Part shown: in pieces, positions 1-64,000 of the stretch | Layout: each line of letters begins with the position of its first letter | Numbering within the stretch: the first letter of the stretch is position 1 | Virus record (IMG/VR): IMGVR_UViG_3300045125_000114 | Length of the DNA: 64,000 nucleotides | DNA from: an uncultured virus (IMG/VR IMGVR_UViG_3300045125_000114) | Lineage: Duplodnaviria > Heunggongvirae > Uroviricota > Caudoviricetes | Direction: 5' to 3' (one strand) | Made by a program: the position numbers and the translations under genes | The notes under the pieces: model-generated | Told to the model about the DNA's origin: nothing | Database searches by the model: none | The model's input: only the letters and a program-made list of their open reading frames with translations

Positions 1-139
1 AGAAAACTCTGTAACACAAAAAAGAAGAAAGACAGTCATTGCGGGGTGGCCCATACCTCTGATTCACTTTCCTAATGTTTTGCGAAATAGTTGTTTGATT
101 GTTTTCTTGACAATGATTAGAATGATATACAAAAGTCTC

Positions 140-171
140 AACCCACACGCATTGGTTAGTGCGTGTGGGTT
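140..171 (-). terminator. Stem-loop, likely terminator closing the minus-strand gene array
   Basis: Perfect 12-bp inverted repeat AACCCACACGCA-N8-TGCGTGTGGGTT just downstream of the last array gene. Confidence 0.55.
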
Positions 172-393
172 AGACCATCGTATGTTGTATTAGTCGTTGT
201 TGTCTTCGCCCATCACCACACCGATGGTATCATCACCGAAGGTGTTGGTTGTGCGTTGGATGTTGTCCACTTCGGTGCGGCTGATGCCCGTCTCGCTTCG
301 AAGCAGGCGACCGCTTCGCCCTTCGTGTAGTGCGTGACGTAGAAGATGCGGCCGTCGGTCAGCGTGGTCTTGAAGGCTTTCATCGCAGGTTCC

Positions 394-741
394 TTATTGG
401 GTTGTTGGGCGAGTCATAGACAAGACGGGGAAGGGGCGAGTTGGTGCAAGAAGTATTTTGCAATTTCCAACTCGCCCGGCGAACACTACACACCGACCGG
501 GTTGCGTGCCATTGTCGCTTTGCGTGCGGCTTTCAGGGCGGTTGCCGTGTCGGATGTTGTCGATGCGCTTGCGGTCTTCTGGCGTTGCGACTGCGGCCCA
601 CTCGTTGAGCATTTCATCGGTCAGCGGGTAGGGCAGAACCCGATCCATCGTGCGGAAGGCGATTCGCTTGGCGAGTTTCGGGGCGAGCGGCTTGACGCAC
701 GCCGAGAACATCATCACAAGCACGAAGTAGACGTTCAGCAC
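394..741 (-). CDS. Hypothetical protein
   Basis: 115 aa ORF with GGAG RBS, preceded by motif B at 781. Confidence 0.55.
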   Translation of the reverse strand: MLNVYFVLVMMFSACVKPLAPKLAKRIAFRTMDRVLPYPLTDEMLNEWAAVATPEDRKRIDNIRHGNRPESRTQSDNGTQPGRCVVFAGRVGNCKILLAPTRPFPVLSMTRPTTQ

Positions 742-1033
742 TTTCGTTCTCCGTATGGGGTTTGTGTCGGCGACGACTAGGGTACAAATGTCGGAAAGTT
801 TAGACCCGACTGTATCCCGGTGCGAAGGCGTTCAAGCTCCTTCGTGACGGTATCTTGCCAATGTTGCCAACCGGCTTGCCATGCGTCCCGCTCTTGCTTC
901 GTGGCGAGCGGGGTTGAAGGTGTTGAGTAGGCGTCTAGTGCGTCTTCGTAGCCTTGCACAAACGCCGTGCGTAGCTTGGGTGTCATTGTGTTCACAAGAG
1001 AGGGGCGAACCTGCGCCCTCTCGTTCTTCCCCT

Positions 1034-1375
1034 TTAGGCGGCGATGCCGGTGATGGGCTGGCCGTTGGCGTCAACCCGGAACCCGTCGTGAAACTCCACG
1101 TCCCGCCCGTCGCGCGCTGACGTACCAAACGTGCTTCTCTTGGAACAGCTTGGCGGGGCTGTACTCGTTGATGCGTTGCTTCGTGGTCACGGTGCGCCAC
1201 CCGCCGCTGTTCAGGGTGTAGCGCCGTCCCGGTGAATCCTGACGACGTAGGTGCCGTGCAAGCGGACGCCGAACGTGCCGGGCACGATTTCTTCAAGGTA
1301 GGTGTTGTTGCCCAGCTTCTTCATCCCGTTGCGACCACGGGCCATGAGGTTTTCGCATTCGTTGAAGGTCAGCAT
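1034..1375 (-). CDS. Hypothetical phage protein (apparent frameshifts)
   Basis: MLTFNECENL...; after a frameshift TLNSGGWRTVTTKQRINEY...; ends QPITGIAA-stop; RBS and motif A upstream. Confidence 0.65.
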
Positions 1376-2101
1376 GTTCGTTGTCCTTATTGAGTGTGTC
1401 GGGCGACATAGACTAGACGGGGTTGCACATCGTTGGTGCAACTTAAACCGGCCATTTTTTGAGTGCGTTCCCGGCCGCTTCTTTCACGAGCAAGCAGACA
1501 CAAGCCACGAGCAGGAAGATTCTTGACATTTTGTTGTCTCCGGTGCGGTGCTGGCACCGGCTAGGGTACAAATGTTTGAAGTGTCGGTTAGCCTTTTGTA
1601 CCTTATAGCGGCTTCGAGCTATAGCCGGGTCGGGCTATAGCTCCGGGCATTACTTTTGCGGTCGGGCGTCCGCTTCGGTGGGCGTCGAAGTGCGTAAGGT
1701 AGTGGTGTCCCAACTTGGTTAGCTTGAACTTGGAATCTACCAACCGCATCCGCTGTAGCCGCCAGTGTGCGAAGCCTGTAGCTCGCTGCCCACTCGCTTT
1801 TCCCGCACCATTCGTCGGAGTTGTAGAAGGCGAGTACGTTACCGTAAGCACACTCCCAAGACGGTTTCCGTAGCTGCCTCTTCCAATAGCTGGCGGTACT
1901 CCCAACCGATGTCGGGCAACTTGTGTCCGTTGTCCTTAATGTGTGCGTTGCGGTGGTGCCGGTCGATCAGTTCCCAATCACGTTCGCAGTGCTTCTTGGT
2001 TTTCATCGCAGTTCCTTAATGGTGGGCGTGGCCCTTTAGGTACAAAGGTCTAACCTGAAGGGCAAAAGAGAAAGGCCGGGTGAGCGCCCCGGCCTTCTCG
2101 T

Positions 2102-2704
2102 TTACTTCCAATCCTTCGGCATGTTGACTTGGTAGACTTGCGTTTGTGCTTCGGCTTGCAGCACAGCCGCCGGAATGTAGGCTACCATTTTGGTGCGCCC
2201 GTCACCGGGGTCACGTTGCACCCGTAGTTCGCACGTCCCGCCGTTCTTGTTGTACTTCAACACTTTGCGTTGCGGGCCTTCGTCCTTCGTCCAACCGATC
2301 ACTTGCGCCGCCCGTTGCATGTCGGAAATGATCTTCTTGGCAACGTCAACGTGCGTCATTACGACGGTTTTGCGGTCTTGGCGAAGCACAGCGTACAGCT
2401 TGCTATTGCCCTTCATGTCACGGCCGATCTTGTTTTCCCGGCTGTGCCATGCGGTGAAGCGGTCGAACACTTCAAAGAGCAAGTCGTCGCCGGTTTCCCG
2501 GTACTTGATTTGAACCGCCGTGCGCTTCGTGCCCTCGACTAACCAGCGGTCAACCTTGAACGTCTTGTCTTCCACGTCGGTAGCGTCTTCCAGCTTCACG
2601 CCACACTGTTCGATGAGGGCATCAGCGATTTGTGCCTCACGGTTCTTCCCGTGCTTGACACGCTCGTGGGCTTCCAGAAACCGGGTCGCAACTTGAGTCG
2701 TCAT
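2102..2704 (-). CDS. Putative PD-(D/E)xK nuclease-fold protein
   Basis: E...EDKTFKVD...AVQIKYR resembles the restriction-endonuclease-like active-site pattern; start MTTQV after RBS and motif A. Confidence 0.45.
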   Translation of the reverse strand: MTTQVATRFLEAHERVKHGKNREAQIADALIEQCGVKLEDATDVEDKTFKVDRWLVEGTKRTAVQIKYRETGDDLLFEVFDRFTAWHSRENKIGRDMKGNSKLYAVLRQDRKTVVMTHVDVAKKIISDMQRAAQVIGWTKDEGPQRKVLKYNKNGGTCELRVQRDPGDGRTKMVAYIPAAVLQAEAQTQVYQVNMPKDWK

Positions 2705-3353
2705 CGCAGTCATCCTTATTGAGAGTTGGTCGGGCGACATAGACCAGACGGGAGAGCGCCCGTCTGGTGCAACAAGTTTTCTAAATTACTGCCGGGTCAA
2801 CAGAATGCCTTGAATCAGGATGGTAAGCGCGCTCCCACCGGTACAGGGGCAATTGCTTCTTGACCGTGGTGAGCGTGACGTATTCGCCATCAGTGCCGAA
2901 CGGCCCGTAAACATCGGCGGGCAGATTGTTCAAGCATTTGGCGATGAACTCGGCTTCTTCGGCAGACTTCGCAGGGTGAAACTTGTGGGTAGTCATTGCA
3001 GTTCCTTATGTGGTTGGGCGACCTTCAAGGTACAACTGTCTAAAACAGGCCGGGTGAGCGCCCCGGCCCGTTCGGGCTTCACATCGCCGCAATAGTGGCG
3101 ATCAGCTTGAGTTTGACGGCATCGTGCCCGGCGGGGTCGTCCCACGAGAAGATACCGTGTTCCATCGCTTTGGCGAGTTTGGGGTCGGTGACTTTGGCGA
3201 CTTCGAGGAGTTTTTCCCACTGCACTTCGAGGTCGGCGGTGTTGATGCCCGAATCGAGGATGCGGTGCGTGGTTTCTCGCATTGTTCTGTCCTTATGTTG
3301 GGTTGGGGCGACACCGGCTAGGGTACAAATGCCTAACCGGGAATAAACAAAAA

Positions 3354-3373
3354 GGCCGGGAAGAACCCGGCCC
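3354..3373 (-). terminator. Intrinsic terminator
   Basis: GGCCGGG-N-CCCGGCC hairpin followed by a T-run on the minus strand; related hairpins at about 2074-2093 and 3048-3068; each lies just upstream of a motif B copy. Confidence 0.65.
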
Positions 3374-4672
3374 TTTCGGTCACAGCAACCCGGCAGACTT
3401 GGCTACCGAGAGGTTTGCGGCGACCGTCTGGAAGCGGTTCGGATTCCGCTTGAACTCGGTGAGGGCTTGGGCTTCATCCCAGTCGCTCGGCAAGGGTGCC
3501 GGTGGCGACGATGAGGTTGGTGCCGTCGATGGTCACGATGAACTTCGTGATCCATTTGTTGCTCTTTTCGTCACGGAAGGTGTTGGTGCCGACCTTGAGG
3601 CGGCGCGATCTTGACGGTCTTGGTCACGTTCACATCCTCTTGAGTTGGGGTTGCACAAAGCGGGGTACAAAAGTTTAACGCTTGCAGTTGGCGAAGTCTT
3701 CGGCCATTGCGGTCGAAGCGTGGTAATCGTTCATGCGGCGGAACAGTTCGGCGGTGTAGCGAAGCATCGCCTCTTTGACCGCTTGGAACAGGTGGACGTT
3801 TTTGTAAACTTCGTCGCCTTCGTGGTTATGCACCGTGTAGTACGGTCGTCCGGCGGCGTCGAAGAACTTGCCGATGGAAAGCCCGCCGTTTTCGATGAGG
3901 ATATAGCTCTCGTCGTGGTGCGGCGTCATCAGCGTGATGCTAGGCCCATCGGTGAGCGTGCCGTTACATGATTGGACGCCGTGAAAGACCTTGAAGTAGC
4001 TCGCAACGTATTCCACATCTTTGTGATTGAACATTGCACATTCCTTAGTTTGAGGTTCGCAAAATGGCAGGTGCCGGAACGGGCACACAACACCAGACGT
4101 AGGAAATCTAAATGTTGTGCGTCCTACCCCGTTCCGGTCCTTGCCGCTGACGGTGGGGACAGCCTGCTGCTGCCCCACTTACCCTGTTTGCAGGACCGTT
4201 TACGCTTAGTATTCTCCGACCGCACGAGCTATACGCTGGCTGCGATTGCCTTGCCGACGGTCACACTTGTGCTTGTGTTTACCAGCCCCGCCCCGGTGAG
4301 GGGTATGCCCACGAGCTATTGCCGCAGGGTCAATGGCGGGCACCGTGAACTTGATCGTCTTGTCTTTGATCGGGGTCGTGTTTTTCATCGCAGTTCCTTA
4401 TTGGTGTTTCGCACATAGACCAGACGGGGGAGTGCCCGTCTGGTGCAACAACTACTTTGCTTTTTCCAATTCGGCCCGAAGGCGTTGAACTTCGTCGGCC
4501 AGTTCGTCTGACCGTTGTACTTCGCACAAGAGAAGATACATCAAGTCACACTCTTGACATGAAAACCCGGTTTCGATTGGGGTATCGACAGTTACAACGC
4601 CGTTTTCGAGTGTGGCGGTGTAGCCGGGGTATTTGCTGAGTGTTTCAACTTTGTTTGCCACGCTGTCACTCC

Positions 4673-5065
4673 TTATGCCGGTTTCGAGTTTTTGACCCAC
4701 TCGACAACTTTGGCGATTGCCTTGTCCGGCGTCCCGGTGTACTTGCGGAACTTGCTCGGCACTTTGCTGCCCACGCTCGTCAGTTCGACAGTGACCTTTT
4801 CGCCTTCGGTGTAGTACCGTTTGCCCTTTTCGGGGTGAACGGCGAAGATGAAATAGGGCGAGTTGTGGAAGATGCCGTAAGTCCATTCGGCTTTCGGCTG
4901 ATAGCTCCCCACGATGCGGACGTTGGAGCAAAGGTTGTCGTCGGTGGTCGCTCCAATGACCGGGGCAAGCCCGTTGATCGCTTCGTTGGCCTGTTCGCAA
5001 ATGGCCTTCATCTTCGGGGGCACGCCGTTCACATCGGGGCGGGAGATGTCTTGCACGACAGACAT
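4673..5065 (-). CDS. Hypothetical protein
   Basis: Clean ORF MSVVQDISRP..., RBS and motif A upstream. Confidence 0.75.
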   Translation of the reverse strand: MSVVQDISRPDVNGVPPKMKAICEQANEAINGLAPVIGATTDDNLCSNVRIVGSYQPKAEWTYGIFHNSPYFIFAVHPEKGKRYYTEGEKVTVELTSVGSKVPSKFRKYTGTPDKAIAKVVEWVKNSKPA

Positions 5066-6352
5066 TTGGTTCTCCTTATTTCGAGTCTCGCAACATAGAC
5101 CAGACGGGAGAGCCCCGTCTGGTGCAACATTTTCTTTTATTCTTCGGGCGGAAGACCTTCCCATTCCGGCTTGACTTCGAGTTTGGTAACGTGGAATTGG
5201 CTGTTAGGGCCAATCAACCCGTCTTCATGTTCAACGAACAAGTCGGGGCGTTCTTCTTGCCACTGTTCAATGGTTTTGCCTTCGTTGTCTTCTCGTGGCT
5301 CGAAGGCGTGGAAATCATCGGGGACGTGATGGCATTCATCACAAAAGTGGCCGGGCATGATGCCGTCTTCTTCCCCGAAATGGTCGCAATGCTTGCAGAG
5401 TTGGTACAGAGTTTCGTCTGGCATGGCTTTCCTTATTGTTGGTGTTTCGCACATAGACCAGACGGGCACTTGCCCGTCTGGTGCAACATTTTCTTTTACT
5501 TTGCGACGAATGCCCACTTCGGAACGTAGTCGGGCGGCACGAACTCGAAGATGTTGGGTGCCGTTTCGGTCGTGGCTTCTTTACAGGTGCCGGTGAGGGC
5601 ACGTTTTGCGGCAAGGCGGCGAACGGAAACGTAGTAGAAATCGCACCGTGCGTCTCGGATGGCGTCCCACGTTCGGTACGCCGTATCTGTCTCACGAATG
5701 GCTTGCCAAATCAGGTCGGCCCGGTCGTTCTCCCACGGCAATCGTTCTTCTAGGTGTTTTCTGAACTCTCTGTTGAACTTGCACAACTCGTTACAGATTC
5801 GTCTGTCGGGAAGGCGATTTCAATTTGCCGAATGGTCGGAGCGTCTTGCAGGTCGGCATAGCGCTTGCGAACGAGGTCAAGGTCGGCTTGGAAATCGTCG
5901 TGGGCGGTGAAAACGTACCGGCTTTCTCGTGCGTCCATCAGTTCCAGTTCGACGGCTTTCGTCTGTAGGGCTTGCCGTACTTCCGGCCAGCGTTCGAGCG
6001 GCACGTTTTCGGGCGTGCCCACCGGGGCGGCTCAACATCACGAGGGCGAGCAGAAGGTCGCTTGGCGTCGGCATTTTCGTTACTCCTGTTGGGGCGACAC
6101 CTTCATGGGTACAAAAGCCTAACTTTCGAGTCGAATGTTGGAGATGTGGACAGATGCGGTGGTGAAGCAAAGTTTGTTCGCCACGTCCTGACGTGCCCGG
6201 ATTGCGAGTTGCTCAACAATTTCGTCACGGTCGGCGTCGTCGGCTACGTTGTGTCGCACGGTGTATTCGCCCTTGTAGACTTCGCCCGGCCACCCGCCCG
6301 CCTTGTAATCGACCGTTGCAGAAACGAGCATTTGCACACCCTCCCTAATTAA

Positions 6353-6426
6353 GTCTCGCAGAGCGGTTTCGATCCGCCTTTTCCGGGTTGAAAGCCCAGC
6401 GTCTTAGCCACTAGACGACTGCGAGA
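6353..6426 (-). tRNA. tRNA-Glu(TTC)
   Basis: TCTCGCA/TGCGAGA acceptor stem, D arm GTCT-AGTGGCTA-AGAC, anticodon arm CTGGG-CTTTCAA-CCCGG, T arm with atypical ATCGAAA loop; CCA not encoded. Confidence 0.8.
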
Positions 6427-6462
6427 AAACCGGTTTTTCTAGAGGAACCGGCAAACCTCCGA

Positions 6463-6549
6463 GTGGGTTCTAAGGGAATCGCACCCATCGACTTCTTCCC
6501 GACGTTTATTGTCGCCTGTGTTACAGACAGGTGTCGGGGTTAAAACCCA
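6463..6549 (-). tRNA. Atypical tRNA-Tyr(GTA)-like RNA lacking a normal D arm
   Basis: TGGGTTT/AGAACCCA acceptor, CCTGT-CTGTAAC-ACAGG anticodon arm, GGG-TGCGATT-CCC T-like arm; CCCGAC/GTCGGG stem replaces the D arm. Confidence 0.5.
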
Positions 6550-6661
6550 TTAGCAAACGGCCGGGGGCTATCACCCTTGTGGCCTGTGGAAACCGGCGGC
6601 AACTTGACCGTTTGCTGTACTAAGACCAGACGGGAGAGTGCCCGTCTGGTGCAACAACTTT

Positions 6662-7090
6662 TTAGCCAACGTACCCGGCAAGCTCAGGGGCAGCGGGCGC
6701 TACTGCCGGGGTCACGAGATTGGCGAAGACGCCCGCCAACACTTGCTTGACCTGTTCGGCAAGGATCAGTTGCACGGCCGGGGTGCGAAGGGCATTCGCC
6801 ACCATGCCGTTCACTTGCTCTTGCGTGACCTGTTCGCCCACGACGCTGCGAATCGCCTCATCAAGCCCGTTGATGTTGTCCGCTTCGATGGTGGCGTTCT
6901 CGATGGCGTTCTCGACAAACCGTTCGAGGCCGGTCACGTCGTCGGCATCGACTTCGGGCGGGTGGTCTTGCAGGTAGCTCTCGATAGCGTCATCGAGATT
7001 GTTGATGTCGTCGGCTTCGATGCGCTCGTTGCGAAGCGACTCTTCGACCATTTCCTGAATCGCTTCGGCCAGCTTGTCAGTCGCACTCAT
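6662..7090 (-). CDS. Acidic hypothetical protein with three internal (I/V)xAD(D/N)(I/V)xxL repeats
   Basis: IEADDINNLDDAI / VDADDVTGLERFV / IEADNINGLDEAI; flanked by motif A on both sides. Confidence 0.75.
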   Translation of the reverse strand: MSATDKLAEAIQEMVEESLRNERIEADDINNLDDAIESYLQDHPPEVDADDVTGLERFVENAIENATIEADNINGLDEAIRSVVGEQVTQEQVNGMVANALRTPAVQLILAEQVKQVLAGVFANLVTPAVAPAAPELAGYVG

Positions 7091-7162
7091 CTTGACCCCT
7101 TATGGTTAGTGGTGTCCGCATAGACCAGACGGGAGAGTGCCCGTCTGGTGCAACATTTATTT

Positions 7163-7456
7163 TTAGAGTTTGACGCCTTCGAGCAGTGGGGCGACCTGTT
7201 CGGCGTACAGTCGCTCGAACTCTTCGCTGGAAACTCGGCCCTTCTTGTTGCCGCCGTCAATCCAGTTGATGTGTTTGCCGGTAGTCGGCCCCCAATCGTT
7301 CTCCCTCACCACACGGTCGAAGCCGTCCAAGTGGAAGGCGACCGGGGTTTTGTAGCTGAACCACACGGTCAGCGGCCCGATGTCAACCCGTAGGGTGTGG
7401 GCACCGTAGTTGTCGCTGCTGTACTGCCCGTAGTTGCTGATGGAGGGAAGTTCCAC
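7163..7456 (-). CDS. Hypothetical phage protein
   Basis: 97 aa with FSYKTPVAF...WGPTTGKHIN; flanked by motif A. Confidence 0.75.
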   Translation of the reverse strand: MELPSISNYGQYSSDNYGAHTLRVDIGPLTVWFSYKTPVAFHLDGFDRVVRENDWGPTTGKHINWIDGGNKKGRVSSEEFERLYAEQVAPLLEGVKL

Positions 7457-8018
7457 TTTCGTACATCCTTATGTTGGTGTTCTCGCACATAGACCAGACG
7501 GGAGAGTGCCCGTCTGGTGCAGCATTTAGTTGCGAATTACGCCGCAACCTTTTCGACGGCCTTGAGGGTGACGGTTGCAGTTTCCGGCACGTTGAACAGG
7601 GCGCTGGGCTTGCCCCTTCCCTGTCGGATTGGGTCGGCTCCCGGCTTCCGTCACGATGCCCTTCGCCAGAAGGAACTTGAGCGTTCCAGCGGCCACGGCG
7701 TAATCGACTTCGTGCAGGGCGGCGAACTCATTGGTTGTCAGAATCACGTTTCTCTCCGGGTTTGGGTAACATGGCGGTGAGTGTGTCGCAGTCTTCGTGC
7801 ATCAGCTTTCGCACACGGGCGATTTCTTGTTTCGTCAGGCCGAGAGCGCCCCCGGCTTCGTTCTCGCTGCCCCAGACGCCTTCAAGCACGGACAGGGCGA
7901 TAAGAACAAGTCTTTCTTCTTCTGGCTCTTTCATCGTGTCCATTTATTTCCCCGTATTGATTGTGTCCGCAAAGACCAGACGGGACAGTTCCCGTCTGGT
8001 GCAACATTTAGTTGCGAA

Positions 8019-8273
8019 TTACGCTGCGAGCTTCGGGCGACCACGGAACAGCTTGATCTTGGCTTCCTTCGCCAGCTTGCCGAGCGTCGGCATGGAGATG
8101 GAAACCAGTTCCTTCGGCTTGCCCGGCGTCACCTGCACACCGGTAGTGGCGAGAAACTCCCGGCCCTTCGTAAGACCCATCTCCCGAATCACTCGGACGA
8201 TGGCCTTCTTCTTCGTGCCGACGAACTCGGCGGGACGACCGGGGCCACGCTTGACGGTGTTGGACTTCGACAT
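8019..8273 (-). CDS. Small basic putative DNA-binding protein (AT-hook-like GRP motifs)
   Basis: KRGPGRP and FRGRPK motifs, Lys-rich, ends KLAA. Confidence 0.55.
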   Translation of the reverse strand: MSKSNTVKRGPGRPAEFVGTKKKAIVRVIREMGLTKGREFLATTGVQVTPGKPKELVSISMPTLGKLAKEAKIKLFRGRPKLAA

Positions 8274-8303
8274 TTTCCTTACTCCTGTTGGGTTTGGTTG
8301 AGA

Positions 8304-8448
8304 CATAGACCAGACGGACATCCTTCGGGCGGGTGCAAGTTCTTTTCGTTTTTCTTTCGTCAGTCACTCGCACCGGACATAGACCAGACGGACATCCTTC
8401 GGGCGGGTGCAAGTTCTTTTTGTTTTTCTTTTCGTCACTCGCACCGGG
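8304..8448. repeat. Tandem duplication of an approximately 74 bp unit containing a variant motif A
   Basis: CATAGACCAGACGGACATCCTTCGGGCGGGTGCAAGTTCTTTT...TCACTCGCACCGG occurs at 8304 and again at 8378. Confidence 0.9.
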
Positions 8449-9515
8449 ACACCCCATTGGGTACAATTGTCTGATGTCGAAGACAGACATTTGTACCACG
8501 AGCTACTTTTGACGAAAAAACCCGGCGTGAGCCGGGTTATCCCATTGCCAGAACGATGCCGGTGATGTGTTCTGCGAGCAGTTCCAAATCCCTTTGCGTC
8601 TTGTCGTACTGTTTCCACATCTTGCCGTCGGGCTTGCAGCGTCGTAGCGCTGATTGCACCGACCGGCTTGGAACATCACGTCACGAATGCGGTTGATGTA
8701 CCACTGTTTGCGGAACCACGAGTCGAGTCCGGCGGGCGGCTCGAACCGATCTTTGCCGATGTACTTCTCAATCAGTGCGTCCATCTCGGCGTTGTGGCTC
8801 TGCCAGAACGCAACCGCATCAATTGGTTGGTCGTCGCTCATTTCACACTCCAAAGAAGAAGGCCGGGCACCTTGCGATACCCGGCCCACTCATCCTTCTA
8901 GCACCACACACGGTACAAAAGTCTAACTTTCTTCCTCATCCTTGAGGTCTTCTTCCGTCATCACGTCCACGATGGTGCTTTTCTCAATGTAGCCGCCCTT
9001 GATGTCGCTCACGAGTTCGCCCCTCAAAACCACTTCGTCGGGATCGGTCTTTTCGTCGTGATCGACTACAACCTTCACAAGTGCGTACTTAACGGTTTGC
9101 ATTCTCGTCATGATGTCGTGCCCCTTTCAGTTCTGGGGCCACATCACGATGCCGCCTTGAAGTTCGGATTCGGGCGACCGGGGGCCAGCACAGCGGGCTT
9201 CGTGCCCTGTTCCGGCGGCGGTTGATACAGCGCTTCGCCGATTTGCTTCCGTAGCTCGAAGAGGTGGCGAGCAACTTGGCGACCTTCGTTGGATACCGCT
9301 TGCTCGTTGGCTTCGAGGATGCCCAGCAGTTCTTCGGCCATCTCCTCATTCAGCATGAGCGGAATCACACGCTTGAACCGGCTGACGCTGAAGGCGGGCT
9401 TTGCACCACCGAAGACACCCCGGCGGTCAGTGTTGGGAACGTTCAAGGCTTTCTCCTTACTTGGAAACAGGGTTATCGCATAGACCAGACGGGGGCGAAC
9501 CGTCTGGGTTCAACA

Positions 9516-10136
9516 TCACTCGCCGGTAATTTGCTTGAAGAGTTCCGGGCGGTTCTTCTTCAGCCAGCACAGAGCATCGTCGGAGTCAACGTGGCACTCG
9601 AAGCCAATCGTTTCCCGCCGGGCACCGTTGTTGTACGTCTCCAGATACTCGAACACATCGGCAACGTAGTCGTCACGGCTTTCCATGAACTGAGCTACTG
9701 CGTCGGCCGGATAGTCGCCGCCCCAATCACAACCAGCAAGCGACTTGATCTCGTCGTCGCTTGCTTGCTCGAACCACTTGACTGCATCGAAGTGGGTTTC
9801 GGCAGCATGATCGTCCGTGTGAACTTCTGCATCAATCACGAAGTCGTCGTCTTCCTCGTCGTCGTCTTCCTCGTCGTCGTCATCTTCCTGATTCGGAGAT
9901 GGGGGCAGCGGTTCTAGGGAAGCCGTCGGTGCAGCGCTCAACTTTGTCCCGAACTCGTTAATCATGTCGATGGCGTTGTTCAGCGACACGACGGCAGAAT
10001 CACAAGCGTCGTCGTCAACGACATCATCGCTCTTGATGTATTCGACCGAAGACCGAGAAGCGTCGAGTTCGTTGCGAACCCGTTGCACCATCTGCTCGAA
10101 CTCGTTCTTGAGGGCAATCAGTTCTTCAAACTTCAT
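9516..10136 (-). CDS. Highly acidic hypothetical protein
   Basis: 206 aa with a DDDDEEDDDEEDDD tract; motif A on both sides. Confidence 0.75.
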   Translation of the reverse strand: MKFEELIALKNEFEQMVQRVRNELDASRSSVEYIKSDDVVDDDACDSAVVSLNNAIDMINEFGTKLSAAPTASLEPLPPSPNQEDDDDEEDDDEEDDDFVIDAEVHTDDHAAETHFDAVKWFEQASDDEIKSLAGCDWGGDYPADAVAQFMESRDDYVADVFEYLETYNNGARRETIGFECHVDSDDALCWLKKNRPELFKQITGE

Positions 10137-11116
10137 CGTTGCTCCTTATCGTGAGGTGTCCGCAAAGACCAGACGGGGAAGTTCCCGTCTGGTGCAACAA
10201 CTACTTTTCGTATTTTGCCTTGAGGCTGGCGAGCAGCGCCTCGTTCGCCCGCTTCACGTTCGGCGGCTTGTTCGGCTTCCCACTTGGGTAGCCACTCCTT
10301 CTGAATGGATAGCCGCTCTTGGTATTCTGCCGTACACCGCTCGTAATACGTCAAACCCGATTCGTAGTTGGGGTTGGGCACTTCTTCCCACTTAACGCAA
10401 ACAATCTCGTCCCCGTAAGCCAAGATGGTTTCACAGTCTTCGGGAATGTCGGCCCGATTGATGGAGTCTTGGCGAAGAAGTTCGACTTGTCGTTTTACCG
10501 TCTTGACCGGCGGTGTCGGAACGTACAAAGGGTAGGGAGAAAACCCCTTCGGGTAATTTGCAAGATTCGGCATCGCTTTCTCCGTATCAGGTTAGTTGGA
10601 ACAGTGAGTGCTTTTTCTCGAACTCGTCAAACGCTTCTTCGTCTAGCGATTCGAGGGCGCTTGTCGAGTGCCTGAATGTCGCCCAGAGAAATCGTGCCGT
10701 CGTCAACGAGCATGGCGAGCATGTGAACCGGATCGCCCCAAGCCTTCTTGACTACTCGGCCCACGGTCAGCGGTGCCGGTTCGATGTTGTTCAGGATTTC
10801 GTTACCCTGACAGTAAATCTTGTCCCAATCCCTTTCCCGCTGGTAGCCGCCGATGTAGGCGTAGCTACCGTCACTGAACTTGATTTCGTGTCGCAGTCCA
10901 GCGGTGCGTTGTTCAACGTAGACGACAAGCCCCTTCTGCCACACCTTGCGACTCGCCACGTCTTTGCGTCGGCCGTCCGGGGCCGGGTTCGTCACATCGG
11001 CAGTCAGCTTGTACCAACCGGTGGGCGGAATCACAGGGCTGAGAAGATTCGACATTTTGTACTCCGTATGGTGTTCGCAAAGACCAGACGGGGAAGTTCC
11101 CGTCTGGTGCAACAAC

Positions 11117-11576
11117 TCAGGCCGCTTTCAGTTCGCCGCTCATGTACTTTTGGGCGGTTTCCTTGTCGGTCGCCGGGGAAACCGACCGGAGCGTGCCGTC
11201 GGTGTTCACCTGCATTACCGTCCACTTGCGGGGCGAGAGTTGGGCGAGAAACTTCTTGCCGGTGTCGGCCGTGTCGCCAACGTACACTTGCTTGGGCGCT
11301 CGCCGCCGACATCGCCCGGTGGGTCACGGCGTAAATGGCGTCCCACAGTGCCACACCCTTGAGGCAATCGGGCCGGGTCTTGCCGGTCAGCCGATGGGCG
11401 TAGTGGTCATCGAAGATGCACCGTTGGGCCAAATCCAAGTCCAGCTTGCCGTAGAACTGCAAGCCCGCCTTGACCTGCGCCACGGCGAACTCCTTGCCGT
11501 CGTTGTCAACCCAAGCGGGCCAACCGTCAAACGTGCCAGCGTTTTCGAGAAGCGTCAGATAACCGGGGACGTGCAT
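11117..11576 (-). CDS. Hypothetical protein (apparent frameshift)
   Basis: MHVPGYLTLL...; the shifted frame ends KYMSGELKAA-stop directly before motif A. Confidence 0.6.
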
Positions 11577-11642
11577 GTTTGCTCCTTATTGTTTGGTGTC
11601 CGCATAGACCAGACGGGAGAAGTCCCGTCTGGTACAACATCT

Positions 11643-11951
11643 TTATGCCGCTTTTTTGAAGTGCTTGAATTGCGGCACATTCGTCAGAGCGTCTTTCGCC
11701 CACTCGTAATCCTCGTCCCGCCAGTGAATGTTTTCACTGAGCCGAACTTCGGACGTGAACGGATAGATGTAAACGGCAATGTCCTTGCCACGATCCAGAC
11801 CGATACCCTTCTCGTCGGCGAAGCCACAGTGAGTTTCTTCGTCAATGTTCCAGCAGTACAACATGCCGTTCGACACGATGCCCCGGAGTTCCCGCCCCAA
11901 CGCCTGCATTTCGGTGCGAGACGGGTCAATCAGGTAATTTTCAACGGCCAT
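11643..11951 (-). CDS. Hypothetical protein
   Basis: Clean 102 aa ORF between two motif A copies; ends FKKAA. Confidence 0.75.
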   Translation of the reverse strand: MAVENYLIDPSRTEMQALGRELRGIVSNGMLYCWNIDEETHCGFADEKGIGLDRGKDIAVYIYPFTSEVRLSENIHWRDEDYEWAKDALTNVPQFKHFKKAA

Positions 11952-12809
11952 CTCTGCTCCTTATGTTTGGTGTCCGCATAGACCAGACGGGGAAGTCCCG
12001 TCCGGTACAACAATTACTTGTCGTTTTTCTCGTTCTCTTTCGGTGCCGGTTTGGTGGCCGAGCCGAGAACCGAGATGCCACAAGCGACGTAGACCTGTTT
12101 GGCATCTACGGGCTTGTCACGCCCCATTTCGGCGTGCTTGGCGTTGATTTGCTTGATGGTTTCCAGACTCCACATGGCCTACCTCCGAGAGAACTTAGGC
12201 TTCAGTTCGGGTTTCTTTTCGGGCTTACGGTTGAAGCTGCCCGTAAACTCGCTCGAAAATCGGTTCGTGTGCTGCGTACACTGGCGTTTTCACCAGAGAC
12301 GCCATGAACGCCGCCATCAGGGAAGCGTTGAAAAGGCCGGTCGCAATGTAGCTGCTGGTGAAGATGAGCAAGCCGCTGACGACCGCCCAACTGATCGACT
12401 TGATGATGGTCTTCTTCAACCTTATGTTCCTTCCTAGTTGTGAAATAAAGTGGCCGGGGCCGGGCGGAAATTAAGCGCTCGTCACGACACCGCCCGCCCC
12501 GGCATTTAACTCAGACGATCACTTGAATGGACTCGTTGATCGTCACGACGGCGAGAACGCCGTGGTAATCTCCCATTTCCTCGAACCAGTAGCGTGCCTC
12601 TTCCAGCACTTCATCGAAGTTCGTGCCCTCAACCGCATCGCCTTCCTCAGTCTGAATCACTTCGTACTCGTCAAGGTCGGAAGTGTAGTAGGCACGGGCC
12701 TGATACCGCACGGGCACTTGGATTGGTTCCGGCATGGCTTTCTTTCCTTATGTTTGAGTTTCGCACACATAGACCAGACGGGGAAGTTCCCGTCTGGTGC
12801 AACAAGTTT

Positions 12810-13112
12810 TCAGATTTCCTTGAAGCTCTTGGCGTCAACCTGAGTGTTGCAACCCGTCTTGACGCTGTACGCCACTCGGAACTCTTTTTCCGGCCACTGA
12901 TCGTAGGGCAGATTTTCCTTCGGCATGACCTTGTGGAACTCGGTTTGCGGCTTCACCAACACGACTTCGCCCTTGTCGAAGGCCACTCCCATCTTGGTTT
13001 TGACCTTCTTCGTGACGACCATCAGCACCCAATTGTCCCAATAGTTCTTGTACTGCGGGTACTGCGTGTGCTTGGCGTCGGCAATCGCAATCAGTTCGGT
13101 TCGCTTGTCCAT
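12810..13112 (-). CDS. Hypothetical protein
   Basis: Clean 100 aa ORF between two motif A copies. Confidence 0.75.
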   Translation of the reverse strand: MDKRTELIAIADAKHTQYPQYKNYWDNWVLMVVTKKVKTKMGVAFDKGEVVLVKPQTEFHKVMPKENLPYDQWPEKEFRVAYSVKTGCNTQVDAKSFKEI

Positions 13113-13859
13113 CTCTGCTCCTTATGTTGGGGACATAGACCAGACGGGGAGCGCCCGTCTGGTGCAACAAGTTTTCAGAATTGCTGGCCTTCTTCGGCGG
13201 CGCTCACACACACTTGGTTGATGAGATTGCGAAGGTCTTTTTCGAGTTTGACCATCGACTCGTGAACCGGATTGCCCATGTAGAACTGGCCTACGCTGCG
13301 GGCACGGTTAATCGCTTCCAGTGCGGTGAACGCCCCGGACAGAGCAACCCCGTAATTCGGGGCCGTGGCGTTCAGCGGCAGCGTGGTGCCGTCCTCGAAC
13401 GTCAGCACGCCCTTTTCGATGCTGACGTGGCCTTCGGTTTGCGCCAGCTTGTCAATTACTTTGGTCACGAAAGCACCTCGAACATGGGTTGATTGGGGCG
13501 AAACTGTTTGCGTGTCCAATTGGCGACCGGCGAAGTGGTTCGCTTCCGCTGGTCGAAGATTTGCGCCGAAACAACTTGGTCTTGGCCGAGATGAGCGTTG
13601 CAGCCGCCCGGCTTCATCGAATCCTCAAGAACCGCAACCCACTTGTCGATGTTTTCGGGAGTGGGCTTGCCCATGTCCTTCACACGCCACTCCTGCGGCG
13701 TGTAGTGATAACCGCTGACGCACTTGAACTCGATTCGGTACGTCCACGTTCGTGACCGGCCCATGATCGTTCTCCTTATGGTGTCCGCATAGACCAGACG
13801 GGGAAGTGCCCGTCCGGTGCAACAACTTACTCTTTTTTCGTAGTCACGAAACGATTTCA

Positions 13860-14020
13860 GAAAAGCAGGAACTCCCCCATTGCAGTTATCGGGGGGAGTC
13901 CCGGTGAGTTACGGTCCATACTCTGCCAATTACCGTTAGTCGTTCCCGGCTACGCCCGTGCGCTCCGGTACTTGACCTCACCTGCCCCACTCAACAGAGG
14001 TTTACGCCTCTATAGTTTAG
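13860..14020 (-). ncRNA. Candidate structured ncRNA occupying a motif-A-bounded slot
   Basis: No convincing ORF; GGTGAG/CTCACC, GCAGG/CCTGC and GGACTCCCC/GGGGAGTTCC pairings, then a T-run. Confidence 0.45.
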
Positions 14021-14687
14021 TGGCACAAAGACCAGACGGGGAAGTGCCCGTCTGGTACAACAATTTACCAAAATAAAGCAACTGCCCCGGCGATGATTCC
14101 GACAGTCGAAACGATGCCACAGTAGAACGGGCGCTTGTACCGGGAATCCATCGAACGATGCTGAAACCCGATTTTCTCTAGGCACCAGTCCAACGGAAGC
14201 CCGATCAGCATGAACAGCAGAATGAAAGTATCCAGCATGACTGACGGTTCCTTATCGTTAGAGGTTCGCAGAGGGACGCCGGGCGGCGCAATGTTTGTCT
14301 GCGGTGGTTAGCCGCCTGTTTGTGTAAGCCGCCCGGCGTCGTGTATTACGCCTTGACCTTGAACTTGCCCCGGTTCGCTTCGATGAACTCCCGAACCCGC
14401 TGCACGCCCTCTTCGCTGAACAGTTCTTCCGCTTGCGGCAGACTCATGTTGACCGGGAAGCGGAAGCCGTCGAAATTGATCTTGAGCCAACCCTTGTCGC
14501 CGATGTCCAGCTTGAACGGCTTTTTCGCCAGAGCCGCCAGCTTGTCGGTCATTTCGTCCAGCGTGATGCGCCCGGCCTTGAAGTCTGCGGCGATTTCTTC
14601 CTTCGTCATCTTCGTTCCCCTTAGTGGTTAGTGGTTCAGACATAGACTAGACGGGAGTAGTGCCGTCCGGTACAACAACTTTTTCAG

Positions 14688-14751
14688 TGGAGCCGCCCGG
14701 AGTCGAACCGGGTTAGCAATTTCGGCTGTGTCGCCACTACACTGCGGCCCC
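14688..14751 (-). ncRNA. Miniature tRNA-Ala-like RNA with truncated anticodon arm
   Basis: GGGGCCG/CGGCTCC-A acceptor (G3:U70, A73), D arm GTGT...ACAC, T arm CCCGG-TTCGACT-CCGGG, only a 3-bp AGC/GCT stem in the anticodon position. Confidence 0.65.
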
Positions 14752-17129
14752 GATTACATCAGTTCGCAACCCGTCCGGCGTTGGGGCGAATCCTCACGTC
14801 TTCGGCGAACATCGGCTTGGCGACCTGAACCGGAATGATTCGGAACTTCCAAGTGTTGCCGGTCTTGCTCTTGACCGTCAGAACGTCACCGACTTGGCCC
14901 TGCGACTTGACCGGAATGGTCACGTCGTCGCCGTTCTCACAGAGGAACGAGTACCCGCCGGGGCGCTCGATCAACTTCCCGGTGTAGTCCATCATGCCGG
15001 AAAACTCGCCGGTGCCCTCACCGCTCAAACCGATCAGCTTGGCCTTCTGCATCGTCGCTCCTTAGTTGGGTTGTGCCGCACAGGGTACAAAAGTTAAAGA
15101 TAAGGGGGCGGGCCAATTGTTGCCGCCCCCTTGTGTTCTTTTCAGCCGTCAGAGAAAGCCTGATGGGAATTGTCGCACCGTTTTCACCCTCACCACGGAT
15201 TTCCATTACGTCGGGGTTAGTGGGGCCACTTCGCAAGGTCGGCCTCGATAACCGTGCCGGGCTTTCCCCGGCACGATTCAAGTCCAGTGCATGGCTTTAC
15301 TATCTCGCTTATCGGCGGGCAGTTCTGAGAATCCCCCGCCCGGTTTGCCCCTTCTTACATTCCGAATTGCAGGCGGAACAGTTCGTCAATGTCGTCCGTG
15401 TCCATGTGCCCGCCCAACTCTGCCGAAATGTCGGCCTTCACACGCTCAAGCACGGACTCCTTGAGCGTATCCATGTGCTGCGCCACCAGAACCGGCAGCG
15501 ACGGGTTCACGGCGATTGTCGCCCACATCTCTTCGCCCACCGACTCACGGAACAGCTTCAACTGCGATGCCGGGTCTTTGGGCAGACCTTCCTTCACACG
15601 CTTCAGAATCGGCTCAAGAGTTTCCAACTGGTACTTCTCGGCATCGACACCGAGCGCCTTCGCCCGTTCCTCCGTCGCCGTTTCCATCTTGTTGAGAAGG
15701 TTGAGAATCTTGATTTGACTCAGTGGGTCCATTTTTACTCCGGTTTGGGTGCTTCGCACATAGACCAGACGGGAGAGGTGCCGATCTGGTGCAAGTTCTT
15801 TACTGATTTTCCAGCCACTCAACAAGCTCGCCGTCTTCCGTCACGCCGGGCACCTTCCAACCACACACCTTGCACTGGAATCGTTCGGTAGTGGCGTCCG
15901 TGATTTCCGGTCGCCGTAAATCACTTCGCCGTCTTCAACAGATACGTTGGTGACAACGTATGCGTCCGATTGGCAGCATTCGAGTTGAGTTCCGCCACAC
16001 GACGGACACTTGAAAACAGGATTTTCCATATGTTTGTTTCCGGTTCGGGGTTGTCGCACATAGACCAGACGGGAGAGGTGCCGTCTGGTGCAAGTTCTTT
16101 TAGCTTTTTTCCGCCTCGGCCGCACCCATCTTCTTGAACGAAGTGGCCGAAGAACCGAACGCCAGCGCCGTGAAGTCCACGTCTTCGCTCTTGAGTAGAT
16201 GAATGCTGCGAAGAAGGTTGGCGTCGGCCAGTTCCCGCATGATGCGAGACAGTTCCCAATACAACAGCACCCGACCGTCTGCCAACACAATCCCCTTGTC
16301 GCCCACTTCGTCAATGATCGGTTCGGACACGTTCATTCCCCCGTAAAATATTGGTCAACGAAACTTTCGGCGAGCCACCGGACAGAAGGAAAATCCTTAC
16401 GCTACGCCAATCCGCTTCTCGTTGTCAGTAGATTTCCGTCACCCGCTGGAACTGACTCGCACTGCGCGTATCTCGGCCGGGTCTTCACAACCCGCTCGCC
16501 TTCGCAACAGTTCTCGCAACTGGTTCTGCGAACCGTGCCGAGAATACCATACAGGTTATCCCAACGGGCAGTCCTTGCGAGCGTCGAACTCGGTCAGAGG
16601 AATGTCAGAAGGAACTACCGACTCGATACGTCGAGCGGCACCAACAAAAATTGCTTCGGTAATCAGAACCAACTGGTTCCGGTTAAAAATCGCAGACATT
16701 AGGACACATTACCCTTGACGGTTTTGACCGTCCTTGTACTCTTTCAGAAGCCTTTCGTACTTCTCTTTGGCCTTGCGGATTCGTTCGTCCACTTTAGCCA
16801 TTGCGGACGGCGTGTTGCACCGCTCCCCGTAACCACGATCAGCAAGCTCTCGCCAACGACGATAAGCCTCTTCCCACGGTTGCATAAGCACTCCTTATGT
16901 TGGTTCCAGCACAAAGACCAGACGGGCACACACCCGTCTGGTGCAACAACTATCCTTCAATTTCGGGAGCTGCCAATGTCTACGTTGGTCACGTCCACCA
17001 GTTCGTCCTTGACCTCGTGCGCCGTCGCCCCGTCCTCTTCAATCCTCGAAACGGCGTCTGCGGCGCTGTCGGCCTCTACAACACATTCGACACGGTAGAT
17101 GCGAGTTTCGTTCACGACGACACGGTATT

Positions 17130-17651
17130 TCATACCAACTCCCCATTCTCGTAAAACTCGTACTCGTTTCCGTCCATCCACTCGGCGAAGTTTGCATCCT
17201 CGAACGAGCCTTCGTACTCGTTCTCCGTGTCCTTCAACAGTTCCCGGAACGCCGCTTCCATCAGCTTGTTCACGTCCCGCTCGCCGCCCCGGAACGCCTT
17301 GCGGAAGCCGTCAATGCAACTCTCGTCCCAACACCAACCCGTCAGCTTGCAGTCGCCGATGCCCCGCCCGGTGCGGCGGTTGTACCGGCCCAGAGATTGA
17401 AGCCGCCGCTTGATTTCACGGCCACTCAGTTCCGGCATGTCGAACGTCATGCGGGAATAGCTGCCGCCCGTCCAGTCGATGCTCCAATCGTCAATCTTCC
17501 CGTCGAAGTGTTCCGCCAGTGCCGTGATGCTTTTCATCGCTTCGTGGTCGGAGCGAAACCCGTCTTCTCGGAAATGATCTTTCGCCCGTTCCTTCGCCCG
17601 TTGCGTCGGCAGTTCGGAGAACTTGTAGATGGTGATGGTTTCAGTTCGCAT
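17130..17651 (-). CDS. Hypothetical phage protein (MRTxxxxIYKFSEL...NEYEFxENG type)
   Basis: Terminal motifs recalled from uncharacterised phage proteins; RBS and motif A upstream. Confidence 0.65.
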   Translation of the reverse strand: MRTETITIYKFSELPTQRAKERAKDHFREDGFRSDHEAMKSITALAEHFDGKIDDWSIDWTGGSYSRMTFDMPELSGREIKRRLQSLGRYNRRTGRGIGDCKLTGWCWDESCIDGFRKAFRGGERDVNKLMEAAFRELLKDTENEYEGSFEDANFAEWMDGNEYEFYENGELV

Positions 17652-18834
17652 GACCGACCTCCGTATTTGTTTCGTTCGCACATAGACTAGACGGGAGTAA
17701 CCCCGCCTAGTGCAACATCACGCCGCTTCAATTTCGGAATTGAACACGAGCGTGGCCGTGCCAGTGCGCTCGAATCGAACGGTCGGGTTGCCGTTTTCGA
17801 CGTACACCACTTCGCCCACGTCGCCCTTTTCGGCGTGAATGTACGCCCCCGCCGGGAACTTAGCCGCCGGGTCGCCCTCAGTGCCGCTCTCGGTAATCTG
17901 CTTCGTTGCCTTGACCTTTGTTCCGACTTCCATCACTGCCCCCTTAGACAGAAAGGATTTCGATTTTGTCCACGTCCGGCGTCAGGAATTGCACCAGCAA
18001 CTCAGCCGCCTTTTCTTTCGTCACCACCGTGCCGAGATTGTCGTGATCGTGGTAACGCTTCTCGTCAACGTAGTACCCGGTCGCCGGTTTGTACTGAACC
18101 GGATACTTACCCGCCTGACCTTCGTACTTCACCAAGCATGGCGATACATACTGTACTCCCATTTGCGTGATCGTTTGTAGAAGAACGTCGGAGCCCTGAG
18201 CTCCCCAACTGTCGGTCATTTCGTTCCAAATGATGAGCATGGCATTACCGACACTTGCGGCAGCGTACTGACCGTCACCGCAAGTGCCCGGATGAACCAC
18301 CGCGGGCACAGTTCACCACGTTGCCCATCTCGTGGCCGTGCCGCTTCTCCACTTCCGACTTCCAACGCTTGATCGTTGAACACAATCGACAGTTTTCGGT
18401 CGCGCATGACGTTCCTTATGGTTTGAGTTACGCAGAAAAGCCGGGCGAGAATCAGGACGGATTGAGTACCGTTCTGGCTGTCCCCGCCCGGCCGTGTCTA
18501 CGCCACCTTCTTCGTCACACCGAGAAGAGTGACCTCGGCACCGTTGGCGTTGGCATTCAGGGTGAACTTCCGGCGACTCCGGTTCTTCACGGTGATCGAA
18601 CCGACCACCTTCGCCCGCCGACAGGTCGGTTTCCGCCACCGAAACCGTCACCGCCGTGATCGTCCCTTGCTTTTTGGAGTTGGCGATTTCCGCCAGCGTC
18701 CCGAAAGCCATCTCAACCGCCGCCCCGACCGTTTGCAGTGCCGTCATTTTCGTTCCCCTTGTGTTAGTGTTACCGACATAGACCAGACGGGCGAGCTACC
18801 AACTGGTGCAACTTCTTTTTCTTTTTCACCGCCA

Positions 18835-19350
18835 TTACGACTCGTGAACCGGACGGAGCGACTGACACTTCACACAAATGTCGCCCTCACCGCCCGGCCC
18901 CGGAATGCACTCACGTTCGTCCACCAACTCGTGACACTTGATACAGTTCACCGAATGCCGATCAACCCAATCGAGAGTGTGAATCGGTACGTCAAAGACT
19001 TCCGGCAAGAAATCTTCTTCTCGGTACGGATGGGGAACGTCAATCTCTTTGCTCTCGACAATGCGAGCGCCCACAAGGTTGAAAGCCCGATTGACCCACA
19101 GCATCAGATGTTCGGCCGTCAACCCCATGTACGGCAATACCCAAACGGTCGCTTCCCACTTGCCCGGTTCGTACTCGTGCGGGCCAACCGATTCGCCGCC
19201 ACACTGGTCATACGCCCAATCGAGCAACGGGTGTTCGTCCGACCACATGCCATCTTCCGACAACAGGCCGCTCACCCAATCGCAAGCGCCACCGTTGGCG
19301 GAATCGCCGGTGTCAAACTTAATTTCCAATTTGTAAGCCGTAGCTTGCAT
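18835..19350 (-). CDS. Acidic hypothetical protein with C-terminal CxxC...CxxC zinc ribbon
   Basis: CIKC...CVKC; flanked by motif A. Confidence 0.65.
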   Translation of the reverse strand: MQATAYKLEIKFDTGDSANGGACDWVSGLLSEDGMWSDEHPLLDWAYDQCGGESVGPHEYEPGKWEATVWVLPYMGLTAEHLMLWVNRAFNLVGARIVESKEIDVPHPYREEDFLPEVFDVPIHTLDWVDRHSVNCIKCHELVDERECIPGPGGEGDICVKCQSLRPVHES

Positions 19351-21359
19351 CTCGCTCCCCTATGTTGGTTAAACGCACAAAGACCAGACGGGCCGAAACC
19401 CGTCTGGTACAACAAATTACCTGACCTTTTTCAACGCTGCGTCGATCACACTCAACACCGGGCGATCATCGACCACGGCCTGCAGCTCGGTTCGCCATGT
19501 ACGCCGGGCCTTCAAGCACGTCCTCACGCAACACTTCCAGAGCGTGCTTGATTACGGCAATTTCGTCGTGGAGTAAATTGCAAGATTCACACCGTTAGGA
19601 AGTAGGAGAAAGAAATCTCGATCTTCGGCATGTAGCCGCCCGTATCGGTCTTCGTGTAGATGTTCACACGCCAATCCTTCTCGCCAACCGGGGTTGCCGT
19701 CACTTTCAGAAAGCCCGCCGGAACGCCGCCCGCCTTCTCAAAGGCCAGCTTCACGGCCTTCTCCCGGTTCGACTTCTCCACGTTCTCCGGCTTCGCTGCG
19801 ATTTGCTTTTCCAACTCGTGCCTCTTGCTCACGCCGCTCCTGAATCTCGGCCTCATCGCCCCAATTTACGAGCATTTTTGTTCCCCTTCGGAATAAGACA
19901 CACATCCAAAGACCAGACGGGGATATTCCCTCTGGGTGCAAGATGTATTTAGGCGTCAAACGCCTTGCCCGGCTTCGTGTAGATTTCCACACGGTTCCCG
20001 CCCACCGGATTCCAAACGTGTTCGTCCGGCGTGCGCCCCGTCGAAGGCGTCGGATTCTTCGCCTTATTACGGTAGTGTGTCCACCACACAAGTTTGTCGC
20101 CTTCGCTCGCCAGAGTTTTGCTCCAATCGGTCATGCTCAGGCCGCTCTCGCCCAAGCCAATGTAATTCCAATTGCTGCCCTTCTCTGCGATTACTTCGTG
20201 CCGCTTCTTGTCGTAAAATGACCACACTTCGTCAATGGTGTTCAGCGTGACAACCAACTTGTTGTCGTGGTAAATGTCATAAGCGATGTTCTCGACTCCG
20301 TACCCATTCGCCATCAATTCGACGCTCGCTTGCCATATCGTTTCTCCGTTGAGTGTGCCGTGTAAGGTACAAATGTCTAACCGCCGTACAGAAAAAAGAG
20401 GGCCGAAGCCCTCTTTCGTTACTCCCGGTCCAACCGCTGTAGGCCCAATTCGTCGCCCGTCAGTTCCTTGCGGGGGATTTCCGACAACACCCGCCCGTAG
20501 AGGTTCAGGACGTTTTCAACCTTGCGGTCGGCGTACACACACGACATATCGAGGTCTTCGTCAATTTCACTGACAATCGCCTCAGTCAGTGCCGCCCGAT
20601 CTTCGCCGTCGTCCGGTTCGGTCAGTTCGTAATCGAAGGGGAAGAAATAGGCGCTCCAACCTTCTGCCTTTAGCTGCGGGTCTTCGGTGTTCTTCACCTC
20701 ATCGACCCAAGCCGCTTCTGCGTCGTCCTTGTCCCAATAGAAATTGAAACCGGCCCCGCCGTCGTACTGCCACGCCACAACCCAAACGGTGATCTTCGCC
20801 ATGTCGCCCCCTATGGTTGAAGTGTCCGCACAGACCAGACGGGGAAGGCCCGTCCGGTGCAACATCTTTACTGTTCCAAGTCGCCCGCATACAGCACCGC
20901 CTCAAACCCGTCAGGAAGCTGCACAGTTACCGTGTCTTCCCGCTCGTCAACGGCGATAACCTTCAGCGAGTGCCCACGGGGAAACATCGTCTCGATTTCT
21001 TCGCCCGTGTCCGGGTTGCTCGCCTCAACAAAGAACATTTGATTCTTCGTTTGAACCCTGTCGCCCACCTTCGGCAGTCCGCTCACACGCTCAAAACGCC
21101 GATGAGCCTTCTGCATCAAACTTACCGCCGTCGCACGGTCGGATACAGCCGATAGCTTTTCTTTCAGACCGGCGAAGTATTCCGTGTCCGGCAATTGCTT
21201 GGCGTATAAAGCCGCCACATCCAGAACATCCGCCGTCAGTTCCCGCTTGTCGAAGTATTTCGCTTCGCCAACCATTGTTGCACTTTCTTCGACCGTCATG
21301 TTTTTTCTCCGTATGAGTGTCCGCACAGACCAGACGGGAAAGGCCCGTCCGGTGCAACA

Positions 21360-21869
21360 TCACGAACGAACTTTGTACGTCACGCCGTCGAAATCAACGT
21401 CGGTGTAGTCGCTTTCGAGGTTTTCCGCTGTGGCGTCCCAATCAATCACGATGTAGGAAGGCATGTTCCGGGGCAAGTCGCCCAAATCGTCAACCAACTG
21501 CTTGACGTACTCGGACCAATAGCTCTCCCGAACCATCGTCGCACCGTCCGACCAATCCGACGTGGCGCTCTCGCCCTCTTCGTTCACAGCTTCCAACACC
21601 TTCAACTCGTCGCCGTTGTCAGTGTCCCAATCGTCCAACTCATCAACGAGCGATTCACGTTCGTCAACCAGATTGTTCATCTGGTCTTCCTCTTCGTCGT
21701 TCCGCTCGTCGTTATCCTGCAAATCCTTGAGCAGTTCGCCCTTCTCGTCGTCCCAAGCGTTAATGGCGTCCTTCAACGCCTCACGTTCGCCCTTCAACTC
21801 TTCCAGACGGGAAACAATGTCCCGGCTGTCAATCACATCGTCGGTGTTGTCGATGGTATGGCGGGCCAT
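21360..21869 (-). CDS. ArdA-like acidic antirestriction (DNA mimic) protein
   Basis: Very D/E-rich; C-terminal MPSYIVIDWDATAENLESDY resembles the ArdA C-terminal YIDxExxARDL motif. Confidence 0.5.
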   Translation of the reverse strand: MARHTIDNTDDVIDSRDIVSRLEELKGEREALKDAINAWDDEKGELLKDLQDNDERNDEEEDQMNNLVDERESLVDELDDWDTDNGDELKVLEAVNEEGESATSDWSDGATMVRESYWSEYVKQLVDDLGDLPRNMPSYIVIDWDATAENLESDYTDVDFDGVTYKVRS

Positions 21870-21942
21870 GTCATTTTCCCCTTGTTCGGTGTCCGCATAG
21901 ACCAGACGGGAGAAGCCCCGTCTGGTACAACATCTTTAGAAA

Positions 21943-22750
21943 TTAAGCGGCCATCGCCAGAGCGTACCGCTTGCTTGCCTCAATTACACGCCCGACGCCT
22001 TCCGTTTTGCCGCCGCTACCGTGTGCGGCAATCACAACCGAATACCGAACGTCGCTGGCGTCACGTCGGCCGTTGCAAGCCGCCGCACGTCTCACACGTC
22101 TTCGTAAAACCCGCTTCCTCACTCGCCGGACAAACAATTTCCGCCTTGCTCTTGTCGGCAAGATTCGTCACCGTGCGGAACGTGCGCCAAGCCCATCGCC
22201 TTAGCACGCTCACACTCTTCTACCGAGTGCGTACTCGCCATGATGCGGGTAGACCAATCGGAGAAACGAACGTCGGCCCATTGGTGAGTGTAACCCGGTT
22301 GCGCCTTCCCGGTGCAAAGTGCCGACAACTTATCCCACGCCTTCATCGGGATTGCTACCGGGTCGCCGTAACTACCGTAACGCAAACCCCGGCCCACAAA
22401 CTTCTTAGCGTGCGACTTCGCCAACTTCGGGTATCTACCCTTTTTGAACGAACGGTAAACCGCCAGCGGTGCCTGTTGCACAAGGACGTAGCAACTCCGG
22501 CCCTTGTTCCGAAGCCCGTCGGCCGTCTGAACTACCGTCCCACGAAGCGGACAGTTACCACAAATTGCCGAATCCGCCCCGGTGTTCAACGCTTGCGTCG
22601 GTTCAACGTCGGTGCGAATGATCCACGTCTGAACCAGATTGCCCGTCTTCCCGTTCTTCAGTGCCGAACGTCGCAACGCCCACAATGGGCGAACCGTCAA
22701 TCATCGACGGCCCCTGATAGAACACCACACCACGAAGTTTGCTTCGCCAT
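21943..22750 (-). CDS. Cys-rich putative Fe-S (radical-SAM-like/gp88-like) phage protein, frameshifted
   Basis: KTGNLVQTWI, ICGNCP...CYV, LRYGSYGDP, YTHQW; a C-terminal Cys cluster lies in another frame; ends AMAA. Confidence 0.55.
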
Positions 22751-23834
22751 ATTTCCACTCCTTATGTGTTTCCGACAATGACCAGACGGGAGTGGCCCCG
22801 TCTGGTACAACATCTTTTTTAGACGGCCTTTTTTGCCGCTTTCGCGCCCGTTCGTACTCCCGACGCTGGCGCTCCCAATCGTACAAATCGTCCTCATCGA
22901 CCGGGTGCCCGATGGCAATTTCCAAACCCCGCTTCTGACGGTTCAGACGGGCCGATTCCGAACGAATGTGCGCCGCCGACGCCTCACCGTCACAAGACAA
23001 GTTCTCTGGCGACAGACCGACAGTAAGCACTCAGCAGCAAGCATCGTACAGTGCGTTGTTGTCGTCAAACGGGTTGTACGTCAACTTCTCACGGGGCACG
23101 GGCGGGGCAGTAACCGGCACCGAACCGAATAGCGGTGCCTTCGGAATTGCCGTCGGGTCGGCCGGTTCCATCAGCGAAAATGGCACCGTCCACATGGTTC
23201 CAATCGGATAGTCCCGAATCGAACCACGATCTTCCAACTGCTTGACCTTCGCCTTCTTCGGGTTGACCTTCACAACCTCACCCAACGTCTTCTCGCCGTG
23301 CTTGCGGCCGAAATAGACCTTCATGCCCTTGACAACGTGTTCCCGTAACATTCCGTATACCTCTGTGGTTAGTGGAGACGCATAGACCAGACGGGAGAAG
23401 ACCCGCCCGGTACATCATTTTGCAATTTCCGCATTACACCAATCCTTCGCCGCCTCAGCGGTCGGAAAAGAATGAAGGTGCTTCTGCCCCCGGTACACCG
23501 TCCAACGATTTTTGACGTAGAAATCATGTGAAGTGAAATCGCCCGGCCTGTTCTCCACAATACGGAAAGGCGACTTGTACCAAACTTCGGTTTTAATCCA
23601 CTCGGCTTCTTGTTTCGTCTTCGCCATTGTTGTCCCTTATTGTTGGGGGTTCGCATAGACCAGACGGGAGAAAGCCCGCCCGGTACAACATCACTTGCAA
23701 TTTTTCCGCCACACACCGGTGACAGGGTACAAATGCCTAACCCAACTCGTCAGACATTTGTACTTTATGTAATTTGGTGAAATTATTGAAAAAATATCCC
23801 TTGTTACTACAATAGACAAAAGAGGGATATATTT

Positions 23835-24297
23835 ATGCGTACTTGGAGTGAGGATCAATTGAAGCAAGCGGTTGCAACATCGACAACCCTTACGGATTGC
23901 GTGCGAGCGTTAGGTCTTTCTGTTGGTGGTGCCGCCCGGAAAAGCATAACTCGCCAAGTCGAGAAGTTCGGCCTAGATACTTCACATTGGCTAGGTAAAC
24001 GCAAGCCGCACAAGCCAGACCAAATTGTTCTTGTCAAAGGGAGCGAGTACCGCAATCTCAGTGGGTTGAAAACTCGCTTGCTAAATGCGGGGCATCTTGA
24101 ATACCGTTGCTACCGCTGCGGCCTCATTGAATGGATGAACGAACCTATAACGCTCCAGATTCACCATAGAAACGGCATCAGCAATGATAACCGTTTGGTG
24201 AATCTGGAACTGCTTTGCCTAACTGTCATTCACAAACCGACAATTACGCCGGTCGCAACGTCAAGCGGCCTTCGCCATCGCCGCACTTCCCTTGTGA
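23835..24297 (+). CDS. HNH endonuclease (one apparent frameshift)
   Basis: CYRCG...LQIHHRNG...NNRLxNL-like segment then LC(PNCHSQT) after a single-base shift; the only clear plus-strand gene in the array. Confidence 0.8.
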
Positions 24298-25355
24298 ACA
24301 ATCCCCCGCTTGTCCAACTCAGTTAGTCCCGCTTGAGTGATAGTATAGCCTTTGTTGGTACACAGTACAGTACGCCGCCGAATCGTCCGTGTCCGTCAGA
24401 AGCCACGGCATAATGAAACGCTCTACTTCTTCCGCCTTCTTCCCTGCGACGTTCACAATGCGATTCTTCGCTACCGGCCCTTGACCCACGCCCGGAGAAT
24501 CGCCAAGTGCGTTTCGTGCATACCGTGTTCGTCAATGCCTTCATCAGCCGCTACACGGCGAGCTACTTCCGCCCACTCGCCGCCTTCCATCTGATGAACT
24601 AGCTTCACATAACGGGCAAACTCCAACGCCTTCCGAGGAACACGACTGTTGTAATGCGCCACCAACTTACAAACATCATCCGAGAAGTCGGGATTAGCCA
24701 ATTGAACGATCTTGGCAATGTCAGACTTCGGGAGATACTTGAGGTTTACCGGCGAAAACCGAGTGCGGAAAGCATCGAACAGCTTGCCCTCATCCGTAGT
24801 CGCCAACATCCAACAAGCGTTAAAGCAATTGATCGTCTTGCCGGATTCCGTTACCATCGTTGCGTCAGAGTGTTCCGTAGCCTTCAACAGCCCGTCAACA
24901 ACGCTCTGGCTCAGTGCGTGAACTTCATCGAAGAACACAACACACGGCGGCAAAACGTAATGCTTCGGCTTCACAACCTCTACCAGCGGAACGTGCGCTT
25001 CCTTCAACACACGCTCGATAAGGGCGAAAAGCCCGTCCATATCCTTGACCGACTTCGGAGAGACTTCCACAAACGGCAGTTCGACTACCGTAGCGAACAT
25101 CTTCGCCAACGTGGTCTTACCCGCCGACGCCGGGCCGTAAATGGCAAACGCCAAATCACGGCACAAGTGGTCAGGCTTGCCGAGAGCATCGAAAGCCGCC
25201 GCTTGCAACTTACGAATCGCCTTGTCGTTGCCAATGAAGCGGCTAAACGCACACTTCCCGTTCTCCCGACTCACCGCCGAACGCCGCTCATCAAGCGACG
25301 GAATCGGCAGAAAGTCCGGGTGCTTCGGGCCGAAAAACACCTTGTATCGCTGCAT
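24261..25355 (-). CDS. ruvB: RuvB-like Holliday junction branch-migration AAA+ ATPase (frameshift near C-terminus)
   Basis: FIGN, Walker A GPASAGKTTLA, Walker B FFDEVHAL, LATT..GKL..AFRTRF, VPRKA, GIDEHG, then a GPV...PWL winged-helix-like tail in the shifted frame. Confidence 0.75.
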
Positions 25356-25424
25356 CAGTTTCTCCCTAATGGGCAAAGACCAGACGGGGCAAACCCCGGC
25401 CGGTGCAACTTCTTCAGCAAAAAA

Positions 25425-25478
25425 TGGAGCATGACGGAGTTGAACCGTCCCGATCAGCCGCCCCCGGCGGAATGCCCC
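25425..25478 (-). ncRNA. 54-nt tRNA-Ala-like minihelix RNA
   Basis: GGGGCAT/ATGCTCC-A acceptor (G3:U70, A73), T arm GACGG-TTCAACT-CCGTC, one CCGCC/GGCGG hairpin instead of D and anticodon arms. Confidence 0.6.
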
Positions 25479-25620
25479 GCACAGCCCGGTTCGGGGTACA
25501 AATGTCTGACTCCACCATCAGCCTTTTGTACCACAACGCCAATTCGCTTTACAAACGCCTTCACACGGAGTAACATGAGCTTACCCTGTGGATTGGGCGG
25601 GCGAGCGTCGCAACTCCCCA

Positions 25621-25652
25621 AAACACCCGGTAGCTCATGCTACCGGGTGTTT
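25621..25652. terminator. Bidirectional intrinsic terminator
   Basis: AAACACCCGGTAGC-TCAT-GCTACCGGGTGTTT perfect hairpin with A/T runs on both sides. Confidence 0.75.
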
Positions 25653-26606
25653 GTTTTTCAGGTATTCGGGCGATTCACGCCCTTACACCCGCACCGCCAC
25701 CGTGTCACGGCTCGCACATGCGGGTCGGTAGCCGGTCAGCACACCCGCCCGACAACACAGGGTACAAATGCCTAACCTACTGTACAAAAGATCAAAAAGG
25801 ACGTACCGGGCGGATCGGGCAGGATCGAGGAGTTTTGGGGCGGAACCTTGACGACCGGCCCGGATCGTCCTAGACTGAAATTGCACCACCTGGGGGTCGC
25901 CGACAGCCGGTCCACAACCCTGTCGTTTTCCGCCAGAAGCCCTGCACAACTCTTCGGAGCGGTGCAGGGTTTTTCTTTTGTTTCCAGTTTACAAGCTTCA
26001 CAAAACGTGGTACAGTCTTCACAGAGAGCGGCGGCTAACGCCGCTGGCTTTCGGCCCCACGGGTATGGGCGACCCGTGGGGTCTTTTCATTTCTATTTGG
26101 CACATTCGGACAGTATCCCTAACCCCAATCCATGTCGGGATAGTTCTCGTTCCCTTACGTTCCACTCACCAACACACCACACGTCCGATAATCACCGTTA
26201 TGTACCTTTGAAAACTCTACCAATCATACAAACATATCTTCACATCAACTCACAATCAAACACAAATCAATTGCTTTTTATTTCCAATTCACACGAATGC
26301 CCCGTGAAATCTCTCCAAAAGGTCCGAAATCATCAAGAAATCCGGGAAAAATTTGGCGGAAATGAAAAGGGCGCAGACCCACTTTTGGTGCGAATCCTTA
26401 CGACCCCCTTACACAAGACGTTAAGTGCTTGTTTTCTTTGGAGTTTACGGCTTGCACACTTTTGGGGTTCGGTTGGTGTTTGGGTTTAATTTTTGCGTTG
26501 CTGCACAGGTGGTTTGGGGTGTATTGCACAACCGTTTGTGGGTGTTGTGGTTGTGTTGTGGTGTGGGTGTTGTGGATATGTCTTGAGGGGATATGTAGTG
26601 TGTGAG

Positions 26607-26695
26607 GATATAGCTCGGTGGGCTACTATCCTGAGCTATATCAACGGGCTATATCCTTGAGCTATATCTTCGTTTAATACAGCTTGAGCTATATC
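26607..26695. repeat. Iteron-like GAGCTATATC repeats in a long non-coding region
   Basis: Direct copies at 26633, 26646 (GGGCTATATC), 26659, 26686 and an inverted copy at 26607. Confidence 0.75.
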
Positions 26696-26717
26696 TTTGG
26701 TGTGTTATTAGTGTGTT

Positions 26718-27221
26718 TTATTTCTTTTGGAGGACGAGATACCACGAGTATGGTCCGGCGGGATCGAGCCAGAAGATGTCGTTCCAATCGCCGACGGAGT
26801 AGGCGACGAGTTTGAAGGTATCGAGTGAGAAGTCGGGTTCTTTGTGTGCGAGGTTGAGTGACTGTCCGGTAGTTTGGCAGTGTTTGAGGAAGCGTTGTTG
26901 GTCGGGGCAGTTGGTGACGAGGTATCCGTTAGTTTTGAGTGTGCGTCTCCACTCTTTGAGTATGATTTTGATTTGTGGGTAGGTGAAGTCTTCGAGGAGG
27001 TGTGAGGAGTAGACGTAGTCGAAGACTTCGTCGCAGAAGAACGAGAGGTTTTTGCAGTGTCCCTGTAGTATTTGTTTGTGTTTTTCGATATTTGCGTAGG
27101 GTTGTGGGAGGTCGAAGGTGAGTGCGGTGGGTGTGATAGCGGACCCACCGAACCCCATATCAATGCCGAACCCTTGGCAGAAGGGGGCGAGCATTTCACG
27201 AGCGGCAGCGGTTTCGGACAT
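26718..27221 (-). CDS. Class I SAM-dependent methyltransferase
   Basis: GIDMGFGG motif I, FDYVYSSHLLED, EWRRTLKTNGYL. Confidence 0.8.
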   Translation of the reverse strand: MSETAAAREMLAPFCQGFGIDMGFGGSAITPTALTFDLPQPYANIEKHKQILQGHCKNLSFFCDEVFDYVYSSHLLEDFTYPQIKIILKEWRRTLKTNGYLVTNCPDQQRFLKHCQTTGQSLNLAHKEPDFSLDTFKLVAYSVGDWNDIFWLDPAGPYSWYLVLQKK

Positions 27222-27396
27222 AGTTTTATTTTCTTTTGGAGAGTGCGGCAACAGGTAGGGCGAGGGGCCAGAGCAGGAGGCAGAGTACGAGGCTGAGGGT
27301 TTGCAGGTATTTTTGTGTATCGGGTTTGGCGACGAGGAAGTAAATGGACAGTCCGGCGTAGAGGTAGAGCAGGGTGAGGATCACGTTTTTGTTCCT

Positions 27397-27840
27397 TTAC
27401 TTGTTGTCGCCGAAGTATTGTCTGTTGGACAGTTTGAGGTAGGTAGAGTTTTTGGGATCGGAGGCGTAGGCGACTCCTTCGAGTGAGGGCCATTTTTTTG
27501 TATTCACGTCGAAGTGCCATTTGGTTCTGTATGTTCCGGGTCCGCAGTGTGGGCTGAATGAAGTTTCGTTGAGTTGTATATTTCCTCTGGTGTCGGTGTA
27601 CCATTCGCCGCAGTGTGTGGGTGTGTCGTCTTTTCCGTGTCGTGCGAAGTAGAACCCGTTGTTATAGAACCTGATCCAGCCTTCTTGTTGTCCGTACTGG
27701 TAGTCCCATTTGGTGTCGTTGAGCAGGTTGCTATCGACATCCATTTTTTGTCGTGGCACGGGTGCGGCGTAGAGTACGAGTGCGAGTGCGAACACCGTGG
27801 CGAGTGCGAGGACCGCAGTGAGTGCGAGGGAGTGTTTCAT
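27397..27840 (-). CDS. Secreted/membrane protein with planctomycete-style APVP motif
   Basis: Hydrophobic N-terminal signal followed by AAPVP. Confidence 0.6.
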   Translation of the reverse strand: MKHSLALTAVLALATVFALALVLYAAPVPRQKMDVDSNLLNDTKWDYQYGQQEGWIRFYNNGFYFARHGKDDTPTHCGEWYTDTRGNIQLNETSFSPHCGPGTYRTKWHFDVNTKKWPSLEGVAYASDPKNSTYLKLSNRQYFGDNK

Positions 27841-27875
27841 TTCTTTACCCTTTCTGGGCGTATTAGGAGAGTAGC

Positions 27876-28301
27876 TTATTTGTGGTTTTTGCGAAAGAGG
27901 TATTCTTGGAAAGTGAGTGCATGTTCGTAGTGTCCTGCTCTGGTGCGAGAGAAGCCGATTTTTTCGAGATTTTTCCGGTAGGCGTTATCGAGTTCCGGGT
28001 CTGCGCCGTTGGCGATGACCCGATATCCGTCTAAGTACAGTCTGCGTGCGAGTGTTCGGAGGCTGCGTGCGAGGTTTAGTGAGCCTGCTTGTAGGTTTGC
28101 GTTTCGGTCGTATGAGTTTCCGTAGTTCCAGGCGAAGTCTATGCGGACGGTATTTTCGTTGCGGTCGAAGGTGAAGGTAACAGTTCGTGTGGCGATTTCT
28201 GCTTTGAAGACGGCTGTACTTCCGTTATCGTCCCACATCTGTGTTTTTGGGAAAACGGATTTAATGTTTTTGTATATTTGTGCGACAGAATAGTCTTCCA
28301 T
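27876..28301 (-). CDS. Hypothetical late (virion?) protein
   Basis: ATAAATA at 28308-28314 directly upstream; C-terminal LTFQEYL motif. Confidence 0.55.
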   Translation of the reverse strand: MEDYSVAQIYKNIKSVFPKTQMWDDNGSTAVFKAEIATRTVTFTFDRNENTVRIDFAWNYGNSYDRNANLQAGSLNLARSLRTLARRLYLDGYRVIANGADPELDNAYRKNLEKIGFSRTRAGHYEHALTFQEYLFRKNHK

Positions 28302-31300
28302 ATAGATTATTTATCCATTTGCGTGTTGAGAATAAACAGCGACATGAAGAACTTCATGTCGCTGTTTAGTGTTGTGGTTTACCGGGTCCAGACGGATTCG
28401 TTGTCGATTTGGATATTTTCGATTTCGTTTGTGAAGATGTCTAGGGCATCTGGTCCGAGTCCTTGTACGAAGTCTTTGAGGGTAGAGGGTTTTGCTTTGA
28501 GGGTGAGGGTGATTTTGACTTCTTGTTCTTCCTCGAAGATGGCGTTTAGGAGTTTTTCGGCTTTTAGTCGTTTGGCGAGTTTGCGTCCTTCTTTTTCGAG
28601 TTCATCGAGCCACCAATCGGGCATGAGGTCGTGAACGAGTAGGGAGAAGCGGCTGAGGGTTTCGGTGTCGTTGAGAAGCTGTTGGATTTCTTGTTCGGTG
28701 AGGAAGTCGGGTCCGGCGTATGCGGCTTCGAGGGTGCGTGGGGAGAGTTCTTCGGGGTTGGCGTTTGGGTCGTGGGGGTTGGGGATGTGTAGGACTTTGG
28801 TGTAGGGTTGATTGGGTTGGTGTTTTTGGCGTTCGATGGGGCTGAGGATGAGGTTCTTGAGGGTTTCGACGTTTTGGGAGCGGTCCATTGGTTAGGACTC
28901 CTGAGTGTGTGTTTGGGCGACTCAGGAGTATCACGCTTGCGGGTCAGGAGTTTTTGGAGGAATCCAGAATTTCTTTGGCGACTTTTTTGAGGACGAATTC
29001 TTGGAGTTTGGCGTCGAGGAAGGCGGCTTTTTGTGCGACGAATTGTGGTGAAATGGAGATTTGTCTGATGTGAATGTCTGAGAGCGGTTCGATTTCGGGG
29101 TTAAGTTTTCGGACGCAGCCGGAGTCGAACTGGAGGTTTTGTTGCAGATTGGGGTCAAGGGGGTTCATTCGGTAGACTTCGTGTCCGGCGGGGGTTCTGT
29201 GTTGTTTGGTGATTACGGCGAGTTCCCCGTCGTAGTGTTTGAAGCAGGCCCGTCCCATAATCATTTGGACGGTTTCGCCGATTTGGAATTTGAAGTCATT
29301 CATGTTTTCACAACAGTTCGGCGTTTGCGGGTCTGATGCAGAAGGCGTATCTGAAGCCGTTGCCGTGTGTGTAGACGGTAACGGCACCGTTGGCTTTTTC
29401 GGAGAGTAGCACCAAGTCTCTGAGGGCTTGTGGGTCGTCACATTCGGCATGGACGTAGAGCCAGCGTTTGCTTTTGGAAACGTAGGCGTGTGTCACGGTA
29501 CATCCGGTAATATTTTGTACTTTTCGTTTTGCGGCCTCCAGTTGGCTCTGTGGTGGCTTTTGTTTCATTTGTGTGGTTTGGTTCGTTTTGGGTGTCTTTG
29601 GGCTTAGAGGGCATCGTTATCGAAGAAGTAGGCGTATTTGCGTGTGACGGCGAGTGTAAGTGAGTAGTCGGGTGATACGGAGACGCCCCGGCAGGAGCTA
29701 TCGAGGTTAAAAATTCGTGTATTGACTCGTGAGTAGTCGTGTATGAGCAGTTGATTTTTTTCGAGTTTATGTTTTCTGATTATATCTGGGAGCAGTTCTT
29801 GTTGTGTGTGGTAGTATATGGGCTGTGTGAGGACGAGAATATTGCCGAAGCATTGGTTGTTTTCGAGTGGGGTATAGAAGCTGTATCCGGTGTTACTTTT
29901 CGTTTGGAATTTGGGCCAATCTTGTGGCGGGGTGTTGAACGGATCGTTTGGGATGCTTCTGTACATGGGTTGTAGGAAGCTGAATCTGGTGATAGCTTCG
30001 CCTTTGAGGTTGCCGAAGGAGGTAGGTCCGGGTAGTTTTTTGATTTTACCTGTGTGGTATCGGCGAGTGCCATGTAGTAATTGCCGCTGTAGTGGTATGT
30101 GTCTCTCCAAGTGAACATGGCGGTATTATTGAGCCACGTCACGGAGGTGTGAGTGTAGGAACGGGTGTTTGAGTGGCAGGCGGATCACGGGTTGTCCTTG
30201 ATTGGGAACAGGTCGATTTCCTTGATGCCTCTGAGTGTCATGATGAGTTCGAGTGCGAATGAGGCGGCGTTGGCGGTTTTGTATTCGCCGAGGACTTCGT
30301 CAACGAATTTGGGGTCATCGGAGTAATATTTGGCTTTATTGGGGAATGTGCCCATGAGATACCAGACACGTCCCCAGAGTCCGAAGTACGAGCTAGACTC
30401 CACGAAGAATTCGGTGGCATCGGTAATGTCTTTGAGGTACTGGTCGGATTTGAACCAGATACCGTCCTTTTGGGTCTTTTCCGACTGGCATGGGTTATTT
30501 TCCTTGTAGGGCGTTTATGATTTTAGTCGATTACCGATCTTGTGACGAGTGGACTTCGACCATTTTGAGGTTGAGTTCACGCATTTTTTCGGCGACCTTT
30601 TCGGCTTCTTCTTTGGTATCGAATTCCCACTGCATGTCTCGTTCGTGTGGTTGTACGGCGAGGTAGGTTCCGGCCGAGCGAGCGGTTTTGCCTGCGATGT
30701 CGTTGAGGTCTTGTCGAGGTGGAAGGTGATTCCTTCTCGGCAGAGGTAGCAGACGTTGACGACGAAGTAGGGTTTCATTTCTTTTGTCCTTTTGGGTTTG
30801 TAGGCTTCGTTGATGTGTTTTTCGAGTTTGTTGATTTGTTCTTGTAGGAGAGCGGGCGGGGCGGGGTTGTGGTATTGTGCGTAGTGTTCCCTGACTCGTT
30901 GTACGACATCGAATTCGGTGAGTAGGCAGAATAGGGAGTTGAGGTCGTTGAGTAGTTCGGGTTTCATGTTAGTAGTTTGTTGATGATTTCGGTGGTGAGG
31001 ATGCGGCTAATGAATGCGTGTCGGCGGCAGATGAGTGGGAAGAAGGCGTCGTGGTATTTTCTGGCAATGTGTTCTTGGTATGTGACGCCGACCATGACGT
31101 TAGTTTCTGGTATTTCGGCCCAAGTGCCGCCGTCTTGCAGTGAGTATCGTAGTGGATACCAGAAGATGAGGTCGCCGGGTTCGACTTCGTCGTGGGGCTG
31201 GAGCAGTTTGTATCCTTCTGGGATTGTCATTTGTCTGGGGGCCAGAAGAGGTTGAGGATTTTGTCTTCGAGTCTGGGGCCCGTTTGGTTTTGTAGGGTCG

Positions 31301-32549
31301 TTTCTTGTTGACTGAATTCTGTTGATGACATCGCTGGTGAGTATGGGGCCGATGCCGTGTGTCTGCAGCAGACTGCGGCGGTGTAGTACAGGTTGACTAG
31401 GTCTTTAAGTGTGACACCGACGCACGAGGGTATAAACTGGCCGATGGGTCGCCAGTCGATGAGTTTAGTGCTGGTGTATCCGTCCCACGAGAACAGGTCC
31501 GTGGCAAGGATTTTTTCTTCGGTTCGAGTTTGCGGTATCCCGTTGGGATTTTCATGACAGTTCCAGTTCGAGTTCTTGGAAGTCGAAGAGGATGCGTTTG
31601 GCGGTTTCGGTGCCGAACCTCTGTTCGATTTCCGTGCGTCGTTCGTGTGCCAGATCGGTTAGCGGTTGGCCCTGTTGAGATGTTCTTGGCGTAGCGTGTA
31701 GTCGCCGCTGTTGATGTAATCCTTGGTGTTACGGAAGCGGTCCGGCGAGTTTGGCGACGACGGCTTCGATGGGTTTGTGTTGAATTCGGCCAAGTGGTTA
31801 GTTTTGGCGGTTTGGTATTCGTTGGGCGTTTCGTTTTCGTGTTTGTCTCGGAAGGTCATGTGTCCGACCCATTCGGAGACGGTGGCGTTGTATTTGTTTT
31901 TGATATCGTTGAGGTTGTTGTTGCAATCTTCGACGGTATCAGTGCAACATGACGGTGGCCCCAGAGGTCTTGGTTGAATTCTGGGGATGTCCCACAGGGC
32001 GAGTTGTTCTGCGACCTGTAGGACGTGGTAGACGTAGGGTACTTGGCTCCCTTTACGGTTTTGCCCGTGTGTTGGAGTTGTACGGCTTCGAGGAAGGCTT
32101 TTTGTACTAGGTCGTTCATTGTGCCAGTTCGTTGTCGAAAATGGTGTAGTGGGGTCGTTCTGGTGTCCGACTGCCTAATGATGACGGCCCGGTCGCCGAC
32201 GGATCATCATTTTGTCGAGGACGATTTTGCCTTCTGGATGAGGGCATGAACGGATTCTTGTATTAAAGTGACTTCGCAAGTCGGCTTGCTTGTAGGTTTC
32301 TTTGCCTTTTTGTTCAAATCTTCGACTTCTTTGATGATATCGAGGACTGCGGAAACTGAGGTCGGATCGAAGGTCATTTTAGTTGGCTTTCATTTATCGG
32401 GAAGAAGGACAGGGCGAAGAGTACGAACAGGCCGATGCAGCCGATGGCGGCAATTTGTTCGGTATTTTCTTCTTGTTCTTTACAAAGGGGGCACTCCGGC
32501 GTTGTGGTGGCCGGGTGCCGTTTGTTTTCGCATCTGTATTTGACGCCCA

Positions 32550-33530
32550 TTACTGTGCCGCCGCTCCGACGGTAACGGTTTCGACTTTGTAGGGGTCGTG
32601 GTCTTCGACAACGGGTTTTTCGGGCCGGTTGTAGACGATGTAGCCGAATTCGGGTTCGAGCAGATCGCCGTTGAGTTTGCTGGTGAACAAGCCCTGATAC
32701 ATTTCGTAGTCGAGGTTGGTGTTCAACTGTTTGTAGCACACTTTGGCGATGTGCGTGGAGGAAGTTCTCGGAGAACCGGGGCCGGGGCTGTTTGGCGGAA
32801 GAATTCGGTGAACCACCCGAACAGTTCGGTTTGGGAGCCGGAACCGCATTCTTTGAGGTGGAACATTTTCTTCCAGGAATTCCGGGTCCGGGCCGTCGAA
32901 CTGGTTGACGATTTCCTTGAGGGTTTTGAGGCTGTTGGCAAAGAAGTCGTCGTGTCCGGGGACGAGTTTGGCGACGGCTTCCCAATTATCGACAATTTTC
33001 TGCCAGTCGTCTTGGGTGCCCCGTACATCGACGTAGGGATGCCACAGCAGAACATCATGTAGTTGTAGTACGGGCTTACCATCGGCGAAGCTGGCGTATA
33101 CGGCTTGTCGGGACCGTTCGGTGGTTGTAGAGAATTCGGGCAGGAACACGTCGGTTTTGGTGGGAACGACCCGTTTGATGGCTTCCATGAGGTCATTGAT
33201 GGGCATGACTTCGAGGTCGCCGCTTCGGATGATGATGTCTTGTTTTTGGTCGGGCGTGGTGGTGAACAGTTCGGCGTACTTTTTGGGTTCGTCGGCGACG
33301 ATCTGTACGAGTTCGCCGATGAGGGTGTACCACATGATGTCGGGGGTAAAAACGACGCCGTAGTGGTTGGCCCAAGCGGTTTCGAGGTACTCCATGTAGT
33401 TGGAGTGGTGGTAGTCGGCCGCTTCGAGGTTGTCTCGAACGGGCGCAGGAGGCGCTTGATCTTTTGCTTGAGCCGGTAGTTGGTTTCGTCGTTAGCGTGC
33501 CCGGCGATTAGTTGACTTTTTGTTCGGGGG
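32550..33530 (-). CDS. DUF4419-like protein (frameshifted, start approximate)
   Basis: AWANHYGVVFTPDIMW, FSTTT, CCGIP, VRGTQDDW motifs spread over frames. Confidence 0.6.
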
Positions 33531-35668
33531 TAGATCGGTACTTGGGCTTGTCGAGTTTGGCGATTGTCACTTGCATTTTCTTGCTCCGGTTTGGGTATTT
33601 TGCGAGAGGGCAGGTCCGGGAAGTACACACCCTTGCAATGTTTACAGACGTTTTGGTCGCCGTCCGGGGTTTTTATCCTGTAGAACGGCGGATTTATGTG
33701 ACACTGCCAGCAGATCACATTAGCCACCAAATGAGGACTAGAACAACAAGGGTAATGAGGCCGCAATAGAGCGAGTGTCGGATTGCGGCGTTCATGTGTC
33801 CTTTGGGCTTGCCGTCATCCATTGAAAGGCTGACGCCCATAATAGACAGCAGGACGTTGAGCGGCAAGCCCAACAGGATGACGAATACTGCGACGGTATT
33901 TTCGGCATATCGTCGCAGGTGCCACCATCGTGATTTTATGTTACTTTCCATATCTCGGCATTTCAATTCCGGTGGCGTTACTGATGTCTTTCAACAGTGC
34001 GAACACTTTGTTTTCAGTTTCTTGTGGCAGTTTGACGGTGCCCACGATGGCTTCGAGTGTGCCCATGCAGCGGGCGAGCAGCACTTGTAGGTGTTCGGGG
34101 TTCACTTTACTTCATCTTCTGGGTTTTTGGGGATTCAACGGGTCGGCCACCACAACCGCCAGCGGCAATCATGCGTTCCTTTTCCCGCTTGGCGTGTCCT
34201 TTGGGCATGTGGACTTTCAGCACATGCTTCCATTCGTAATATCCGCCGGGCCTACGACCGCCAGCATCGTACTTGGCATTTTTGTAGGTGGTGTATTCGG
34301 CCCACCCGTAGGGTGCGTCTTCTGGAAGGTCTTCGACTTCCTCGAAACCGTCACTTCCCCAAATGAGCGAATGTTGTTGACCGTCTGCCGTGGTGATGTA
34401 GCCACGTCCAGCAGTGCAGTTTTCGGACTGTTTGAGGAGGTAGGTCTTTACGACCGTGTCCCACCGTTCGGTCTTTTGCAGTTCCCATCGTGGGTCGTTG
34501 CTGAAATCCCAATCGCCGAAAACTGCACAAAGGGCAATTGTGACTGCGATAACAGCCACAAAGCCCAATTTGTGTCTCAGAGTGAGTGGCGGCTTCTTCG
34601 TTCATTTTGTTCCCCTTGTGGCTGAATAGTACCACGGGGAACGGGTTTGTAAACTGTTAGCCGAAGATCGTCTTCCGCCATTTCCGTTGGACTTCGTGGA
34701 CGTGGTGAACGTGACCGATTACGTCCTTTTGGCAATATTCATCGAGCCAAGCGGCCGGGATTTGCTGTGCCCGGTTGAGCAAAACGGCGGCTTCTCCCAC
34801 GGTACTGAAAACTTGGAAGGGAGCCAGTGGTCCGGGATGGTTTCGATGTTGTGGTTAGTCGCCAAGAAAATCGGCAGGATCAAACAGCGGGTGTGTCCGT
34901 CGTCAGCGGGCATCGACCAGCCTTCGCCCTTTTTCTCAGGGCGTGGTTCGGGCGTAATGCGATTTACGACCATCCAGTGCTTGTAAAGGCGGTGTTTCCG
35001 TTGGCCGTTATTCTTTACGGGTAGTAATGGTAGCCCGTCACCGCCTTGTGCTTGTTTTGGGCTTCAACCCACTCGAACACTTGCTTGAACCACTCGTTGG
35101 GATTTTCCCTGTTGAACTTGGGGCGAGGTTGCAACAGGGGAGCGGGTCTTCGTAGCAGAACTCTTCACGAGCTACAATGTCGCCAGCCAGAATCGGTTCG
35201 CCGATGGTGTGAATAAGGCACCTGTGGTTGAGGGTCGGTCGTTACACCCCTCATTAACCACAAGATGCCCGGTTTCATCCCGATTTTTTCTCGGATTGTC
35301 GCAAGTCGTTGATCCACTTGGAGATGCGATCTTCAATTCTGAACCCTCTTTTGGCTTTGTAGGGTTCGGGATTTGATTTTGGGCGGCTCTTTGAGGACTT
35401 CGAGGGTGAAGGCGATGATGTAGAGCCAAGCGAAGTAGGGCCACATTTAGTTTCCCCTGTCGTAGAGTGATTCACTGAGGTCCGGGTCTATTACGGTGGG
35501 CGGCGGCTTCATCGGCTATGAGCAGAAGCTTGTATTCCGGGCCGATGAAGAGATTTTCTCGTTCGTAAAGTGTTTTAGTCCATTGGGTTATGGTTTCTTC
35601 TGGCGGTTGCCGCTCGGAGTATATTGCGAAGGCCGAGCCGTAGCAGATGAGTGTGCCGACTAACTTCA

Positions 35669-36490
35669 TCATTCCTCCAAGCGTGCGTAGTGTCCCTTGT
35701 ACTGTTGCAACTTTTCTTCGGTAAGGGCTTCCTTATTTACAATGATATTCCCGTTCTTGTCGAAGATGGTGATCTTTTTGTCGGCGGGGTTAATCATGTC
35801 GTAGAGGTCGCCCGATCCGAGTGGGAAGTAGGCGGGTGCTTCGTAGCCCTCCATGCCCATGTCGGTGAAGCCGCTGATGGCTCCGGTGGCACCCATTGCG
35901 AGGCCGGTTGCGATATATTTGTGTAGTTCGTTCTGTTGGTTGTAGTATCTGACGAGTCCTTTGAATACATCGAGGTGTCTTTTGAGGGCATCGGCGGGCA
36001 TTTTGTCGAGGTCTTTGCCTTTGGTGGTGGGTGCGGCTTTGTGTACGACTCCTTCGGGCCACGGTTCGCCGTTGACCATTACGGTGTAAGTGGGTTGCAG
36101 CGGAATTACCGAGTGCCAAGTGAGCGGGTTGGTAATTTCGTAGCGGGAAAAAGTGGTCAGTACAGTAGTTACCACGGGTTTTGGGGTGAAGTCTTCGATG
36201 TTGTCGGACTTCCAGACGTTCATTTTGTAGCTACCGGACAGCACGACGAATGCTCCGGGCCACGGGTGCGGGTGGGAGAATGCTTCGTGGCTGTCGCAAG
36301 CCTCGAATTTGTGCAGGCAAATTCTCAGGCCGTTCGGCAGTTTGGTGAAAACCCGGTAGGTTGCCGGTTTGCGTCGGTTGATGATGAGGCTGTCCCACAC
36401 TGTCGGCGTGTCGAGCAGTGTGGGCAGGATTTCGAGAGCCTTGTCGAGTTCCGAGAGCATTTTTAGTTCCCTCTTGTGGTCCCTGTTCAT
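35669..36490 (-). CDS. Cupin-like domain protein (may be two fused ORFs)
   Basis: LHKF...HPHPWP...VLSGSY...WHSV metal-binding pattern. Confidence 0.55.
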   Translation of the reverse strand: MNRDHKRELKMLSELDKALEILPTLLDTPTVWDSLIINRRKPATYRVFTKLPNGLRICLHKFEACDSHEAFSHPHPWPGAFVVLSGSYKMNVWKSDNIEDFTPKPVVTTVLTTFSRYEITNPLTWHSVIPLQPTYTVMVNGEPWPEGVVHKAAPTTKGKDLDKMPADALKRHLDVFKGLVRYYNQQNELHKYIATGLAMGATGAISGFTDMGMEGYEAPAYFPLGSGDLYDMINPADKKITIFDKNGNIIVNKEALTEEKLQQYKGHYARLEE

Positions 36491-37012
36491 CAGATTTTAC
36501 CAAGTTTCGGGCCTTCGGCTTACTCTCTTTTGGCGAAATCGCTTCTCTAAGAACGCCGACCGCTTGAACGAGGGTGATGTGATCTTTGCGGGACAGGCTC
36601 AATTGGGAAACGGCGTTGTCAAGTGTTTCGAGGGCTTGTTGTGGGGTCATTTGATTTTCCTTTATATTGGCACTTCTAGGGCCGGATCGACTGCGGTGGC
36701 AAAATACAGGTCGTTTGCGATTGCGTAATCGTATATGGCATTGCTTATGGCGTCCGGTCAGTGTCGGGCCGTCGGGTGCAAGCTAAAACGAGTGTCGCCA
36801 ATTCATTTCCTGTTATTGTAAACGCCCTTTGGTTAATGTGCGAAGCTCCCGCATTGAAGGCGGCTTCGCTGACATATCCCTGAAGATATGACGTTGGCGG
36901 TCATGGTTACGACATTGATGTTTAACTGAGTCCATCTCCAGTAGGTGCTTGGGACGACAGTTCCAATGTAGGTTGTATAATCAGCCGTTACGAGTAGTGC
37001 CATATTGTTCCT

Positions 37013-40000
37013 TTAGTATTCTGCCGTCAAGTTCGCAGTGACCGAAACGAGGGCGTTAGTAGTCCAGTTGTTGGCCGAATTGCCAAAGCCCGTACCTTTT
37101 GTACTGGTTCCGGTCAGAGACACCGTGCCAGCACTTCCTGCGTTGACCGAATAAGAAGCACCCGCTTCAAGAGAAGGTGTTGTTCTCATTTCAGAAGGAA
37201 AACCGATAACGCCTCTGCCGTACATATTGTCACCGTTTTGAGCAACGCCGATGGCTTGGCCTGAATAAGTCATGTAATATCTGAAACACCGGTGCATTTC
37301 GTAATCGAAGGCAACTGGTGTATAGCGTGCCCCGGTCGCTCCGAGTGTTATAGCAACCTGACTCAAGTAGAACGTGTTGCTCGTGCTGTCCGTTCCGTTG
37401 ACTTGATTCGACGTTGAGAAAAAGTTTCCAGTTGTCCAAGACCCGGCCGTGGTTTGGTAAGTGCTTCCCCCGGCAATAGTGAAATACACTCTCAGTCCGA
37501 CGCCGTTGGTAATTTGCCAAACGCCATCGGTCAGCACCGGAGAAGCTGCTATAGTTACGGTTTTGTACTCCCATGTGTTTGAAACGCTGATGCTGTACTC
37601 TGCAACATAGCTCCTGTCGTTGCCAGAGTTGACGAACCCCACACAGTACGTTCCGGTTTTGAACGCACGAACCCAGAACGAAAGTGTGAACTGTTGCTGA
37701 GTTATGGCTTGGAAATCGTAGCCTTCTATGATGTATCTAATCGCAGTGTAATCATTGGCGGTAATAGACGCATCGGCCGTTGTGACCGCCAATTTGTAAG
37801 AATATAGACTGTAATTGCCAGATTGAGCTACAGTCGGGACTACTGTATTTTCTTGCGTTGCCGACAGGACGGCGGCACCCGAACAGATAACCGCCCACCG
37901 GTCTGCGGCGTAAGTTATCGCTCCGGTGATACCAGTAAAGCTCGTTCCCCGCTGCCAAATGTTGAAGTTGCCATTGATGATAATGTTGTTGATGGTTCCT
38001 GTAACTTTGGCAGCATTTACGTTGTCAATTGTCCAAACCGTACCCGAACTCGAAACAGTGATGTCACCATAATCTGCATCGGCTACGGTGGTGCCGCTCG
38101 CAGTGAGTGTCGTTCCGCTTACACTGAGTCCGGTTCCTGCCGTGAGCCACGTTACTTGTCCGGCACTATCGTCCCAGAACAGGATACGGTCGGCATTAGG
38201 GTCTGCAAGTGATGCCCCGGTGCCACCGTAGGCCAATCCAATTGCCGTTCCGTTCCATGTGCCGCTGGTGATCGTACCGACCGTAGCGATGTCGGTGCCG
38301 ATGAGTTTGGAGGCTGCAATTGAGCCTGCCAACATGCTGTTGGTTACAACGCCTGCGGCAATTGTTGTTGCAAAGCTACCCGTACCACTTCCCGTGACGT
38401 TCCCGGTCAAAGTGATCGTTTGGTCGCCGGTGTTGGTGCCGCTGCTTGTCCCGCTGATTGTGGCATCGCCGGACAAGGTGAGAACACGATCTGCATCACC
38501 GGTTGTGATAGTCAGAGTGTGGTCTGCTGTCAGGTTGGACCCGACAACGAGGCCGAGGGTGTGACTGGCGTTCGTGTCCAGTATTTTTACGCCACTGGAA
38601 TTTACAAATGTTTGAGCCGCACTCCAACTGTTGGCCCCGTCCAAAAGTGGAACATTGGTCCCGCTTGTGCCCGTGTTTTGTACTGCTGCCGTGCCAAGAC
38701 CAAGTGTAGTTCTCTGTGCTGTAGAGTCGGCATCATCGAGAATGGCCTCTACCGGCTGCCGTACAGGTAATTTCCTCTACAGTGGTGCCCGTTGCGTCAT
38801 TTCCTAGCAATACGTTTGCTGAAACGGCTTGCATCTTGGCAAAGGTTACAGAACCAGCCGCAATTGTTGTTGCAAAGCTACCCGTACCACTTCCCGTGAC
38901 ATCACCGGTGAGGGTGATCGTTTGGTCGCCGGTGTTGGTGCCGCTGCTTGTCCCGCTGATTGTAGCATCGCCGGACAAGGTAAGAACACGATCTGCATCA
39001 CCTGTTGTGATGGTGAGGAGTGTGGTCTGCTGTCAGGTTGGACCCGACAACTAGGCCGAGGGTGTGGCTTAGCGTTCGTATCCAGTATCTTCACGCCAGA
39101 ACTGTTTACAAATGTCTGTGCCGCACTCCAACTGTTCGCCCCCATCCAACAGTGGAACATTGGTGCCGCTTGTGCCCGTGTTTTGTACTGCTGCCGTGCC
39201 AAGACCAAGTGTAGTTCTCTGATCCCCTGCTGTGGCATCATCGAGAATGGCTCTACCGGCTGCTGTACAGGTAATTTCTTCTACAGTGGTGCCCGTTGCG
39301 TCGTTGCCGAGCAATATGTTTGCTGAAACGGCTTGCATCTTGGCAAAGGTTACAACGCCGGGGTCAATTGTCCAAACCGTGCCCGAACTCGAAACAGTGA
39401 TGTCGCCATAGTCACCATCAGACAAAGCGGCACCACTTGCGGTCAATGTCGTTCCTGTAATATTCAGGCCACTCCCCGCCGTGAGCCACGTTACTTGTCC
39501 GGCACTATCGTCCCAGAACAGGATGCGGTCGGCGTTCGGGTCGGCCAGTGCCGCACCGGTTCCACCATAGCCTAAAGCAATTGCAGTTCCGGTCCAAGTG
39601 CCACTGGTGATTGTACCGACAGTTGCGATGTCGGTCCCAACGAGTTTGGATGCTGCAATTGATCCTGCCAACATGCTGTTGGTTACAACACCGGCTGCAA
39701 TTGTTGTAGCAAAGCTACCCGTACCGCTGCCCGTGACATTTCCGGTAAGAGTGATGGTTTGATCGCCGGTGTTAGTGCCGCTGATTGTGGCATCGCCGGA
39801 AAGTGTCAACACCCGGCTTGCATCGCCCGTTGTGATGGTGAGAGTACGAGTTGCTGTCAGGTCGGACCCGACAACGAGGCCGAGGGTGTGGCTTGCGTTT
39901 GTGTCCAGTATCTTTACGCCAGAACTGTTTGCAAACGTCTGTGCCGCACTCTCAACTGTTTGCACCGTCCAGCAACGGAACGGTATTTCCACTCGGTGCC

Positions 40001-41346
40001 CGTATCCTTTATTGCCGTTGTGCCGAGGCCGAGGTTGCTACGGGCCGTTACGGGGTTTATGAGTTCGCTGAGATTGTTGGCGGCATTGCGGAATGAGCCA
40101 ACGTTTTGGGTGGCTATACTGCCCAATCCGAGGTTACTTCGGGCGGTTGTTGTGTTGGTTAGTTCGCTGAGATTGTTGGCGGGCTGTAGGAAGTCTGCCG
40201 CATCCATCGTAGCCAAGTCGCCCAATCCGAGGTTGTTCCGGGCGGCTGACGCACTGCCGAGGTCGTTCAGGTTGTTGGCGGCTTGCAGGAAGAACGTAAC
40301 GTCCTTGATTGCTGCCCCGCCCAATCCGAGGTTGTTTCGGGCGGCTGTCAGAACTACCGAGGTCGTTCAGATTGTTGGCGGCTTGTAGGAAGAACGTAGT
40401 GTCTTTGACGGCCGCTGTACCGAGGCCGAGGTTGTTTCTTGAAGCCGATGCACTGGCAACGTCGTTGAGGTTATTTGCCGATTGGAGGAAGAAAGCAGTA
40501 TTTTTTGTAGACGCAGTACCAAGTCCGGTAATGTCGGTATTGGGTATGGTGGTAGTTGCGAAAACGTTGCTCCCGTCACCTTGAACGTAGCCGACCAAAT
40601 CCGTATCGGTGTCTTCGCTAATGAAGGTTGGGATACTAGATGCGGTCCACTCTTGGGTGTCGGAGTGCCACTGTAGGAACTGGCCGTTGGCCGGTGCGTC
40701 CATTGCAATGTCGTAACCTTGCAATTTGTTTGCGTTCCATACGGCTTCTGTGTTGCCCACTTGAGCGGCGGTAACTCTGTGCGGGTTGTCCAGATCGTCT
40801 ATGTGTTCACGCCACACGGAGTCTTCAAATCCGAGGGCGGTAACGCCGCCGCCGCCCGAAACGGGTCGTTTTTCGTCGTCGTATCTCTTGATTACTGGTG
40901 TGAAACCGACCGGGATTACGCCGCCGTTGAATTTGTTTTGCGAGTAACCGTTGACTATTGAAGTCCTGACGAGCGACTGTTCGCTTTCCGGCACCACGAC
41001 TTCGACGCCTTTGGGCGGCTTTCTCGGCCTTTCCAGAGCGGTCGAATTAGCGCCGCCAGAAAGCTTGACTTTGCTGGTAGCTTTTTGCGTTGAGAGTGCG
41101 GGGGCCAGAGCGTTTTTGATGGTTTTTACGGTAACGCCATCATTTGTAAGCTTCTTGGTGACAGATTTTGTCTGTTGCGGGGCTACTTTGGCAACCCCTT
41201 TTGGTTCTTTTCTGGGTCTGGGCGTGGTAGAAACAACGACGCCGCCCTGATCCTGACGAACGGCTCCTTTTGGGAGTCGAGCCGCCGGGAATCAGGGCAC
41301 CTTTGACCGTTGTGGTCTTTATTCCGTCATTGGTTGTCTGTTGCAT
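37013..41346 (-). CDS. Long repeat-rich tail fibre / receptor-binding protein (several frameshifts; may be more than one gene)
   Basis: G/T/S/A-rich; NNLxxLxxxxxARxNLGLG repeats; duplicated SGTNTGDQTITLTG and ADPNADRILFWDDSAG blocks; C-terminal IINGNFNIWQRG...ADRW...RCFRYY domain. Confidence 0.8.
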
Positions 41347-41351
41347 CTACC

Positions 41352-41357
41352 TATTTA
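41352..41357 (-). promoter_or_regulatory. T4-type late-promoter-like TAAATA
   Basis: TAAATA a few nt upstream of the tail-fibre start; similar boxes at 28308-28314 (-) and TAGATA at 45590-45595 (+). Confidence 0.5.
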
Positions 41358-41776
41358 GAGCAGAATTTTTCCATTTTTCATATACGATTTCGGCCTCTCG
41401 TTCTGCCTCATCAATGGTAGTTGCTTTCAGTTGGTCGTGGTACAGTAGGATGTACCCGGAATTGATACCGACGCTATATTGTCGGATGCCGTCTTTAATG
41501 GCGAGAGACACGACAACATTGTTGCCGTCGATGGTTTTGGACGAGTAATCAATGGGTTCTTCCCCTAGTCTTTTCCACACGACATCTCTTCTTCTTTGTA
41601 AAATTGCTCGAAAGTTCCGAATCGAAATCCCAACCGATACATGCCGTATCCGATAGATTAAGGACAGATTAAAAGTGCAGCACCATCGGGAAAATTTGGC
41701 ATCGGGCATCTGACATCGGATGCCAGCGATGCAGAGCAAGAGCAAGAAGACCAAGAAATCGGTAGATAATTTCATT

Positions 41777-42280
41777 TTAACCTCCGAAAACGGTACACCA
41801 GTAGAGTTCGCCCTGTTCGTTGGCGGTGACGCCGAACCCGATGTAGTTGAAGTTGCGGTTCATGATGTTCTCACGGTGTCCGCTGCTGTTCATCCAGTCG
41901 TTGACGACTTGTTCGGGCGTGCGTTGGTTCCAAGCGATGTTTTCGCCTGCGGTATAGAACCTGTTTAGTTTCAGGACGTTGTCCATGTCCGAATGGTACA
42001 GTTTGTTTTTTGCGGGCCATGTTGTTGGCCCACTGTTGTGCGTACTGACACAGTTGCGGGTCGAGTACGAACCCGCCCCGTCCTTTCATCTCCCTCTGTT
42101 GGTTGTGCAGTTGCAGCAACCGCTGGTTGATGTCAATTACGGGATCATTGGGCTGTGGTTCCGGGCGCTTTGTGGTACGGCGGTTGGGGTTTACTGTCCC
42201 AATTGACGGGAGTGTAAGTGACCCTTCGGAGTTGCACCCGGCGAGGAACAGTAGGGCAAAGGGCAGAAGCTTAGTTGCAT
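41777..42280 (-). CDS. CAP/SCP domain lipoprotein (frameshifted)
   Basis: LAGC lipobox, LHNQQR, AGENIA, WMNSSGHRENIM, IGFG, YWCTVFG. Confidence 0.8.
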
Positions 42281-42289
42281 TTTCGCCCT

Positions 42290-42979
42290 TGATGGTTGCT
42301 TTTCTACTGCGGGCGTTGGCCTGCCAGATTTTACCAGATTTCAGATCAATTGCGGTGAGTCTTCCGCCCGCCCAAGCACCACATCCGGTGTCGATGCAGA
42401 CAGGTGGCCTGAGTCGAAGACCTGTTTTTGTACGGAGTGCCCACAGACGACGGTTTTGCCGCTCATGTGCCGGGGCCAATTGGGGTTGAAGCCGTTCCAC
42501 CGGAGGATGGTTTCGTACTGTTTGTCCATCGGCTTGTTGGGATCGCACCCGGCGTGGACGAAGATGTAATGTTCCGACTCGTGGTAGTCGGCACATTCGG
42601 CGACGAATTGCAGGTACTCTTCGGGGATTTCTCTGGCATTTTTTGCCCCGAACGATGCGAGGGTTTGGACCCCACCGAAGTGGCACCAGTATTCGTACTC
42701 GTCTTTGCCGCCTTGATAGGCTGCGACAATCATTTCTTCGTGATTACCGAGTACCTTGTAGACCGGGCAAACTTTGGCAATCGCTATGACCACATCGAAC
42801 ACTCTTGTGTCGGGTCCACGATTGCATAGGTCGCCGAGGAACACGAACGTGTCTTCGGGTTTGGGTGCGACATCGTGCATGACGACGCTGAGAATGCCGG
42901 AACAGCCGTGAACGTCTCCTACGGCGATGAGTCGGCCTTCAGGATTGGGGATCAAAGTCTTCATCGACAAATGTTCCAA
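42290..42979 (-). CDS. PPP-family metallophosphoesterase (Ser/Thr phosphatase-like), end approximate
   Basis: GDVHG, GDLCNRGP, GNHE, HAG, GHS; IDTG...LTA in the shifted frame. Confidence 0.85.
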
Positions 42980-44602
42980 TGAGTTCCATCAAAAGCTTGT
43001 TGAATTGTTGAGTTTTTTCTTGACCGCCCATAATGCGAGCCATTCTCCCGTCCCTATGTTTTGACATCTTATCGGAGCAGTAGCTTCTCTGAGAAACATA
43101 TACGTTTCCACACTCCAGCCGGGGGCCAGGGCAAGTTGTTCCAGTCCGGCGGGCCTGCTCACAGCATGTCGGAGAACACCTTTACAGGTGTCGAGGATTG
43201 CGTCCATCTGCGCGAACTTGTTCTGTGGGCGAATGTGTCGCAGGCCCGATTCTGCCGGGGGTAGTATCCCCACGCCCCAGATGCCGTTTGCAGGCGATCA
43301 CGTTTCCTTTTCGTTTTGGTCATGCTCACTAGCTCGTCAATTGATCGGTACTTCCTGATCTTTTTGGCGACTTCTGGTTCGTATGGATATTTTTCAATCG
43401 GGCAATCTTCATGAACTCTTCCCATGCGTCGGCCATGATGTAGAGTGCGATTGCCTCTTCATCGAAATTGTTTTGGAGGTATTTGGACGCAAGTTCCCGC
43501 TGTTCGATTGTCGTTTTGCGTGCGAGGAACAGTGGAACAGGGCGACCCATCCTCTGCCTCGTTCGTAGTCATCCTTACTGGTCGTGTATCGGTTGACGGG
43601 CCCATTTGTGAAACTCTTCCATGAAGGGCAATTCGTCATCTGGTCCCCGACCGTAGCAGAAGCCGGAAATGAAGGATTTGAACGTGTTAATGTTCGTAAT
43701 CCCCAAAACCTGTGCTGGTTTGGCGAGGACATAATTCATCGTCTGGATGAATGTTGGCTTCTTCATTTTTTTGACGTACTTTTCAATTAGTTGCTTGGCC
43801 TGTGCGTCGGGAAAAGCCAGCACATAATGAACGCTTTGCCTTCTTCTCGGTATGTGGGCGTCTCGGCGATGCGTTTGATGCCGATCCAAAGGCTGTGTTC
43901 TTTTCTGTTTTTGAGTGCGACCATCAGCCTTTGGACGTTGAAACCGAGCATCAGGCCGTTGAGGAAAACGAGCCACAGTACGTCATAGCACACGACACCG
44001 CAGAGCAGGTGGAGAGCAATGAAAAAGATGCGATCCCCGATGGGCGGCTTGGGGGCATTTCAGGTTTGGTTGCCATTTCGGTATCTGCGGCGGATGCCGT
44101 CTTGGAGTTTTAGGAGAAGTTGGTAAAACTGCTGGTCTTCCTTGAGCGATTCCCAAACTTGATCGTTGGCCTTTCCAGCTTCAGCTTCTCGCCTTCCTTG
44201 ATGAAGTGAAGCAGTTCGCCGCACCGGGCGCAGAGGGTGATGTCTCCCGGTTCGGCTTTTGGCGGGCTGTTGTCGTGATCGTGTTCTTCGGCAATTTCAT
44301 GGTGGCACCGTCGAGCGGGCCGTAGTCGCAGGTGGGGCAGTAGTCTTGGCAGTCAACCTTTCCGTCGCTTACCTTGCGCTTCTGTTTCTTAGGCCGACTC
44401 TGTTGATTTCCATCTTCAGTTTCTCAATGAATTCGACCGTCACGTTGGCGTCAAGGGCCAGCAAACGGTTCGGAGAGCCTTTGGAAAAGTTTGGGTGCAA
44501 CTCTGGGGAACTTGGCGACGATCTGCCCCTTTAGGTCTTTGGACTTGAGAGGCTTGTCGCCGTTCATTACTTCGATAACAATCCGATATTTCATTGATTT
44601 CC

Positions 44603-45293
44603 TTAAAGGTAGTTCGTTACTTCGATCCGACCGATACGCTCCATCTTATTGATGTCTCGGCCCAATCCCATAACAACTTTCCCCGCCTGCAATCTGGTAT
44701 GAGTGAAAAGTTCCCATCTTCCCATGGATGGTTCCCTTGTGGACGAAAGGATCGTTCTCATCTTGGGTGATGAAACTTTCCGAATATAGTTTGGTGGGCT
44801 GGAACCCAATTGTCGCAACTTCAAAAATTGAAGCGATTTCGGGAGTCGTGCAAATCCAAGCCACGTTGGTTCGTTCCTTGGTGTTTCTTACCAAGACATT
44901 ATACATTTCCGAAAATCGCAGGTGCATGGACTCATATCTTTCTCGGATAGTGTCGCCGAGTAGTAAGGCGAAGTCGATAGCCGTAACATGACCCGCCTTG
45001 CAATCCCTGACTTCTTTGAAGGACAGAAACCTCAATCCATTTCTTCAGAAGGGCAGCTTCGTATTGGGTGGCACGAACTAGATTGATAGAATCGAGCCAG
45101 TCTGAGCCGACAGAATTTTCAGTTTTTTCAGGCTGTCCATTTGTCTGCTAATTTCGACTAGCGACCGCATGTAACTCGCTCTAGCTTCCTGCCCGTGATC
45201 GTCCAGCCAGTCGGCGTAAACCAACCTTGCGGTTTCATCCATCGGGTTTTCTTGGAGAGCCTGAATAAAAGCCAATTCTTCGCTGCTTTCCAT
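44603..45293 (-). CDS. TIGR02996-domain protein, probably fused to a gp23-like capsid fragment (frameshifted)
   Basis: AFIQALQENPMDETARLVYADWLDDHG is the TIGR02996 signature; downstream AWICTTPEIASIFEVATIGF resembles a T4-like major capsid segment. Confidence 0.6.
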
Positions 45294-45600
45294 GTCAATC
45301 CTCCCTATGTGGAACGAGTGATTCTACCCGCAAAGGAGCGATTGTAAACCGGAATTAGCCGTGTCTGGTGACGACGTTTTGCTTTTCGTCTAGGTTCTTG
45401 AGGGGCATGGAGTAAACGGTGTCTTTGACTCGGTAATGAACCAAAAATCGGTCCTATTCGGACGACCGATGCCACTTCGTCACCGAAGCGTTCGTGGTAG
45501 AAAGTTCCGTCGTTGAATCGGAACTGTTTGTTTTGCCAGTGGGCGTATTTGGGGTTGGATTTCATGCTGTAATTATGCGGTAGTTCGGGTAGATATTGTC

Positions 45601-46452
45601 ATGAATTTTCGAGAATGGTTATTTAGCGAAGTCGGTATTGCTGATGCTCCGATGCAATTGAAGCAGATCAACGGCTATGACGCACCCATTTATGCTGTAG
45701 ATTTCAACCACGAGGGGACGGATTTCAGTGTCCACTTCACCGGTCGGGCCGAGAGCGAGTACCCGAACACCTACTCCATTGGGTTTTACGGGCCGAGCGG
45801 TACGAGTACAACGGGATTAGCCGGGACGAAAGCTTCTGGCGTTTATTCAAAAGTAATGGCCGCTGTCAACACTTTCTTGAAACAAGTTCAGGTTACGGCG
45901 TTGCAATTTTCTCCCGCCGAGCCGGGTATGCAGTTGGTTTACCAAAAACTGTTCGACCGGATGGGCAATGAGTTCGTGAGGACCGACCTGACAACATATG
46001 TTAAGAGAGATTATCTGAAGAAAAACCTCGACAAGATGGGACAGTACGACAAGCAATCTTTGTTCAAGGGCATGTTGGACTCCTCACGGTTCTTTAGGCG
46101 TGACAACCAGCGAATACGCCAAGAGAAGAACGCCATGCGGCAAATGAAACAAAATCTGAAACCGGGTGGGTTCATTGGTTTGAAGATCGGTGGCGGCGTC
46201 GTTTGGCCCGCTTACTTGCTTGGGTTTCAGGGCGAATACGCTCAGATCATTTACGTCAACTCGCAAGGCACGCCCAACTACCACCCGGACGTGACCATTC
46301 AAAGCCTTGACGAGAAAGAGCCGGACCAGAACCAGATTCAACGGCTGGTTCAGGGGATGAACTACGGCGTAATGTCTGATATGTTCCCAAGCGACGTTGT
46401 GCAGAAGATAACGCCTTTGTTCTCCAAATACATTAGCTACGAGAGGGACTAA
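45601..46452 (+). CDS. Putative virion internal protein
   Basis: Clean 283 aa ORF with N-terminal MNFREWLFSE. Confidence 0.7.
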   Translation: MNFREWLFSEVGIADAPMQLKQINGYDAPIYAVDFNHEGTDFSVHFTGRAESEYPNTYSIGFYGPSGTSTTGLAGTKASGVYSKVMAAVNTFLKQVQVTALQFSPAEPGMQLVYQKLFDRMGNEFVRTDLTTYVKRDYLKKNLDKMGQYDKQSLFKGMLDSSRFFRRDNQRIRQEKNAMRQMKQNLKPGGFIGLKIGGGVVWPAYLLGFQGEYAQIIYVNSQGTPNYHPDVTIQSLDEKEPDQNQIQRLVQGMNYGVMSDMFPSDVVQKITPLFSKYISYERD

Positions 46453-47277
46453 TGGACTTCAAAGATTGGATAATTTCTGAAGTGGGCATTGCCGACAATC
46501 AACAGATGACCCTCGATTTCGTGACGGGCGGTTACGAGGTTCGTTTTTCTCACAACGGCGTTCCGTTCAAAGTGGCTTTCGAGCAAGTGCCTATAACTTT
46601 TCAACAACAAAGAGTCTTCCCGGCTTACGACGTAGTTTTCACTGGACCGAGCGGTGTAAGCACTACCAACCAGTCGGGATCGAGTGCGTCGGCAATTTAC
46701 TCAAAGTAATGGCGGCGATCAAAAAGCTTATGGACACGGTTGAAGTAAACGGACTTGCTTTCTCCCCGGCAGAACCAGCGATGGGATTGATTTATCAGAG
46801 ATTGTTCGAGAGGCTCGGCAAAGAATTTGTCCGGGTCGCTTCGTCGTACTATGTTCGACGCACATACCTGCAAGAATTGCTCTCGAAAATGGGTGAATCA
46901 ACGGCAAAGCCGGAGTTTATTCCAAAATTCTCGCAACCGCACGCAATAGCAGAGCAGAAGAAAAACAAGTGCGTGACAACAAATTAAAAGCAAGGAATAG
47001 TAGGCAGGGGCTTCAGGGTGGCGTTGGCAAGATATTTACCCTTTCTGACGGTAGGCCAATTTACGTTTTGGCTTTAAGTGCCAGTCGAGTCAGTGGTGTT
47101 TATCAAACTCCCAGCGGCAGAGCCAGAACGAACGACTTCGCCTATCACGAAGTAGAACCTCAACCGGCATCGACCGAACAAGCGCGTGAATCTGCTGACG
47201 GCAATCCGATCACGGTCTGGACAACAATACGTTCTTCGACCCAGGAGAAATTGACACTCCACAGATGCAGGCCTTGA
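46452..47277 (+). CDS. Paralog of the preceding gene (frameshifted)
   Basis: Shares SEVGIAD, GPSGxSTT, YSK, FSPAEPxMxLxYQxLFxRxGxEFVR. Confidence 0.7.
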
Positions 47278-47373
47278 TGAACAAGTACGGCATCAATAGT
47301 TGGCGAAGAACCAAAAGCTCGTGGCTCGGTTCCGCCCTCCTTCGAGTTGGGACGCCAGAGGGTGGGACCACAT

Positions 47374-48335
47374 ATGAAAACACTAACTTTCAAAGAGTGG
47401 TTGAGGACTTCTGACTCGTTGTTGGAAGACGTTGACGAGTTGGAACGTCAGCAGTTGATGTGCGAAGGTCCGTTCTCGTGGGTCGGTCGGGCCGGAACTT
47501 ACATTGGCGACAAATGGCGTGGGTTCTGGGACTGGCTGAAAGAAGTGAAAAGCCACTCTGTAACAATGTTCAAATTTTGCGTCTGGGCCGTCAAGCACTC
47601 GCCCGAAATAAGCGGAAGTGATACTTCACATTCCTTCTATATTGCGGGCCATCAGCAAAAGTCGAGTCGCCCGTGAACTGGCTACCAACAAGAGCGTACT
47701 CGGTGCCATTCAGTCGTTGGGGAGAAAAAGGAACTAGATCAAAACAACATCAAGACCGAAATAAACCGGCTCCAACAACTGGTTAGCCATCAAACCGACG
47801 AGGTGGCGGCTGCTGAAGAATTTTGGCGGTCTAGTGTCGGTTCTTTCGTTAAGACTCTTTGGAAGTTGTCGCACTTGGGGCCGATATTCTCTCGTCTTCC
47901 TCAAGTAACTGTTGTGAACGCTTGGAAAACTTTGATGTCTTTTTACGACAAGGAACAAAAGGGCATTCGGGTGGCGGGAGGGGTCAAGACGGCTCTTGCA
48001 GCGGCAATCGAGTTGTTCCAATATATCGCTGCTGCCGCCTTGTTTACTGGATTGTTGGGGAAAGTCCTGTTGGCGATGAAGATTGTCGGTTTGGGTTTGG
48101 CTCTGATGGGCGGGTCGTGGATCGTGTGGGCATCTTGAGCGCTGTGGCACAAGGGCGAATCGAAGGATGTGGCCGATGACGAAAAATCGTTCATGGCTAA
48201 AGTAGTAGCCGGTTTGATTACAGCCATCGACCCCGGTGCCAACCTCGGTTTGGTTGACAAGGCGGCTGGAATCAAAACCGGCTCAAGAGCCAGAACCCGT
48301 GGAGGTGTAATGTACAACTTGGTGCCGGGTGGTTA
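47374..48335 (+). CDS. Putative virion protein with hydrophobic C-terminal region (frameshifted, end approximate)
   Basis: MKTLTFKEWL N-terminus; later membrane-like helices in the 47803-48138 frame. Confidence 0.5.
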
Positions 48336-48369
48336 GGCGGTTGCTGCTATCTTGTATTGAAAACAAGAC

Positions 48370-49250
48370 CACTGAAAGTACGGTTTCACCATATCAACAA
48401 AATCAGACCAACCAGCTTTTGCGTAAATCATTGCTCCTTCTTTAAGGCCATTTGCTTGATTTTCTGTAGTGAATGGAAGTTTGCAATCCAAGCCGTAAAA
48501 GTTCCGCCCTCAGCGTCTCGCACCAGGGAAGCAAATCCGTTGGTGCAGAGAAAAAACTCCACTGCAACTCATTCCGTTTTAGGATTCCTACTTGTAGAGC
48601 CATCATCAGAATACCATACGGCACAAGCCATCGGGTCCAATCGACCTTGGTACTACTTTCTTCCTTGAGGATCACTTGTCTTCAACTCATTCCTGCAGGA
48701 TGCGCCATAGATCGAAATTGACACACATTTATTCTCTCTTGTGGGATGCTTGTTTAATCGGCCGCTTTCTTCTCTCACGACTAGCGGCACAGAACTCTGG
48801 TAAATATTCACCGAATAAGGGGCCGCGAGCATCCAAACTAAATGTTCTTTGCTTCGAGCCGCTTGTGTTTGCAAAATGCCGATTGTACTTCTTTGACGGC
48901 CTGAAATACAACCATCGCCCAATAAACTACCGATTACGATAGAATTTTGACGCTGTAAGTGGTGGAAAGATTGCAAATATTCTCGGTTCCATCCGGGTTG
49001 ATACTTAACGGAATCGAGAGCGACCGATTTGACTTTGCATATTGTGTCCAAATCCTTTGAACATTCTTCCAATTTCGGTTATTCAGTACGTTGCGTATCG
49101 AGGGTTTCCGACTTCGCTATACAGAGAAAACTAGATCGAGAACGGTATTGCCCGGTAATATAGACAAGCAATTTCTTTCTACGATTTCTCCGGTTAATTT
49201 GCAGGAATAACCATTGTTTTCTTTCTGATAGAAAGCGGCACAGGTTCGCC
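48370..49250 (-). CDS. LAGLIDADG homing endonuclease (heavily frameshifted, ends approximate)
   Basis: IVIGSLLGDGCI and, in another frame, LDPMACAVWYSDDGS. Confidence 0.7.
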
Positions 49251-49327
49251 CACAAAAAACTTTAACACTTTGCGGACCTCTGAACTTTAAGTGATCAAAT
49301 TCAAGACCGCATCGAGTGTAAAGAGCA

Positions 49328-49361
49328 AAACCCTCCGGTACTCACTATACCGGAGGGGTTT
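49328..49361. terminator. Intrinsic terminator
   Basis: AAACCCTCCGGTA-N-TACCGGAGGGGTTT hairpin. Confidence 0.6.
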
Positions 49362-49776
49362 ATGCTTTGTGTTACTTTTCTGGAATCTTACACAGAAACG
49401 TAAAGATGCGGCGGTGGATTTTCCATATATTTCAAAAGGGCGGGGCACAGCCAGCCCTCATTTCAATCATGTCGGGGTTGCCGTAAACGACCCCGTCCTT
49501 CAAAACTTCCGGTTCTTCTGCCACCTTGTACCAGTTGCCCTCAAACTCTTCGCCGTCGTGTTGGGCCATCATTTGATAGCCGGGAAACGGGGTCGGCGAG
49601 AGTAGAGAAGGAACCCGCTGGCGGCTTCTTCAATCGGAATGTCATTCAGGTGCAACAGGCTTTCCAGAATGTCGGGGACACCGGGCCACGAACGCCTCAC
49701 GGACAAGACCAGTGGCGGCGTCGTCAAAAACCCAACAACCTTCATACAGATACGGCTTGAGGAACCATGATGCTGT

Positions 49777-50463
49777 TCATTTTGCTTCCATTTGTTACGG
49801 TTTAGATTGCCTTCGTAGGTCACACCATCAATGGTGCGAGTGGTGGCCCACAAAGGCCGCAAGTTTGACAAAGCATTCACTACCGATTGAGGCGTGCCCT
49901 TCGGGAATGATGCCAAATCCTTAATATGGTCAATATGCCACTCACCGTAATTTGACCAAGACATTTGTGGCGTCCACAGTTTTTCCAAATGAAGTCGCAA
50001 CTCTTGGGCAGTGTATCCCTAGCATCTTGCGAGTTGAGTCCGTCTTTTCTTCTCCCATCCTGACCAAAGTCCTCTTTAGAACCGTTCGCCATGCGACGAT
50101 ATGACGACCGGCTCTTCTTCCATTCCTTCCTTCTTTTGGCTTCTTTGCGTCGGAATGATTCAGGGTCTTTTTCAAGTTGCTTGGCTCGCAATGCTTTCGC
50201 AGCAGCTTTGTAGGCATCTGTTTTCTTGCGGTAATCATCTCGCCGCTGCTGCCGGTAGTAATCAATTTTCTGCTGCCTATTTGCAGTAACACGCTGCCGG
50301 ACTTGCTCGGAATTTTCCTGATACCAACGTTTCTTCGTTCCGTGTTTTGCTTGTATTGCGAACGGCATGACTTGCAGTAGATGTTCAAGCCGTCGAACCG
50401 ACGACTATCTTTGTGGAACTCTGTCGTAGCCTTGTCTAGTTCACATTTGGTGCATTTCTTCAT
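49777..50463 (-). CDS. HNH-type homing endonuclease (frameshifted)
   Basis: MKKCTKC...CKSC zinc finger; MSWSNYGEWHIDHI...NLRPLWA...NL. Confidence 0.75.
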
Positions 50464-50494
50464 GACGTATTATACGCACAACATTCCTATTCTA

Positions 50495-50900
50495 CTACGG
50501 AAAGTGAAAGTTGTAAACTCTATTCCGTAATTCCGACTTCTTCTGACACGTCCTGACCTTCAACCCCACGACGGATTCCACGAAGGACTTTCGACGTAAA
50601 CACTTTGCCCGTCTTGGATTACCCAATATCGGCTGCCGTAGAAAAGCCCCTCGGAAGCGACACCTTGAATTTCTCTGGCTTTCACCCGGTTCTTCTTCGC
50701 CCCCGCCAGTTTGCCCTTCAACCACATTTCCTCGGCGATCTTGTCGGGAATGATGGCTCCGGGCGGGATGTAAAAGCCGAGCGTGCCTTCGTCGTAATGT
50801 CGCCCGACAACTACGGTATGACCGGCGACATTACCGATTTGCATGTTGGGATTGGTCGGGTGATCCGACAGGCTGATCTTCGCTACCGGACATTTCATTT
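50495..50900 (-). CDS. tRNA-binding OB-fold protein (DRB0094 RNA ligase N-terminal / PheT B2-like)
   Basis: HP...VVVG...YIPPGAIIP...RVKAREIQGVASEGL pattern. Confidence 0.55.
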
Positions 50901-53900
50901 TCGGCACCTTTCATTAAACGTCTGTAAGGGGAGACTTCCCCTTCGGGATTTTTGACTCTAAGGTACGACTCCCAATCGACGTGAGCGTAGCAGTTACGCA
51001 CTTTGATTTTGTAGCAAATGTCTTGGCTGTCGTCGGGGATGTTGTAGTGGGCGGCGTATTCGGCCGTCGTATCGCTTTCGACGCTGACTTGGCACCCGCA
51101 CTCGTAAAAAGTGCGAACGCCTAGTTTGGGGGTAGGGTTTGCCGGGTACTTGGCACCCGCCACGCCACCCTGCGTTGCATATTGGACAATTTTCAGGAAC
51201 CAAGAGGCATCGGTCGTGCCATACTCCCCTCGTCGTCTATTAGGCGATATTTTTTCTGTGTGCCGTCTTTGTTCATTGTCCAGTCGAGAGTTTTGGGCGT
51301 CTCGTGTTCGCCGCAAAACTCCACGATTGCGTCTCTTGGTGCGCCGCCTTCGCCTTTGACGGGCACACCGTTGACGATCATTATGGCGTGTTCACCGATA
51401 ATGATGTCGGTTTGTTCCTCTATGTGCCGCTTGATCCAGTAAGTACACATCGGCCCGGCTTGGGGCCATTCGATTCGTTTATCGGCAGATGATTGTCATT
51501 TGGTCTTGTTTTCTTCATCTTCTTTGCTTTGATCTTAGACACAGTAACGGAATTCAGTTTTTGAAAACACCGACCCCACGAACGATGTTGTTGACCACGG
51601 CGTTGGCGGTATTTTCTTACCACCAAATGCGAGAATTATCCCCGCAGACCGGCTTTGTTGGTCCGCAAGGAATGCTCTCCATGCCGCCGATGACAACGGT
51701 AATTACATCGTTTCGCCTTATTTGGTGACAACTTCCGATTCGTAACTGAACCCCGTAATTCCGCCCTTCTTGTGCCGCACCTCGACCGGATCGCCTACCT
51801 TCATTTTCGGTTTCGTAGAAGAGTAGTCAGTAGGTCTTCCCCTTGTCGGGATTTGGGACAAAAGCGGCGAACTGTTGTTGCGTCAGTGGGTACATTGCCG
51901 ACGCTGGCGTTTCTTGACCGAATGCGTTCTTGGCATTGTCGGTAGATTACCATGCGGTGCCCGGTGCCGTCGGGATTTCGCCTCACGGGTGAATGTGTAT
52001 TCGGTTCGTGTATCCCAACACTGGCGTGACCGAATTCGTAGTGTGCGAACTCAAGAACCAGAGTCAGGGCGATCAGCATCTTCTTCATTGGTTCGTTCCT
52101 TTTGGGATTGGTGTGCAATGGCGGTTCGGGCCGTTTCCCTCATTGCCGCCCTGAGTGCCGGTTGCCATGCCCATCTTCATCAGGTCTTCGGGGGCCATTT
52201 TGCTCGGTGCCGAATATCGGATGAACCACGTCGAACCAGTCGAAGATTTCAAGTTGTTTCTCACGACTGTAGTATCCGGCTAGGTATCCGATATTCGCTC
52301 TGGCGTGGTGCGTGTGTGGACGACGTATTCTTTGATGAATTTTCGGGCCTCTTCTTTGGTGTCACACACGCTTCGATCCGGTACTGCTTCATCAAGTCTT
52401 CTGTGGTAACGAGTTGTTTTGCCCTTCCAGATCATGGCGTCACCTACTAGGTTTTGCGTTTTGTGCCGGTGGGCACCGTCGCTGACTTCTGATGCCCTGC
52501 CGACGAAATGTTCCATTTCCACGAATCCCAGTGTTCGGGCAAAGGCTTGGCGAGAATCGCTTCGACCTTGACGTTCGACTCTTCGTACAGCTTGGCAGCA
52601 CGGTTAACGTCTTCAACGCTGATGTCGTAGCTGCCACGTTTCGTGATGCGACCCTCGACCATGTACGCTGACTTCGATCAAGCCGAGACCCGCCGCCGGT
52701 AGGCCGAGTTTTGGGCACAGGTACATTGCAGACGACAAATCGAGCATCAGAACCCATGCCGATGCTCAATTAGGCGCTTGCAAAAGGCCACCGCTTCTGG
52801 AATTTCCCACAAATCTCTGGGGTCGTCGTCGTAGTTGCTGATCGTGAGCGGGAAACCAGTTTGGACTCGGTGACACGAGGGCGCATCTTGTGGATGCACT
52901 CGTTGCGGTTCGGCGTCCGTCATGTCGGTGGTAAAAGAACAGAAGTTCATAGGTGATCTTCACTCTTGTCGGTTTTGGGTTTGCCGCTTCTTGCTTGTTT
53001 CTGTTCCTCCCTACGGGCTTCGATCTTTTTCTCTGTCTTCCTTATCCATTTTCCGGGTTTGTGGGCCCGAAATAACTGACATTTTCGTCTTGGATGGGCG
53101 GCGGGCGCTTTCGGCTCGTTGTGCCACTTCTCCTGACTTTCGAGCAGGGCCAGTTCTTCGGGATCGTCTACATCGACATCCGTGAAACAGTGTGGTGCTG
53201 TTCCTTCTGCATTTCCAACGGCGTGCGGTAGTGTTTGTGATCGGGCGGGATGCTTCCCATTTCCGCCCTCAGTGGGATCGTCTTCGTTATCGTCCCACAG
53301 AAAGTGGCCCGCCTCACTAAAAAAACACCAGTGTACTCGCTTGTGCCCTTTGACGCCTTGGCAGTCGTGGGCCGAGCCACACGCTCTCGGAACACTGCGG
53401 CTGAGTCGTTCTCTTCCACCATCGACCTTTGCCGTCGGTCGATACTAGCTCGGTCCGAGTTATTTCTCTTTTCTTTTGCGTTCCATATTGTGTCCCTCAA
53501 AGAAAGCGAAGGCCAACGCCGTTCCGCTGAGTAAGGTCATAGTGATGACAAATATCAAACAGTTGCAGCCACAACCCTACAGCCTTCGGGTGTGATTCGT
53601 TCTTCCAGTTCGTCCATATTACATCTCCCAACCACGTTCCTCGAAGGCTTTGGCCGGGTCACGTCCCGCAGCTAGTTCTTGCTGGTACAGCTTGAAATAT
53701 TTGGTTTCTTCCCACATCTGGCGGGTGCGTTCGGCCCACTTGTGTATTCCGTTTTCCGTGTCCGCTTCGGCCAGCATTTTGCGGGCGCATTCGGCCATGA
53801 TTATTTGGTGTGCGCAGAGTCCGCAGTTATCAAGATGGTCAACGAGTTCGTCGCTCTTTGACATGCTTTCCAAAAATTCAACGTCTGTCATATGAAAGGC

Positions 53901-54591
53901 CCATCGTCGGGGTGCGGAACAGACACCGTATCGTTAAAGTGCAAAAGAGCAAAACGGGCAATTGGGCATGTAAATGAAACCGTATATTGTTTCTTCGTTG
54001 CCCGTTTGAACAACATCGCCCATTTTTATGCACTCGGTATACCCCATCAACGTAACTCGTCCGGCGACTTGCACGGGGGTTTCGTCTGTGGCTCCCGCCG
54101 CCTCGCAGCGGCGGATGTACTCCTTCAAGTCGCCAATGTTGTTGATGGGATAATGCTGCTCACTCATGTTTTTCTTTTTCTTCGGCTTGAAGGTTTTGGT
54201 CTTGCCCTCGACGCTGATGGAGACATCGTCTTGGCGGCTGTCTTGCCAATTCTTGGGCAAGCTGTCTGATCCCCTTCGTTCGCCTCTTCGACGGACTTTT
54301 TGTAGTGTTCTTCGGTGGCAACGATCAAAGTGAGGCCAGCAACTTCTTGCGGTCCCATTGTACCAACTGAGGCCAGAGAAATCTCCCCCATCTCCGGCAA
54401 TTTGGAAATTACGGTCGCCCGATCATAAAGGGGGCAATCGTATGGCGGGTCGGGCAAACGCCAGAGGACGTTCATGGGCACTTCGCTGCCCTCGGCGTCG
54501 TCCTTCATGTACTGCTCGGCGGCGTCCAGTGCTTCTTCGACACTGTCGTACAGTTTAGGCACCGGATCGTAATCGAGTTCAAGAACGTATT

Positions 54592-55045
54592 TCATGATAC
54601 CTCCAATTTTAGATAGAGGAATTTGGGGGGCTTTTCGTAAAAGAACGACAGGTAAGGACAAACCCACGCCTGCTGCCCCTCGTTTACTTTCATGTTGAGG
54701 CCGTCCACGTTGTAAACCCAACCGTCAGAATTTGCCTTCGGCGAGGGTGAACAACACGTCGGCCATCGGGAAATATTCTTCAGAAAACAACAAATTGAAC
54801 CCGGACTCAGGGTCAATTCCTTTCGCCTGACAGCCCGCCGAGATTACCCGATCCGCTCCGACCATGACCGGCGACAGTGCGGCTTCGGTCATGCCAGCGA
54901 GGGCCATGTCAAAAATCTTGCCGTCCCGCTCGAACACCCCACCGGTCGTTACGCCCGGTAGGGTCAGAATGACTTTGACGCCCAACCTGTCGTAATCACT
55001 CTTGTGGGGGTCCATGTGGGGTTTCCATATAGTTTTCGTCGCCAC
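54592..55045 (-). CDS. DUF6717-like hypothetical protein (frameshifted)
   Basis: GAD..I, FxLLFS..FP, GWVY, AWVCPYL..F...P..LY pattern. Confidence 0.45.
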
Positions 55046-55624
55046 CGTACCACTTTTGAAGCAATCGCTCGATCTGGTCGTGCGTGAACCCGCGCCGCTT
55101 CAATTCGGCTTGCATCTTCTGGTTATCGGCTTCGATGATGCGGTCGCATTCTGCCTTTTCGCCACGCACTATCGACTCGAAAACGTCCGGGTCATTTTTG
55201 TAGATTTTGCTCTTGGGGTTGCTTTCCAGGATGAACACATGCGGCCCGTCCATCGGGAACACGGACGTTTTGACCCCGGCAGGGCTGGCGTCAAAGATGT
55301 GCGGCGTGCCGTTACGAATAACGAGTCCGCATTCTTTGGCGACTTGTTCGGCCAGTTTCCTTTTCTTCGACGGGGATGCCGACGATGAACCAGAGCATGG
55401 CGTCGTCGGGCCACTTCAAAATGTAAAAGTCGTACAGCTTGTTGCGTGCTGTACGGGGCGGAAAATGTTCGTACTCAAGCTTGGTGCAGAACAACGAGCC
55501 GCCCGGTCGCCCGGACATTACGATGTAATGCACCTTGCTCAAGTCTTTGGCGGCTCGTTCAAGCGCACTCAATTTCGCACGAAGATACTCGGTCGTCCAC
55601 GATTCACCTGAAGGTTAATTTCCG

Positions 55625-56081
55625 CTACGAATGAGGCAACTACGTCTTTAACGGTTTTCCCTTCAACCTTCAAATCCTTGGCCTTGAAAATTCCCATTGC
55701 CACGCCGACCGCCCGCACCGTCCGTTCTTGGCTTCGGCAACAGCGGTTCGTGCCTTTTCGTCGGCGAGAATTTCGGTGCGGATCGCTTCGGCGTCAAGGT
55801 ATTGGGGCAGGAACGTCGCCAACACCTCTGTTTTCGGCTTCGAGTTTGGAAAATACGGTAGGCGGCAAAACCATGTTCGGCCTTTGCCGCTTCCTTTGGG
55901 TTTGTTCAATTGCTTTCAGATTGCCGTTGATGACGCACTGGACGCAAGTAATCGCTTCGTCGTCGGTCTTGGCACCGTCCGTTTGGCACTTAGCCATCAA
56001 CAGACGGTACACGTCCTTGTCGTCGCTCTTGGCCTTAATCGCTTCCGTGAGTCTGGCACGAACCTGATCGAGAATTGCCAT
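55625..56081 (-). CDS. GatB/YqeY-like protein (frameshifted, end approximate)
   Basis: MAILDQVRARLTEAIKAK...RLLMA N-terminus and EVLATFLPQYL motif. Confidence 0.6.
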
Positions 56082-59000
56082 ATTTCGTCTCCTAGTTAAT
56101 TGTGCGGGCAGTCTCCGGTGGGATCACCACTTTTTTCTGCCCGTTACCAATTGACACTTCCATCCGGCGTTGCAGCAGAGGAAGATTTCGCCGGTCGGAC
56201 CCATTACAACATCGCCCACGCTGGTCGAACGTGGGCCGGGTTTGAAGATTGAACCTTTTCGTTTTCGGTCCACGAATTCTCAATGTGATTCGTAAGAGCG
56301 AACGCCTCGTCCGGCGTTTTGACGTAGGCTACGGCTACAAAATCGTAATCGTCGGGCCACGTTCGCTCTTGGGAGCCGAAACCGAACTGCGGCTCCTTGT
56401 CGCGATACACGAGGCAGCACACTCATTGTTTCTTCTCCGACTCTGGATCAACCAGCTTGTCGATTAGTTCATCGACGTTCAGGTTCGGGTCGGCGTCCAA
56501 CGGGTCTTCCATCAGAAGCACGCACTTCATCAACTGATTGCTGGCGATGCTGCGACACAGGTAAACCGCCAAAGCGCCGAGGCCGTAAAACATAGCCAAA
56601 ATCGGGTGGTTGTGCAGTAACCAGTGCCACGAACAAAAACAGATCGGCCCCGGTGTCGAGCAACTTGCAATACCACTTTTGTCCGACGAGAAGCCGAGTT
56701 CCCTTGGTCAGTTCCATCACCAGTCGATTGGAACTGACAGTCGATTCAGACTTGTCTCCGTCCCACGGGTCTTTTTTAGATTCTTCAATCAACCACCGTG
56801 CAATACAAAGAATGCCCGACACTAACAAAGACACAGTGCCCCGATCCACTGGAACCCGCCCAAAACAAGGTGCAAAAAAACAACCAACCGCTCAAGTAGC
56901 TCGGCAACGTGTCGTTTGCTTGGGCAAAAATCCCACCCCGAACAGTGCGGTCAAGCCGATCAAAACAAGGGCAATCAACGAGGTTCGAGTAGAGTTCTCA
57001 CCCTTGTTGACTAAAGACTGTTGGTAGGCGTCAATTCGGTCTTCATGTCCCTCGACAAACGGTTAGGTTTTGATTTGGTCGATCAAGTGTTTAGCCAACT
57101 TGAGACTTATTTTCGTCACGGTAATCACCGTAACTCGCTTCCGTATAACGAACGTCTTCGCCACGAAAGTAATTGCAACCAAATACTTCCTCGTTGTCGA
57201 TTCGCCAAACACGAATCGTCCAGCCCTTATATTCTCCACTGACGTAGTTCTCATTGGCGAGCGATCTTGGGCTTCTTGCGAAGTTCCAAATTGCCCACCT
57301 GATGGTCACGCCATCCTTTGACTTAATTTCGGTTATCTTCGGCTGCGGCTTTGCTTCCTCTTGCTCAGTCTCGTCGCCAGATTGACGAGCCTTTTCAGCG
57401 ATAATCCGCTTGATTCGGCTCAGTCATTGGCGTCGATGAAGCCGCCGTCTTCAAATTTGATGCCCATGCACCCCTCATTTTGCTGCGTGTGGTACGATCT
57501 TACCCCAAGAAAGTTACCCGTTAGCCGTCAAAGTTTTTGACCCAAGCCGCTTCGAGGGCGGATCGTAAGCCCGGTCCAGCACTCTCGCCCTGAACACCAT
57601 TCTGGAGTTCGTTCAAGTTGATTTGGTTGAAAAGTGGCCTCGTGAATGAAGCCGTTGAAAATCACGTCCGAGGTTGTCGCCGGGATTCATGCCAACCAAA
57701 ACTTCCCACCGGTCTTTGGCTTCACCCTCGACTTTTTCTGCCGCCATGAGTTCCGGCGTGCTTCTGGCCTTCCTGTTCGTCGTAAATTGTCAGTAGCGGG
57801 CTGTCGTCGCCCACGCGCCCCACCCGCTCTTTGATCTGAAACTCTTCCAGCAGGTAGTGCTTCTGACCTTTCAACGCAACGGCGTAATGCCTATTGCCCG
57901 CTTCCACAATTGCGAAGTGCGATTACCGTACTCCGGCGTTGTATTCACCACGTCGAGTGTTTCATACTTCATCTAACTCGCCCTTCGGGGAACAAGTGGC
58001 AGAGGCCACGGTCGAAATGTTCAATTTCGATACTAGACAGAGCTATGCTCTTGTTGTCGCCGTCGAGCAACCTCAAAGCGACACGCTGCTTAGGAGCGAC
58101 CTTCAATTCCAAAGTACGCACGTCGCTCTCGTTCCGCTGTGTCACTCCCTTGATCGCAACCGCCTTGCCGGTGCGGGCGACCTTGATTGCCTTGATGAAT
58201 TCTTCTTCGTCGTCAAGGTAAATGACGCCGACGGGCAACTCCGGGTTCGTCCAAAACACCAAGGTCATGGCCTTTTCCCCAAGTTGCACCCGGCGTCTTG
58301 GCGTGATGGTGCTGGCCGTCTTGAATCCGGTCGGTGCCGAGCCACAGACGACCAACACTTACGTTGTTGAACGCTCCGGTGAAAGTGACCGGGTTGATTG
58401 GTTGGTGTTTCATATTTTGATTAGGTTGCGGTTTTTGTCGTATGCCACCAGTTCGACATCAGGCATTGTGATCCCCACGCCTTGATACCACTCTTTCATC
58501 CGATTGACGGCTCAGATAAGCAATTTCCGGGCTGTCGAACTTTGGGTAGGTTCCGTCAAAGTTTTCATCAAGGGGGATTCCACGTCGCTGAAAGTAACCG
58601 TGTTTCCCAGTTCTGCACCCAACGGAGCAGATGGTATTCAATTTCGATATTGGCCTTGTTGCTTAAGCCTATGTCCAATATCCGAAGCCAGCCAATCAAT
58701 TAGCTGTTGGTCCGAATAAGGATGCTTGCCAATTTTGGGCGACAATATCCTGAAAGCGAATTGCTTCTTCTGGGTCGAAATCTTAAGCTGCTCCATTTGG
58801 CAACAAGTTCGGCCTGATCGACCCAAACCTAAGAACTTCACGATCATAGCCGAACTTGTTGACCAGTTCATGTGGCGGTATTGTCGATGAAAGTCTGAGT
58901 TCGGCTTCGACGCCGGAGGAATGGCCAACATCTTTACCAGTTTGTTCGAAAGCGGCACGGGCGGCTCACGCTCTTCTTCGTAGAACGGCGGCTGAACCGC

Positions 59001-60694
59001 CACTGCATTCGTGCTTTCAACCCGATCACGGGCACCGTTACTTTCTCTTTTTCCTTGTCCGTTACTTTCCCCGGTCAGGAGCCGAAGCTGTCGGGCGAGC
59101 CATTCACGGGACAGGTGCGACCGCTTCGACTTTTGCTTCTTCGAGGTTGGTGGCCTTCAATTCCTTGTCACGGAGAGCCGCGTGACTCATTGAGCCTTTG
59201 CCGCAGCTTGTCGGGGCGGCTGCGGAACACTGGTAATTTCCAGATCGCCGTTGTAGGGCCAGCAACCTTTTCTTTGGTGTGTTCGGAACGATCACCAAAG
59301 ACGAGCAAGGCACCCACGTTGCCTTCGCCCATAAGGGAAATTACACGGTTCCCACATTTTGCGGATTCCTCTTCGTCAATTAAACGGATAACACGTTGAC
59401 GCTTGTTGTCTCGCCCCACCCGGTGCCGACAGGTCCAGTCACAATACCCTTTGCGAACTTAAGAGCCTCGGCGGTGCGAGGCTCTGCCGAGTCAGGACCA
59501 CAACTGCAGTTCTTTCCAGCGTGACCGCTTCAGAACTTCAAAGAACTTCTTTCTGAGACGGGGTCAATTTTCTTTTTCCATTGTCCGACCTTTCGGCGGC
59601 TCTTTCCAACTGGCTGCCATAAACTTCGCCGTTGTAGCCCAAGTAGGCGATAGCCGTCTTTGCCGTACATCATGTTGGTCCAGACTGTGCCCGTCCGGTT
59701 CGGCGCTTTGGCGCCGAGCGTAAATCGGATAATCCATCACTCCATTTACGTCTTCCGGGCGGGTCGCCGAAAGGACTCCATGCGACTCCACCGGCGGTTC
59801 AGCGGATGGCCCCGGCGTGTCCTTTTTGCGCAAGCACGACCGAACGAAACGTAATGCTCCCGCTCGTTTGTACTCATGCGGGAGCATGAGGCTTCGGGCG
59901 AGTATCGGAAATTGATGCCGTCGATATTTTCATTTCAGCGTCACCATTTGAGAGTTTGTTGTTGTTTTGCCACTCGAACTCGAAAAGCCTTCAAGCTGTG
60001 ACGCTTCATATACTTTTTCAAATTGCCGACTAAATTCTTGTATTCGACGGCGAGTACAAATGGTTTCGCCGGTGCGATTGTCGCCTATAGAACCACTTGA
60101 AAATTCCATCGAACCAGTCACAACTTGCCGTCTACCTCAGCGTCACCACGGGACGTTCGATTTTGGCTTTGCCTTCAACTTTGAGGGCGAAAAAATTTCT
60201 TACCAGTGTGGACGTTGGCCCGGATGTGGGCTTCCCACGGCACTTCCTTGTTGGTCGTCCAGTAGTATTCCGTCACGTTCACGTCGTAAGACGAGGCTTT
60301 CTTCGTAGCCGGTGGCTTCGCTAACTGTGCGAAACTCAACAACAGCGAAGTGCCGGTCCTTCTGGAATGTTGGCGGCGTCTTCGGGTTTGGCTGCCAGTT
60401 TCATCAGTTCGCGTCTCCATCGTCTTTCCTCTTTGCGTGAAACTCACGCCAGTGTTCGCCGCACTCACGTCGGAGGCGGTCGATGCAGTCACGCAAAATT
60501 TGGGCGGCTATTTGCTTCTCTTTCTCTTTTACCGACGGCGAATTCGGCCCCCTGGCGCGACCCTTCTCGATAGCCGCACCACGCAAAACCGGCCGCAAGG
60601 GGAGCCGAGCAAGGCAACAACCGAATAGTCGCCTTGCAACGCATCGTCAGCGATCAACGCCATGCGCTGTGCGGCACGATTGTCTCCACGGATA

Positions 60695-60726
60695 TGAACC
60701 AGACGGGTTTGGTGCCGTCTGGTTCA
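60695..60726 (-). repeat. Outlying motif A copy
   Basis: TGAACCAGACGG-N8-CCGTCTGGTTCA, a 12-bp perfect stem. Confidence 0.8.
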
Positions 60727-60736
60727 AGATCCACTG

Positions 60737-62996
60737 CTAGTCCCGGAAAAAGAATCGGGAACTTGTCGCTTCAGGGTTGGCGGTGGTATCGGGTGCAGAT
60801 AAGCTGCCCGGCTTCCACTTCCTTTTCGGTTTCCAAACCGGCCGTCAGCAGAGCAGTGGGCGGCCCGCTGCCGTCGGGCTTGTTGCAGACCGACGTTGTC
60901 ACGCTTGAACCGCCCCGTCGCACACCGAGAGCATGTAGCTTGCAGAGGCGTCACGAACAGCCAGCGTGCGGGCCGGGGTAAGTCAGGCAGAGGCTGAGTG
61001 TTCTTCGCCTTCGCCTTCTCCCGGCTGTGGATCATGTCCACCTTGCTCTTGGCACGAGCCTTGGTTTGTTCGGCGTTTGCGCTGGCACCGACCTTCGCCT
61101 CAAGGTCGGCATTCGACCTGTTCGATCTTCAGCATCCGTGCCTCGAATTCGGCGATGGTTTCGCCCTGTTGGGTGTTAGCCACCGGCGGCATGACAACGT
61201 ATGCCTTCTCAACCGCCTTCTCGATGAGGGCGATCTTTTCGGACAACAGGTTGAGGAGCGTGCAGGGTGAGCGGGTGATCGTTCACCATGCGAATGATTT
61301 CAACCTTGTTGGCCGTCTGACCGATGCGGCACACACGGTCTTCCGCCTGAGCGTTCCAGCCCGGAACCCAATCGAGGTCAACGAACAGCGCGCTTCAAGC
61401 GTGGGTGAGGTCAACCCGACGCCACCAGCACGAATGGTGAGTCCGACACCCATCGAGGCGACCGGCTGGAAAGCATCAACAATTTGCTGACGCTTTTCGG
61501 CCGATGTTTCGCCGGTAATGACCGCCCACCCGGACGCCCCAAGAGAGCGTCGATGGGAGCAAGGTGAGCGGCTGAACACCACCAGCGGAACGTCTTGTTC
61601 CTCCACACTGTTCGACATAATCCAGCATCGTCGGGATGTTGGCCTTCGCCAACTTCGCCCGAATTTCGCTGAACTTCTCGAACGGCGGCAGGGAGTCTTC
61701 GACTTCCAACTGCGTGCCGATTTCGTCCCACATTTCGTCAAGTTGCTTCTTCAACTTGGCGTCAAGATCGCCGACCGTGAGGGCGGTGTAGGTCTTGCTC
61801 GGCAGGTTGGGAAGAACCTCGGTGCGACGACGACGGAGCATGACACGGCGAAGAAGTTCCGGCACAATGGCAGCCGGGTTGCCGTAGCTCGTGCCGAAGC
61901 CGTCGAAATCGGCACCGAACAACTCTTGGAACCGCTTGAACGGCGACTGGCCCTTGCCCGGCGTGAACACGTCGAAAGCCATGTCGAGACTGTCGAGAAC
62001 CCCGTACAGGTCTTCGGCTTGTTGTCGAACGGGTACCAGTCAGACCCCAACGAGCGCCCGTTGGCGGCGACACAGAGCGGGACAGTTCACGAACCTTGAC
62101 CGAACGCTCGGCCTTGTAGTTCTTGCACTTGTGCGCCCTCATCGAACACTACAACAACGCCGTTGGCTTCCGGGTGAGACGTGACCAGCTTCTCACGCCA
62201 AACCTTCAGGTCGGCCCAAGCCATCTTGGGCTTCTTGCCCTTGACCTTCTTGGTGGCACCACCGGCCAGTTGAACGACGTTCACCGGGGCCGGGTTCGGG
62301 ACCAGCCAATCGGGGAGAATGTCGTAGTTGGTGATAACCAACTCACCCGGCCTTCGGCATACGGAAGCTCGCCACGCCCTTCGAGGACGGTCACGGTCAT
62401 GTCGGAACGCCACTTGGCGGCTTCCGCACGCCAGTTGTACTTCAGACCGGCCGGAGCGACGATCAGCCCCTTGCCGTTTTCGGCAAAGAAACCAACGTCT
62501 GCACGGTCTTACCCAAACCCATGTCGTCGCCCAGAGCGCGTCTTACGCTTCGAGCCAGTTGACGCCATCGACTTGGAAATCGTACAGACCGGCGGCGAGA
62601 GCAGCGGTGGCCGATTCCGTCATTACAACTTCGAGCAGTTGCGGGGCAACTTCCAGCTTGAGCCGTTCGGCCACGTCCAAAAGGCGGCTGCGGTCGGCCT
62701 GTTCGGTCGAAATCCGCCGGCCCTTCGAGTCGGAATCGAACTTCGGCCACGGCGAGCCGCCCGGACGCGAGGGTCTTAATGAGGCAACGCTGTCGGCTTC
62801 GTAGCCCGGCAGGAGGATGAGACCGTCAGCAGTCAGGGACACGCCGGGCGGTGGTCCCGGTGGCCTTTGAGCGGGAACGCATTCCAGCACCACGTCTGCC
62901 ACTTGTTGTTGACTTTCGTGATGTAACCCGCACCGACGGCCACGACTTCTGCAGGCCGGGTTGGTGCAGGTGCCGCTGTACTTATTGGGAGAACAT
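60737..62996 (-). CDS. SNF2/SWI2-type (HARP-like) helicase, multiply frameshifted, end approximate
   Basis: LYDFQVDG, DDMGLGKT, ITNYDIL, FDE(A)H, GLTGTP, MLRR, ITGET..KRQ..VDAFQ, AGGVGL motifs across frames. Confidence 0.8.
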
Positions 62997-63023
62997 TGCT
63001 GCCTCTGGTGAGTTTGCCTTACC

Positions 63024-63060
63024 TGTAGACCAGACGGGTCGGGCAAACGCCGGTGCAACA
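63024..63060 (-). repeat. Outlying motif A copy (degenerate distal arm)
   Basis: TAGACCAGACGGG...CCGGTGCAACA about 30 nt upstream of the helicase start. Confidence 0.8.
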
Positions 63061-64000
63061 TCTTGTCGGATTTTCCAAACTCAATCCCACCAAACTCGTA
63101 CAAGAACCGGAATGTTTTCCGGGTCGGGCTGTTTGCCAAAGCGTTTCGCCAACGGAGCCGGAAATCATCACCCCCGGCTCTTTCACCCAAAGCCCCCACC
63201 GATTTCGGTGTTGACTTCGTTGGCGTCCTGATAAGGCGCGCTCCCCAAACTTCGTCGTCGGCGGCTGTCATGCCTAATTCATCGACTTCGAGTTTCGGGT
63301 CTTGCGAAGCTTTTGCAGTTCCGGCCAATTCTTCTTGTCGGTGAGGATCAGCAGGGTATCGGCATTGATGCAATCTTTCAGGTCACGAAGTTCAATAAGG
63401 TTTCCGCCGTAACGACAGAAACGGCCGAACATGAACGTGTCCCACAGATTCTCGTTCTTCTCCATCAAATCGGCTACGGTGTCTCCGTCCATGCTGTTGA
63501 AACTACCGAGACGTAGGCGTTCGAGTTGAATTTTCTGGTAAGGACTCATGACTACTCCAGTGCGGAATCGACATCAAAATCAAAACTGTTGCCAAATTTG
63601 GCTTGTTTCTTTTTTGAACCGTTACCATGCGGCGGATGGGAGCGACAGCGAGTTTAAGCTGTTGATCGGTGATGGTGCGGTGCGTGTTGTATTGCATGTT
63701 CCCGACAGTGAAAGCAGTTCAAATAACTTCTGACAGGAACGTTGCGGCGGGGACCAGTATGCCCACCCGTCAGATTGCTGGTTTACGGCCCGAACAAGGT
63801 ACAGTCAATAACCTGACGGCCTTGCGGACGTTGGGGCAGTCGTGACGGCTTCGAGCCATCATTTCGATTTCAGTGGCATTGTAAAACATAGCGATTTCCT
63901 AGTAGACAAGGAACACTACCACGTTTCGGGCCGGTTGTAAATCAACCCCACCAAACACGAACGAGAACGAGGTCGGGGGAACGGGCTGAAAGCCCATTGC

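Follow-up and report, generated by a model that had tools for sequence, protein, structure and literature searches.

A reiterated two-box element with an embedded hairpin, most likely a promoter, in a gene-cassette array of an uncultured huge phage

Introduction

What kind of signal is repeated, always in the same orientation, between the small genes of this phage, and does it take part in their turnover? A preliminary description of the 64,000-nt stretch of DNA analysed here (the window) had reported 35 palindromic elements delimiting single genes or RNAs, and had seen in them a self-contained expression and recombination element matching no known system. The reading favoured here, at a probability of about 0.6, is that an uncultured huge phage carries the element as part of a reiterated, self-contained cassette for expression, in which a putative two-box promoter with an embedded hairpin would be coupled to homology-driven shuffling.

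Results

Inventory and placement of the element

A scan with the two-box pattern TTGNAMC-N13-17-CCGTCTGGTCTWTG found 37 copies, here called class A, on the minus strand of the window and none on the plus strand (Table 1). The range of the preliminary description, from 1441-1407 to 25408-25374, holds 35 of them, all on the minus strand, and only the copies at 449-415 and 63058-63024 lie beyond it. The number given there was therefore upheld for the boxes but not for the palindrome, as a stem of 9-11 bp (sense RNA dG -8 to -22 kcal/mol) was present in 30 of the 35, while the copies at 19941, 18811, 8412, 8338 and 1441 had boxes but no canonical palindrome. In the whole window the canonical palindrome was absent from 7 of the 37 copies, and the two boxes were 13-15 nt apart in class-A copies with and without it; the hairpin is dispensable. 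The exact palindrome CCAGACGGG-N4-8-CCCGTCTGG occurred 18 times in the window and never in 100 shuffles, and by allowing up to two substitutions per arm the number increased to 31, of which 30 were at 2743-25404 and one at 60698-60723. The loop, rightly described as variable, was 6 nt long in 23 of the 30 hairpin copies, 5 nt in six and 7 nt in one. The right arm and the following CT(A/T)TG make up the near-invariant part of the element, and the left arm is variable. Copies follow one another at gaps of 74-1720 nt, and adjacent elements are more similar (0.499) than random pairs (0.428), a value reached by none of 5000 permutations. No match to the element was found in Rfam.

The closeness to stop codons, and the leader, ribosome-binding site and new ORF that had been noticed after the element, were both borne out. 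In 26 of the 37 copies an open frame of 45 codons or more finishes just before the element, its stop codon ending 1-13 nt ahead of the first box, and in 31 a Shine-Dalgarno sequence (SD) and start codon are located 18-33 nt downstream of CTATG. Nearly all small genes of this 25-kb region are preceded by the element. Cassettes consisting of a tRNA-Glu and of an ORF-less RNA do exist, and the intervals between copies hold 1-3 ORFs. The ORF-less cassette (13860..14025; fold z -2.7) ends in an 11-bp stem and U-run, its own intrinsic terminator, and is replaced by 252 different letters in the X2 and X5 contigs. Since elements precede both the tRNA-Glu and this RNA with its own terminator, the signal is not translational.

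No paralogue pairs were found among the cassette ORFs. Neither cas, integrase nor other recombinase families were detected among the 56 array ORFs and 64 other ORFs of the window, in agreement with the earlier statement on cas and integron integrase, nor were transposase or nuclease families among these 120 ORFs. The AAA+/RuvB-like ORF, open for just 294 aa in the window compared with approximately 365 aa in its homologues, provided the anchor for finding relatives.

Table 1. Positions of class-A elements and associated features in the window.
Feature	Position	Strand	Remarks
Array of 36 co-oriented class-A modules	415..25408	-	Two-box pattern
Module order		-	Stop codon, 1-13 nt, TTG(C/T)ACC, 13-15 nt, CCGTCTGGTCT(A/T)TG, A/C-rich 18-33-nt leader with SD, start codon
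AAA+/RuvB-like ATPase gene	24294..25355	-	First gene of array
First element	25374..25408	-	Before AAA+/RuvB-like gene; stem with 1 mismatch; upstream gene absent
Class-A element, hairpin form	23654..23688	-	2 G-U pairs; dG sense -16.6, antisense -8.9
Class-A element, hairpin form	23381..23415	-	2 G-U pairs
Class-A element, hairpin form	22776..22810	-	
Class-A element, hairpin form	21896..21930	-	
Class-A element, hairpin form	21324..21357	-	G-U
Class-A element, hairpin form	20829..20862	-	G-U; missing from X9 contig with gene 20802-20419
Class-A element, both boxes	19907..19941	-	Canonical left arm gone; small separate hairpin upstream
Class-A element, hairpin form	19378..19412	-	Strain breakpoint 19414 at 5' edge
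Class-A element, hairpin-less form	18777..18811	-	
Class-A element, hairpin form	17681..17715	-	1 compensatory C-G to U-A pair
Class-A element, hairpin form	16912..16946	-	5'-edge breakpoint 16950 in X2 and X7
Class-A element, hairpin form	16059..16093	-	Near-twin of 15794
Class-A element, hairpin form	15759..15794	-	298-nt module 16030-15733 missing in X2 and X7
Class-A element, hairpin form	14641..14675	-	1 mismatch
Class-A element, hairpin form	14026..14060	-	Before ORF-less RNA cassette
Candidate non-coding RNA cassette	13860..14025	-	~170 nt
Class-A element, hairpin form	13788..13822	-	G-U; breakpoint 13825 at 5' edge
Class-A element, hairpin form	13134..13167	-	
Class-A element, hairpin form	12768..12802	-	
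Class-A element, hairpin form	11977..12010	-	G-U
Class-A element, hairpin form	11603..11637	-	
Class-A element, hairpin form	11078..11112	-	
Class-A element, hairpin form	10163..10197	-	
Class-A element	9479..9513	-	Hairpin displaced by 2 nt
Class-A element, hairpin-less form	8378..8412	-	Tandem twin of 8338
Class-A element, hairpin-less form	8304..8338	-	
Class-A element, hairpin form	7970..8004	-	
Class-A element, hairpin form	7488..7522	-	
Class-A element, hairpin form	7119..7153	-	
Class-A element, hairpin form	6620..6654	-	Without SD leader; 186 nt upstream of tRNA-Glu
tRNA-Glu cassette	6353..6425	-	Anticodon UUC
Class-A element, hairpin form	5452..5486	-	
Class-A element, hairpin form	5094..5127	-	
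Class-A element, hairpin form	4414..4448	-	Breakpoint 4451 at 5' edge
Class-A element, hairpin form	2738..2772	-	
Class-A element, hairpin-less form	1407..1441	-	
Class-A element without canonical palindrome	415..449	-	Other 11-bp stem across first box, dG -25.9 vs -12.7 in shuffles
Outlying class-A copy, hairpin-less	63024..63058	-	
Outlying hairpin copy	60698..60723	-	Divergent 3' tail (GGTTCATAT); missed by two-box pattern

The boxes in a complete relative

The preliminary description had proposed to scan related phages for the element, and it was recovered in a complete relative, G001 (532,729 bp), whose AAA+ gene is 68% identical. The homologous element, TTCCGAACC-N15-GGTCTTC, is present there in 25 exact copies, 23 forward and 2 reverse, and the reversed-pattern control gave none; the register ...ACC-N16-GTCT is common to the two phages. 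A spacer hairpin was found in 12 of 14 array copies in G001 but in only 3 of 11 outside the array, and these 11 are mostly located 20-45 nt upstream of an SD and ATG. The persistence of the boxes and their spacing in palindrome-less copies makes a promoter, and likely a phage-specific one, with a built-in hairpin the most likely identity of the element. The fixed geometry towards stop and start codons, the use before tRNA and non-coding RNA and the boxes kept without a hairpin agree with the earlier notion of a self-contained expression element.

The two-box geometry, ...ACC-N16-GTCT with CGTC in the -10 box, resembles that of ECF-sigma promoters, the hallmarks of which are a CGTC in the -10 box and a spacing of approximately 16-17 (PMC3397946). 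The -35 box of the window departs from this type in reading GCAC where ECF promoters typically have AAC, and the G001 -10 box reads mostly GGTC instead of CGTC. Sigma-70-type promoters in the array (n = 7; 7.5 expected) were not above chance. The search for a recombinase or sigma factor, also proposed earlier, was fruitful for the latter only, and in the relative G001: profile matches there identified a 322-aa protein with Sigma70 r2 and r4 and a 179-aa protein with r2, and no match to Tyr or Ser recombinases was found in this complete genome. The RNA polymerase families PF00623 and PF00940 gave no match in G001 either, although the PF00940 control matched nowhere and Pfam can miss divergent jumbo-phage RNA polymerases.

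The hairpin as a sense-strand structure

In the window stems 96.9% of 290 cells were paired, with 12 A-U to G-U changes and a single compensatory change, and the wobble-bearing copies folded 2.5-9 kcal/mol better in sense than in antisense. The covariation in the window is weak, being reached by 37 of 500 shuffles, and the wobble changes are non-independent events. In G001 all 42 cells were paired while the stem sequences differed among copies, with 2 compensatory pairs and a score reached by 7 of 500 shuffles; at least four distinct stem sequences, compensatory changes included, occur between identical boxes. The hairpin is under selection as a sense-strand structure and is conserved at the level of structure. 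Downstream of the stem there is UCUAUG or UCUUUG and no U-run, and a terminator scan flagged only three elements, its total of 29 not being above shuffles (25.8). A separate canonical terminator was located within 80 nt upstream of 1 of the 37 class-A copies compared with 5 of the 14 class-B promoter-like motifs of the same array. Probably, the upstream transcript is terminated or shielded by the hairpin itself.

Cassette turnover among strains

Strains were compared using contigs from four public runs of four studies, 93-100% identical to the window; these are k-mer contigs, prone to breaking at repeats, and the joints listed are 15 of 46. Among the joints listed the differences were whole-gene indels, replacements and swaps, and 11 of 24 breakpoints fell inside modules, which cover 14.8% of the stretch (binomial P 3e-4); at least one end was in a module for 8 of 12 joints, and three joints recurred in two runs each. 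Four of these breakpoints were within 2 nt of one position, the 5' edge of TTGTTG(C/T)ACC, and others were at start codons, at +3 past the putative start site or 13-28 nt upstream. Some indels had no end in a module (12176>12451, 18373>18404, 20091>20253 and a 202-letter insertion at 14239/14242) and others had only one end at an element (4451>4672, 16950>17129), so that a simple element-to-element crossover is insufficient for all events. In more distant relatives the shared cassettes stand in a different order: of the 55 cassette ORFs only 7 were recovered in G001, their order permuted, and likewise for L067. Close relatives gain, lose and reorder single genes at elements, as the preliminary description had supposed and had suggested verifying by the position of breakpoints in relatives. 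Its dedicated recombination function was not upheld, as the breakpoints vary in position and no recombinase was found in the window or in G001.

Discussion

The working of the cassette may be depicted as follows. The promoter would consist of a -35-like TTG(C/T)ACC and, 16 nt on, a -10-like CGTCT followed by GGTCT(A/T)TG, probably read by the host RNA polymerase with a phage-encoded sigma factor of ECF-like promoter geometry. The transcript would begin near (A/T)TG(Y)G with a short leader, rich in A and C, that carries a strong SD, every small gene, tRNA or non-coding RNA thereby having its own transcription unit. In the dense array the spacer and -10 region appear to be additionally moulded into a 10-bp stem-loop, read in sense 1-13 nt past the preceding stop codon, whose most likely role is to terminate, insulate or stabilise the message upstream of it. 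As the same module of roughly 90 nt flanks unrelated genes, it may serve as portable homology, at which general phage recombination would delete, insert, swap or reorder single cassettes.

Were the element to act in RNA only, one or a few long transcripts would span the 25 kb without any such promoter, the hairpin being a processing or stabilising site of an endoribonuclease (RNase III/E-like or Cas6-like) and the leader a translation enhancer. The sense-specific pairing with its 12 G-U pairs, the location between cistrons, the chance-level number of sigma-70 promoters and the CRISPR-repeat-like length and shape speak for this, but both boxes at fixed spacing in hairpin-less copies (7 of 37 in the window and 8 of 11 non-array copies in G001) are unexpected for relics of a structure-dependent RNA site, the boxes match a sigma-type geometry, and nuclease and cas families were not found among the 120 window ORFs; we consider it unlikely. 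Palindromic operators are common inside phage promoters, and the 10-bp inverted repeat over the putative -10 box and spacer of 30 promoters might likewise bind a dimeric phage or host repressor that switches the whole gene class. The several stem sequences between identical boxes within the one G001 genome, compensatory changes included, the left-arm changes in the window, which are 12 A-to-G transitions preserving pairing on the sense strand only, and the lack of the site in 7 of 37 promoters make such an operator very unlikely.

The clustering of four listed breakpoints at the 5' edge may bring integrons to mind, in that the sense-strand hairpin might fold in single-stranded DNA as attC does, a dedicated recombinase moving one-element cassettes. 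Single-stranded DNA is compatible with G-T wobble pairing, one strain-specific cassette is flanked by twin elements, and, should the nearby candidate origin (~26 kb) fire leftward, lagging-strand synthesis would use the sense strand as its template. The scatter of the other breakpoints, the failure to find a recombinase in the window or a Tyr or Ser recombinase match in G001, the locking of the elements to start codons and the dispensable hairpin render this highly improbable, as does the perfect 10-bp stem, which lacks the extrahelical bases and R/L boxes that mark attC sites; no evidence supports integron-like site-specific recombination. A REP/MITE-like selfish palindrome or degenerate CRISPR array, suggested by 35-37 nt of palindromic sequence in many copies, is already contradicted by placement and spacing and has a next to negligible probability: all 37 copies are co-oriented with genes at fixed distances to stop and start codons, the 74-1720-nt intervals contain ORFs, and neither cas or transposase families nor an Rfam match were found.

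The expression-cassette reading may then be set beside known systems. Integron attC arrays share the co-oriented single-gene units, the hairpin-forming repeat between them and single-cassette gain and loss, but differ in their integrase, none being found in the window, in the short perfect stem and varying breakpoint positions seen here, and in that the element of the window has expression signals fixed to the start codon, its cassettes not being promoterless. The start-associated sequences (SAS/ESAS) of cluster K mycobacteriophages are a motif conserved immediately before the start codons of many genes, in some cases preceded by an inverted repeat; to our knowledge their function is unproven, and by description their sequence and phage group differ from those of the window element.

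Promoters of ECF (group 4) sigma factors, such as the sigmaE type with GGAACTT-N16 and a -10 CGTC motif, are similar, as described in PMC3397946, in the boxes approximately 16-17 nt apart, in CGTC in the window -10 box and in GAAC in the G001 -35 box. They differ from the window in its GCAC at -35, and the 322-aa candidate sigma of G001 with r2 and r4 is larger than typical ECF sigmas. In the PeSL and ECF-promoter literature consulted, no promoter of this kind is described as being mass-reiterated before phage gene cassettes and having a hairpin embedded in it.

The closest likeness is to the promoter-early stem-loops (PeSLs) of the T4-type phages RB49/phi1, T4/PST and KVP40/nt-1, as portrayed in PMC2839356 and PMC4122927, and the claim that the element matches no known system is not supported in view of their architecture and behaviour. 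There too a composite module of stem-loop, promoter and SD lies between small ORFan genes of a hyperplastic region, is reiterated with a lineage-specific sequence and occurs in degraded 'half' forms, and single genes are inserted, deleted, replaced or displaced beside it among close relatives. The window differs in that its promoter has ECF-like and not sigma-70-like boxes, that its stem occupies the spacer and -10 box and lacks a U-run whereas the PeSL stem is upstream of the promoter, and that its phage belongs to an uncultured clade with genomes of 340-533 kb that is not T4-like; terminator activity and mini-circles were shown experimentally for PeSLs, the window system being known from sequence. 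Its sequence organisation places it among PeSL-like promoter/terminator cassette systems, its promoter being of another type and holding the stem within it.

Reiterated elements of the array

The two-box pattern TTGNAMC-N13-17-CCGTCTGGTCTWTG was found in 37 copies on the minus strand of the window and in none on the plus strand. The palindrome occurred in 18 exact copies (0 in shuffled sequences), so the repeat is real and far above chance; allowing two substitutions per arm raised the number to 31. A profile of the element and its leader gave 31 strong minus-strand matches and several weaker ones, and its plus-strand matches were limited to the palindromic core. The preliminary description had counted 35 palindromic elements in 1407-25409; exactly 35 two-box copies were present there, 30 with a stem of 9-11 bp and five with the flanks alone.

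The minus strand is the sense strand of the genes. Along it a class-A module, as the element and its leader are called here, runs from the stop codon of the preceding ORF (whose end is separated from the first box by 1-13 nt in 26 of the 37 copies) through an A-rich sequence to TGTTG(C/T)ACC, followed by the left arm AGACGGG, a loop of 5-7 nt rich in pyrimidines, the right arm CCCGTCTGGT, the sequence CT(A/T)TG(Y)G and a leader rich in A and C that contains ATAAGGAG. The start codon lies 18-33 nt from CTATG in 31 of 37 copies. The stem is a perfect 10 bp over 26 nt with its 5-7-nt loop; the left arm is variable, and the right arm together with CT(A/T)TG is almost invariant. Successive copies are 74-1720 nt apart with ORFs inside the intervals.

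Seven class-A copies had unrelated spacers, yet kept TTGCACC and CCGTCT(G/A/T)GTCT at unchanged spacing. This argues for a promoter-like element and against a site that requires the stem: by sequence, the hairpin appears dispensable and the two boxes not, which is the mark of two-box recognition across a free spacer. One element without an ORF of its own lies 186 nt upstream of a tRNA-Glu, and another precedes a structured, ORF-less stretch of ~170 nt ending in a canonical intrinsic terminator; since elements also precede such units, the signal is transcriptional or RNA-level, and not translational. The tRNA was the sole Rfam match, with none for the ~170-nt stretch, a candidate phage sRNA with its own terminator.

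The window is phage DNA: an AAA+ clamp-loader/RuvB-like gene and tail-fibre genes are present, and almost all other genes are ORFans; 52 of the 56 array ORFs had no Pfam match (E<=0.01). Besides the AAA+ gene, the sole array ORF above the Pfam curated cut-off encodes a membrane protein of the DUF2061 type (E 3e-8). Long repeats (blocks 82-96% identical) are common to three tail-fibre-like genes, and tandem repeats of 99 nt (n = 5) lie in the same region. Elsewhere a 17-nt perfect inverted repeat, its arms 2 nt apart, separates two minus-strand genes.

Features of the window, with differences seen in contigs of the public runs X2, X5, X7 and X9
Feature	Position	Strand	Remark
Class-A copies with unrelated spacers	449, 1441, 8338, 8412, 18811, 19941, 63058	-	
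Class-B motif starts	25775, 25509, 23740, 20380, 15098, 8926, 8474, 6122, 3678, 3336, 3043, 2053, 1579, 795	-	
AAA+/RuvB-like gene	24294-25355	-	first gene of the array
Out-of-frame part of AAA+ gene	roughly 24350-24470	-	~40 codons, four stops
DUF2061 membrane protein ORF	12225-12419	-	
DUF2061 replacement	12177-12450		37 letters instead in an X2 contig
Zinc-ribbon ORF	15800-16029	-	
Complete 298-nt module	15733-16030		missing in X2, X7
Candidate sRNA	13860-14025	-	252 other letters in X2, X5
Small stop-to-next-element ORF	4452-4671		missing in X2
Small stop-to-next-element ORF	16951-17128		missing in X2, X7
Element with its gene	20417-20880		missing in X9
GTC/GAC low-complexity stretch	9843-9889		acidic repeat of ORF 10136-9516
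Non-coding region	25430-26700		1.3 kb, upstream of the array
Bidirectional stem-loops	25621-25652, 26053-26083		strong
Iterons GATATAGCTCA	about 26610-26700		4-5 units
Inverted repeat	28333-28368		
Tail-fibre-like genes	37013-40997	-	common repeats at 38.0-39.9 kb
99-nt tandem repeats	40021-40537		

A second, class-B promoter-like motif, TTAGRCWTTTGTACCY, was present in 14 co-oriented minus-strand copies, which are dispersed among the class-A elements and lie some 35-45 nt ahead of start codons. Its part TTGTACCC alone occurred 10 times in the window against 1.5 expected, and the motif is homologous to the array motif (TGTACCCTAG) of three relatives (loci L067, L069 and L070). The class-B copies at 25509, 23740, 8474 and 1579 each serve as right arm in a larger inverted repeat (GGTACAAATGTC...GACATTTGTACC). 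The non-coding region upstream of the array contains a CA-rich tract, iterons, strong stem-loops and a change of sign of the GC skew, and is on these sequence features a candidate replication origin or control region.

The element in relatives

A search with an alignment of 30 AAA+ homologues led to 15 loci on IMG/VR contigs 22-533 kb long; a locus search of viral contigs with the single protein had given no match. The window itself is from a contig of 180,833 bp; contigs with AAA+ homologues reach 299 kb. In most relatives the AAA+ gene is again followed, over 10 kb, by a small-gene array, each gene standing behind a lineage-specific reiterated motif. In the window the AAA+ gene is open for only 294 aa, against about 365 aa in homologues; after the out-of-frame part its frame matches the homologues again, which reflects either two compensating indels or an assembly error.

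One locus, L068, is part of a 532,729-bp record rated 100% complete (G001). Its homologous element reads (stop)AAGT-TTCCGAACC-N15-GGTCTTC-C(A/T)TGCG, followed by a leader with ACAACCATAGGGAG and ATG, and the spacing from ACC to GTCT is 16 nt in the window phage and in G001. There were 25 exact copies (23 forward, 2 reverse; 0 for the reversed pattern). Of these, 14 form an array behind the AAA+ gene, 12 with a spacer hairpin. The remaining 11 are dispersed between 5 and 262 kb; most of them precede an SD and ATG by 20-45 nt, and only 3 have a hairpin. These copies confirm the dispensable hairpin and the retained boxes.

In other relatives, the tandem array GAGTGAACCA-N10-GATTTTACAT (period ~35 nt, at least 12 units) just downstream of the AAA+ gene in L070/L074 (11142-11800) could be iterons or stacked promoters. 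Several successive units of L072 (84-1125) have long GGTCTT/GGTCTA/GGTCTATG hexamer-like repeat runs, which may encode low-complexity protein repeats. Reiterated intergenic modules with short palindromes were present in L071 (TAATTGTATTTTTGAAACGGAACTTCCGTATCAC) and, of their own kind, in L076/L077 (GAAACTGCTTCGGATTCGGAAGAAGCAAAGCCGATATATGG in L076, one copy ahead of a tRNA-like sequence). LR756511 (595 kb), whose AAA+ gene is 45% identical and the only gene common with the window, had no comparable repeat in 41 kb around that gene.

Outside these relatives, megablast of the 24-kb array against the cultured-phage collection gave no match, nor did blastn with one module give a meaningful one, and the palindrome pattern matched 0 loci in viral contigs. 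The 33 single-copy palindrome loci in metagenome contigs were unrelated hairpins, matched by the profile at the palindromic core only. The two-box pattern was found once each at 27 genome loci, about the number estimated for chance, and at 2 viral loci, and none of these loci had further profile matches.

Structure and possible role of the hairpin

Of 290 stem cells in the window 96.9% were paired; there were 12 A-U to G-U changes, one compensatory pair and 9 unpaired cells. The covariation score was reached by 37 of 500 shuffles, a weak control because the sequence is mostly conserved. Wobble-bearing copies fold 2.5-9 kcal/mol better as sense than as antisense RNA. In G001 the stems differ between identical boxes (TTGC/GCAA, TTGC/GCGA, TCGC/GCGA, TCCG/CGGA), all 42 of 42 cells are paired, two pairs have compensatory changes, and the score was reached by 7 of 500 shuffles. 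The stem thus appears to be selected as a structure on the sense strand, and a palindrome serving as the site of a single dimeric repressor is difficult to reconcile with different stems within one genome. Alternative stems were present near some hairpin-less window copies (449, 8338/8412, 19941) and absent near others.

The class-A stem overlaps the spacer and the -10 box. Starting a few bases past the stop codon, it would form the 3′ end of read-through or upstream transcripts and lie outside the transcript of its own promoter. In the window phage and G001 alike, the stem is weakest or missing in the copy ahead of the AAA+ gene, a copy that no gene precedes. Of the GC-rich stem and U-run that mark an intrinsic terminator, the stem is present and the U-run is not: the tail is UCUAUG or UCUUUG, and the terminator scan flagged only 3 elements (29 hits in total vs 25.8 in shuffles). 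Because of this the stem may terminate transcription weakly, act as an insulator or stabilise 3′ ends. A separate canonical terminator was present within 80 nt upstream of 5 of the 14 class-B copies vs 1 of the 37 class-A copies, which lends indirect support to a role of the stem at transcript ends.

Which polymerase reads the element

Sigma-70-like sites numbered 7 in the array against 7.5 expected, none of them in elements, and the stem-to-start distance of only 18-33 nt leaves no room for a sigma-70 promoter downstream of the stem. Readings as a sigma-70 extended -10 or a Bacteroidetes-type -7 box were dropped on sequence, and GG-N10-GC of sigma-54 promoters does not fit the element. A contiguous, T7-like promoter was dropped likewise, the upstream box being 16 nt off across a free spacer. 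N4-type virion-RNAP promoters need an extruded template-strand hairpin for recognition; here the wobble pairs favour the sense strand, and the hairpin is dispensable.

The geometry resembles that of ECF-type promoters, for which excerpts of PMC3397946 give AAC in the -35, CGTC at about -13 to -10 and boxes 16-17 nt apart. Box spacing was constant across unrelated spacers in 7 window and 8 G001 copies. The window element has CGTC in the -10 and GCAC in the -35; that of G001 has GAAC in the -35 and mostly GGTC in the -10, with CGTC in 2 copies. The search for a phage sigma factor that the preliminary description had proposed, run in G001, yielded a 322-aa protein with Sigma70 regions 2 and 4, besides a 179-aa protein with region 2 only, and three sigma region-2 matches were found in the more distant LR756511. 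G001 had no match to PF00623 or PF00940, the PF00940 control matching nowhere. From the absence of sigma-70 enrichment, the ECF-like boxes, the sigma proteins and the lack of these matches we infer that the element is read by the host core polymerase with a phage sigma factor. The result is a testable promoter consensus for a phage group without a cultured member, with a candidate sigma factor suggested in a relative.

Cassette turnover among strains and relatives

Window 2001-22000 was compared with contigs of four runs, each belonging to a different study (labelled biofilter, freshwater sediment, lake water and wastewater). X9 is labelled RNA-Seq, was judged probably DNA and possibly holds several strains; run contigs tend to break at repeats. 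The contigs were 93-100% identical to the window and differed by gene-sized events. An 8.4-kb X2 contig was collinear with 11968-20846, yet had at least 7 indels or replacements. The sRNA cassette between two elements was swapped for another sequence, a complete module was missing in two runs, and losses of small ORFs and of an element with its gene were also seen. In X9 the gene ending at 11647 stood directly ahead of the element at 13825, a different gene order. The zinc-ribbon ORF (CxxC...CxxC) is small and apparently frameshifted, and its whole cassette is absent from X2 and X7 contigs; the DUF2061 ORF is missing from an X2 contig.

Breakpoints were scored as the 24 ends of the 12 joints outside a low-complexity stretch, among the 15 of 46 joints listed. 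That stretch, GTC/GAC-rich, draws unrelated contigs and spurious joints in the read comparison. Among the joints listed, 11 of the 24 breakpoints fell inside modules, which make up 14.8% of the sequence (binomial P 3e-4), and 8 of the 12 joints had at least one end in a module. Four of these breakpoints were no more than 2 nt from the 5′ edge of TTGTTG(C/T)ACC, and others lay at -62, -37 and +10 to +28 relative to the first box. Three joints recurred in two independent runs each. The expectation that breakpoints fall inside the elements was borne out in part, three indels and one 202-letter insertion among the joints listed having no end in any module.

Among 55 cassette ORFs, 7 had a homologue in the G001 array, in permuted order, and the order in L067 was different again. 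No paralogous pairs were found among the cassettes. Neighbouring elements were more alike than random pairs (0 of 5000 permutations), and some best partners were 10 kb apart. Gain, loss and shuffling of single genes, as originally proposed, are thus seen as whole-gene indels, swaps and reordering in near-identical strains and relatives: cassette turnover observed directly in natural populations.

Breakpoints were seen at the edges of the shared module, at start codons and just past the putative start site, the pattern that crossover within short repeated homology would leave in an alignment; according to excerpts of PMC2839356, PeSL mini-circle junctions mapped to the same kinds of places. One-ended events, with a single end at an element, would need illegitimate recombination or loss of the intervening element. 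No recombinase was found among the 120 window ORFs, nor any PF00589 or PF00239 match in the complete G001, and no observation requires a dedicated recombinase. Of the suggested recombination element, the enrichment of breakpoints at modules stands, and an enzyme of its own was not recovered in these searches. The sense-strand hairpin lies on the would-be lagging-strand template next to the candidate origin. It seems highly improbable that it could, beyond marking a transcript end, fold in ssDNA as the substrate of an integrase-free, structure-specific cassette excision and insertion that cuts preferentially at the 5′ edge of TTGTTG(C/T)ACC. The huge-phage clade would in that case carry a promoter-bearing, integron-like gene-cassette system.

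Comparison with known systems

The class-A repeat is not one of the REP family, and a CRISPR array, in which unique short spacers of like length part the repeats and cas genes lie nearby, does not agree with repeats 74-1720 nt apart, ORFs in the intervals and no cas family among the 120 window ORFs. In integrons an IntI-type tyrosine recombinase and attI adjoin the array. Their attC sites are imperfect palindromes of 57-141 bp that have extrahelical bases and R''/L''-L'/R' boxes, and crossover takes place at one fixed position. The stem here is a perfect 10 bp over 26 nt, and no IntI-type tyrosine recombinase was found among the same ORFs, in agreement with the earlier statement that no cas gene or integron integrase is recognisable. 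The open-access literature searched gave no account of cassettes of this kind either from huge phages or with ECF-like promoters. The two-box motif could aid annotation of ORFan-rich regions, where it would mark off genuine small genes, an sRNA and a tRNA unit.

The preliminary description had found a match neither to attC arrays nor to the promoter-early stem-loop (PeSL) cassettes of T4-type phages; the former part holds, and the latter does not in terms of function. In PeSL modules, according to excerpts of PMC4122927 and PMC2839356, a stem-loop, a promoter and an SD together occupy the gap between small, non-essential ORFs in a hyperplastic region; the promoter is sigma-70-like and early (TTGACA-N17-TATAAT or a close variant), with a terminator stem just upstream. 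Close relatives there differ by indels, replacements and displacements at or near modules, and mini-circles arise from recombination of neighbouring modules (same excerpts). Here too a composite of stem-loop, putative promoter and SD fills the gaps between small ORFs of a hyperplastic region, strains differ by indels and replacements at or near modules, and gene order is permuted in G001 and L067. Here, however, the stem overlaps the spacer and the -10, whereas the PeSL stem lies upstream of the promoter. As judged against these excerpts, the array is functionally a PeSL-type system with a putative promoter and insulator, and a variant rather than a member, since it lacks both the sigma-70 promoter and the upstream position of the stem. 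The PeSL principle, an accessory gene with its own promoter and insulator and a repeat as recombination linker, is thereby extended to an uncultured clade of 340-533-kb phages, in a more compact design with the stem inside a putative non-sigma-70, probably phage-sigma-specific promoter.

Follow-up and report, generated by a model that had tools for sequence, protein, structure and literature searches.

Promoter-early stem-loops (PeSLs) have been described in the T4-type phages RB49/phi1, T4/PST, and KVP40/nt-1 (Arbiol et al. 2010, PMC2839356; Comeau et al. 2014, PMC4122927). As presented in PMC2839356, PeSLs are repeated composite intergenic cassettes built from the stop codon of the upstream gene within A/T-rich sequence, a pair of promoter-type boxes with a GGG...CCC stem-loop between or over them, a Shine-Dalgarno (SD) sequence, and a start codon; they mostly head ORFans in a plastic block, their stems contain G-T pairs, and insertions, deletions, and replacements among close relatives terminate at the cassettes. 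All of these traits recur in an array of elements in a 64-kb stretch of DNA from an uncultured large phage, which was analyzed as a whole and is referred to as the window. We infer that the element is a promoter-plus-hairpin cassette heading ORFan genes, an analog of the PeSL without sigma-70 consensus boxes, and that a locally copied array of the kind already described for T4-like phages is present here in an unrelated uncultured large phage with a different promoter type.

The repeat unit is a single element of ~45 nt, present in 37 copies on the same strand throughout. Its core, AGACCAGACGG, gave 37 matches in the window with at most 1 mismatch, all on the plus strand, which agrees with the number of copies claimed in the preliminary description; a search of both strands that allowed up to 2 mismatches gave 76 matches versus 18.4 ± 4.5 in shuffles. 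The array genes are on the minus strand, and the element is read in that direction, in the layout TTG(C/T)AC-N15-CCGTCTGGTCT(A/T)TG. In the complete cassette, the stop codon of the previous gene, located in an A-rich stretch, is followed by TTG(C/T)AC, the 15-nt spacer, CCGTCTGGTCT(A/T)TG, ~12 nt, the SD sequence, and the start codon. The TTG(C/T)AC block is retained in all 37 copies (35 of them exact to TTG[C/T/A]AC); the second block, CCGTCTGGTCT, is exact in 32 copies and has a single change in 5; and the inter-block spacing is 15 nt in 31 copies, 14 nt in 5, and 16 nt in 1. An SD-preceded start codon is located 19–34 nt downstream of the element in 31 of the 37 copies. The copy at 6620–6655 has no ORF behind it and instead heads, without an SD sequence, the region of a tRNA-Glu(UUC) located within the array (6353–6425, minus strand), lying ~195 nt upstream of the tRNA.

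Thirty-one copies lie between 5094 and 23690, with copy-to-copy spacings of 74–1720 nt in the array. Five further copies are distributed over 415–4449 and at 25374: those at 415–450 and 1407–1442 retain both blocks and have lost the stem, those at 2738–2773 and 4414–4449 have a 10-bp stem, and that at 25374–25409 is upstream of an AAA+ clamp-loader-like gene (24471–25355) at the edge of the array. The outlying copy at 63024–63059 also retains the blocks and has lost the stem.

In 30 of the 37 copies, a GC-rich hairpin forms between the spacer and the second block, with folding energies of −10.9 to −22.1 kcal/mol. The remaining 7 copies, in which the hairpin is weaker than −10 kcal/mol, still hold both blocks at the same spacing; a weak stem with retained blocks is seen, for instance, in the copy at 18777–18812. 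On the minus strand, 90.3% of the 370 pair cells of the stem are paired, all 16 one-sided stem changes are G.U or U.G, and the hairpin survives in the 2 copies in which the 5′ arm is displaced by one base (9479–9514 and 19907–19942). Covariation is thin, with 3 double-change cells (one compensated U-A pair occurs in 17681–17716), and it is mostly identity of sequence that preserves the stem. A comparison of the strands over all copies revealed no overall difference in folding energy (Wilcoxon p = 0.75). This equality and the weak covariation are thus also compatible with a double-stranded palindromic operator.

A scan for the sigma-70 consensus revealed 3 promoter-like sites in 19 kb versus 6.5 in shuffles, none of them at an element. 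A U-run after the hairpin is absent, terminator-like sites number 29 versus 25 ± 5.9 in shuffles, and only tRNA-Glu reached the gathering score when Rfam models were run over the 64 kb. Promoters of the Bacteroidota, sigma-54, or T7 type were compared by eye with the element at the consensus level and set aside for want of a convincing fit. ECF (group 4) promoters are outlined in PMC5758882 as two short blocks with a 14–17-bp spacer and a CGT-containing −10 element. The layout here, GCAC-N16-CGTCT, bears a resemblance only: the −35 block is CAC or TAC rather than AAC (AAC in 1 of 37 copies), and the scan of 92 ORFs revealed neither a sigma factor nor an RNA polymerase gene. The two conserved blocks may constitute a promoter for a polymerase or sigma factor that does not use the sigma-70 consensus, with the transcript starting near CT(A/T)TG. 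The spacer, apparently shaped to pair with the second block, would form a 10–11-bp GC-rich hairpin that may end, insulate, or stabilize the transcript arriving from upstream.

Comparison with PeSLs revealed that (i) the boxes here are not the sigma-70 consensus, and two other conserved blocks are present at a fixed spacing; (ii) the element sequence is unrelated to that of PeSLs; (iii) far less variation is seen in the stem and second box, with 11 invariant bases in 32 of the 37 copies; (iv) the phage is not recognizably T4-like; (v) promoter and terminator activity and mini-circles are features of PeSLs, whereas promoter and terminator roles are predicted for the cassette here; and (vi) the similarity of neighbors described below is not mentioned in the sections of PMC2839356 considered. 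Among the features of a PeSL-type cassette, a motif heading ORFans, a stable stem-loop, and indels at the cassettes were found here, and a sigma-70 promoter was not.

In integrons, an IntI tyrosine recombinase and attI adjoin the cassette array, and each promoterless ORF carries at its 3′ end an attC recombination site with paired R″/L″ and L′/R′ boxes and a GTTRRRY core. The locus shares with integrons a same-orientation array of small, mostly unknown genes, a repeated hairpin-forming site, and cassette-wise gain and loss. By contrast, the consensus here is a single perfect 10-bp stem without a second box pair or attC architecture, and each start codon has the element upstream of it at a fixed distance, along with an SD sequence of its own. 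REP/REPIN sequences are short GC-rich extragenic palindromes in many copies, sometimes locally clustered; they occur in both orientations, usually 3′ of genes, and have an associated Y1 (RAYT) transposase. The present element is likewise a many-copy, GC-rich palindrome of conserved sequence, but its 37 copies share one strand and keep a fixed distance to the start codon. The array also differs from these systems in its gene content: neither the 92 ORFs of the window scanned with Pfam nor the 32 searched against PHROGs yielded an integrase, transposase, RAYT, or Cas-like domain. CRISPR arrays consist of short repeats with non-coding spacers of even length between them, accompanied by cas genes and a leader; the present array has no polarity and its 74–1720-nt spacings contain protein genes, and the CRISPR analogy drawn in the preliminary description is not supported as a mechanism. 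Arbiol et al. draw the same comparison with integrons for PeSLs (PMC2839356).

Searches for relatives covered phage, metagenome, and genome collections. No match was obtained among 50,697 phage records when 19 kb were compared by megablast; an exact 14-mer scan of IMG/VR gave 120 loci with one match each, taken as chance; a 22-base gapped pattern gave 5 isolated matches in JGI metagenomes; and an 18-base gapped pattern gave 48 isolated matches in GTDB genomes, where the loci retrieved hold at most 3 core matches. The clamp-loader protein had no match in a scan of IMG/VR. The only sizeable hit is to the clamp-loader region of the 595-kb uncultured phage LR756511.1 (45% identity), in which no such repeats are present near the clamp-loader gene and genome-wide 4 one-mismatch cores were found versus 8 in a reversed control. 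Among the matches listed in a literature search on core 11-mers, only unrelated primer or shRNA sequences occurred.

Neighboring copies share private variants and flanks, every one of which was recovered as first described. The loop AGAGTG (plus strand) is restricted to the copies at 6620, 7119–7154, and 7488–7523, and the loop GAAGTT to 10163–10198, 11078–11113, and 12768–12803, the first two of which are identical. The near-identical copies at 15759–15795 and 16059–16094 are a single inserted base apart; those at 20829–20863 and 21324–21358 have 98% identity over 46 nt and are the sole copies with CACAG; and CCCGCCCGG is restricted to 23381–23416 and 23654–23689, which have two G.U pairs in common. 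Upstream flanks are common to 5094–5128 and 5452–5487, to 12768 and 13134–13168, and to 7488 and 7970–8005, so that the copy at 7488 is a mosaic with a loop of the 7119 type and an upstream flank of the 7970 type. The TTGTAC variant is found in 11603–11638, 11977–12011, 21896–21931, and 22776–22811, among others. G.U variants showed no clustering among neighbors (p = 0.31). Single-base differences in G/A-run length at 11977, 20829, and 21324 separate the window from related strains (the copy at 11977 has one G fewer than in all four metagenomes compared); they may be homopolymer errors and are unsuitable as private markers.

Permutation tests over the 31 copies in 5094–23690 bore out the claim that neighbors are more alike than random pairs. 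Consecutive whole elements have a mean edit distance of 5.10 versus 6.61 ± 0.28 after permutation, with none of 20,000 permutations as low; the closest relative is the immediate neighbor for 15 of the 31 copies versus 3.2 expected (p = 0.0002); and adjacent pairs make up 5 of the 8 at distance ≤1, against 30 of all 465 pairs. The likeness extends into the flanks: the upstream-side ungapped extension score of adjacent pairs is 3.08 versus 1.79 ± 0.32 (p = 0.0006; p = 0.004 without the tandem copy described below), and the 5′UTR side is also more alike in adjacent pairs (p = 0.010). By lag, z is −5.6 at lag 1 and −1.2 to −2.0 at lags 2–4, with nothing further away, and likeness rises as spacing shrinks (rho = 0.42, p = 0.013, 35 adjacent pairs). 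A relation of likeness to distance in general was upheld by a Mantel rank test over all 37 copies (r = 0.175, p = 0.0035), but not inside 5094–23690 (r = 0.067, p = 0.14), the range for which the preliminary description had proposed it as a refuting test; there, significance is confined to the neighbor-level test. When the 6 near-identical pairs were reduced to one partner each, the neighbor effect gave p = 0.038, which indicates that ~7 discrete neighbor pairs carry it. The effect is thus almost wholly a nearest-neighbor one.

The enclosed genes appear unrelated, as had been proposed: all-versus-all blastp of 147 predicted proteins at E ≤ 0.1 gave no matches between array neighbors, which excludes paralogy at the blastp level. 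A comparison of stop-to-stop ORFs gave many spurious matches because the elements themselves were translated. No functionally informative Pfam family was found in the 59 array genes scanned; one has a DUF2061 match, and three have below-threshold matches only.

The two upstream ORFs run through the 20-nt flank common to 7488 and 7970 in different frames. In addition, an element-only tandem duplication of 74 nt is present at 8304–8339 (unit 1, weak stem) and 8378–8413 (unit 2, without a gene behind it), and the stretch between the two units is spanned by contigs of two related strains, X2 and X5. The two-frame flank, the tandem duplicate, and the strain-level units described below make independently evolved sites unlikely, and the loops and flanks of neighbors instead reflect common descent.

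Related strains were represented by contigs from four metagenomes (four studies), including X2, X5, and X7. Whole units are present or absent between strains, with ends at elements, including the unit between 15759 and 16059: the joint 15732>16031, found in X2 and X7 (side 255 in both), skips the 298 nt of 15733–16030 (minus strand), a unit that consists of the 5′UTR, element 15759, and the ORF at 15841–16029. The 58-aa gene (16951–17128) adjoining the copy at 16912–16947 upstream is missing across the joint 16950>17129, a skip of 178 nt found in X2 (side 255) and X7 (side 34), and the joint 13850>14023 skips 172 nt (13851–14022) behind the copy at 14026–14061 in X2 and X5. The copies at 13788–13823 and 14641–14676 are the neighbors of the latter. 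The joints 19414>19599 and 10205>10551 begin at the upstream edge of an element, the former in X2 at the copy at 19378–19413. X2 also has a 40-nt backward joint at the copy at 23381 (side 43). For the 7 well-supported joints used among 15 listed of 34, small numbers from contig data, 5 of the 14 endpoints fall in cassettes versus 11% expected (p = 0.015), and 3 of 14 fall in the 13-nt upstream-edge zone versus 2% expected (p = 0.0025). Logan contigs are prone to break at repeats, and indels at gene borders are also favored by selection alone.

Several candidate joints were left out: 5078>5439 (side 24), 8005>23722 (side 21), 11057>11594 (side 47), and 11640>9856 (side 32) have a short side and therefore may reflect repeat or low-complexity mapping. 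A loop change in X2 at 5469/5470, which equals the reverse complement of the loop and lies 31–32 nt from contig ends, was discarded as probably the palindrome placed in reverse.

We consider it probable, with somewhat better than even confidence, that the elements of this uncultured large phage are regulatory cassettes that head genes and turn over by local events. The array would turn over locally because a near-identical tract of ~45–80 nt lies ahead of almost every small ORFan. The local events would comprise tandem duplication of cassettes and gain, loss, or replacement of inter-cassette DNA, and crossovers inside cassettes would yield mosaics. Neighbors would share private loop, box, and flank variants because sister copies arising from local events stay adjacent. 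The preliminary description offered either insertion with duplication of the adjacent element or recombination or conversion between adjacent elements; local duplication or recombination is supported, and insertion-with-duplication, deletion, and short-tract nearest-neighbor conversion all fit.

Homogenization only, by which short-tract conversion between nearest direct repeats would act on an old, stable gene order with no link to gene gain or loss, seems unlikely to us. Distance-dependent conversion fits the confinement of the effect to lag 1 and its greater strength in closer pairs, and in X2 the neighbors 20829 and 21324 appear alike where the window copies differ by single bases. However, the start of conversion requires homology, whereas shared stretches enter nonhomologous flanks, as in the two-frame 20 nt at 7488/7970, and the element-only tandem duplicates and the presence or absence of whole cassettes between strains indicate that turnover does happen. 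It is extremely unlikely that functional subclasses account for the likeness, with neighboring genes that need the same promoter strength or timing being given the same variant by selection without common descent: TTGTAC is indeed clustered, both members carrying it in 5 adjacent pairs (p = 0.013), but loop bases and nonfunctional flanks are also shared, one flank in two reading frames, and the strongest pairs are near-identical over 46–80 nt.

We regard as doubtful the explanation that the element is no promoter but functions solely at the RNA level or as a palindrome bound by protein, with long polycistronic transcripts crossing the array. A processing or stability hairpin for a sequence-specific nuclease or translational regulator, or the operator of a dimeric repressor, would be options of this kind. 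The stem is conserved in sequence rather than covarying, and no consensus promoter emerged from the scan. A sequence-specific RNA-binding protein could well recognize the invariant 3′ arm plus CUAUG, and a dimeric DNA binder the palindrome, whose central 6 nt vary. Against this, the 7 stem-less copies hold both blocks at the same spacing, one copy precedes the tRNA region without an SD sequence, and the 2 copies with a shifted 5′ arm retain the hairpin and lose the half-site geometry. Dedicated capture machinery, an integron-, CRISPR-, or RAYT-like enzyme inserting genes at the element and duplicating it, would suit a one-orientation array of small ORFan cassettes divided by a hairpin-forming repeat, joints exactly at the upstream edge of elements, and near-identical copies bracketing single polymorphic units. 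It is nevertheless very unlikely, given that no domain of these enzymes was found in the ORFs scanned, which come from 64 kb of a probably much larger genome, that the consensus is without attC-type paired boxes, and that the array is without polarity. The array as a gene-capture locus, in which a dedicated activity would tandem-duplicate a ~70-nt promoter cassette and then load foreign or newly arisen DNA between the copies, is to our mind quite improbable; each captured ORF would then have a promoter, an insulator hairpin, and a ribosome site of its own from the outset, and the locus would be a promoter-carrying analog of the integron. The "empty" duplicates to which that reading points are found at 8304/8378 and, in X2 and X5, between 13788 and 14026.

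For regulatory cassettes turning over by local events, the array extends beyond T4-type phages the idea developed for PeSLs, that regulatory cassettes are linkers for modular gene shuffling. It adds a quantitative signature, the nearest-neighbor likeness of cassettes, and strain-level gains and losses of cassettes that are directly visible in the metagenomes of four studies. Should the two conserved blocks prove to be a promoter, they would provide a search pattern for the early regulon of the phage and a handle on the polymerase or sigma factor that it uses.

The ~45-nt repeat (the element) has 37 copies in the window, each named by its start coordinate and all in a single orientation (core AGACCAGACGG, at most 1 mismatch). 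With as many as 2 mismatches allowed and both strands searched, the core gave 76 matches, compared with 18.4 ± 4.5 in shuffled sequences. Thirty-six copies tile 415–25409, and one outlier is located at 63024; 31 copies lie within 5094–23690, exactly at the starts reported in the preliminary description. The genes of the array block are on the minus strand, and 31 of the 37 copies are followed, 19–34 nt downstream, by an SD-like motif and a start codon. Inspection by eye revealed an SD-preceded start also at 16059 and at 22776, the latter with a truncated ORF; copy 8378 forms the second half of a tandem duplicate, and copy 6620 is located ~195 nt upstream of a tRNA-Glu. Two minus-strand tRNA-like acceptor/T-arm structures were observed directly upstream of elements: 14685–14751, upstream of element 14641 (20.9 bits with the tmRNA model and 22.2 bits with the mascRNA model), and 25426–25478, upstream of element 25374 (17.1 bits). 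Both scored under the Rfam gathering scores and received no ARAGORN call, and could represent truncated tRNAs or tRNA-like 3' ends. At ~26000, just beyond the array end, GC skew flips sharply from -0.14 to +0.23 and G+C falls from 0.55 to 0.49, a change that may mark a replication or transcription boundary.

Each element and the adjoining gene-heading parts form a cassette, which on the minus strand is composed of an A-rich stretch containing the upstream stop codon, a first block TTG(C/T)AC, N15, a second block CCGTCTGGTCT(A/T)TG, ~12 nt, AAGGAG, and ATG. The two blocks are separated by 15 nt in 31 copies, 14 nt in 5, and 16 nt in 1, and the second block is matched exactly by 32 copies, the other 5 differing at one base. 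In 30 of the 37 copies, the spacer is complementary to the second block, forming a predicted 10–11-bp hairpin (-10.9 to -22.1 kcal/mol); the remaining 7, in which the stem is weak or missing, retain both blocks at unchanged spacing. Of 370 pair cells, 90.3% are paired on the minus strand. One-sided stem changes number 16 and are all G.U or U.G; a double change occurs in 3 cells only.

Searches at the element found no sigma-70 consensus promoter, no U-tract terminator, and no matching Rfam family. The element layout, GCAC-N16-CGTCT, is similar to that of ECF-sigma promoters as outlined in PMC5758882, a resemblance only. The promoter-early stem-loops (PeSLs) of T4-type phages are described in PMC2839356 and PMC4122927 as composite promoter/stem-loop cassettes that precede ORFans of hyperplastic regions and in which the stem-loop often overlaps the promoter boxes or lies between them; recombination between PeSLs is described there as inserting, deleting, and replacing genes. 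Because its layout is the same as in these descriptions, we read the element as a probable PeSL analogue with a different putative promoter type. The hairpin would then act on read-through transcripts as an insulator, terminator, or 3' stabiliser. Alternatively, the element could work purely at the RNA level or as a palindromic operator.

Every private variant and flank that the preliminary description had assigned to neighbouring copies was present and confined to those copies, and the likeness of neighbours proved statistically real by order permutation. Among the 31 copies in 5094–23690, consecutive whole elements differed by a mean of 5.10 edits, compared with 6.61 ± 0.28 when the order was permuted (0 of 20,000 permutations as low as observed). 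The closest copy was the immediate neighbour for 15 of the 31 (3.2 expected, p = 0.0002), and 5 of the 8 pairs at a distance of at most 1 were adjacent, compared with 30 of 465 among all pairs. Sharing extended outside the element, both on the upstream side (p = 0.0006, or 0.004 with the tandem copy left out) and on the 5'UTR side (p = 0.010). Nearer pairs were more alike among the 35 adjacent pairs (rho = 0.42, p = 0.013), and the likeness lay almost entirely at lag 1 (z = -5.6), with z = -1.2 to -2.0 at lags 2–4 and nothing past lag 4. The Mantel test proposed in the preliminary description gave r = 0.067 (p = 0.14) inside 5094–23690, which is not significant; with all 37 copies it gave r = 0.175 (p = 0.0035). 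Roughly seven separate pairs or triplets of neighbours carry the signal, and the neighbour test gave p = 0.038 once one partner of six near-identical pairs was dropped. In G/A runs, some length differences of a single base, at which the window differs from all related strains compared, may be errors in the window. Single-base indels were observed at 5807, 6033, 6576, 7465, 7480, 8649, 11988, and 21301, several inside ORFs, and at these eight sites two to four independently compared metagenome strains agree against the window; together with short, broken ORFs across 26–64 kb, they suggest homopolymer/indel assembly errors or private frameshifts in the window.

The shared variants of neighbouring copies reflect common descent, not convergence. 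Copies 7488 and 7970 have 20 nt in common on their upstream sides, and the two ORFs upstream use separate frames for this stretch: one ends at the first TAA, the other continues to the second. Copy 7488 is itself a mosaic, combining the 7119 loop with the 7970 flank. The likeness of copies 15759 and 16059 extends over ~80 nt; it begins 7 nt upstream of the first block, includes an unusual CCGGA ribosome site, and ends at ATGGA, and their upstream ORFs are not alike; blastp of 147 predicted proteins revealed no similarity between neighbouring array genes. The pair 8304/8378 is a plain, gene-free 74-nt tandem duplication, and the stretch between the two copies is spanned by contigs of X2 and X5, two of the four metagenome runs with related strains (X7 is another) whose contigs were compared.

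No genome carrying the element was found in the databases searched (phage records, IMG/VR, JGI metagenomes, GTDB, and the 595-kb phage). The Logan index pointed to metagenomes of 12 studies (biofilter, freshwater sediment, wastewater, and lake) in which a fraction of at most 0.46 of the sequence words from a 10-kb stretch is present, and contigs of four of these were compared with window 5001–25000. Seven contig joints that skip window DNA (written a>b) had a shorter side of 200 nt or more in at least one run, among 15 of 34 joints listed. (i) Joint 15732>16031 (X2, X7) lacks 298 nt, exactly one unit of 5'UTR, element 15759, and ORF 15841–16029, located between the near-identical pair 15759/16059; (ii) 16950>17129 (shorter side 255 nt in X2 and 34 nt in X7) drops the gene for a 58-aa protein that adjoins element 16912 at its upstream edge; (iii) 13850>14023 (X2, X5) drops DNA behind element 14026 and, if no insert replaces the skipped DNA, would place two elements ~66 nt apart; (iv) 19414>19599 starts at an element's upstream edge, as does (v) 10205>10551, a 344-nt replacement in X2; and (vi, vii) 12176>12451 and 18373>18404 touch no element. 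Endpoints of these seven joints fell inside cassettes in 5 of 14 cases (11% expected, p = 0.015) and in the 13-nt upstream-edge zone in 3 of 14 (2% expected, p = 0.0025), numbers that are small and are to be read knowing that contigs break at repeats and that selection by itself already favours indels at the borders of genes.

Other differences were observed in the same contigs. The segment 10206–10550, part of ORF 10133–10573 between the identical elements 10163 and 11078, is represented in X2 by 344 letters with a likeness below 85%; this is a hypervariable allele or else a gene replacement. In an X5 contig, 6166 and 6460 are separated by a single letter and 6167–6459 is skipped, including the tRNA-Glu gene, which also appears to be a gain/loss unit. 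A GTC/GAC-rich repeat (9834–9892; an acidic run in ORF 9516–10136) attracts many unrelated metagenome contigs, causing a depth spike and spurious joints that go back.

We infer that sister or mosaic copies would come to lie next to each other through any of three processes: a cassette is duplicated in tandem; DNA between two cassettes is gained, lost, or replaced; or a crossover takes place inside a cassette. These events may have occurred in any order, and short-tract conversion between the nearest repeats may also have produced the neighbour likeness. The preliminary description had explained the signature by insertion of new genes with duplication of the adjacent element, as in CRISPR repeat duplication, or by recombination or conversion of adjacent elements. 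That interpretation is partly supported. Common descent of neighbours is upheld; no tested evidence supports a CRISPR- or integron-like enzyme, and no gene for one is present in the window, itself probably a small part of the genome.

Among the 59 array genes scanned, no match to a functionally informative Pfam family was found; one DUF2061 match was obtained, and three further matches were below threshold only. An AAA+ clamp-loader-like gene is located at the edge of the array, and its protein has 45% identity to part of an uncultured phage of 595 kb; other window proteins have distant phage matches only. The source is a large uncultured phage with no near relative among the sequenced ones. 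Outside the array, the neighbouring minus-strand tail-fibre-like genes 37013–38644 and 39069–39992 share 83% identity over 218 aa, and more repeated pieces lie between the two in other frames; together they form a putative duplicated or recombining receptor-binding locus.

This kind of system is already known; the phage lineage and the variant of the cassette are new. The present case adds a clear quantitative neighbour signature together with natural cassette polymorphism.

Follow-up and report, generated by a model that had tools for sequence, protein, structure and literature searches.

A 64,000-nucleotide stretch of DNA from an uncultured virus (referred to below, at its full length, as the window) carries on its minus strand a 64-nucleotide element, here termed E1, that is almost certainly a genuine tRNA-derived structure of alanine type from which the anticodon arm is missing. 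The case for E1 being functional in this genome is about evenly balanced, and the reading that we favour, tentatively and with a little less than even confidence, is that it represents an accessory, non-decoding mimic of the 'top half' of tRNA-Ala, probably chargeable with alanine, that would act by occupying a host factor. A second and shorter element of the same type (E2) was found elsewhere in the window, and the general armless, alanine-type design was shown to recur across many viral contigs.

Structure and detection of E1

An earlier note on this DNA had described a 64-nucleotide RNA with a 7-base-pair acceptor, A73, D and T arms and, in place of an anticodon arm, only a 3-base-pair stem. 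The size, coordinates, acceptor, A73, T arm and short stem so described were all confirmed in the sequence, and the element was resolved into the following parts, read on the minus strand from G1 (14751) to A73 (14688).

14688..14751, minus strand: E1, the 64-nucleotide alanine-type tRNA-like element without an anticodon arm (sequence, structural scan, shuffles and folds)
14745..14751, minus strand: acceptor 5' strand GGGGCCG, pairing at seven of seven positions with 14689-14695
14728..14742, minus strand: D-like hairpin GUGU-AGUGGCG-ACAC, with GG in its loop (sequence)
14715..14727, minus strand: 3-base-pair stub AGC/GCU with loop CGAAAUU, at the place of the anticodon arm (sequence)
14696..14712, minus strand: T arm CCCGG-UUCGACU-CCGGG, with five Watson-Crick pairs (pairing probabilities 0.78-1.0)
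14689..14695, minus strand: acceptor 3' strand CGGCUCC, followed by A73 at 14688 (structural scan)

The single wobble in the fully paired acceptor helix is G3:U70, and the complete set of acceptor determinants tabulated for bacterial alanine identity in PMC9976931 (A73, G2-C71, G3.U70 and G4-C69) was found in E1, in keeping with the alanine identity that had been claimed for it, and again in E2. For G20, a minor determinant, the numbering of the D loop is ambiguous. Positions 8-9 are CA, with C instead of U at position 8. The T arm is canonical, with a loop of the GTTCRANYC type: GGTTCGACTCC is present exactly and in one copy within the window, and the T-loop region is likewise the sole exact occurrence there of GGTTCGANTCC. 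The stack of acceptor and T stem (7 + 5 pairs, or 12 bp), together with its T loop, was recovered by ViennaRNA with pairing probabilities of 0.31-1.0. The trailer that follows A73 is CUG, and CCA is not encoded; the bona fide tRNA-Glu of the window (6353-6425) also has no encoded CCA, and its absence at E1 and E2 is therefore no argument against function.

The lower half of the molecule departs from that of a tRNA. From the D-like hairpin (plus one unpaired A) to the T arm there are 14 nucleotides, where the equivalent part of a tRNA, comprising the anticodon arm and variable loop, has approximately 22. The stub, which an AA linker joins to the T arm, adds -1.5 kcal/mol to a cloverleaf drawing (ViennaRNA), and its 7-nucleotide loop lacks both U33 and the purine expected at position 37 (R37), so that it is not an anticodon loop; the combination of a 5-base-pair stem with a 7-nucleotide loop, U33 and R37 that characterizes a canonical anticodon arm is not present. 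As for the D arm of the earlier description, a 4-base-pair hairpin with GG in its loop can indeed be drawn, but its probability in the ViennaRNA ensemble is zero and it is absent from the minimum-energy fold (-30.3 kcal/mol), in which the acceptor helix extends into a 5-base-pair helix with a small hairpin cap. The cloverleaf-like drawing, at -25.2 kcal/mol, is the less stable of the two. As modelled, a D arm followed by a 3-base-pair stub is one of two readings of the interior of E1, and the acceptor and T arm appear in both.

The searches with tRNA finders and Infernal-type models that the earlier note had proposed were carried out, and E1 was called by neither ARAGORN nor Rfam: ARAGORN found the tRNA-Glu at 6353-6425 alone in the window, and Rfam models applied to the whole window at their gathering thresholds again returned just that gene. 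At E<=10, the top Rfam match over E1 was to tRNA-Sec (16.2 bits, E=2.8), and matches were found neither to the tRNA model RF00005 (gathering score 29 bits) nor to the standard tmRNA model RF00023. The sole tmRNA-type match at that level was to the permuted-tmRNA model (15.7 bits, E=0.6), covering the T arm and 3' strand; a permuted tmRNA was rejected, the match having paired the T arm of E1 with the ribosome-binding site of the next gene.

Detection relied instead upon a structural scan that demanded a T-loop of T[TG]C[AG]A, five Watson-Crick T-stem pairs and seven acceptor pairs (at least six of them Watson-Crick), and that returned two elements from the window, E1 and E2. The same scan applied to 200 dinucleotide-preserving shuffles gave a mean of 0.01, with one element in two shuffles, two elements in none and G3:U70 in none, a control that rules out a chance origin for E1. 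A looser scan of the window, in which any loop sequence was accepted, added no further element whose loop is T-like.

E2 and the genomic setting of both elements

The second element lies some distance upstream on the same strand and is accompanied by two further features.

25495..25502, minus strand: core of the promoter-like motif B, 17 nucleotides upstream of G1 of E2 (motif scan)
25425..25478, minus strand: E2, a 54-nucleotide alanine-type element (structural scan and folds)
25419..25424, minus strand: U6 tract immediately 3' of A73 of E2 (sequence)

E2 combines the acceptor GGGGCAU/AUGCUCC (G3:U70, then A73) with a single small GC hairpin and the T arm GACGG-UUCAACU-CCGUC. Acceptor pairs 1-5 are common to the two elements, which differ, with both partners changed, at acceptor pairs 6-7 and, in the T stem, at 49:65 and 50:64. 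ViennaRNA gave both the same shape, in which the acceptor helix leads into a short hairpin-capped helix, a few unpaired bases and then the T arm. The best Rfam matches of E2, to mascRNA (17.1 bits) and tRNA (16.9 bits), are both below threshold. No gene intervenes between motif B and E2, and the possession of its own copy of that motif, together with the U6 tract after A73, gives E2 the look, judged from its sequence, of a stand-alone small RNA gene. The gene that follows E2 encodes a clamp-loader/RuvB-like AAA ATPase. A link between tRNA-like elements and such ATPase genes was considered and rejected, the sole good phage match (45% identity, in a 595-kb uncultured phage) having neither an element nor a tRNA within 12 kb.

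E1, by comparison, is closely hemmed in by its neighbours, which are as follows.

15084..15091, minus strand: motif B core TTTGTACC, promoter-like, ahead of the 97-amino-acid gene (motif scan)
14759..15052, minus strand: 97-amino-acid gene upstream of E1, of no known family (one 95%-identical protein cluster known)
14759..14763, minus strand: upstream copy of ACTGA, including the stop codon of the 97-amino-acid gene (sequence)
14684..14688, minus strand: downstream copy of ACTGA, corresponding to A73 and the trailer of E1 (sequence)
14641..14686, minus strand: copy of motif A (a hairpin repeat, family D1) ahead of the gene at 14346-14609 (repeat scan)

The stop codon of the 97-amino-acid gene ends 8 nucleotides before G1 of E1, a gap too short to hold a separate promoter, so that E1 is probably co-transcribed with that gene; the motif B copy at 15084..15091 is, on its sequence, the probable start of the transcript that carries it. 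Downstream, the next motif A core begins approximately 11 nucleotides past A73, in agreement with the 10 that had been noted earlier. Motif A is present in at least 33 copies, before nearly every small minus-strand gene from approximately 25400 down to 400, and the motif B core TTTGTACC in 12 minus-strand copies within the window, at least eight of which are followed within approximately 30-45 nucleotides by a ribosome-binding site and start codon (a count made by eye). The array of small leftward genes that holds E1 and E2 is one that we take to be early. The window as a whole looks like a portion of a phage that has almost no known relatives; it has matches to tail-fibre PHROG families at 37013-40997 (best 1.7e-37) and encodes an endonuclease VII/HNH-like protein as well as the clamp-loader-like AAA ATPase; the remainder of its genes comprise dozens of small open reading frames without a family. 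Pfam and PHROG searches of the flanking genes returned no matches, and no defence-related neighbour was found among them.

Turnover of E1 among relatives

Parts of the window were found in 20 public runs from 14 studies, no RNA data set being listed for the stretch, and four of these runs (X1, X6, X8 and X14) were compared over positions 14300-15100. X6 had no contig at the site of E1, which was covered by the three related contigs described here.

X8: contig of 474 nucleotides, depth 4, one substitution; E1 present, the C run at the base of its T stem being longer by one base
X1: contig of 8401 nucleotides, depth 67, 11 substitutions in approximately 780 nucleotides; E1 minus 15 nucleotides at 14699 and 5 nucleotides at 14715
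X14: contig of 531 nucleotides, depth 23, approximately 93% identical; 14688 joined to 14791, with 18 other letters between

The two deletions in X1 (20 nucleotides together) removed the 3' strand of the stub and, from the T arm, the entire 5' strand, the loop and some of the 3' strand, while the acceptor strands and the D-like hairpin were left untouched. In X14, a run that is labelled RNA-Seq yet flagged as probably DNA, the 18 intervening letters match 14763-14781, and the net effect is that 14689-14762 are missing. That missing stretch is flanked in the window by the 5-nucleotide direct repeat ACTGA (14763-14759 and 14688-14684), and since the upstream copy holds the stop codon of the 97-amino-acid gene, the end of the reading frame is retained in both forms.

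All three covering relatives therefore carry indels inside or touching E1, which is intact in one of them (X8), without its T arm in a second (X1) and absent from the third (X14). E1 is an optional feature of the phage group to which it belongs, and its turnover indicates that it is not under strong constraint; the conservation on which the earlier note had made its reading depend was thus found in X8 but not in X1 or X14. The same note had allowed that the short arm might be an assembly deletion or that relatives might possess a full anticodon arm. No such arm is present in any of the three contigs, and X8 displays the same short arm at a depth of 4, but X8 may represent the source sample itself, or one of its siblings, and is correspondingly weak as an independent check upon the assembly.

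Searches further afield covered both the element and its surroundings. A search of viral contigs with the flanking proteins confirmed no relative, a pattern for the interior of E1 and one for motif A each gave no matches in those contigs (IMG/VR), and motif A had none in genome contigs (GTDB). A blastn search with positions 13500-16000 found no match among GenBank phage records, and the matches of E1 and E2 themselves to phage records were only of the size of a T arm and fell in ordinary tRNAs or in coding DNA. A full-length ancestor of E1 was not found in a scan of JGI metagenomes with a pattern for both ends and a full-length or shorter middle; the single metagenome match to that pattern (L001) was dismissed as a chance and unrelated occurrence inside GC-rich, coding-looking DNA.

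Parentage, proposed role and competing explanations

Both tRNA-Ala and tmRNA could have supplied the T-loop and 3' acceptor strand of E1: among 122 fetched bacterial loci that carry these sequences, 61 were tRNA-Ala, 30 were tmRNA, three received other tRNA calls and 28 were uncalled, a mixture by which this half of the element cannot separate the two parents. The 5' half aligned better to tRNA-Ala (mean score 6.39) than to tmRNA (3.65). E1 shares with tRNA-Ala the alanine acceptor determinants, a D-like hairpin with GG and the T arm, and differs from it in having no 5-base-pair anticodon stem or anticodon loop, a short variable region and C8 rather than U8.

The closest published design is that of a phage tmRNA reduced to its tRNA-like end, whereas in sequence E1 is nearer to tRNA-Ala. 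This RNA is listed as 'Mycobacterium phage DS6A (TLD only)' by Hudson, Lau and Williams (PMC4131195), where inhibition of tmRNA is reported for a DS6A-like molecule, and the TLD-only form is repeated in a 2025 tmRNA database paper (PMC11915505); in the literature consulted, DS6A is the only phage example named. The DS6A element was located at JN698994 28478-28556, where the record has no RNA feature, and it matched RF00023 from end to end. Like E1, it is phage-encoded, has the acceptor GGGGCCG/CGGCUCC with G3:U70 and A73, carries CA at positions 8-9, possesses a canonical T arm but neither an anticodon arm nor a tag reading frame (for which the 64 nucleotides of E1 leave no room), and is missed by routine annotation. 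The two differ in that DS6A, at 80 nucleotides, scores 34.7 bits with RF00023, which does not match the 64 nucleotides of E1, and in that the longer helix by which DS6A replaces the anticodon stem is missing from E1; a 4-base-pair D stem, which tmRNA does not have, can form in E1; and neither the homology to tmRNA ends that the DS6A type would be expected to have (a 5' GG..CGAC loop with no D stem) nor consistent retention among related phages was found. The interpretation offered in the earlier note is supported in part: E1 is tRNA-derived and without an anticodon arm, carries the alanine determinants, conforms in shape to a published kind and is accompanied in the window by E2.

Two further classes of RNA are similar in outline. 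The tmRNAs without a coding sequence from organelles (jakobid mitochondria and plastids, the plastid forms being approximately 65 bp in length; PMC11915505) resemble E1 in size, in consisting of a tRNA-like domain only and in carrying no message, but they are organellar and are tmRNAs by homology, whereas E1 is viral and no tmRNA homology was detected in it. RNAs of the mascRNA type (RF01684) combine an acceptor and T arm with a reduced lower half, and supply the best Rfam match of E2. They are eukaryotic, and the score of E2 (17.1 against a threshold of 42.5 bits) makes this a likeness of shape only. Such RNAs are cut from a longer transcript by tRNA-processing enzymes.

In the mechanism that we propose for E1, RNase P would cut the transcript at G1, the 3' end would be trimmed and then given CCA, and the host alanyl-tRNA synthetase would charge the product with alanine, as may be supposed from the alanine minihelices reportedly described by Francklyn and Schimmel in 1989. 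Without an anticodon such an RNA cannot decode, and by analogy with DS6A it would instead tie up those host factors by which the top half of alanine-accepting RNAs is recognized; the candidate targets, in order, would be ribosome rescue by SmpB/tmRNA and then EF-Tu or enzymes that act upon the acceptor end. That trans-translation in particular is the target, a suggestion drawn from that analogy, is doubtful. An alternative role suggested previously, as a donor for alanine tailing, is weakened, since in tRNA-Ala it is the anticodon arm that Ala-tailing factors recognize.

Beside E2, E1 looks like a dispensable second cassette. It is also conceivable, at about the same low level of confidence as a trans-translation target, that both mimics represent an independent route, from tRNA-Ala, to a DS6A-like design that soaks up a host factor reading alanine RNAs; that factor would be SmpB/tmRNA rescue, EF-Tu or a defence enzyme that targets acceptor ends. 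Were this so, the close relatives in which the T arm is deleted or the element is cleanly missing would amount to natural knock-outs of an accessory counter-host RNA. Phage RNAs that copy just the alanine-accepting end of a tRNA or tmRNA escape the finders designed for either, and the present case adds to DS6A a shorter and more tRNA-like form, the presence of two copies in a single phage, close relatives that represent natural loss variants and, from the census described below, a hint of dozens more in viral contigs. If charged and active, RNAs of this kind would offer phages a simple means of tampering with ribosome rescue or with other surveillance of tRNA ends; if not, the present case would provide a clean example of the decay of phage tRNA genes.

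Such decay, in which E1 would be the functionless remnant of a tRNA-Ala gene that has lost most of its anticodon arm, is the competing explanation that survives best, and we regard it as unlikely while giving it appreciable weight. The piling up of indels within E1 in its close relatives (X1, X14 and X8), its rejection by tRNA finders and the greater similarity of its 5' half to tRNA-Ala than to tmRNA are what a decaying gene would be expected to display, yet every helix that remains in E1 is perfect and no relative retains a full-length ancestor. E2, moreover, is also without a lower half, and has an alanine acceptor, a promoter-like motif ahead of it and a U tract behind; decay would be unlikely to leave two alanine-type remnants independently of one another.

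A census of viral contigs bears upon the same question from both sides. The pattern GGGGC-N15-40-GGTTCRANTCC-N5-GCTCCA identified 114 loci, 45 of which (47 rows, 40 distinct sequences, 42-67 nucleotides in length) had perfect acceptor and T stems, meaning that they were also paired at the positions left free by the pattern (acceptor pairs 6-7 and three T-stem pairs), for which the chance expectation is approximately 0.7%. Some of these perfect elements recur, with a few changes, in contigs from different samples, and by a count made by eye CCA adjoins approximately 21 of the 47 good rows; recurrence and encoded CCA are both at odds with mere remnants. ARAGORN left 42 of the 45 perfect loci uncalled, and the three overlaps were with an undetermined tRNA, a tRNA-Arg and a tRNA-Tyr, the last of these loci being a probable false positive. 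A control pattern that differed by one base, and thereby specified an acceptor with G3:C70, gave 67 loci, 10 of them perfect and armless (8 distinct sequences). At full-length spacing (41-62 nucleotides), the alanine pattern was estimated to occur in 1800 stored stretches and the control in 450, with 103 of 120 and 106 of 119 fetched loci, respectively, well paired. The armless share of full-length counterparts was thereby estimated at approximately 2.9% for GGGGC/GCUCC and 2.5% for G3:C70, much as a constant background of deletion would produce, which favours decay. With a control of this small size, no enrichment of alanine identity was seen among the short forms, and the comparison cautions against regarding that identity as specially selected in them.

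An improbable explanation is that E1 serves as a signal for RNase P, for 3'-end processing or for stability within an early polycistronic RNA, setting apart or protecting the mRNA upstream of it, and that the RNA released has no role of its own. RNase P needs an acceptor/T-arm stack, which E1 retains intact; the element begins 8 nucleotides past a same-strand stop codon and ends approximately 11 before the next motif A; the armless design is also seen with acceptors that are not of alanine type; and the best Rfam match of E2, at just 17.1 bits, is to mascRNA. More than 30 other junctions in the array, however, have motif A and no tRNA-like element, so that E1 is no general punctuation device, relatives manage without it, and the full alanine identity set that E1 and E2 both keep would be superfluous at an RNase P site.

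Very unlikely, in our estimation, is a role for E1 in diverting, as a decoy or sponge, the host defence enzymes by which acceptor ends are attacked, or in baiting a sensor. An intact acceptor end, a location in the early-gene region of a phage and presence/absence variation typical of counter-defence genes would all suit such a role, but the flanking genes, with no Pfam or PHROG matches, include no defence-related neighbour, and the particular version put forward in the earlier note, in which anticodon nucleases would be decoyed, is hard to reconcile with an RNA that has no anticodon loop with which to bait them. Two further candidates were rejected outright: an attP core (both acceptor strands are present, and the open reading frames scanned include no integrase) and an intrinsic terminator (no U tract lies 3' of E1).

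A D-arm-like hairpin such as that of E1 is present in other viral elements of the census (for example, L046, L076 and L079), while several have GG..UUCGAC after the acceptor strand, comparable to the Rfam tmRNA consensus, and at least one match to the G3:C70 control (L150) carries a tmRNA-like 5' stretch.

The direct repeat around E1 and a second element

The alanine-type tRNA-like element that lacks an anticodon arm (E1, 64 nt, minus strand of the window) is enclosed by a short direct repeat, and a smaller element of the same design (E2) is found elsewhere in the window, next to a copy of a repeat that we term motif A. The corresponding features are as follows.

14759-14763 and 14684-14688, minus strand: ACTGA, a 5-nt direct repeat flanking E1 plus 11 nt
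25425-25478, minus strand: E2, an alanine-type anticodon-less tRNA-like element of 54 nt
415-25412 (for example 12768-12813), minus-strand reading: motif A, a 46-nt repeat in at least 33 copies

In the related contig of public sequencing run X14, exactly one copy of ACTGA is present and the intervening stretch is absent; this difference between the window and X14 fits either a microhomology deletion or an insertion. E2 is preceded, at a distance of 17 nt, by a promoter-like motif and is directly followed by U6, with a motif A copy and a gene for a clamp-loader/RuvB-like AAA ATPase (24471-25376) located downstream.

Armless elements in other viral contigs

Some of the armless alanine-type elements in IMG/VR viral contigs (loci L046, L079 and L109) are enclosed or adjoined by ordinary tRNA genes: one lies between tRNA-Gly and tRNA-Val, one 220 nt away from a normal tRNA-Ala on a 358-kb contig, and one immediately ahead of tRNA-Asp. 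At other IMG/VR loci, the acceptor of an armless tRNA-like element has G3:C70 instead (L150, with a tmRNA-like 5' stretch, GGGGCUGGAAUGGUUUGAC; L128 and L157, both with an encoded CCA), and the armless design is therefore not strictly bound to the G3:U70 pair.

Repeated motifs of the leftward genes

Read on the minus strand, motif A consists of GTTGCACC, followed by a 9-bp hairpin (of the type CAGACGGG..CCCGTCTG) with a loop of 4-5 nt, and then by GTCTATG; it is positioned 25-30 nt upstream of the ribosome-binding site at nearly all small leftward genes. Its spacing is incompatible with a sigma-70 promoter; the motif may act as a promoter particular to the phage, as an operator or as a hairpin for RNA processing. 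Two copies of a variant (8302-8357 and 8376-8431; 98% identity, separation 74 nt) display a hairpin arm unlike the family consensus.

A further repeated sequence is promoter-like, and usually lies 30-45 nt upstream of a start codon.

15084-15091, 3322-3329 and 25495-25502, minus strand: examples of motif B (..GTTAGRCWTTTGTACCC..), 12 minus-strand copies in the window

Some of its copies are paired in inverted orientation, at 1572/1595 and at 25502/25525.

An apparently non-coding RNA of about 190 nt (6426-6620, minus strand) is bordered by a motif A copy on one side and, on the other, by a tRNA-Glu gene that directly adjoins the ribosome-binding site of the next gene. This stretch contains a T-loop-like GGTGCGATTCC at 6475-6485, but no tRNA-like fold was found in it.

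Probable module boundary and tail-fibre duplications

Near position 26000, GC content falls from approximately 0.55 to 0.49 and GC skew passes from negative to strongly positive, a shift that coincides with a non-coding region (25480-26100) harboring several terminator-like hairpins; this position is probably the border between two genome modules. Tail-fibre-like genes carry long internal duplications (38024-39992 and 40021-40537), of 300 nt at 82% identity and of 174-187 nt at 80-91%, and the ORF at 40134-40997 contains a tandem run of about five 99-nt units.

Follow-up and report, generated by a model that had tools for sequence, protein, structure and literature searches.

A tRNA-like RNA of 54 nt, which keeps the acceptor stem, the T arm and the alanine determinants of a tRNA and has a single hairpin in place of the D and anticodon arms, is encoded on the minus strand of a 64,000-nt stretch of phage DNA (hereafter the window). 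It has a 64-nt paralogue in the same window, lies between a promoter-like motif and a run of six U residues, is retained in strains from four environmental runs, and has look-alikes in other phages; alanine-type elements of this build are significantly more numerous in the window than in shuffled sequence. The 54-nt RNA is best explained as an expressed alanine-acceptor RNA of the tRNA-like-domain-only (TLD-only) kind that would act on trans-translation, a reading to which a probability of roughly 0.45 is assigned.

The 54-nt RNA, its flanks and its 64-nt sister

The window is phage DNA, with tail-fibre families at 37013-40997, a metallophosphatase and a RuvB-like AAA+ ATPase whose protein is found on a 180,833-nt contig, and it is part of a novel huge phage. 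Small orphan genes of the minus strand make up almost all of its gene content. No nucleotide match to the window was found in the phage collection, and SmpB, AlaRS and a CCA-adding enzyme were not found among 67 open reading frames of the window. Of 3429 SmpB matches, the best 120 include none on a contig of 180,833 nt. Recoding of TGA was considered and rejected: frames do lengthen when TGA is not read as a stop, but the code-4 frames overlap in all six frames, which is an effect of G+C content. The features discussed below are as follows.

25425..25478, minus strand: the 54-nt anticodon-less alanine-type tRNA-like RNA, with its 5' end at 25478 and its 3' end at 25425 (from fold, scanner, shuffles and model R1)
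25478-25472, minus strand: 5' strand of its acceptor stem
about 25469-25457, minus strand: its hairpin
25449-25433, minus strand: its T arm
25432-25426, minus strand: 3' strand of its acceptor stem
25425, minus strand: its discriminator base, A73
25493..25513, minus strand: motif B, promoter-like, with the core CATTTGTACC at 25495-25504, ending 16 nt before G1 of the 54-nt RNA
25419..25424, minus strand: T6 run directly after A73, which may serve as a terminator tail or as a U-rich 3' trailer to be trimmed by an RNase Z-type enzyme
25345..25412, minus strand: motif A, a hairpin-containing promoter-like or processing repeat between the 54-nt RNA and the AAA gene
24264..25355, minus strand: RuvB-like AAA+ ATPase gene downstream of the 54-nt RNA, with an open frame at 25355-24471 and homology on to 24264
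14688..14751, minus strand: the 64-nt sister RNA, with acceptor GGGGCCG/CGGCUCC, G3:U70, A73 and T arm CCCGG-UUCGACU-CCGGG
15084..15093, minus strand: motif B copy heading the unit made up of gene 15052-14759 and the 64-nt RNA

Read from 25478 to 25425, the sequence of the 54-nt RNA is GGGGCAU-UCCGCCGGGGGCGGCUGAUCGG-GACGG-UUCAACU-CCGUC-AUGCUCC-A. The acceptor GGGGCAU/AUGCUCC forms seven of seven pairs (G1:C72, G2:C71, G3:U70, G4:C69, C5:G68, A6:U67 and U7:A66) and is followed by the discriminator A73, so that the alanine acceptor determinants G3:U70, A73, G2:C71 and G4:C69 are all present. The T arm, GACGG-UUCAACU-CCGUC, consists of a 5-bp stem and a 7-nt loop, and the loop UUCAACU, closed by G53:C61, matches the tRNA consensus. 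A single hairpin, CCGCC-GGG-GGCGG (or GCCG-GGGG-CGGC), replaces the D and anticodon arms; it is set 1-2 nt from the acceptor and is joined to the T arm by a linker of 7-8 nt. The minimum-free-energy and centroid folds have this same shape at -23.9 kcal/mol, a folding energy that is unexceptional (z -1.40, equalled by 19 of 200 shuffles). A 3' CCA is not encoded, A73 being followed by UUUUUU. An encoded CCA is likewise missing from the tRNA-Glu of the window and from almost every tRNA of the related record G001, and its absence is therefore no argument against maturation of the 54-nt RNA. The anatomy proposed by the earlier sequence-only reading (acceptor, T arm, one hairpin, 54 nt) was correct on inspection of the sequence and the fold, and re-reading of the flanks likewise gave the motif B at 25495 and the first motif A copy that it had named.

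Along the minus strand, the order is motif B, 54-nt RNA, T6, motif A and the AAA gene. Motif B (GTTAGRCATTTGTACCC) has 19 matches in the window against 3.5 expected, many of its minus-strand copies lie 25-35 nt ahead of a ribosome-binding site and ATG, and its core TGTACC also precedes the AAA gene in the majority of related loci. From this spacing and recurrence, it is read as a putative clade-wide promoter. Motif A has 36 copies within 418-25388, of which the one at 25345-25412 is the most upstream, and one more at 63027; a search for its pattern in IMG/VR, GTDB genomes and JGI metagenomes returned nothing related, and two metagenome matches (L001 and L002) were rejected, as they share the palindrome only. 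Tandems of motif B and motif A with no RNA between them occur at 8460 and 23726. The T6 run begins 1 nt past the closing acceptor helix, which closes a branched structure, and it is not listed by a simple terminator scan. The N-terminus of the AAA protein, MQxxKVFFG, is conserved in 23 aligned homologues, and the region of the 54-nt RNA is thus non-coding for the AAA gene. The AAA gene itself carries an out-of-frame stretch. Position is the only basis on which early expression of the 54-nt RNA, claimed by the sequence-only reading, may be proposed.

Both strands of the window (128 kb) were searched with a scanner that requires a T loop NTCRANN, a T stem of 5/5 pairs, an acceptor of 7/7 pairs and a spacer of 2-70/75 nt. 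The output consisted of the 54-nt RNA, the 64-nt RNA at 14688-14751 (minus strand) and a tRNA-Glu at 6354-6425 (minus strand) only. In 300 dinucleotide shuffles, the scanner gave 0.36 matches per window of any identity, while matches with G3:U70 and A73 came to 0.017 per window and never to more than one; the real window has two alanine-type elements, both on the minus (gene) strand and both intergenic. Furthermore, the word GGTTCRANTCC occurs at three sites in the window against 0.41 expected, the third (30446) being inside coding sequence and without a stem. Supposing that the T arm and 3' strand alone were real, a pairing-probability calculation puts the chance of a fitting 5' strand within 70 nt at approximately 3% per element.

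The 64-nt sister begins 7 nt past the stop of gene 14759-15052, with a motif A copy directly 3' of it, and its fold has z -2.68. A model built from the 54-nt RNA alone (R1) scores 89.9 bits on itself and retrieves the 64-nt RNA at E 0.016, with nothing else convincing in the window, which bears out the kinship between the two that had been suggested from the letters. Pairs 1-5 and A73 are identical in the two RNAs, whereas four of the 12 pairs (acceptor 6 and 7; T-stem 49:65 and 50:64) are changed on both sides and none is broken; this pair comparison agrees with the further claim that the stems had diverged while pairing, G3:U70 and A73 were kept. The 64-nt RNA also carries GUGGCGAC, which partially resembles the TLD D-loop motif. 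Its weak Rfam matches are to tRNA-Sec and permuted tmRNA; in the latter (RF04321, 15.7 bits at 14611-14712), the partner of the T arm is the ribosome-binding site that belongs to the following gene.

The 54-nt RNA is outside the tRNA and tmRNA families by the criteria of those families. A 7-bp acceptor, a 5-bp T stem and a UUCRANY T loop with G53:C61 are present as in tRNAs, but no anticodon arm (5-bp stem, 7-nt loop, U33) is found by rule in the 22 nt between acceptor and T arm. No tRNA was called here by ARAGORN or by Rfam at gathering scores, which call the tRNA-Glu alone in the window, and no tRNA-clan match was obtained at 25425-25478 at E<=10 (RF00005 gathering score, 29 bits). Similarly, RF00023 (tmRNA; gathering score, 47 bits) gave no match to the RNA at E<=10; the same model gives 43.2 bits for the TLD-only RNA of mycobacteriophage DS6A, 34.5 bits for the IMG/VR candidate L112, 33.2 bits for G001:123760 and 20-39 bits for genuine phage tRNA-Ala genes. 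The lone Rfam model that aligns to 25426-25478 at E<=10 is that of mascRNA (RF01684), at 17.1 bits against a cut-off of 42.5 bits. A D-loop analogue (GG..UCGAC) and a P2 abutting the T arm are absent from the 54-nt RNA, and 54 nt leave no space for a tag frame and pseudoknots, which TLD-only forms also lack. Identification as one piece of a split tmRNA had been named in advance as a finding that would overturn the sequence-only reading; ARAGORN and the standard and permuted tmRNA models of Rfam give no partner, and both acceptor strands stand in the normal, unpermuted order. None of these detectors thus recognises the 54-nt RNA as a tRNA or a tmRNA, and it is no fragment of a split tmRNA.

Strains, related phages and look-alikes

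DNA with 98-99% identity to the window was found in contigs of four environmental runs from four studies, and biofilters or wastewater are the habitats of the phage; a run labelled RNA-Seq (X6) was judged to be probably DNA. The 54-nt RNA is present in all four, whole in three and from 25434 on in the fourth (X8). The sole strain change within it is 25433 G>A (plus strand), which turns C46 to U and the pair G30-C46 (numbered along the 54 nt) to G-U. This amounts to one change in the 54 nt of the RNA vs 15 in 1001 bases, a constraint not above that of the flanks.

The AAA protein has more than 326 homologues, the nearest with 77-78% identity (P0002-P0004). A single-protein search of IMG/VR with it gave no match, and a profile search recovered 22 loci, of which 21 are from IMG/VR, where the contigs reach 572 kb, and one is on a MAG contig. 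No counterpart of the 54-nt RNA was found upstream of the AAA gene in these 22 related loci. A model built from both window RNAs (R2) likewise found no counterpart in loci L003-L024 and records G001-G005; its match at L004:2201-2269 was rejected for lying inside a coding frame. The whole records of seven relatives were also scanned. The huge phages among them have 52-58 tRNA genes, many of them odd, and remnants of such genes are therefore to be expected. The look-alikes recorded in the relatives are listed below.

G001:123760-123836: alanine-type, without anticodon arm, with a long arm capped by GCAA
G002:55504-55588: alanine-type, without anticodon arm, with an extra hairpin replacing the anticodon loop
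G002:498731-498788: alanine-type, without anticodon arm, 58 nt, with G73
G008:82583-82657: alanine-type, without anticodon arm
L004:1450-1520: non-alanine, with a tetraloop at the place of the anticodon loop, directly after the stop of the AAA gene and followed by T5 and the promoter motif
G002:176835-176905 and G008:25504-25568: non-alanine, with tetraloops at the place of the anticodon loop

The elements at G001:123760 and G008:82583 have the T arm and acceptor type in common, and their flanks are non-homologous. The non-alanine look-alikes occupy intergenic slots of the same kinds as the alanine-type ones, and genuine tRNAs are also found in such slots.

A tabulation over 2.16 Mb comprised 189 ARAGORN tRNAs, nine of them for alanine. 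On the same 2.16 Mb, the scanner recovered 163 named tRNAs, of which 155 have an anticodon arm by rule and six have G3:U70, together with 35 unnamed matches; 19 of the latter are without an anticodon arm, and G3:U70 is present in seven of these 19. Among anticodon-less look-alikes with a TTCRANN loop, G3:U70 occurs in six of 15, vs six of the 163 named tRNAs (Fisher p 9e-5), while against a random-pair rate of 1/6 the same count reaches p 0.03 only. The look-alike sets were pre-selected for perfect pairing and can thus give no unbiased covariation.

A degenerate pattern was also scanned through 17 of the 64 parts of the IMG/VR collection. It returned 116 instances, 110 of them with a T stem of 5/5 pairs, and an acceptor of 7/7 pairs was present in 10 of these 110 vs approximately 3.9 by chance (with 5' GGGGC internal). 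L088 and L167 were rejected as mini-RNAs, the former being a piece of a genuine tmRNA and the latter a genuine tRNA. The remaining candidate leads are L112/L158, L122, L130, L161, L177 and L187, a count not clearly above chance. L112/L158 is 59 nt long with CCA and is flanked by primase and terminase genes. The contigs of L122, L161, L130 and L112 have no protein in common with the window and no SmpB, and no integrase was found beside L122, L161 or L112.

The proposal that the two window RNAs belong to a wider family is supported, as anticodon-less alanine-type RNAs resembling them occur both among the related huge phages and on phage contigs that are unrelated; not every anticodon-less look-alike in the relatives is of the alanine type. 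Selection on alanine identity rather than decay, which the sequence-only reading had argued for, is suggested by the frequency of G3:U70 among the look-alikes relative to named tRNAs; set against it are the p of 0.03 relative to random pairs, the non-alanine look-alikes in like positions and a strain change that indicates nothing stronger than background.

Huge phages are described as carrying tmRNAs and SmpB (PMC7162821), and the relatives of the window phage include examples of both. With the Rfam tmRNA model, tmRNAs of full length were recovered from G006 and G007 (353 and 363 nt), with the tag frame GTVNYAMAA in that of G007. Short tmRNA-like RNAs above the Rfam cut-off are present in G008 (140 nt) and G010 (135 nt), and a 127-nt form also occurs in G008. 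All of these 127-140-nt RNAs have G3:U70 and are uncalled by ARAGORN, and the one in G010 has TGTACC 11 nt upstream. The D-loop motif is GGUCGAC in DS6A and GGUUUCGAC and GGUAUCGAC in the 135-140-nt forms. SmpB is encoded in two of nine related records, G001 and G002, the two large records that rank highest in AAA identity. No full tmRNA was found in these two SmpB-bearing records, where the best matches to the tmRNA model are tRNA-Ala genes and odd alanine-type RNAs.

Function and rival explanations

For the 54-nt RNA as an alanine acceptor, we infer the following path from transcription to function. Transcription would start at the putative motif B promoter, 16 nt upstream, and RNase P would trim the short leader at G1. 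The transcript would terminate at the U6 run or be cut back to A73, and CCA would then be added by the host CCA-adding enzyme. The requirements of AlaRS are confined to acceptor determinants. Since the enzyme reads the acceptor stem only and every determinant is in place, the RNA would be charged with alanine by host AlaRS. Having neither an anticodon nor a tag frame, it would be unable to decode, and it would most likely act on ribosome rescue as TLD-only RNAs do, either competing with host tmRNA for SmpB, EF-Tu or AlaRS or partnering a phage SmpB. Such a role is favored by the look of a self-contained unit, with motif B upstream and T6 downstream, and by a clade that handles tmRNA-type RNAs in full and 127-140-nt forms and has SmpB without full tmRNA. 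Against it stand the modest folding score, the failure to reach any detector threshold and the missing TLD D-loop motif; the lack of a counterpart in the 22 loci, of SmpB, AlaRS and a CCA-adding enzyme in the window and of an encoded CCA; the non-alanine look-alikes, which charging does not explain; and a G3:U70 excess of only p 0.03 over random pairs, with strain constraint equal to that of the flanks.

The main rival is that the RNA is a t-element, i.e., a tRNA-shaped processing signal cut by RNase P at its 5' end and by RNase Z (or a similar enzyme) after A73, and not an acceptor RNA, which is possible but somewhat unlikely. The 54-nt RNA would in that case set the 5' end of an AAA mRNA started at motif B, the copy at 14751 would form the 3' end of the upstream mRNA, and the alanine features would be inherited from an ancestral tRNA-Ala or tmRNA. 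The arrangement of both copies suits such a signal, as the 14751 RNA is 7 nt past a stop codon and within the unit of that gene, with the next promoter-like repeat directly 3', and the 54-nt RNA sits in a leader between the motifs B and A of a tandem whose RNA-less versions are at 8460 and 23726. It would also account for look-alikes without G3:U70 in like slots of relatives (e.g., L004:1450-1520), for genuine tRNAs in such slots and for the mascRNA model as the best Rfam match (17.1 bits, under its cut-off), and it has a described precedent in plant mitochondria (PMC1920247). However, every alanine determinant is kept in both window copies despite other divergence in the stems, G3:U70 is over-represented among anticodon-less look-alikes, and the 54-nt RNA, with its own promoter-like motif and U run, resembles a separate unit. 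Processing is moreover compatible with the acceptor reading, as an excised element could also be charged.

The other explanations are less probable. The RNA is unlikely to be what is left, in decay and now functionless, of a phage gene for tRNA-Ala or tmRNA whose middle has been deleted: the empty place in the 22 related loci, the lack of recognition by ARAGORN and Rfam, the modest z-score, the 52-58 often odd tRNA genes of relatives and the out-of-frame stretch in the adjoining AAA gene would all fit decay, but neither window copy has lost any of the 12 stem pairs or the canonical T loop, the second copy keeps the alanine features though four pairs are changed on both sides, the strains of four runs retain the RNA with one structure-neutral change, and a promoter-like motif and a T run flank it. 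It is improbable that the RNA acts as a decoy or sponge, shielding phage translation by occupying a host factor that reads the acceptor/T-arm half of tRNAs, such as a defence nuclease, a tRNA-modifying toxin, AlaRS or EF-Tu; the RNA does mimic the top half of a tRNA without decoding capacity, and its neighbourhood is rich in small orphan genes, as is typical of host-takeover regions, but no defence or counter-defence gene was identified nearby and its sequence points to no specific host target. That complementary G+C-rich segments flank a T-loop-like word by mere accident, for which the z of -1.40 and the 0.36 any-identity matches per shuffled window could be cited, is hardly credible in view of two alanine-type elements, both intergenic and on the gene strand, where a shuffled window gives 0.017, and of a model of the 54-nt RNA that retrieves its sister.

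If the 54-nt RNA is made and charged as an alanine acceptor, it would be a natural counterpart of the laboratory "minihelix-Ala" and a much smaller, differently built relative of the DS6A RNA, the single phage TLD-only tmRNA to have been published. It would offer a simple way into studying how bacterial ribosome rescue is disturbed or bypassed by phages, and could explain why some huge phages have SmpB without a full tmRNA. A broader proposal, which is speculative and doubtful at present, is that the clade has a graded series of alanine acceptors, from tmRNAs of approximately 360 nt through forms of 127-140 nt to minihelices of 54-64 nt, the smallest of which would be functional partners or competitors of SmpB; with them, the phage could either replace the "tag and degrade" rescue of its host by one without tags or shut rescue down. 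Among natural AlaRS substrates with a biological role, the 54-nt RNA would in that case be the smallest. If it is a cutting signal instead, it would represent tRNA punctuation of phage messages, which is likewise little documented. Standard tRNA and tmRNA finders miss such elements, and they are therefore under-counted in phage annotations.

Comparison with known systems

A tag-less tmRNA consisting of the tRNA-like domain only is already known from mycobacteriophage DS6A, and the 54-nt RNA is a smaller version of it. DS6A is listed as "TLD only" in published tmRNA surveys, which also describe strong inhibition of tmRNA by a molecule similar to a TLD-only RNA, perhaps by titrating SmpB (PMC4131195, PMC11915505). 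In addition, a TLD fragment with SmpB is described as supporting poly-Ala synthesis in vitro (PMC3929946). As the DS6A RNA has been published, this kind of RNA is not new. It was located at JN698994 28478-28560, and it is the top match, at 18.6 bits, when the DS6A genome is searched with R2. Like the window RNAs, it is phage-encoded, has G3:U70, A73 and a canonical T arm, and lacks an anticodon, a tag frame and an encoded CCA (A73 is followed by CUA in DS6A); its acceptor GGGGCCG/CGGCUCC and its first 9 nt are identical to those of the 64-nt RNA. Unlike the 54-nt RNA, it is about 80 nt long, retains a P2 helix as well as the tmRNA D-loop motif (GGUCGAC) and reaches 43.2 bits with RF00023, whereas the 54-nt RNA has 1-2 nt at the place of the D-loop and its hairpin on the opposite side of the linker. 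DS6A is a 60-kb temperate siphovirus unrelated to the window phage (at least 180 kb). A literature search on phage minihelix or anticodon-less tRNA-like RNAs found no further phage-encoded examples.

Among organelles, tmRNAs without a coding sequence (CDS-less) are described from jakobid and oomycete mitochondria and from two Mallomonadaceae plastids (about 65 bp), and their retention alongside SmpB is taken there as a sign of tag-free function (PMC11915505). Like the 54-nt RNA, they comprise little beyond an alanine-accepting tRNA-like domain; according to the same source (PMC11915505), they are mostly permuted genes with a known SmpB partner, whereas no SmpB is seen in the 64 kb of the window. 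RF02544, which covers these RNAs, has no match in the window. The full-length phage tmRNAs, described in PMC7162821 and found here in G006 and G007, belong to the same clade and have the same acceptor identity and T arm as the 54-nt RNA, but they are 353-363 nt long, with pseudoknots and a tag frame.

Plant mitochondrial t-elements are described as directing RNase P/Z cleavage at mRNA ends (PMC1920247). Together with mascRNA, they resemble the 54-nt RNA in being tRNA-like, without a working anticodon and beside mRNA ends; they are cut by RNase P and RNase Z, and their role is known from mapped transcript ends. Unlike the 54-nt RNA, t-elements and mascRNA have no specific alanine identity.

The closest model for charging comes from the laboratory. 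An RNA reduced to its acceptor stem and its T arm is sufficient for alanylation when it carries G3:U70 and A73, and the synthetic minihelix-Ala and microhelix-Ala were reportedly found to be substrates of AlaRS by Francklyn and Schimmel in 1989. Minihelix-Ala has the same acceptor and T-arm module as the 54-nt RNA; it is a laboratory construct that includes CCA, whereas the 54-nt RNA, in which CCA is not encoded, carries an extra hairpin and is a natural gene.

Motif B pairs and the head of the array

The promoter-like motif B, whose core lies 16 nt before the 54-nt anticodon-less alanine-type RNA (25478-25425, minus strand), is accompanied by an inverted plus-strand partner about 28 nt away in four of its copies in the window:

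1565-1602, both strands, motif B inverted pair
8460-8497, both strands, motif B inverted pair
23726-23764, both strands, motif B inverted pair
25495-25532, both strands, motif B inverted pair

These pairs could be divergent promoters or could form a 10-bp hairpin. At the head of the array, the plus-strand copy at 25523-25532 is followed by a strong terminator-like plus-strand hairpin at 25621-25652, and together they make a short divergent plus-strand transcript from this copy possible. A strain-variable segment heads the array 5′ of motif B; in contigs of two environmental sequencing runs (X8 and X1) that are 98-99% identical to the window, the whole 100-130-nt stretch at 25626/25656-25757 is swapped for 4 or 18 other bases.

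Motif A, the RuvB-like gene and composition elsewhere

The hairpin-containing repeat, motif A, is present in 37 copies within 418-25388 plus 63027, with the minus-strand consensus TTGCAC-CAGACGGG-N4-6-CCCGTCTGG-TCTATG. Its 9-bp hairpin is conserved and lies approximately 35-40 nt 5′ of where small genes on the minus strand begin their coding sequence. Motif A may serve as a promoter specific to this phage, or as a hairpin at which RNA is processed. The pattern had no match in IMG/VR, JGI metagenome contigs, or GTDB genomes.

The RuvB-like AAA+ gene at 25355-24264 matches a 364-aa homologue in one frame, apart from approximately 45 codons (roughly 24340-24485) that are off frame with four stops; the frame is restored at the conserved C-terminus, and the irregular region falls within 24264-24485. 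This stretch could stem from a pair of indels that offset each other, from an error in the assembly, or from damage to the gene.

Between 26000 and 34000, composition shifts sharply, with G+C down to approximately 49-52%, plus-strand GC skew up to +0.2 to +0.36, and AT skew of -0.2 to -0.33. The open frames remain on the minus strand despite this skew, so C- and A-rich messages are expected; DUF4419 was the sole family match in this region. Within tail-fibre-like genes, the segments 38024-39965 and 40021-40537 hold large diverged direct repeats of up to 300 nt (64-96% identical), together with five 99-nt tandem units.

tRNA genes of the window and its relatives

In the window tRNA-Glu(UUC) at 6353-6425 (minus strand), the T loop is unusual, reading AUCGAAA, and CCA is not encoded. 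The relatives examined share this tRNA (L004 3254-3327 and 3527-3600; G001 76076-76147). Nearly every tRNA of the huge phage G001 carries CU after the discriminator, as do the window tRNA-Glu and the 64-nt sister RNA (14751-14688, minus strand). Two G001 tRNAs with a CUA anticodon (182011-182084 and 182708-182778), named tRNA-Pyl by ARAGORN, are possible amber suppressors; open frames of the window show no stop-codon-specific gain.

tRNA look-alikes, SmpB and tmRNA-like RNAs in relatives

Related records also contain non-alanine tRNA look-alikes, in which a tetraloop replaces the anticodon loop:

L004:1450-1520, intergenic, look-alike with GGGA
G002:176835-176905, intergenic, look-alike with GGGA
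G008:25504-25568, intergenic, look-alike with UAUA

None of the three received an ARAGORN call, and the L004 copy, the one covered by the Rfam scan, had no Rfam match.

Two huge-phage records encode SmpB:

G001:245484-245903, SmpB gene, 192 bits
G002:107580-107993, SmpB gene, 187 bits

No full-length tmRNA was found in these two records, one of which is rated 100% complete. Short tmRNA-like RNAs of 127-140 nt were identified in G008 and G010 (loci L047 and L048):

G008:305082-305221, short tmRNA-like RNA
G008:24758-24884, short tmRNA-like RNA
G010:7846-7980, short tmRNA-like RNA

ARAGORN called none of them. All three have G3:U70, the D-loop motif of the tmRNA tRNA-like domain, and a few hairpins, and two exceed the cut-off of the Rfam tmRNA model RF00023.
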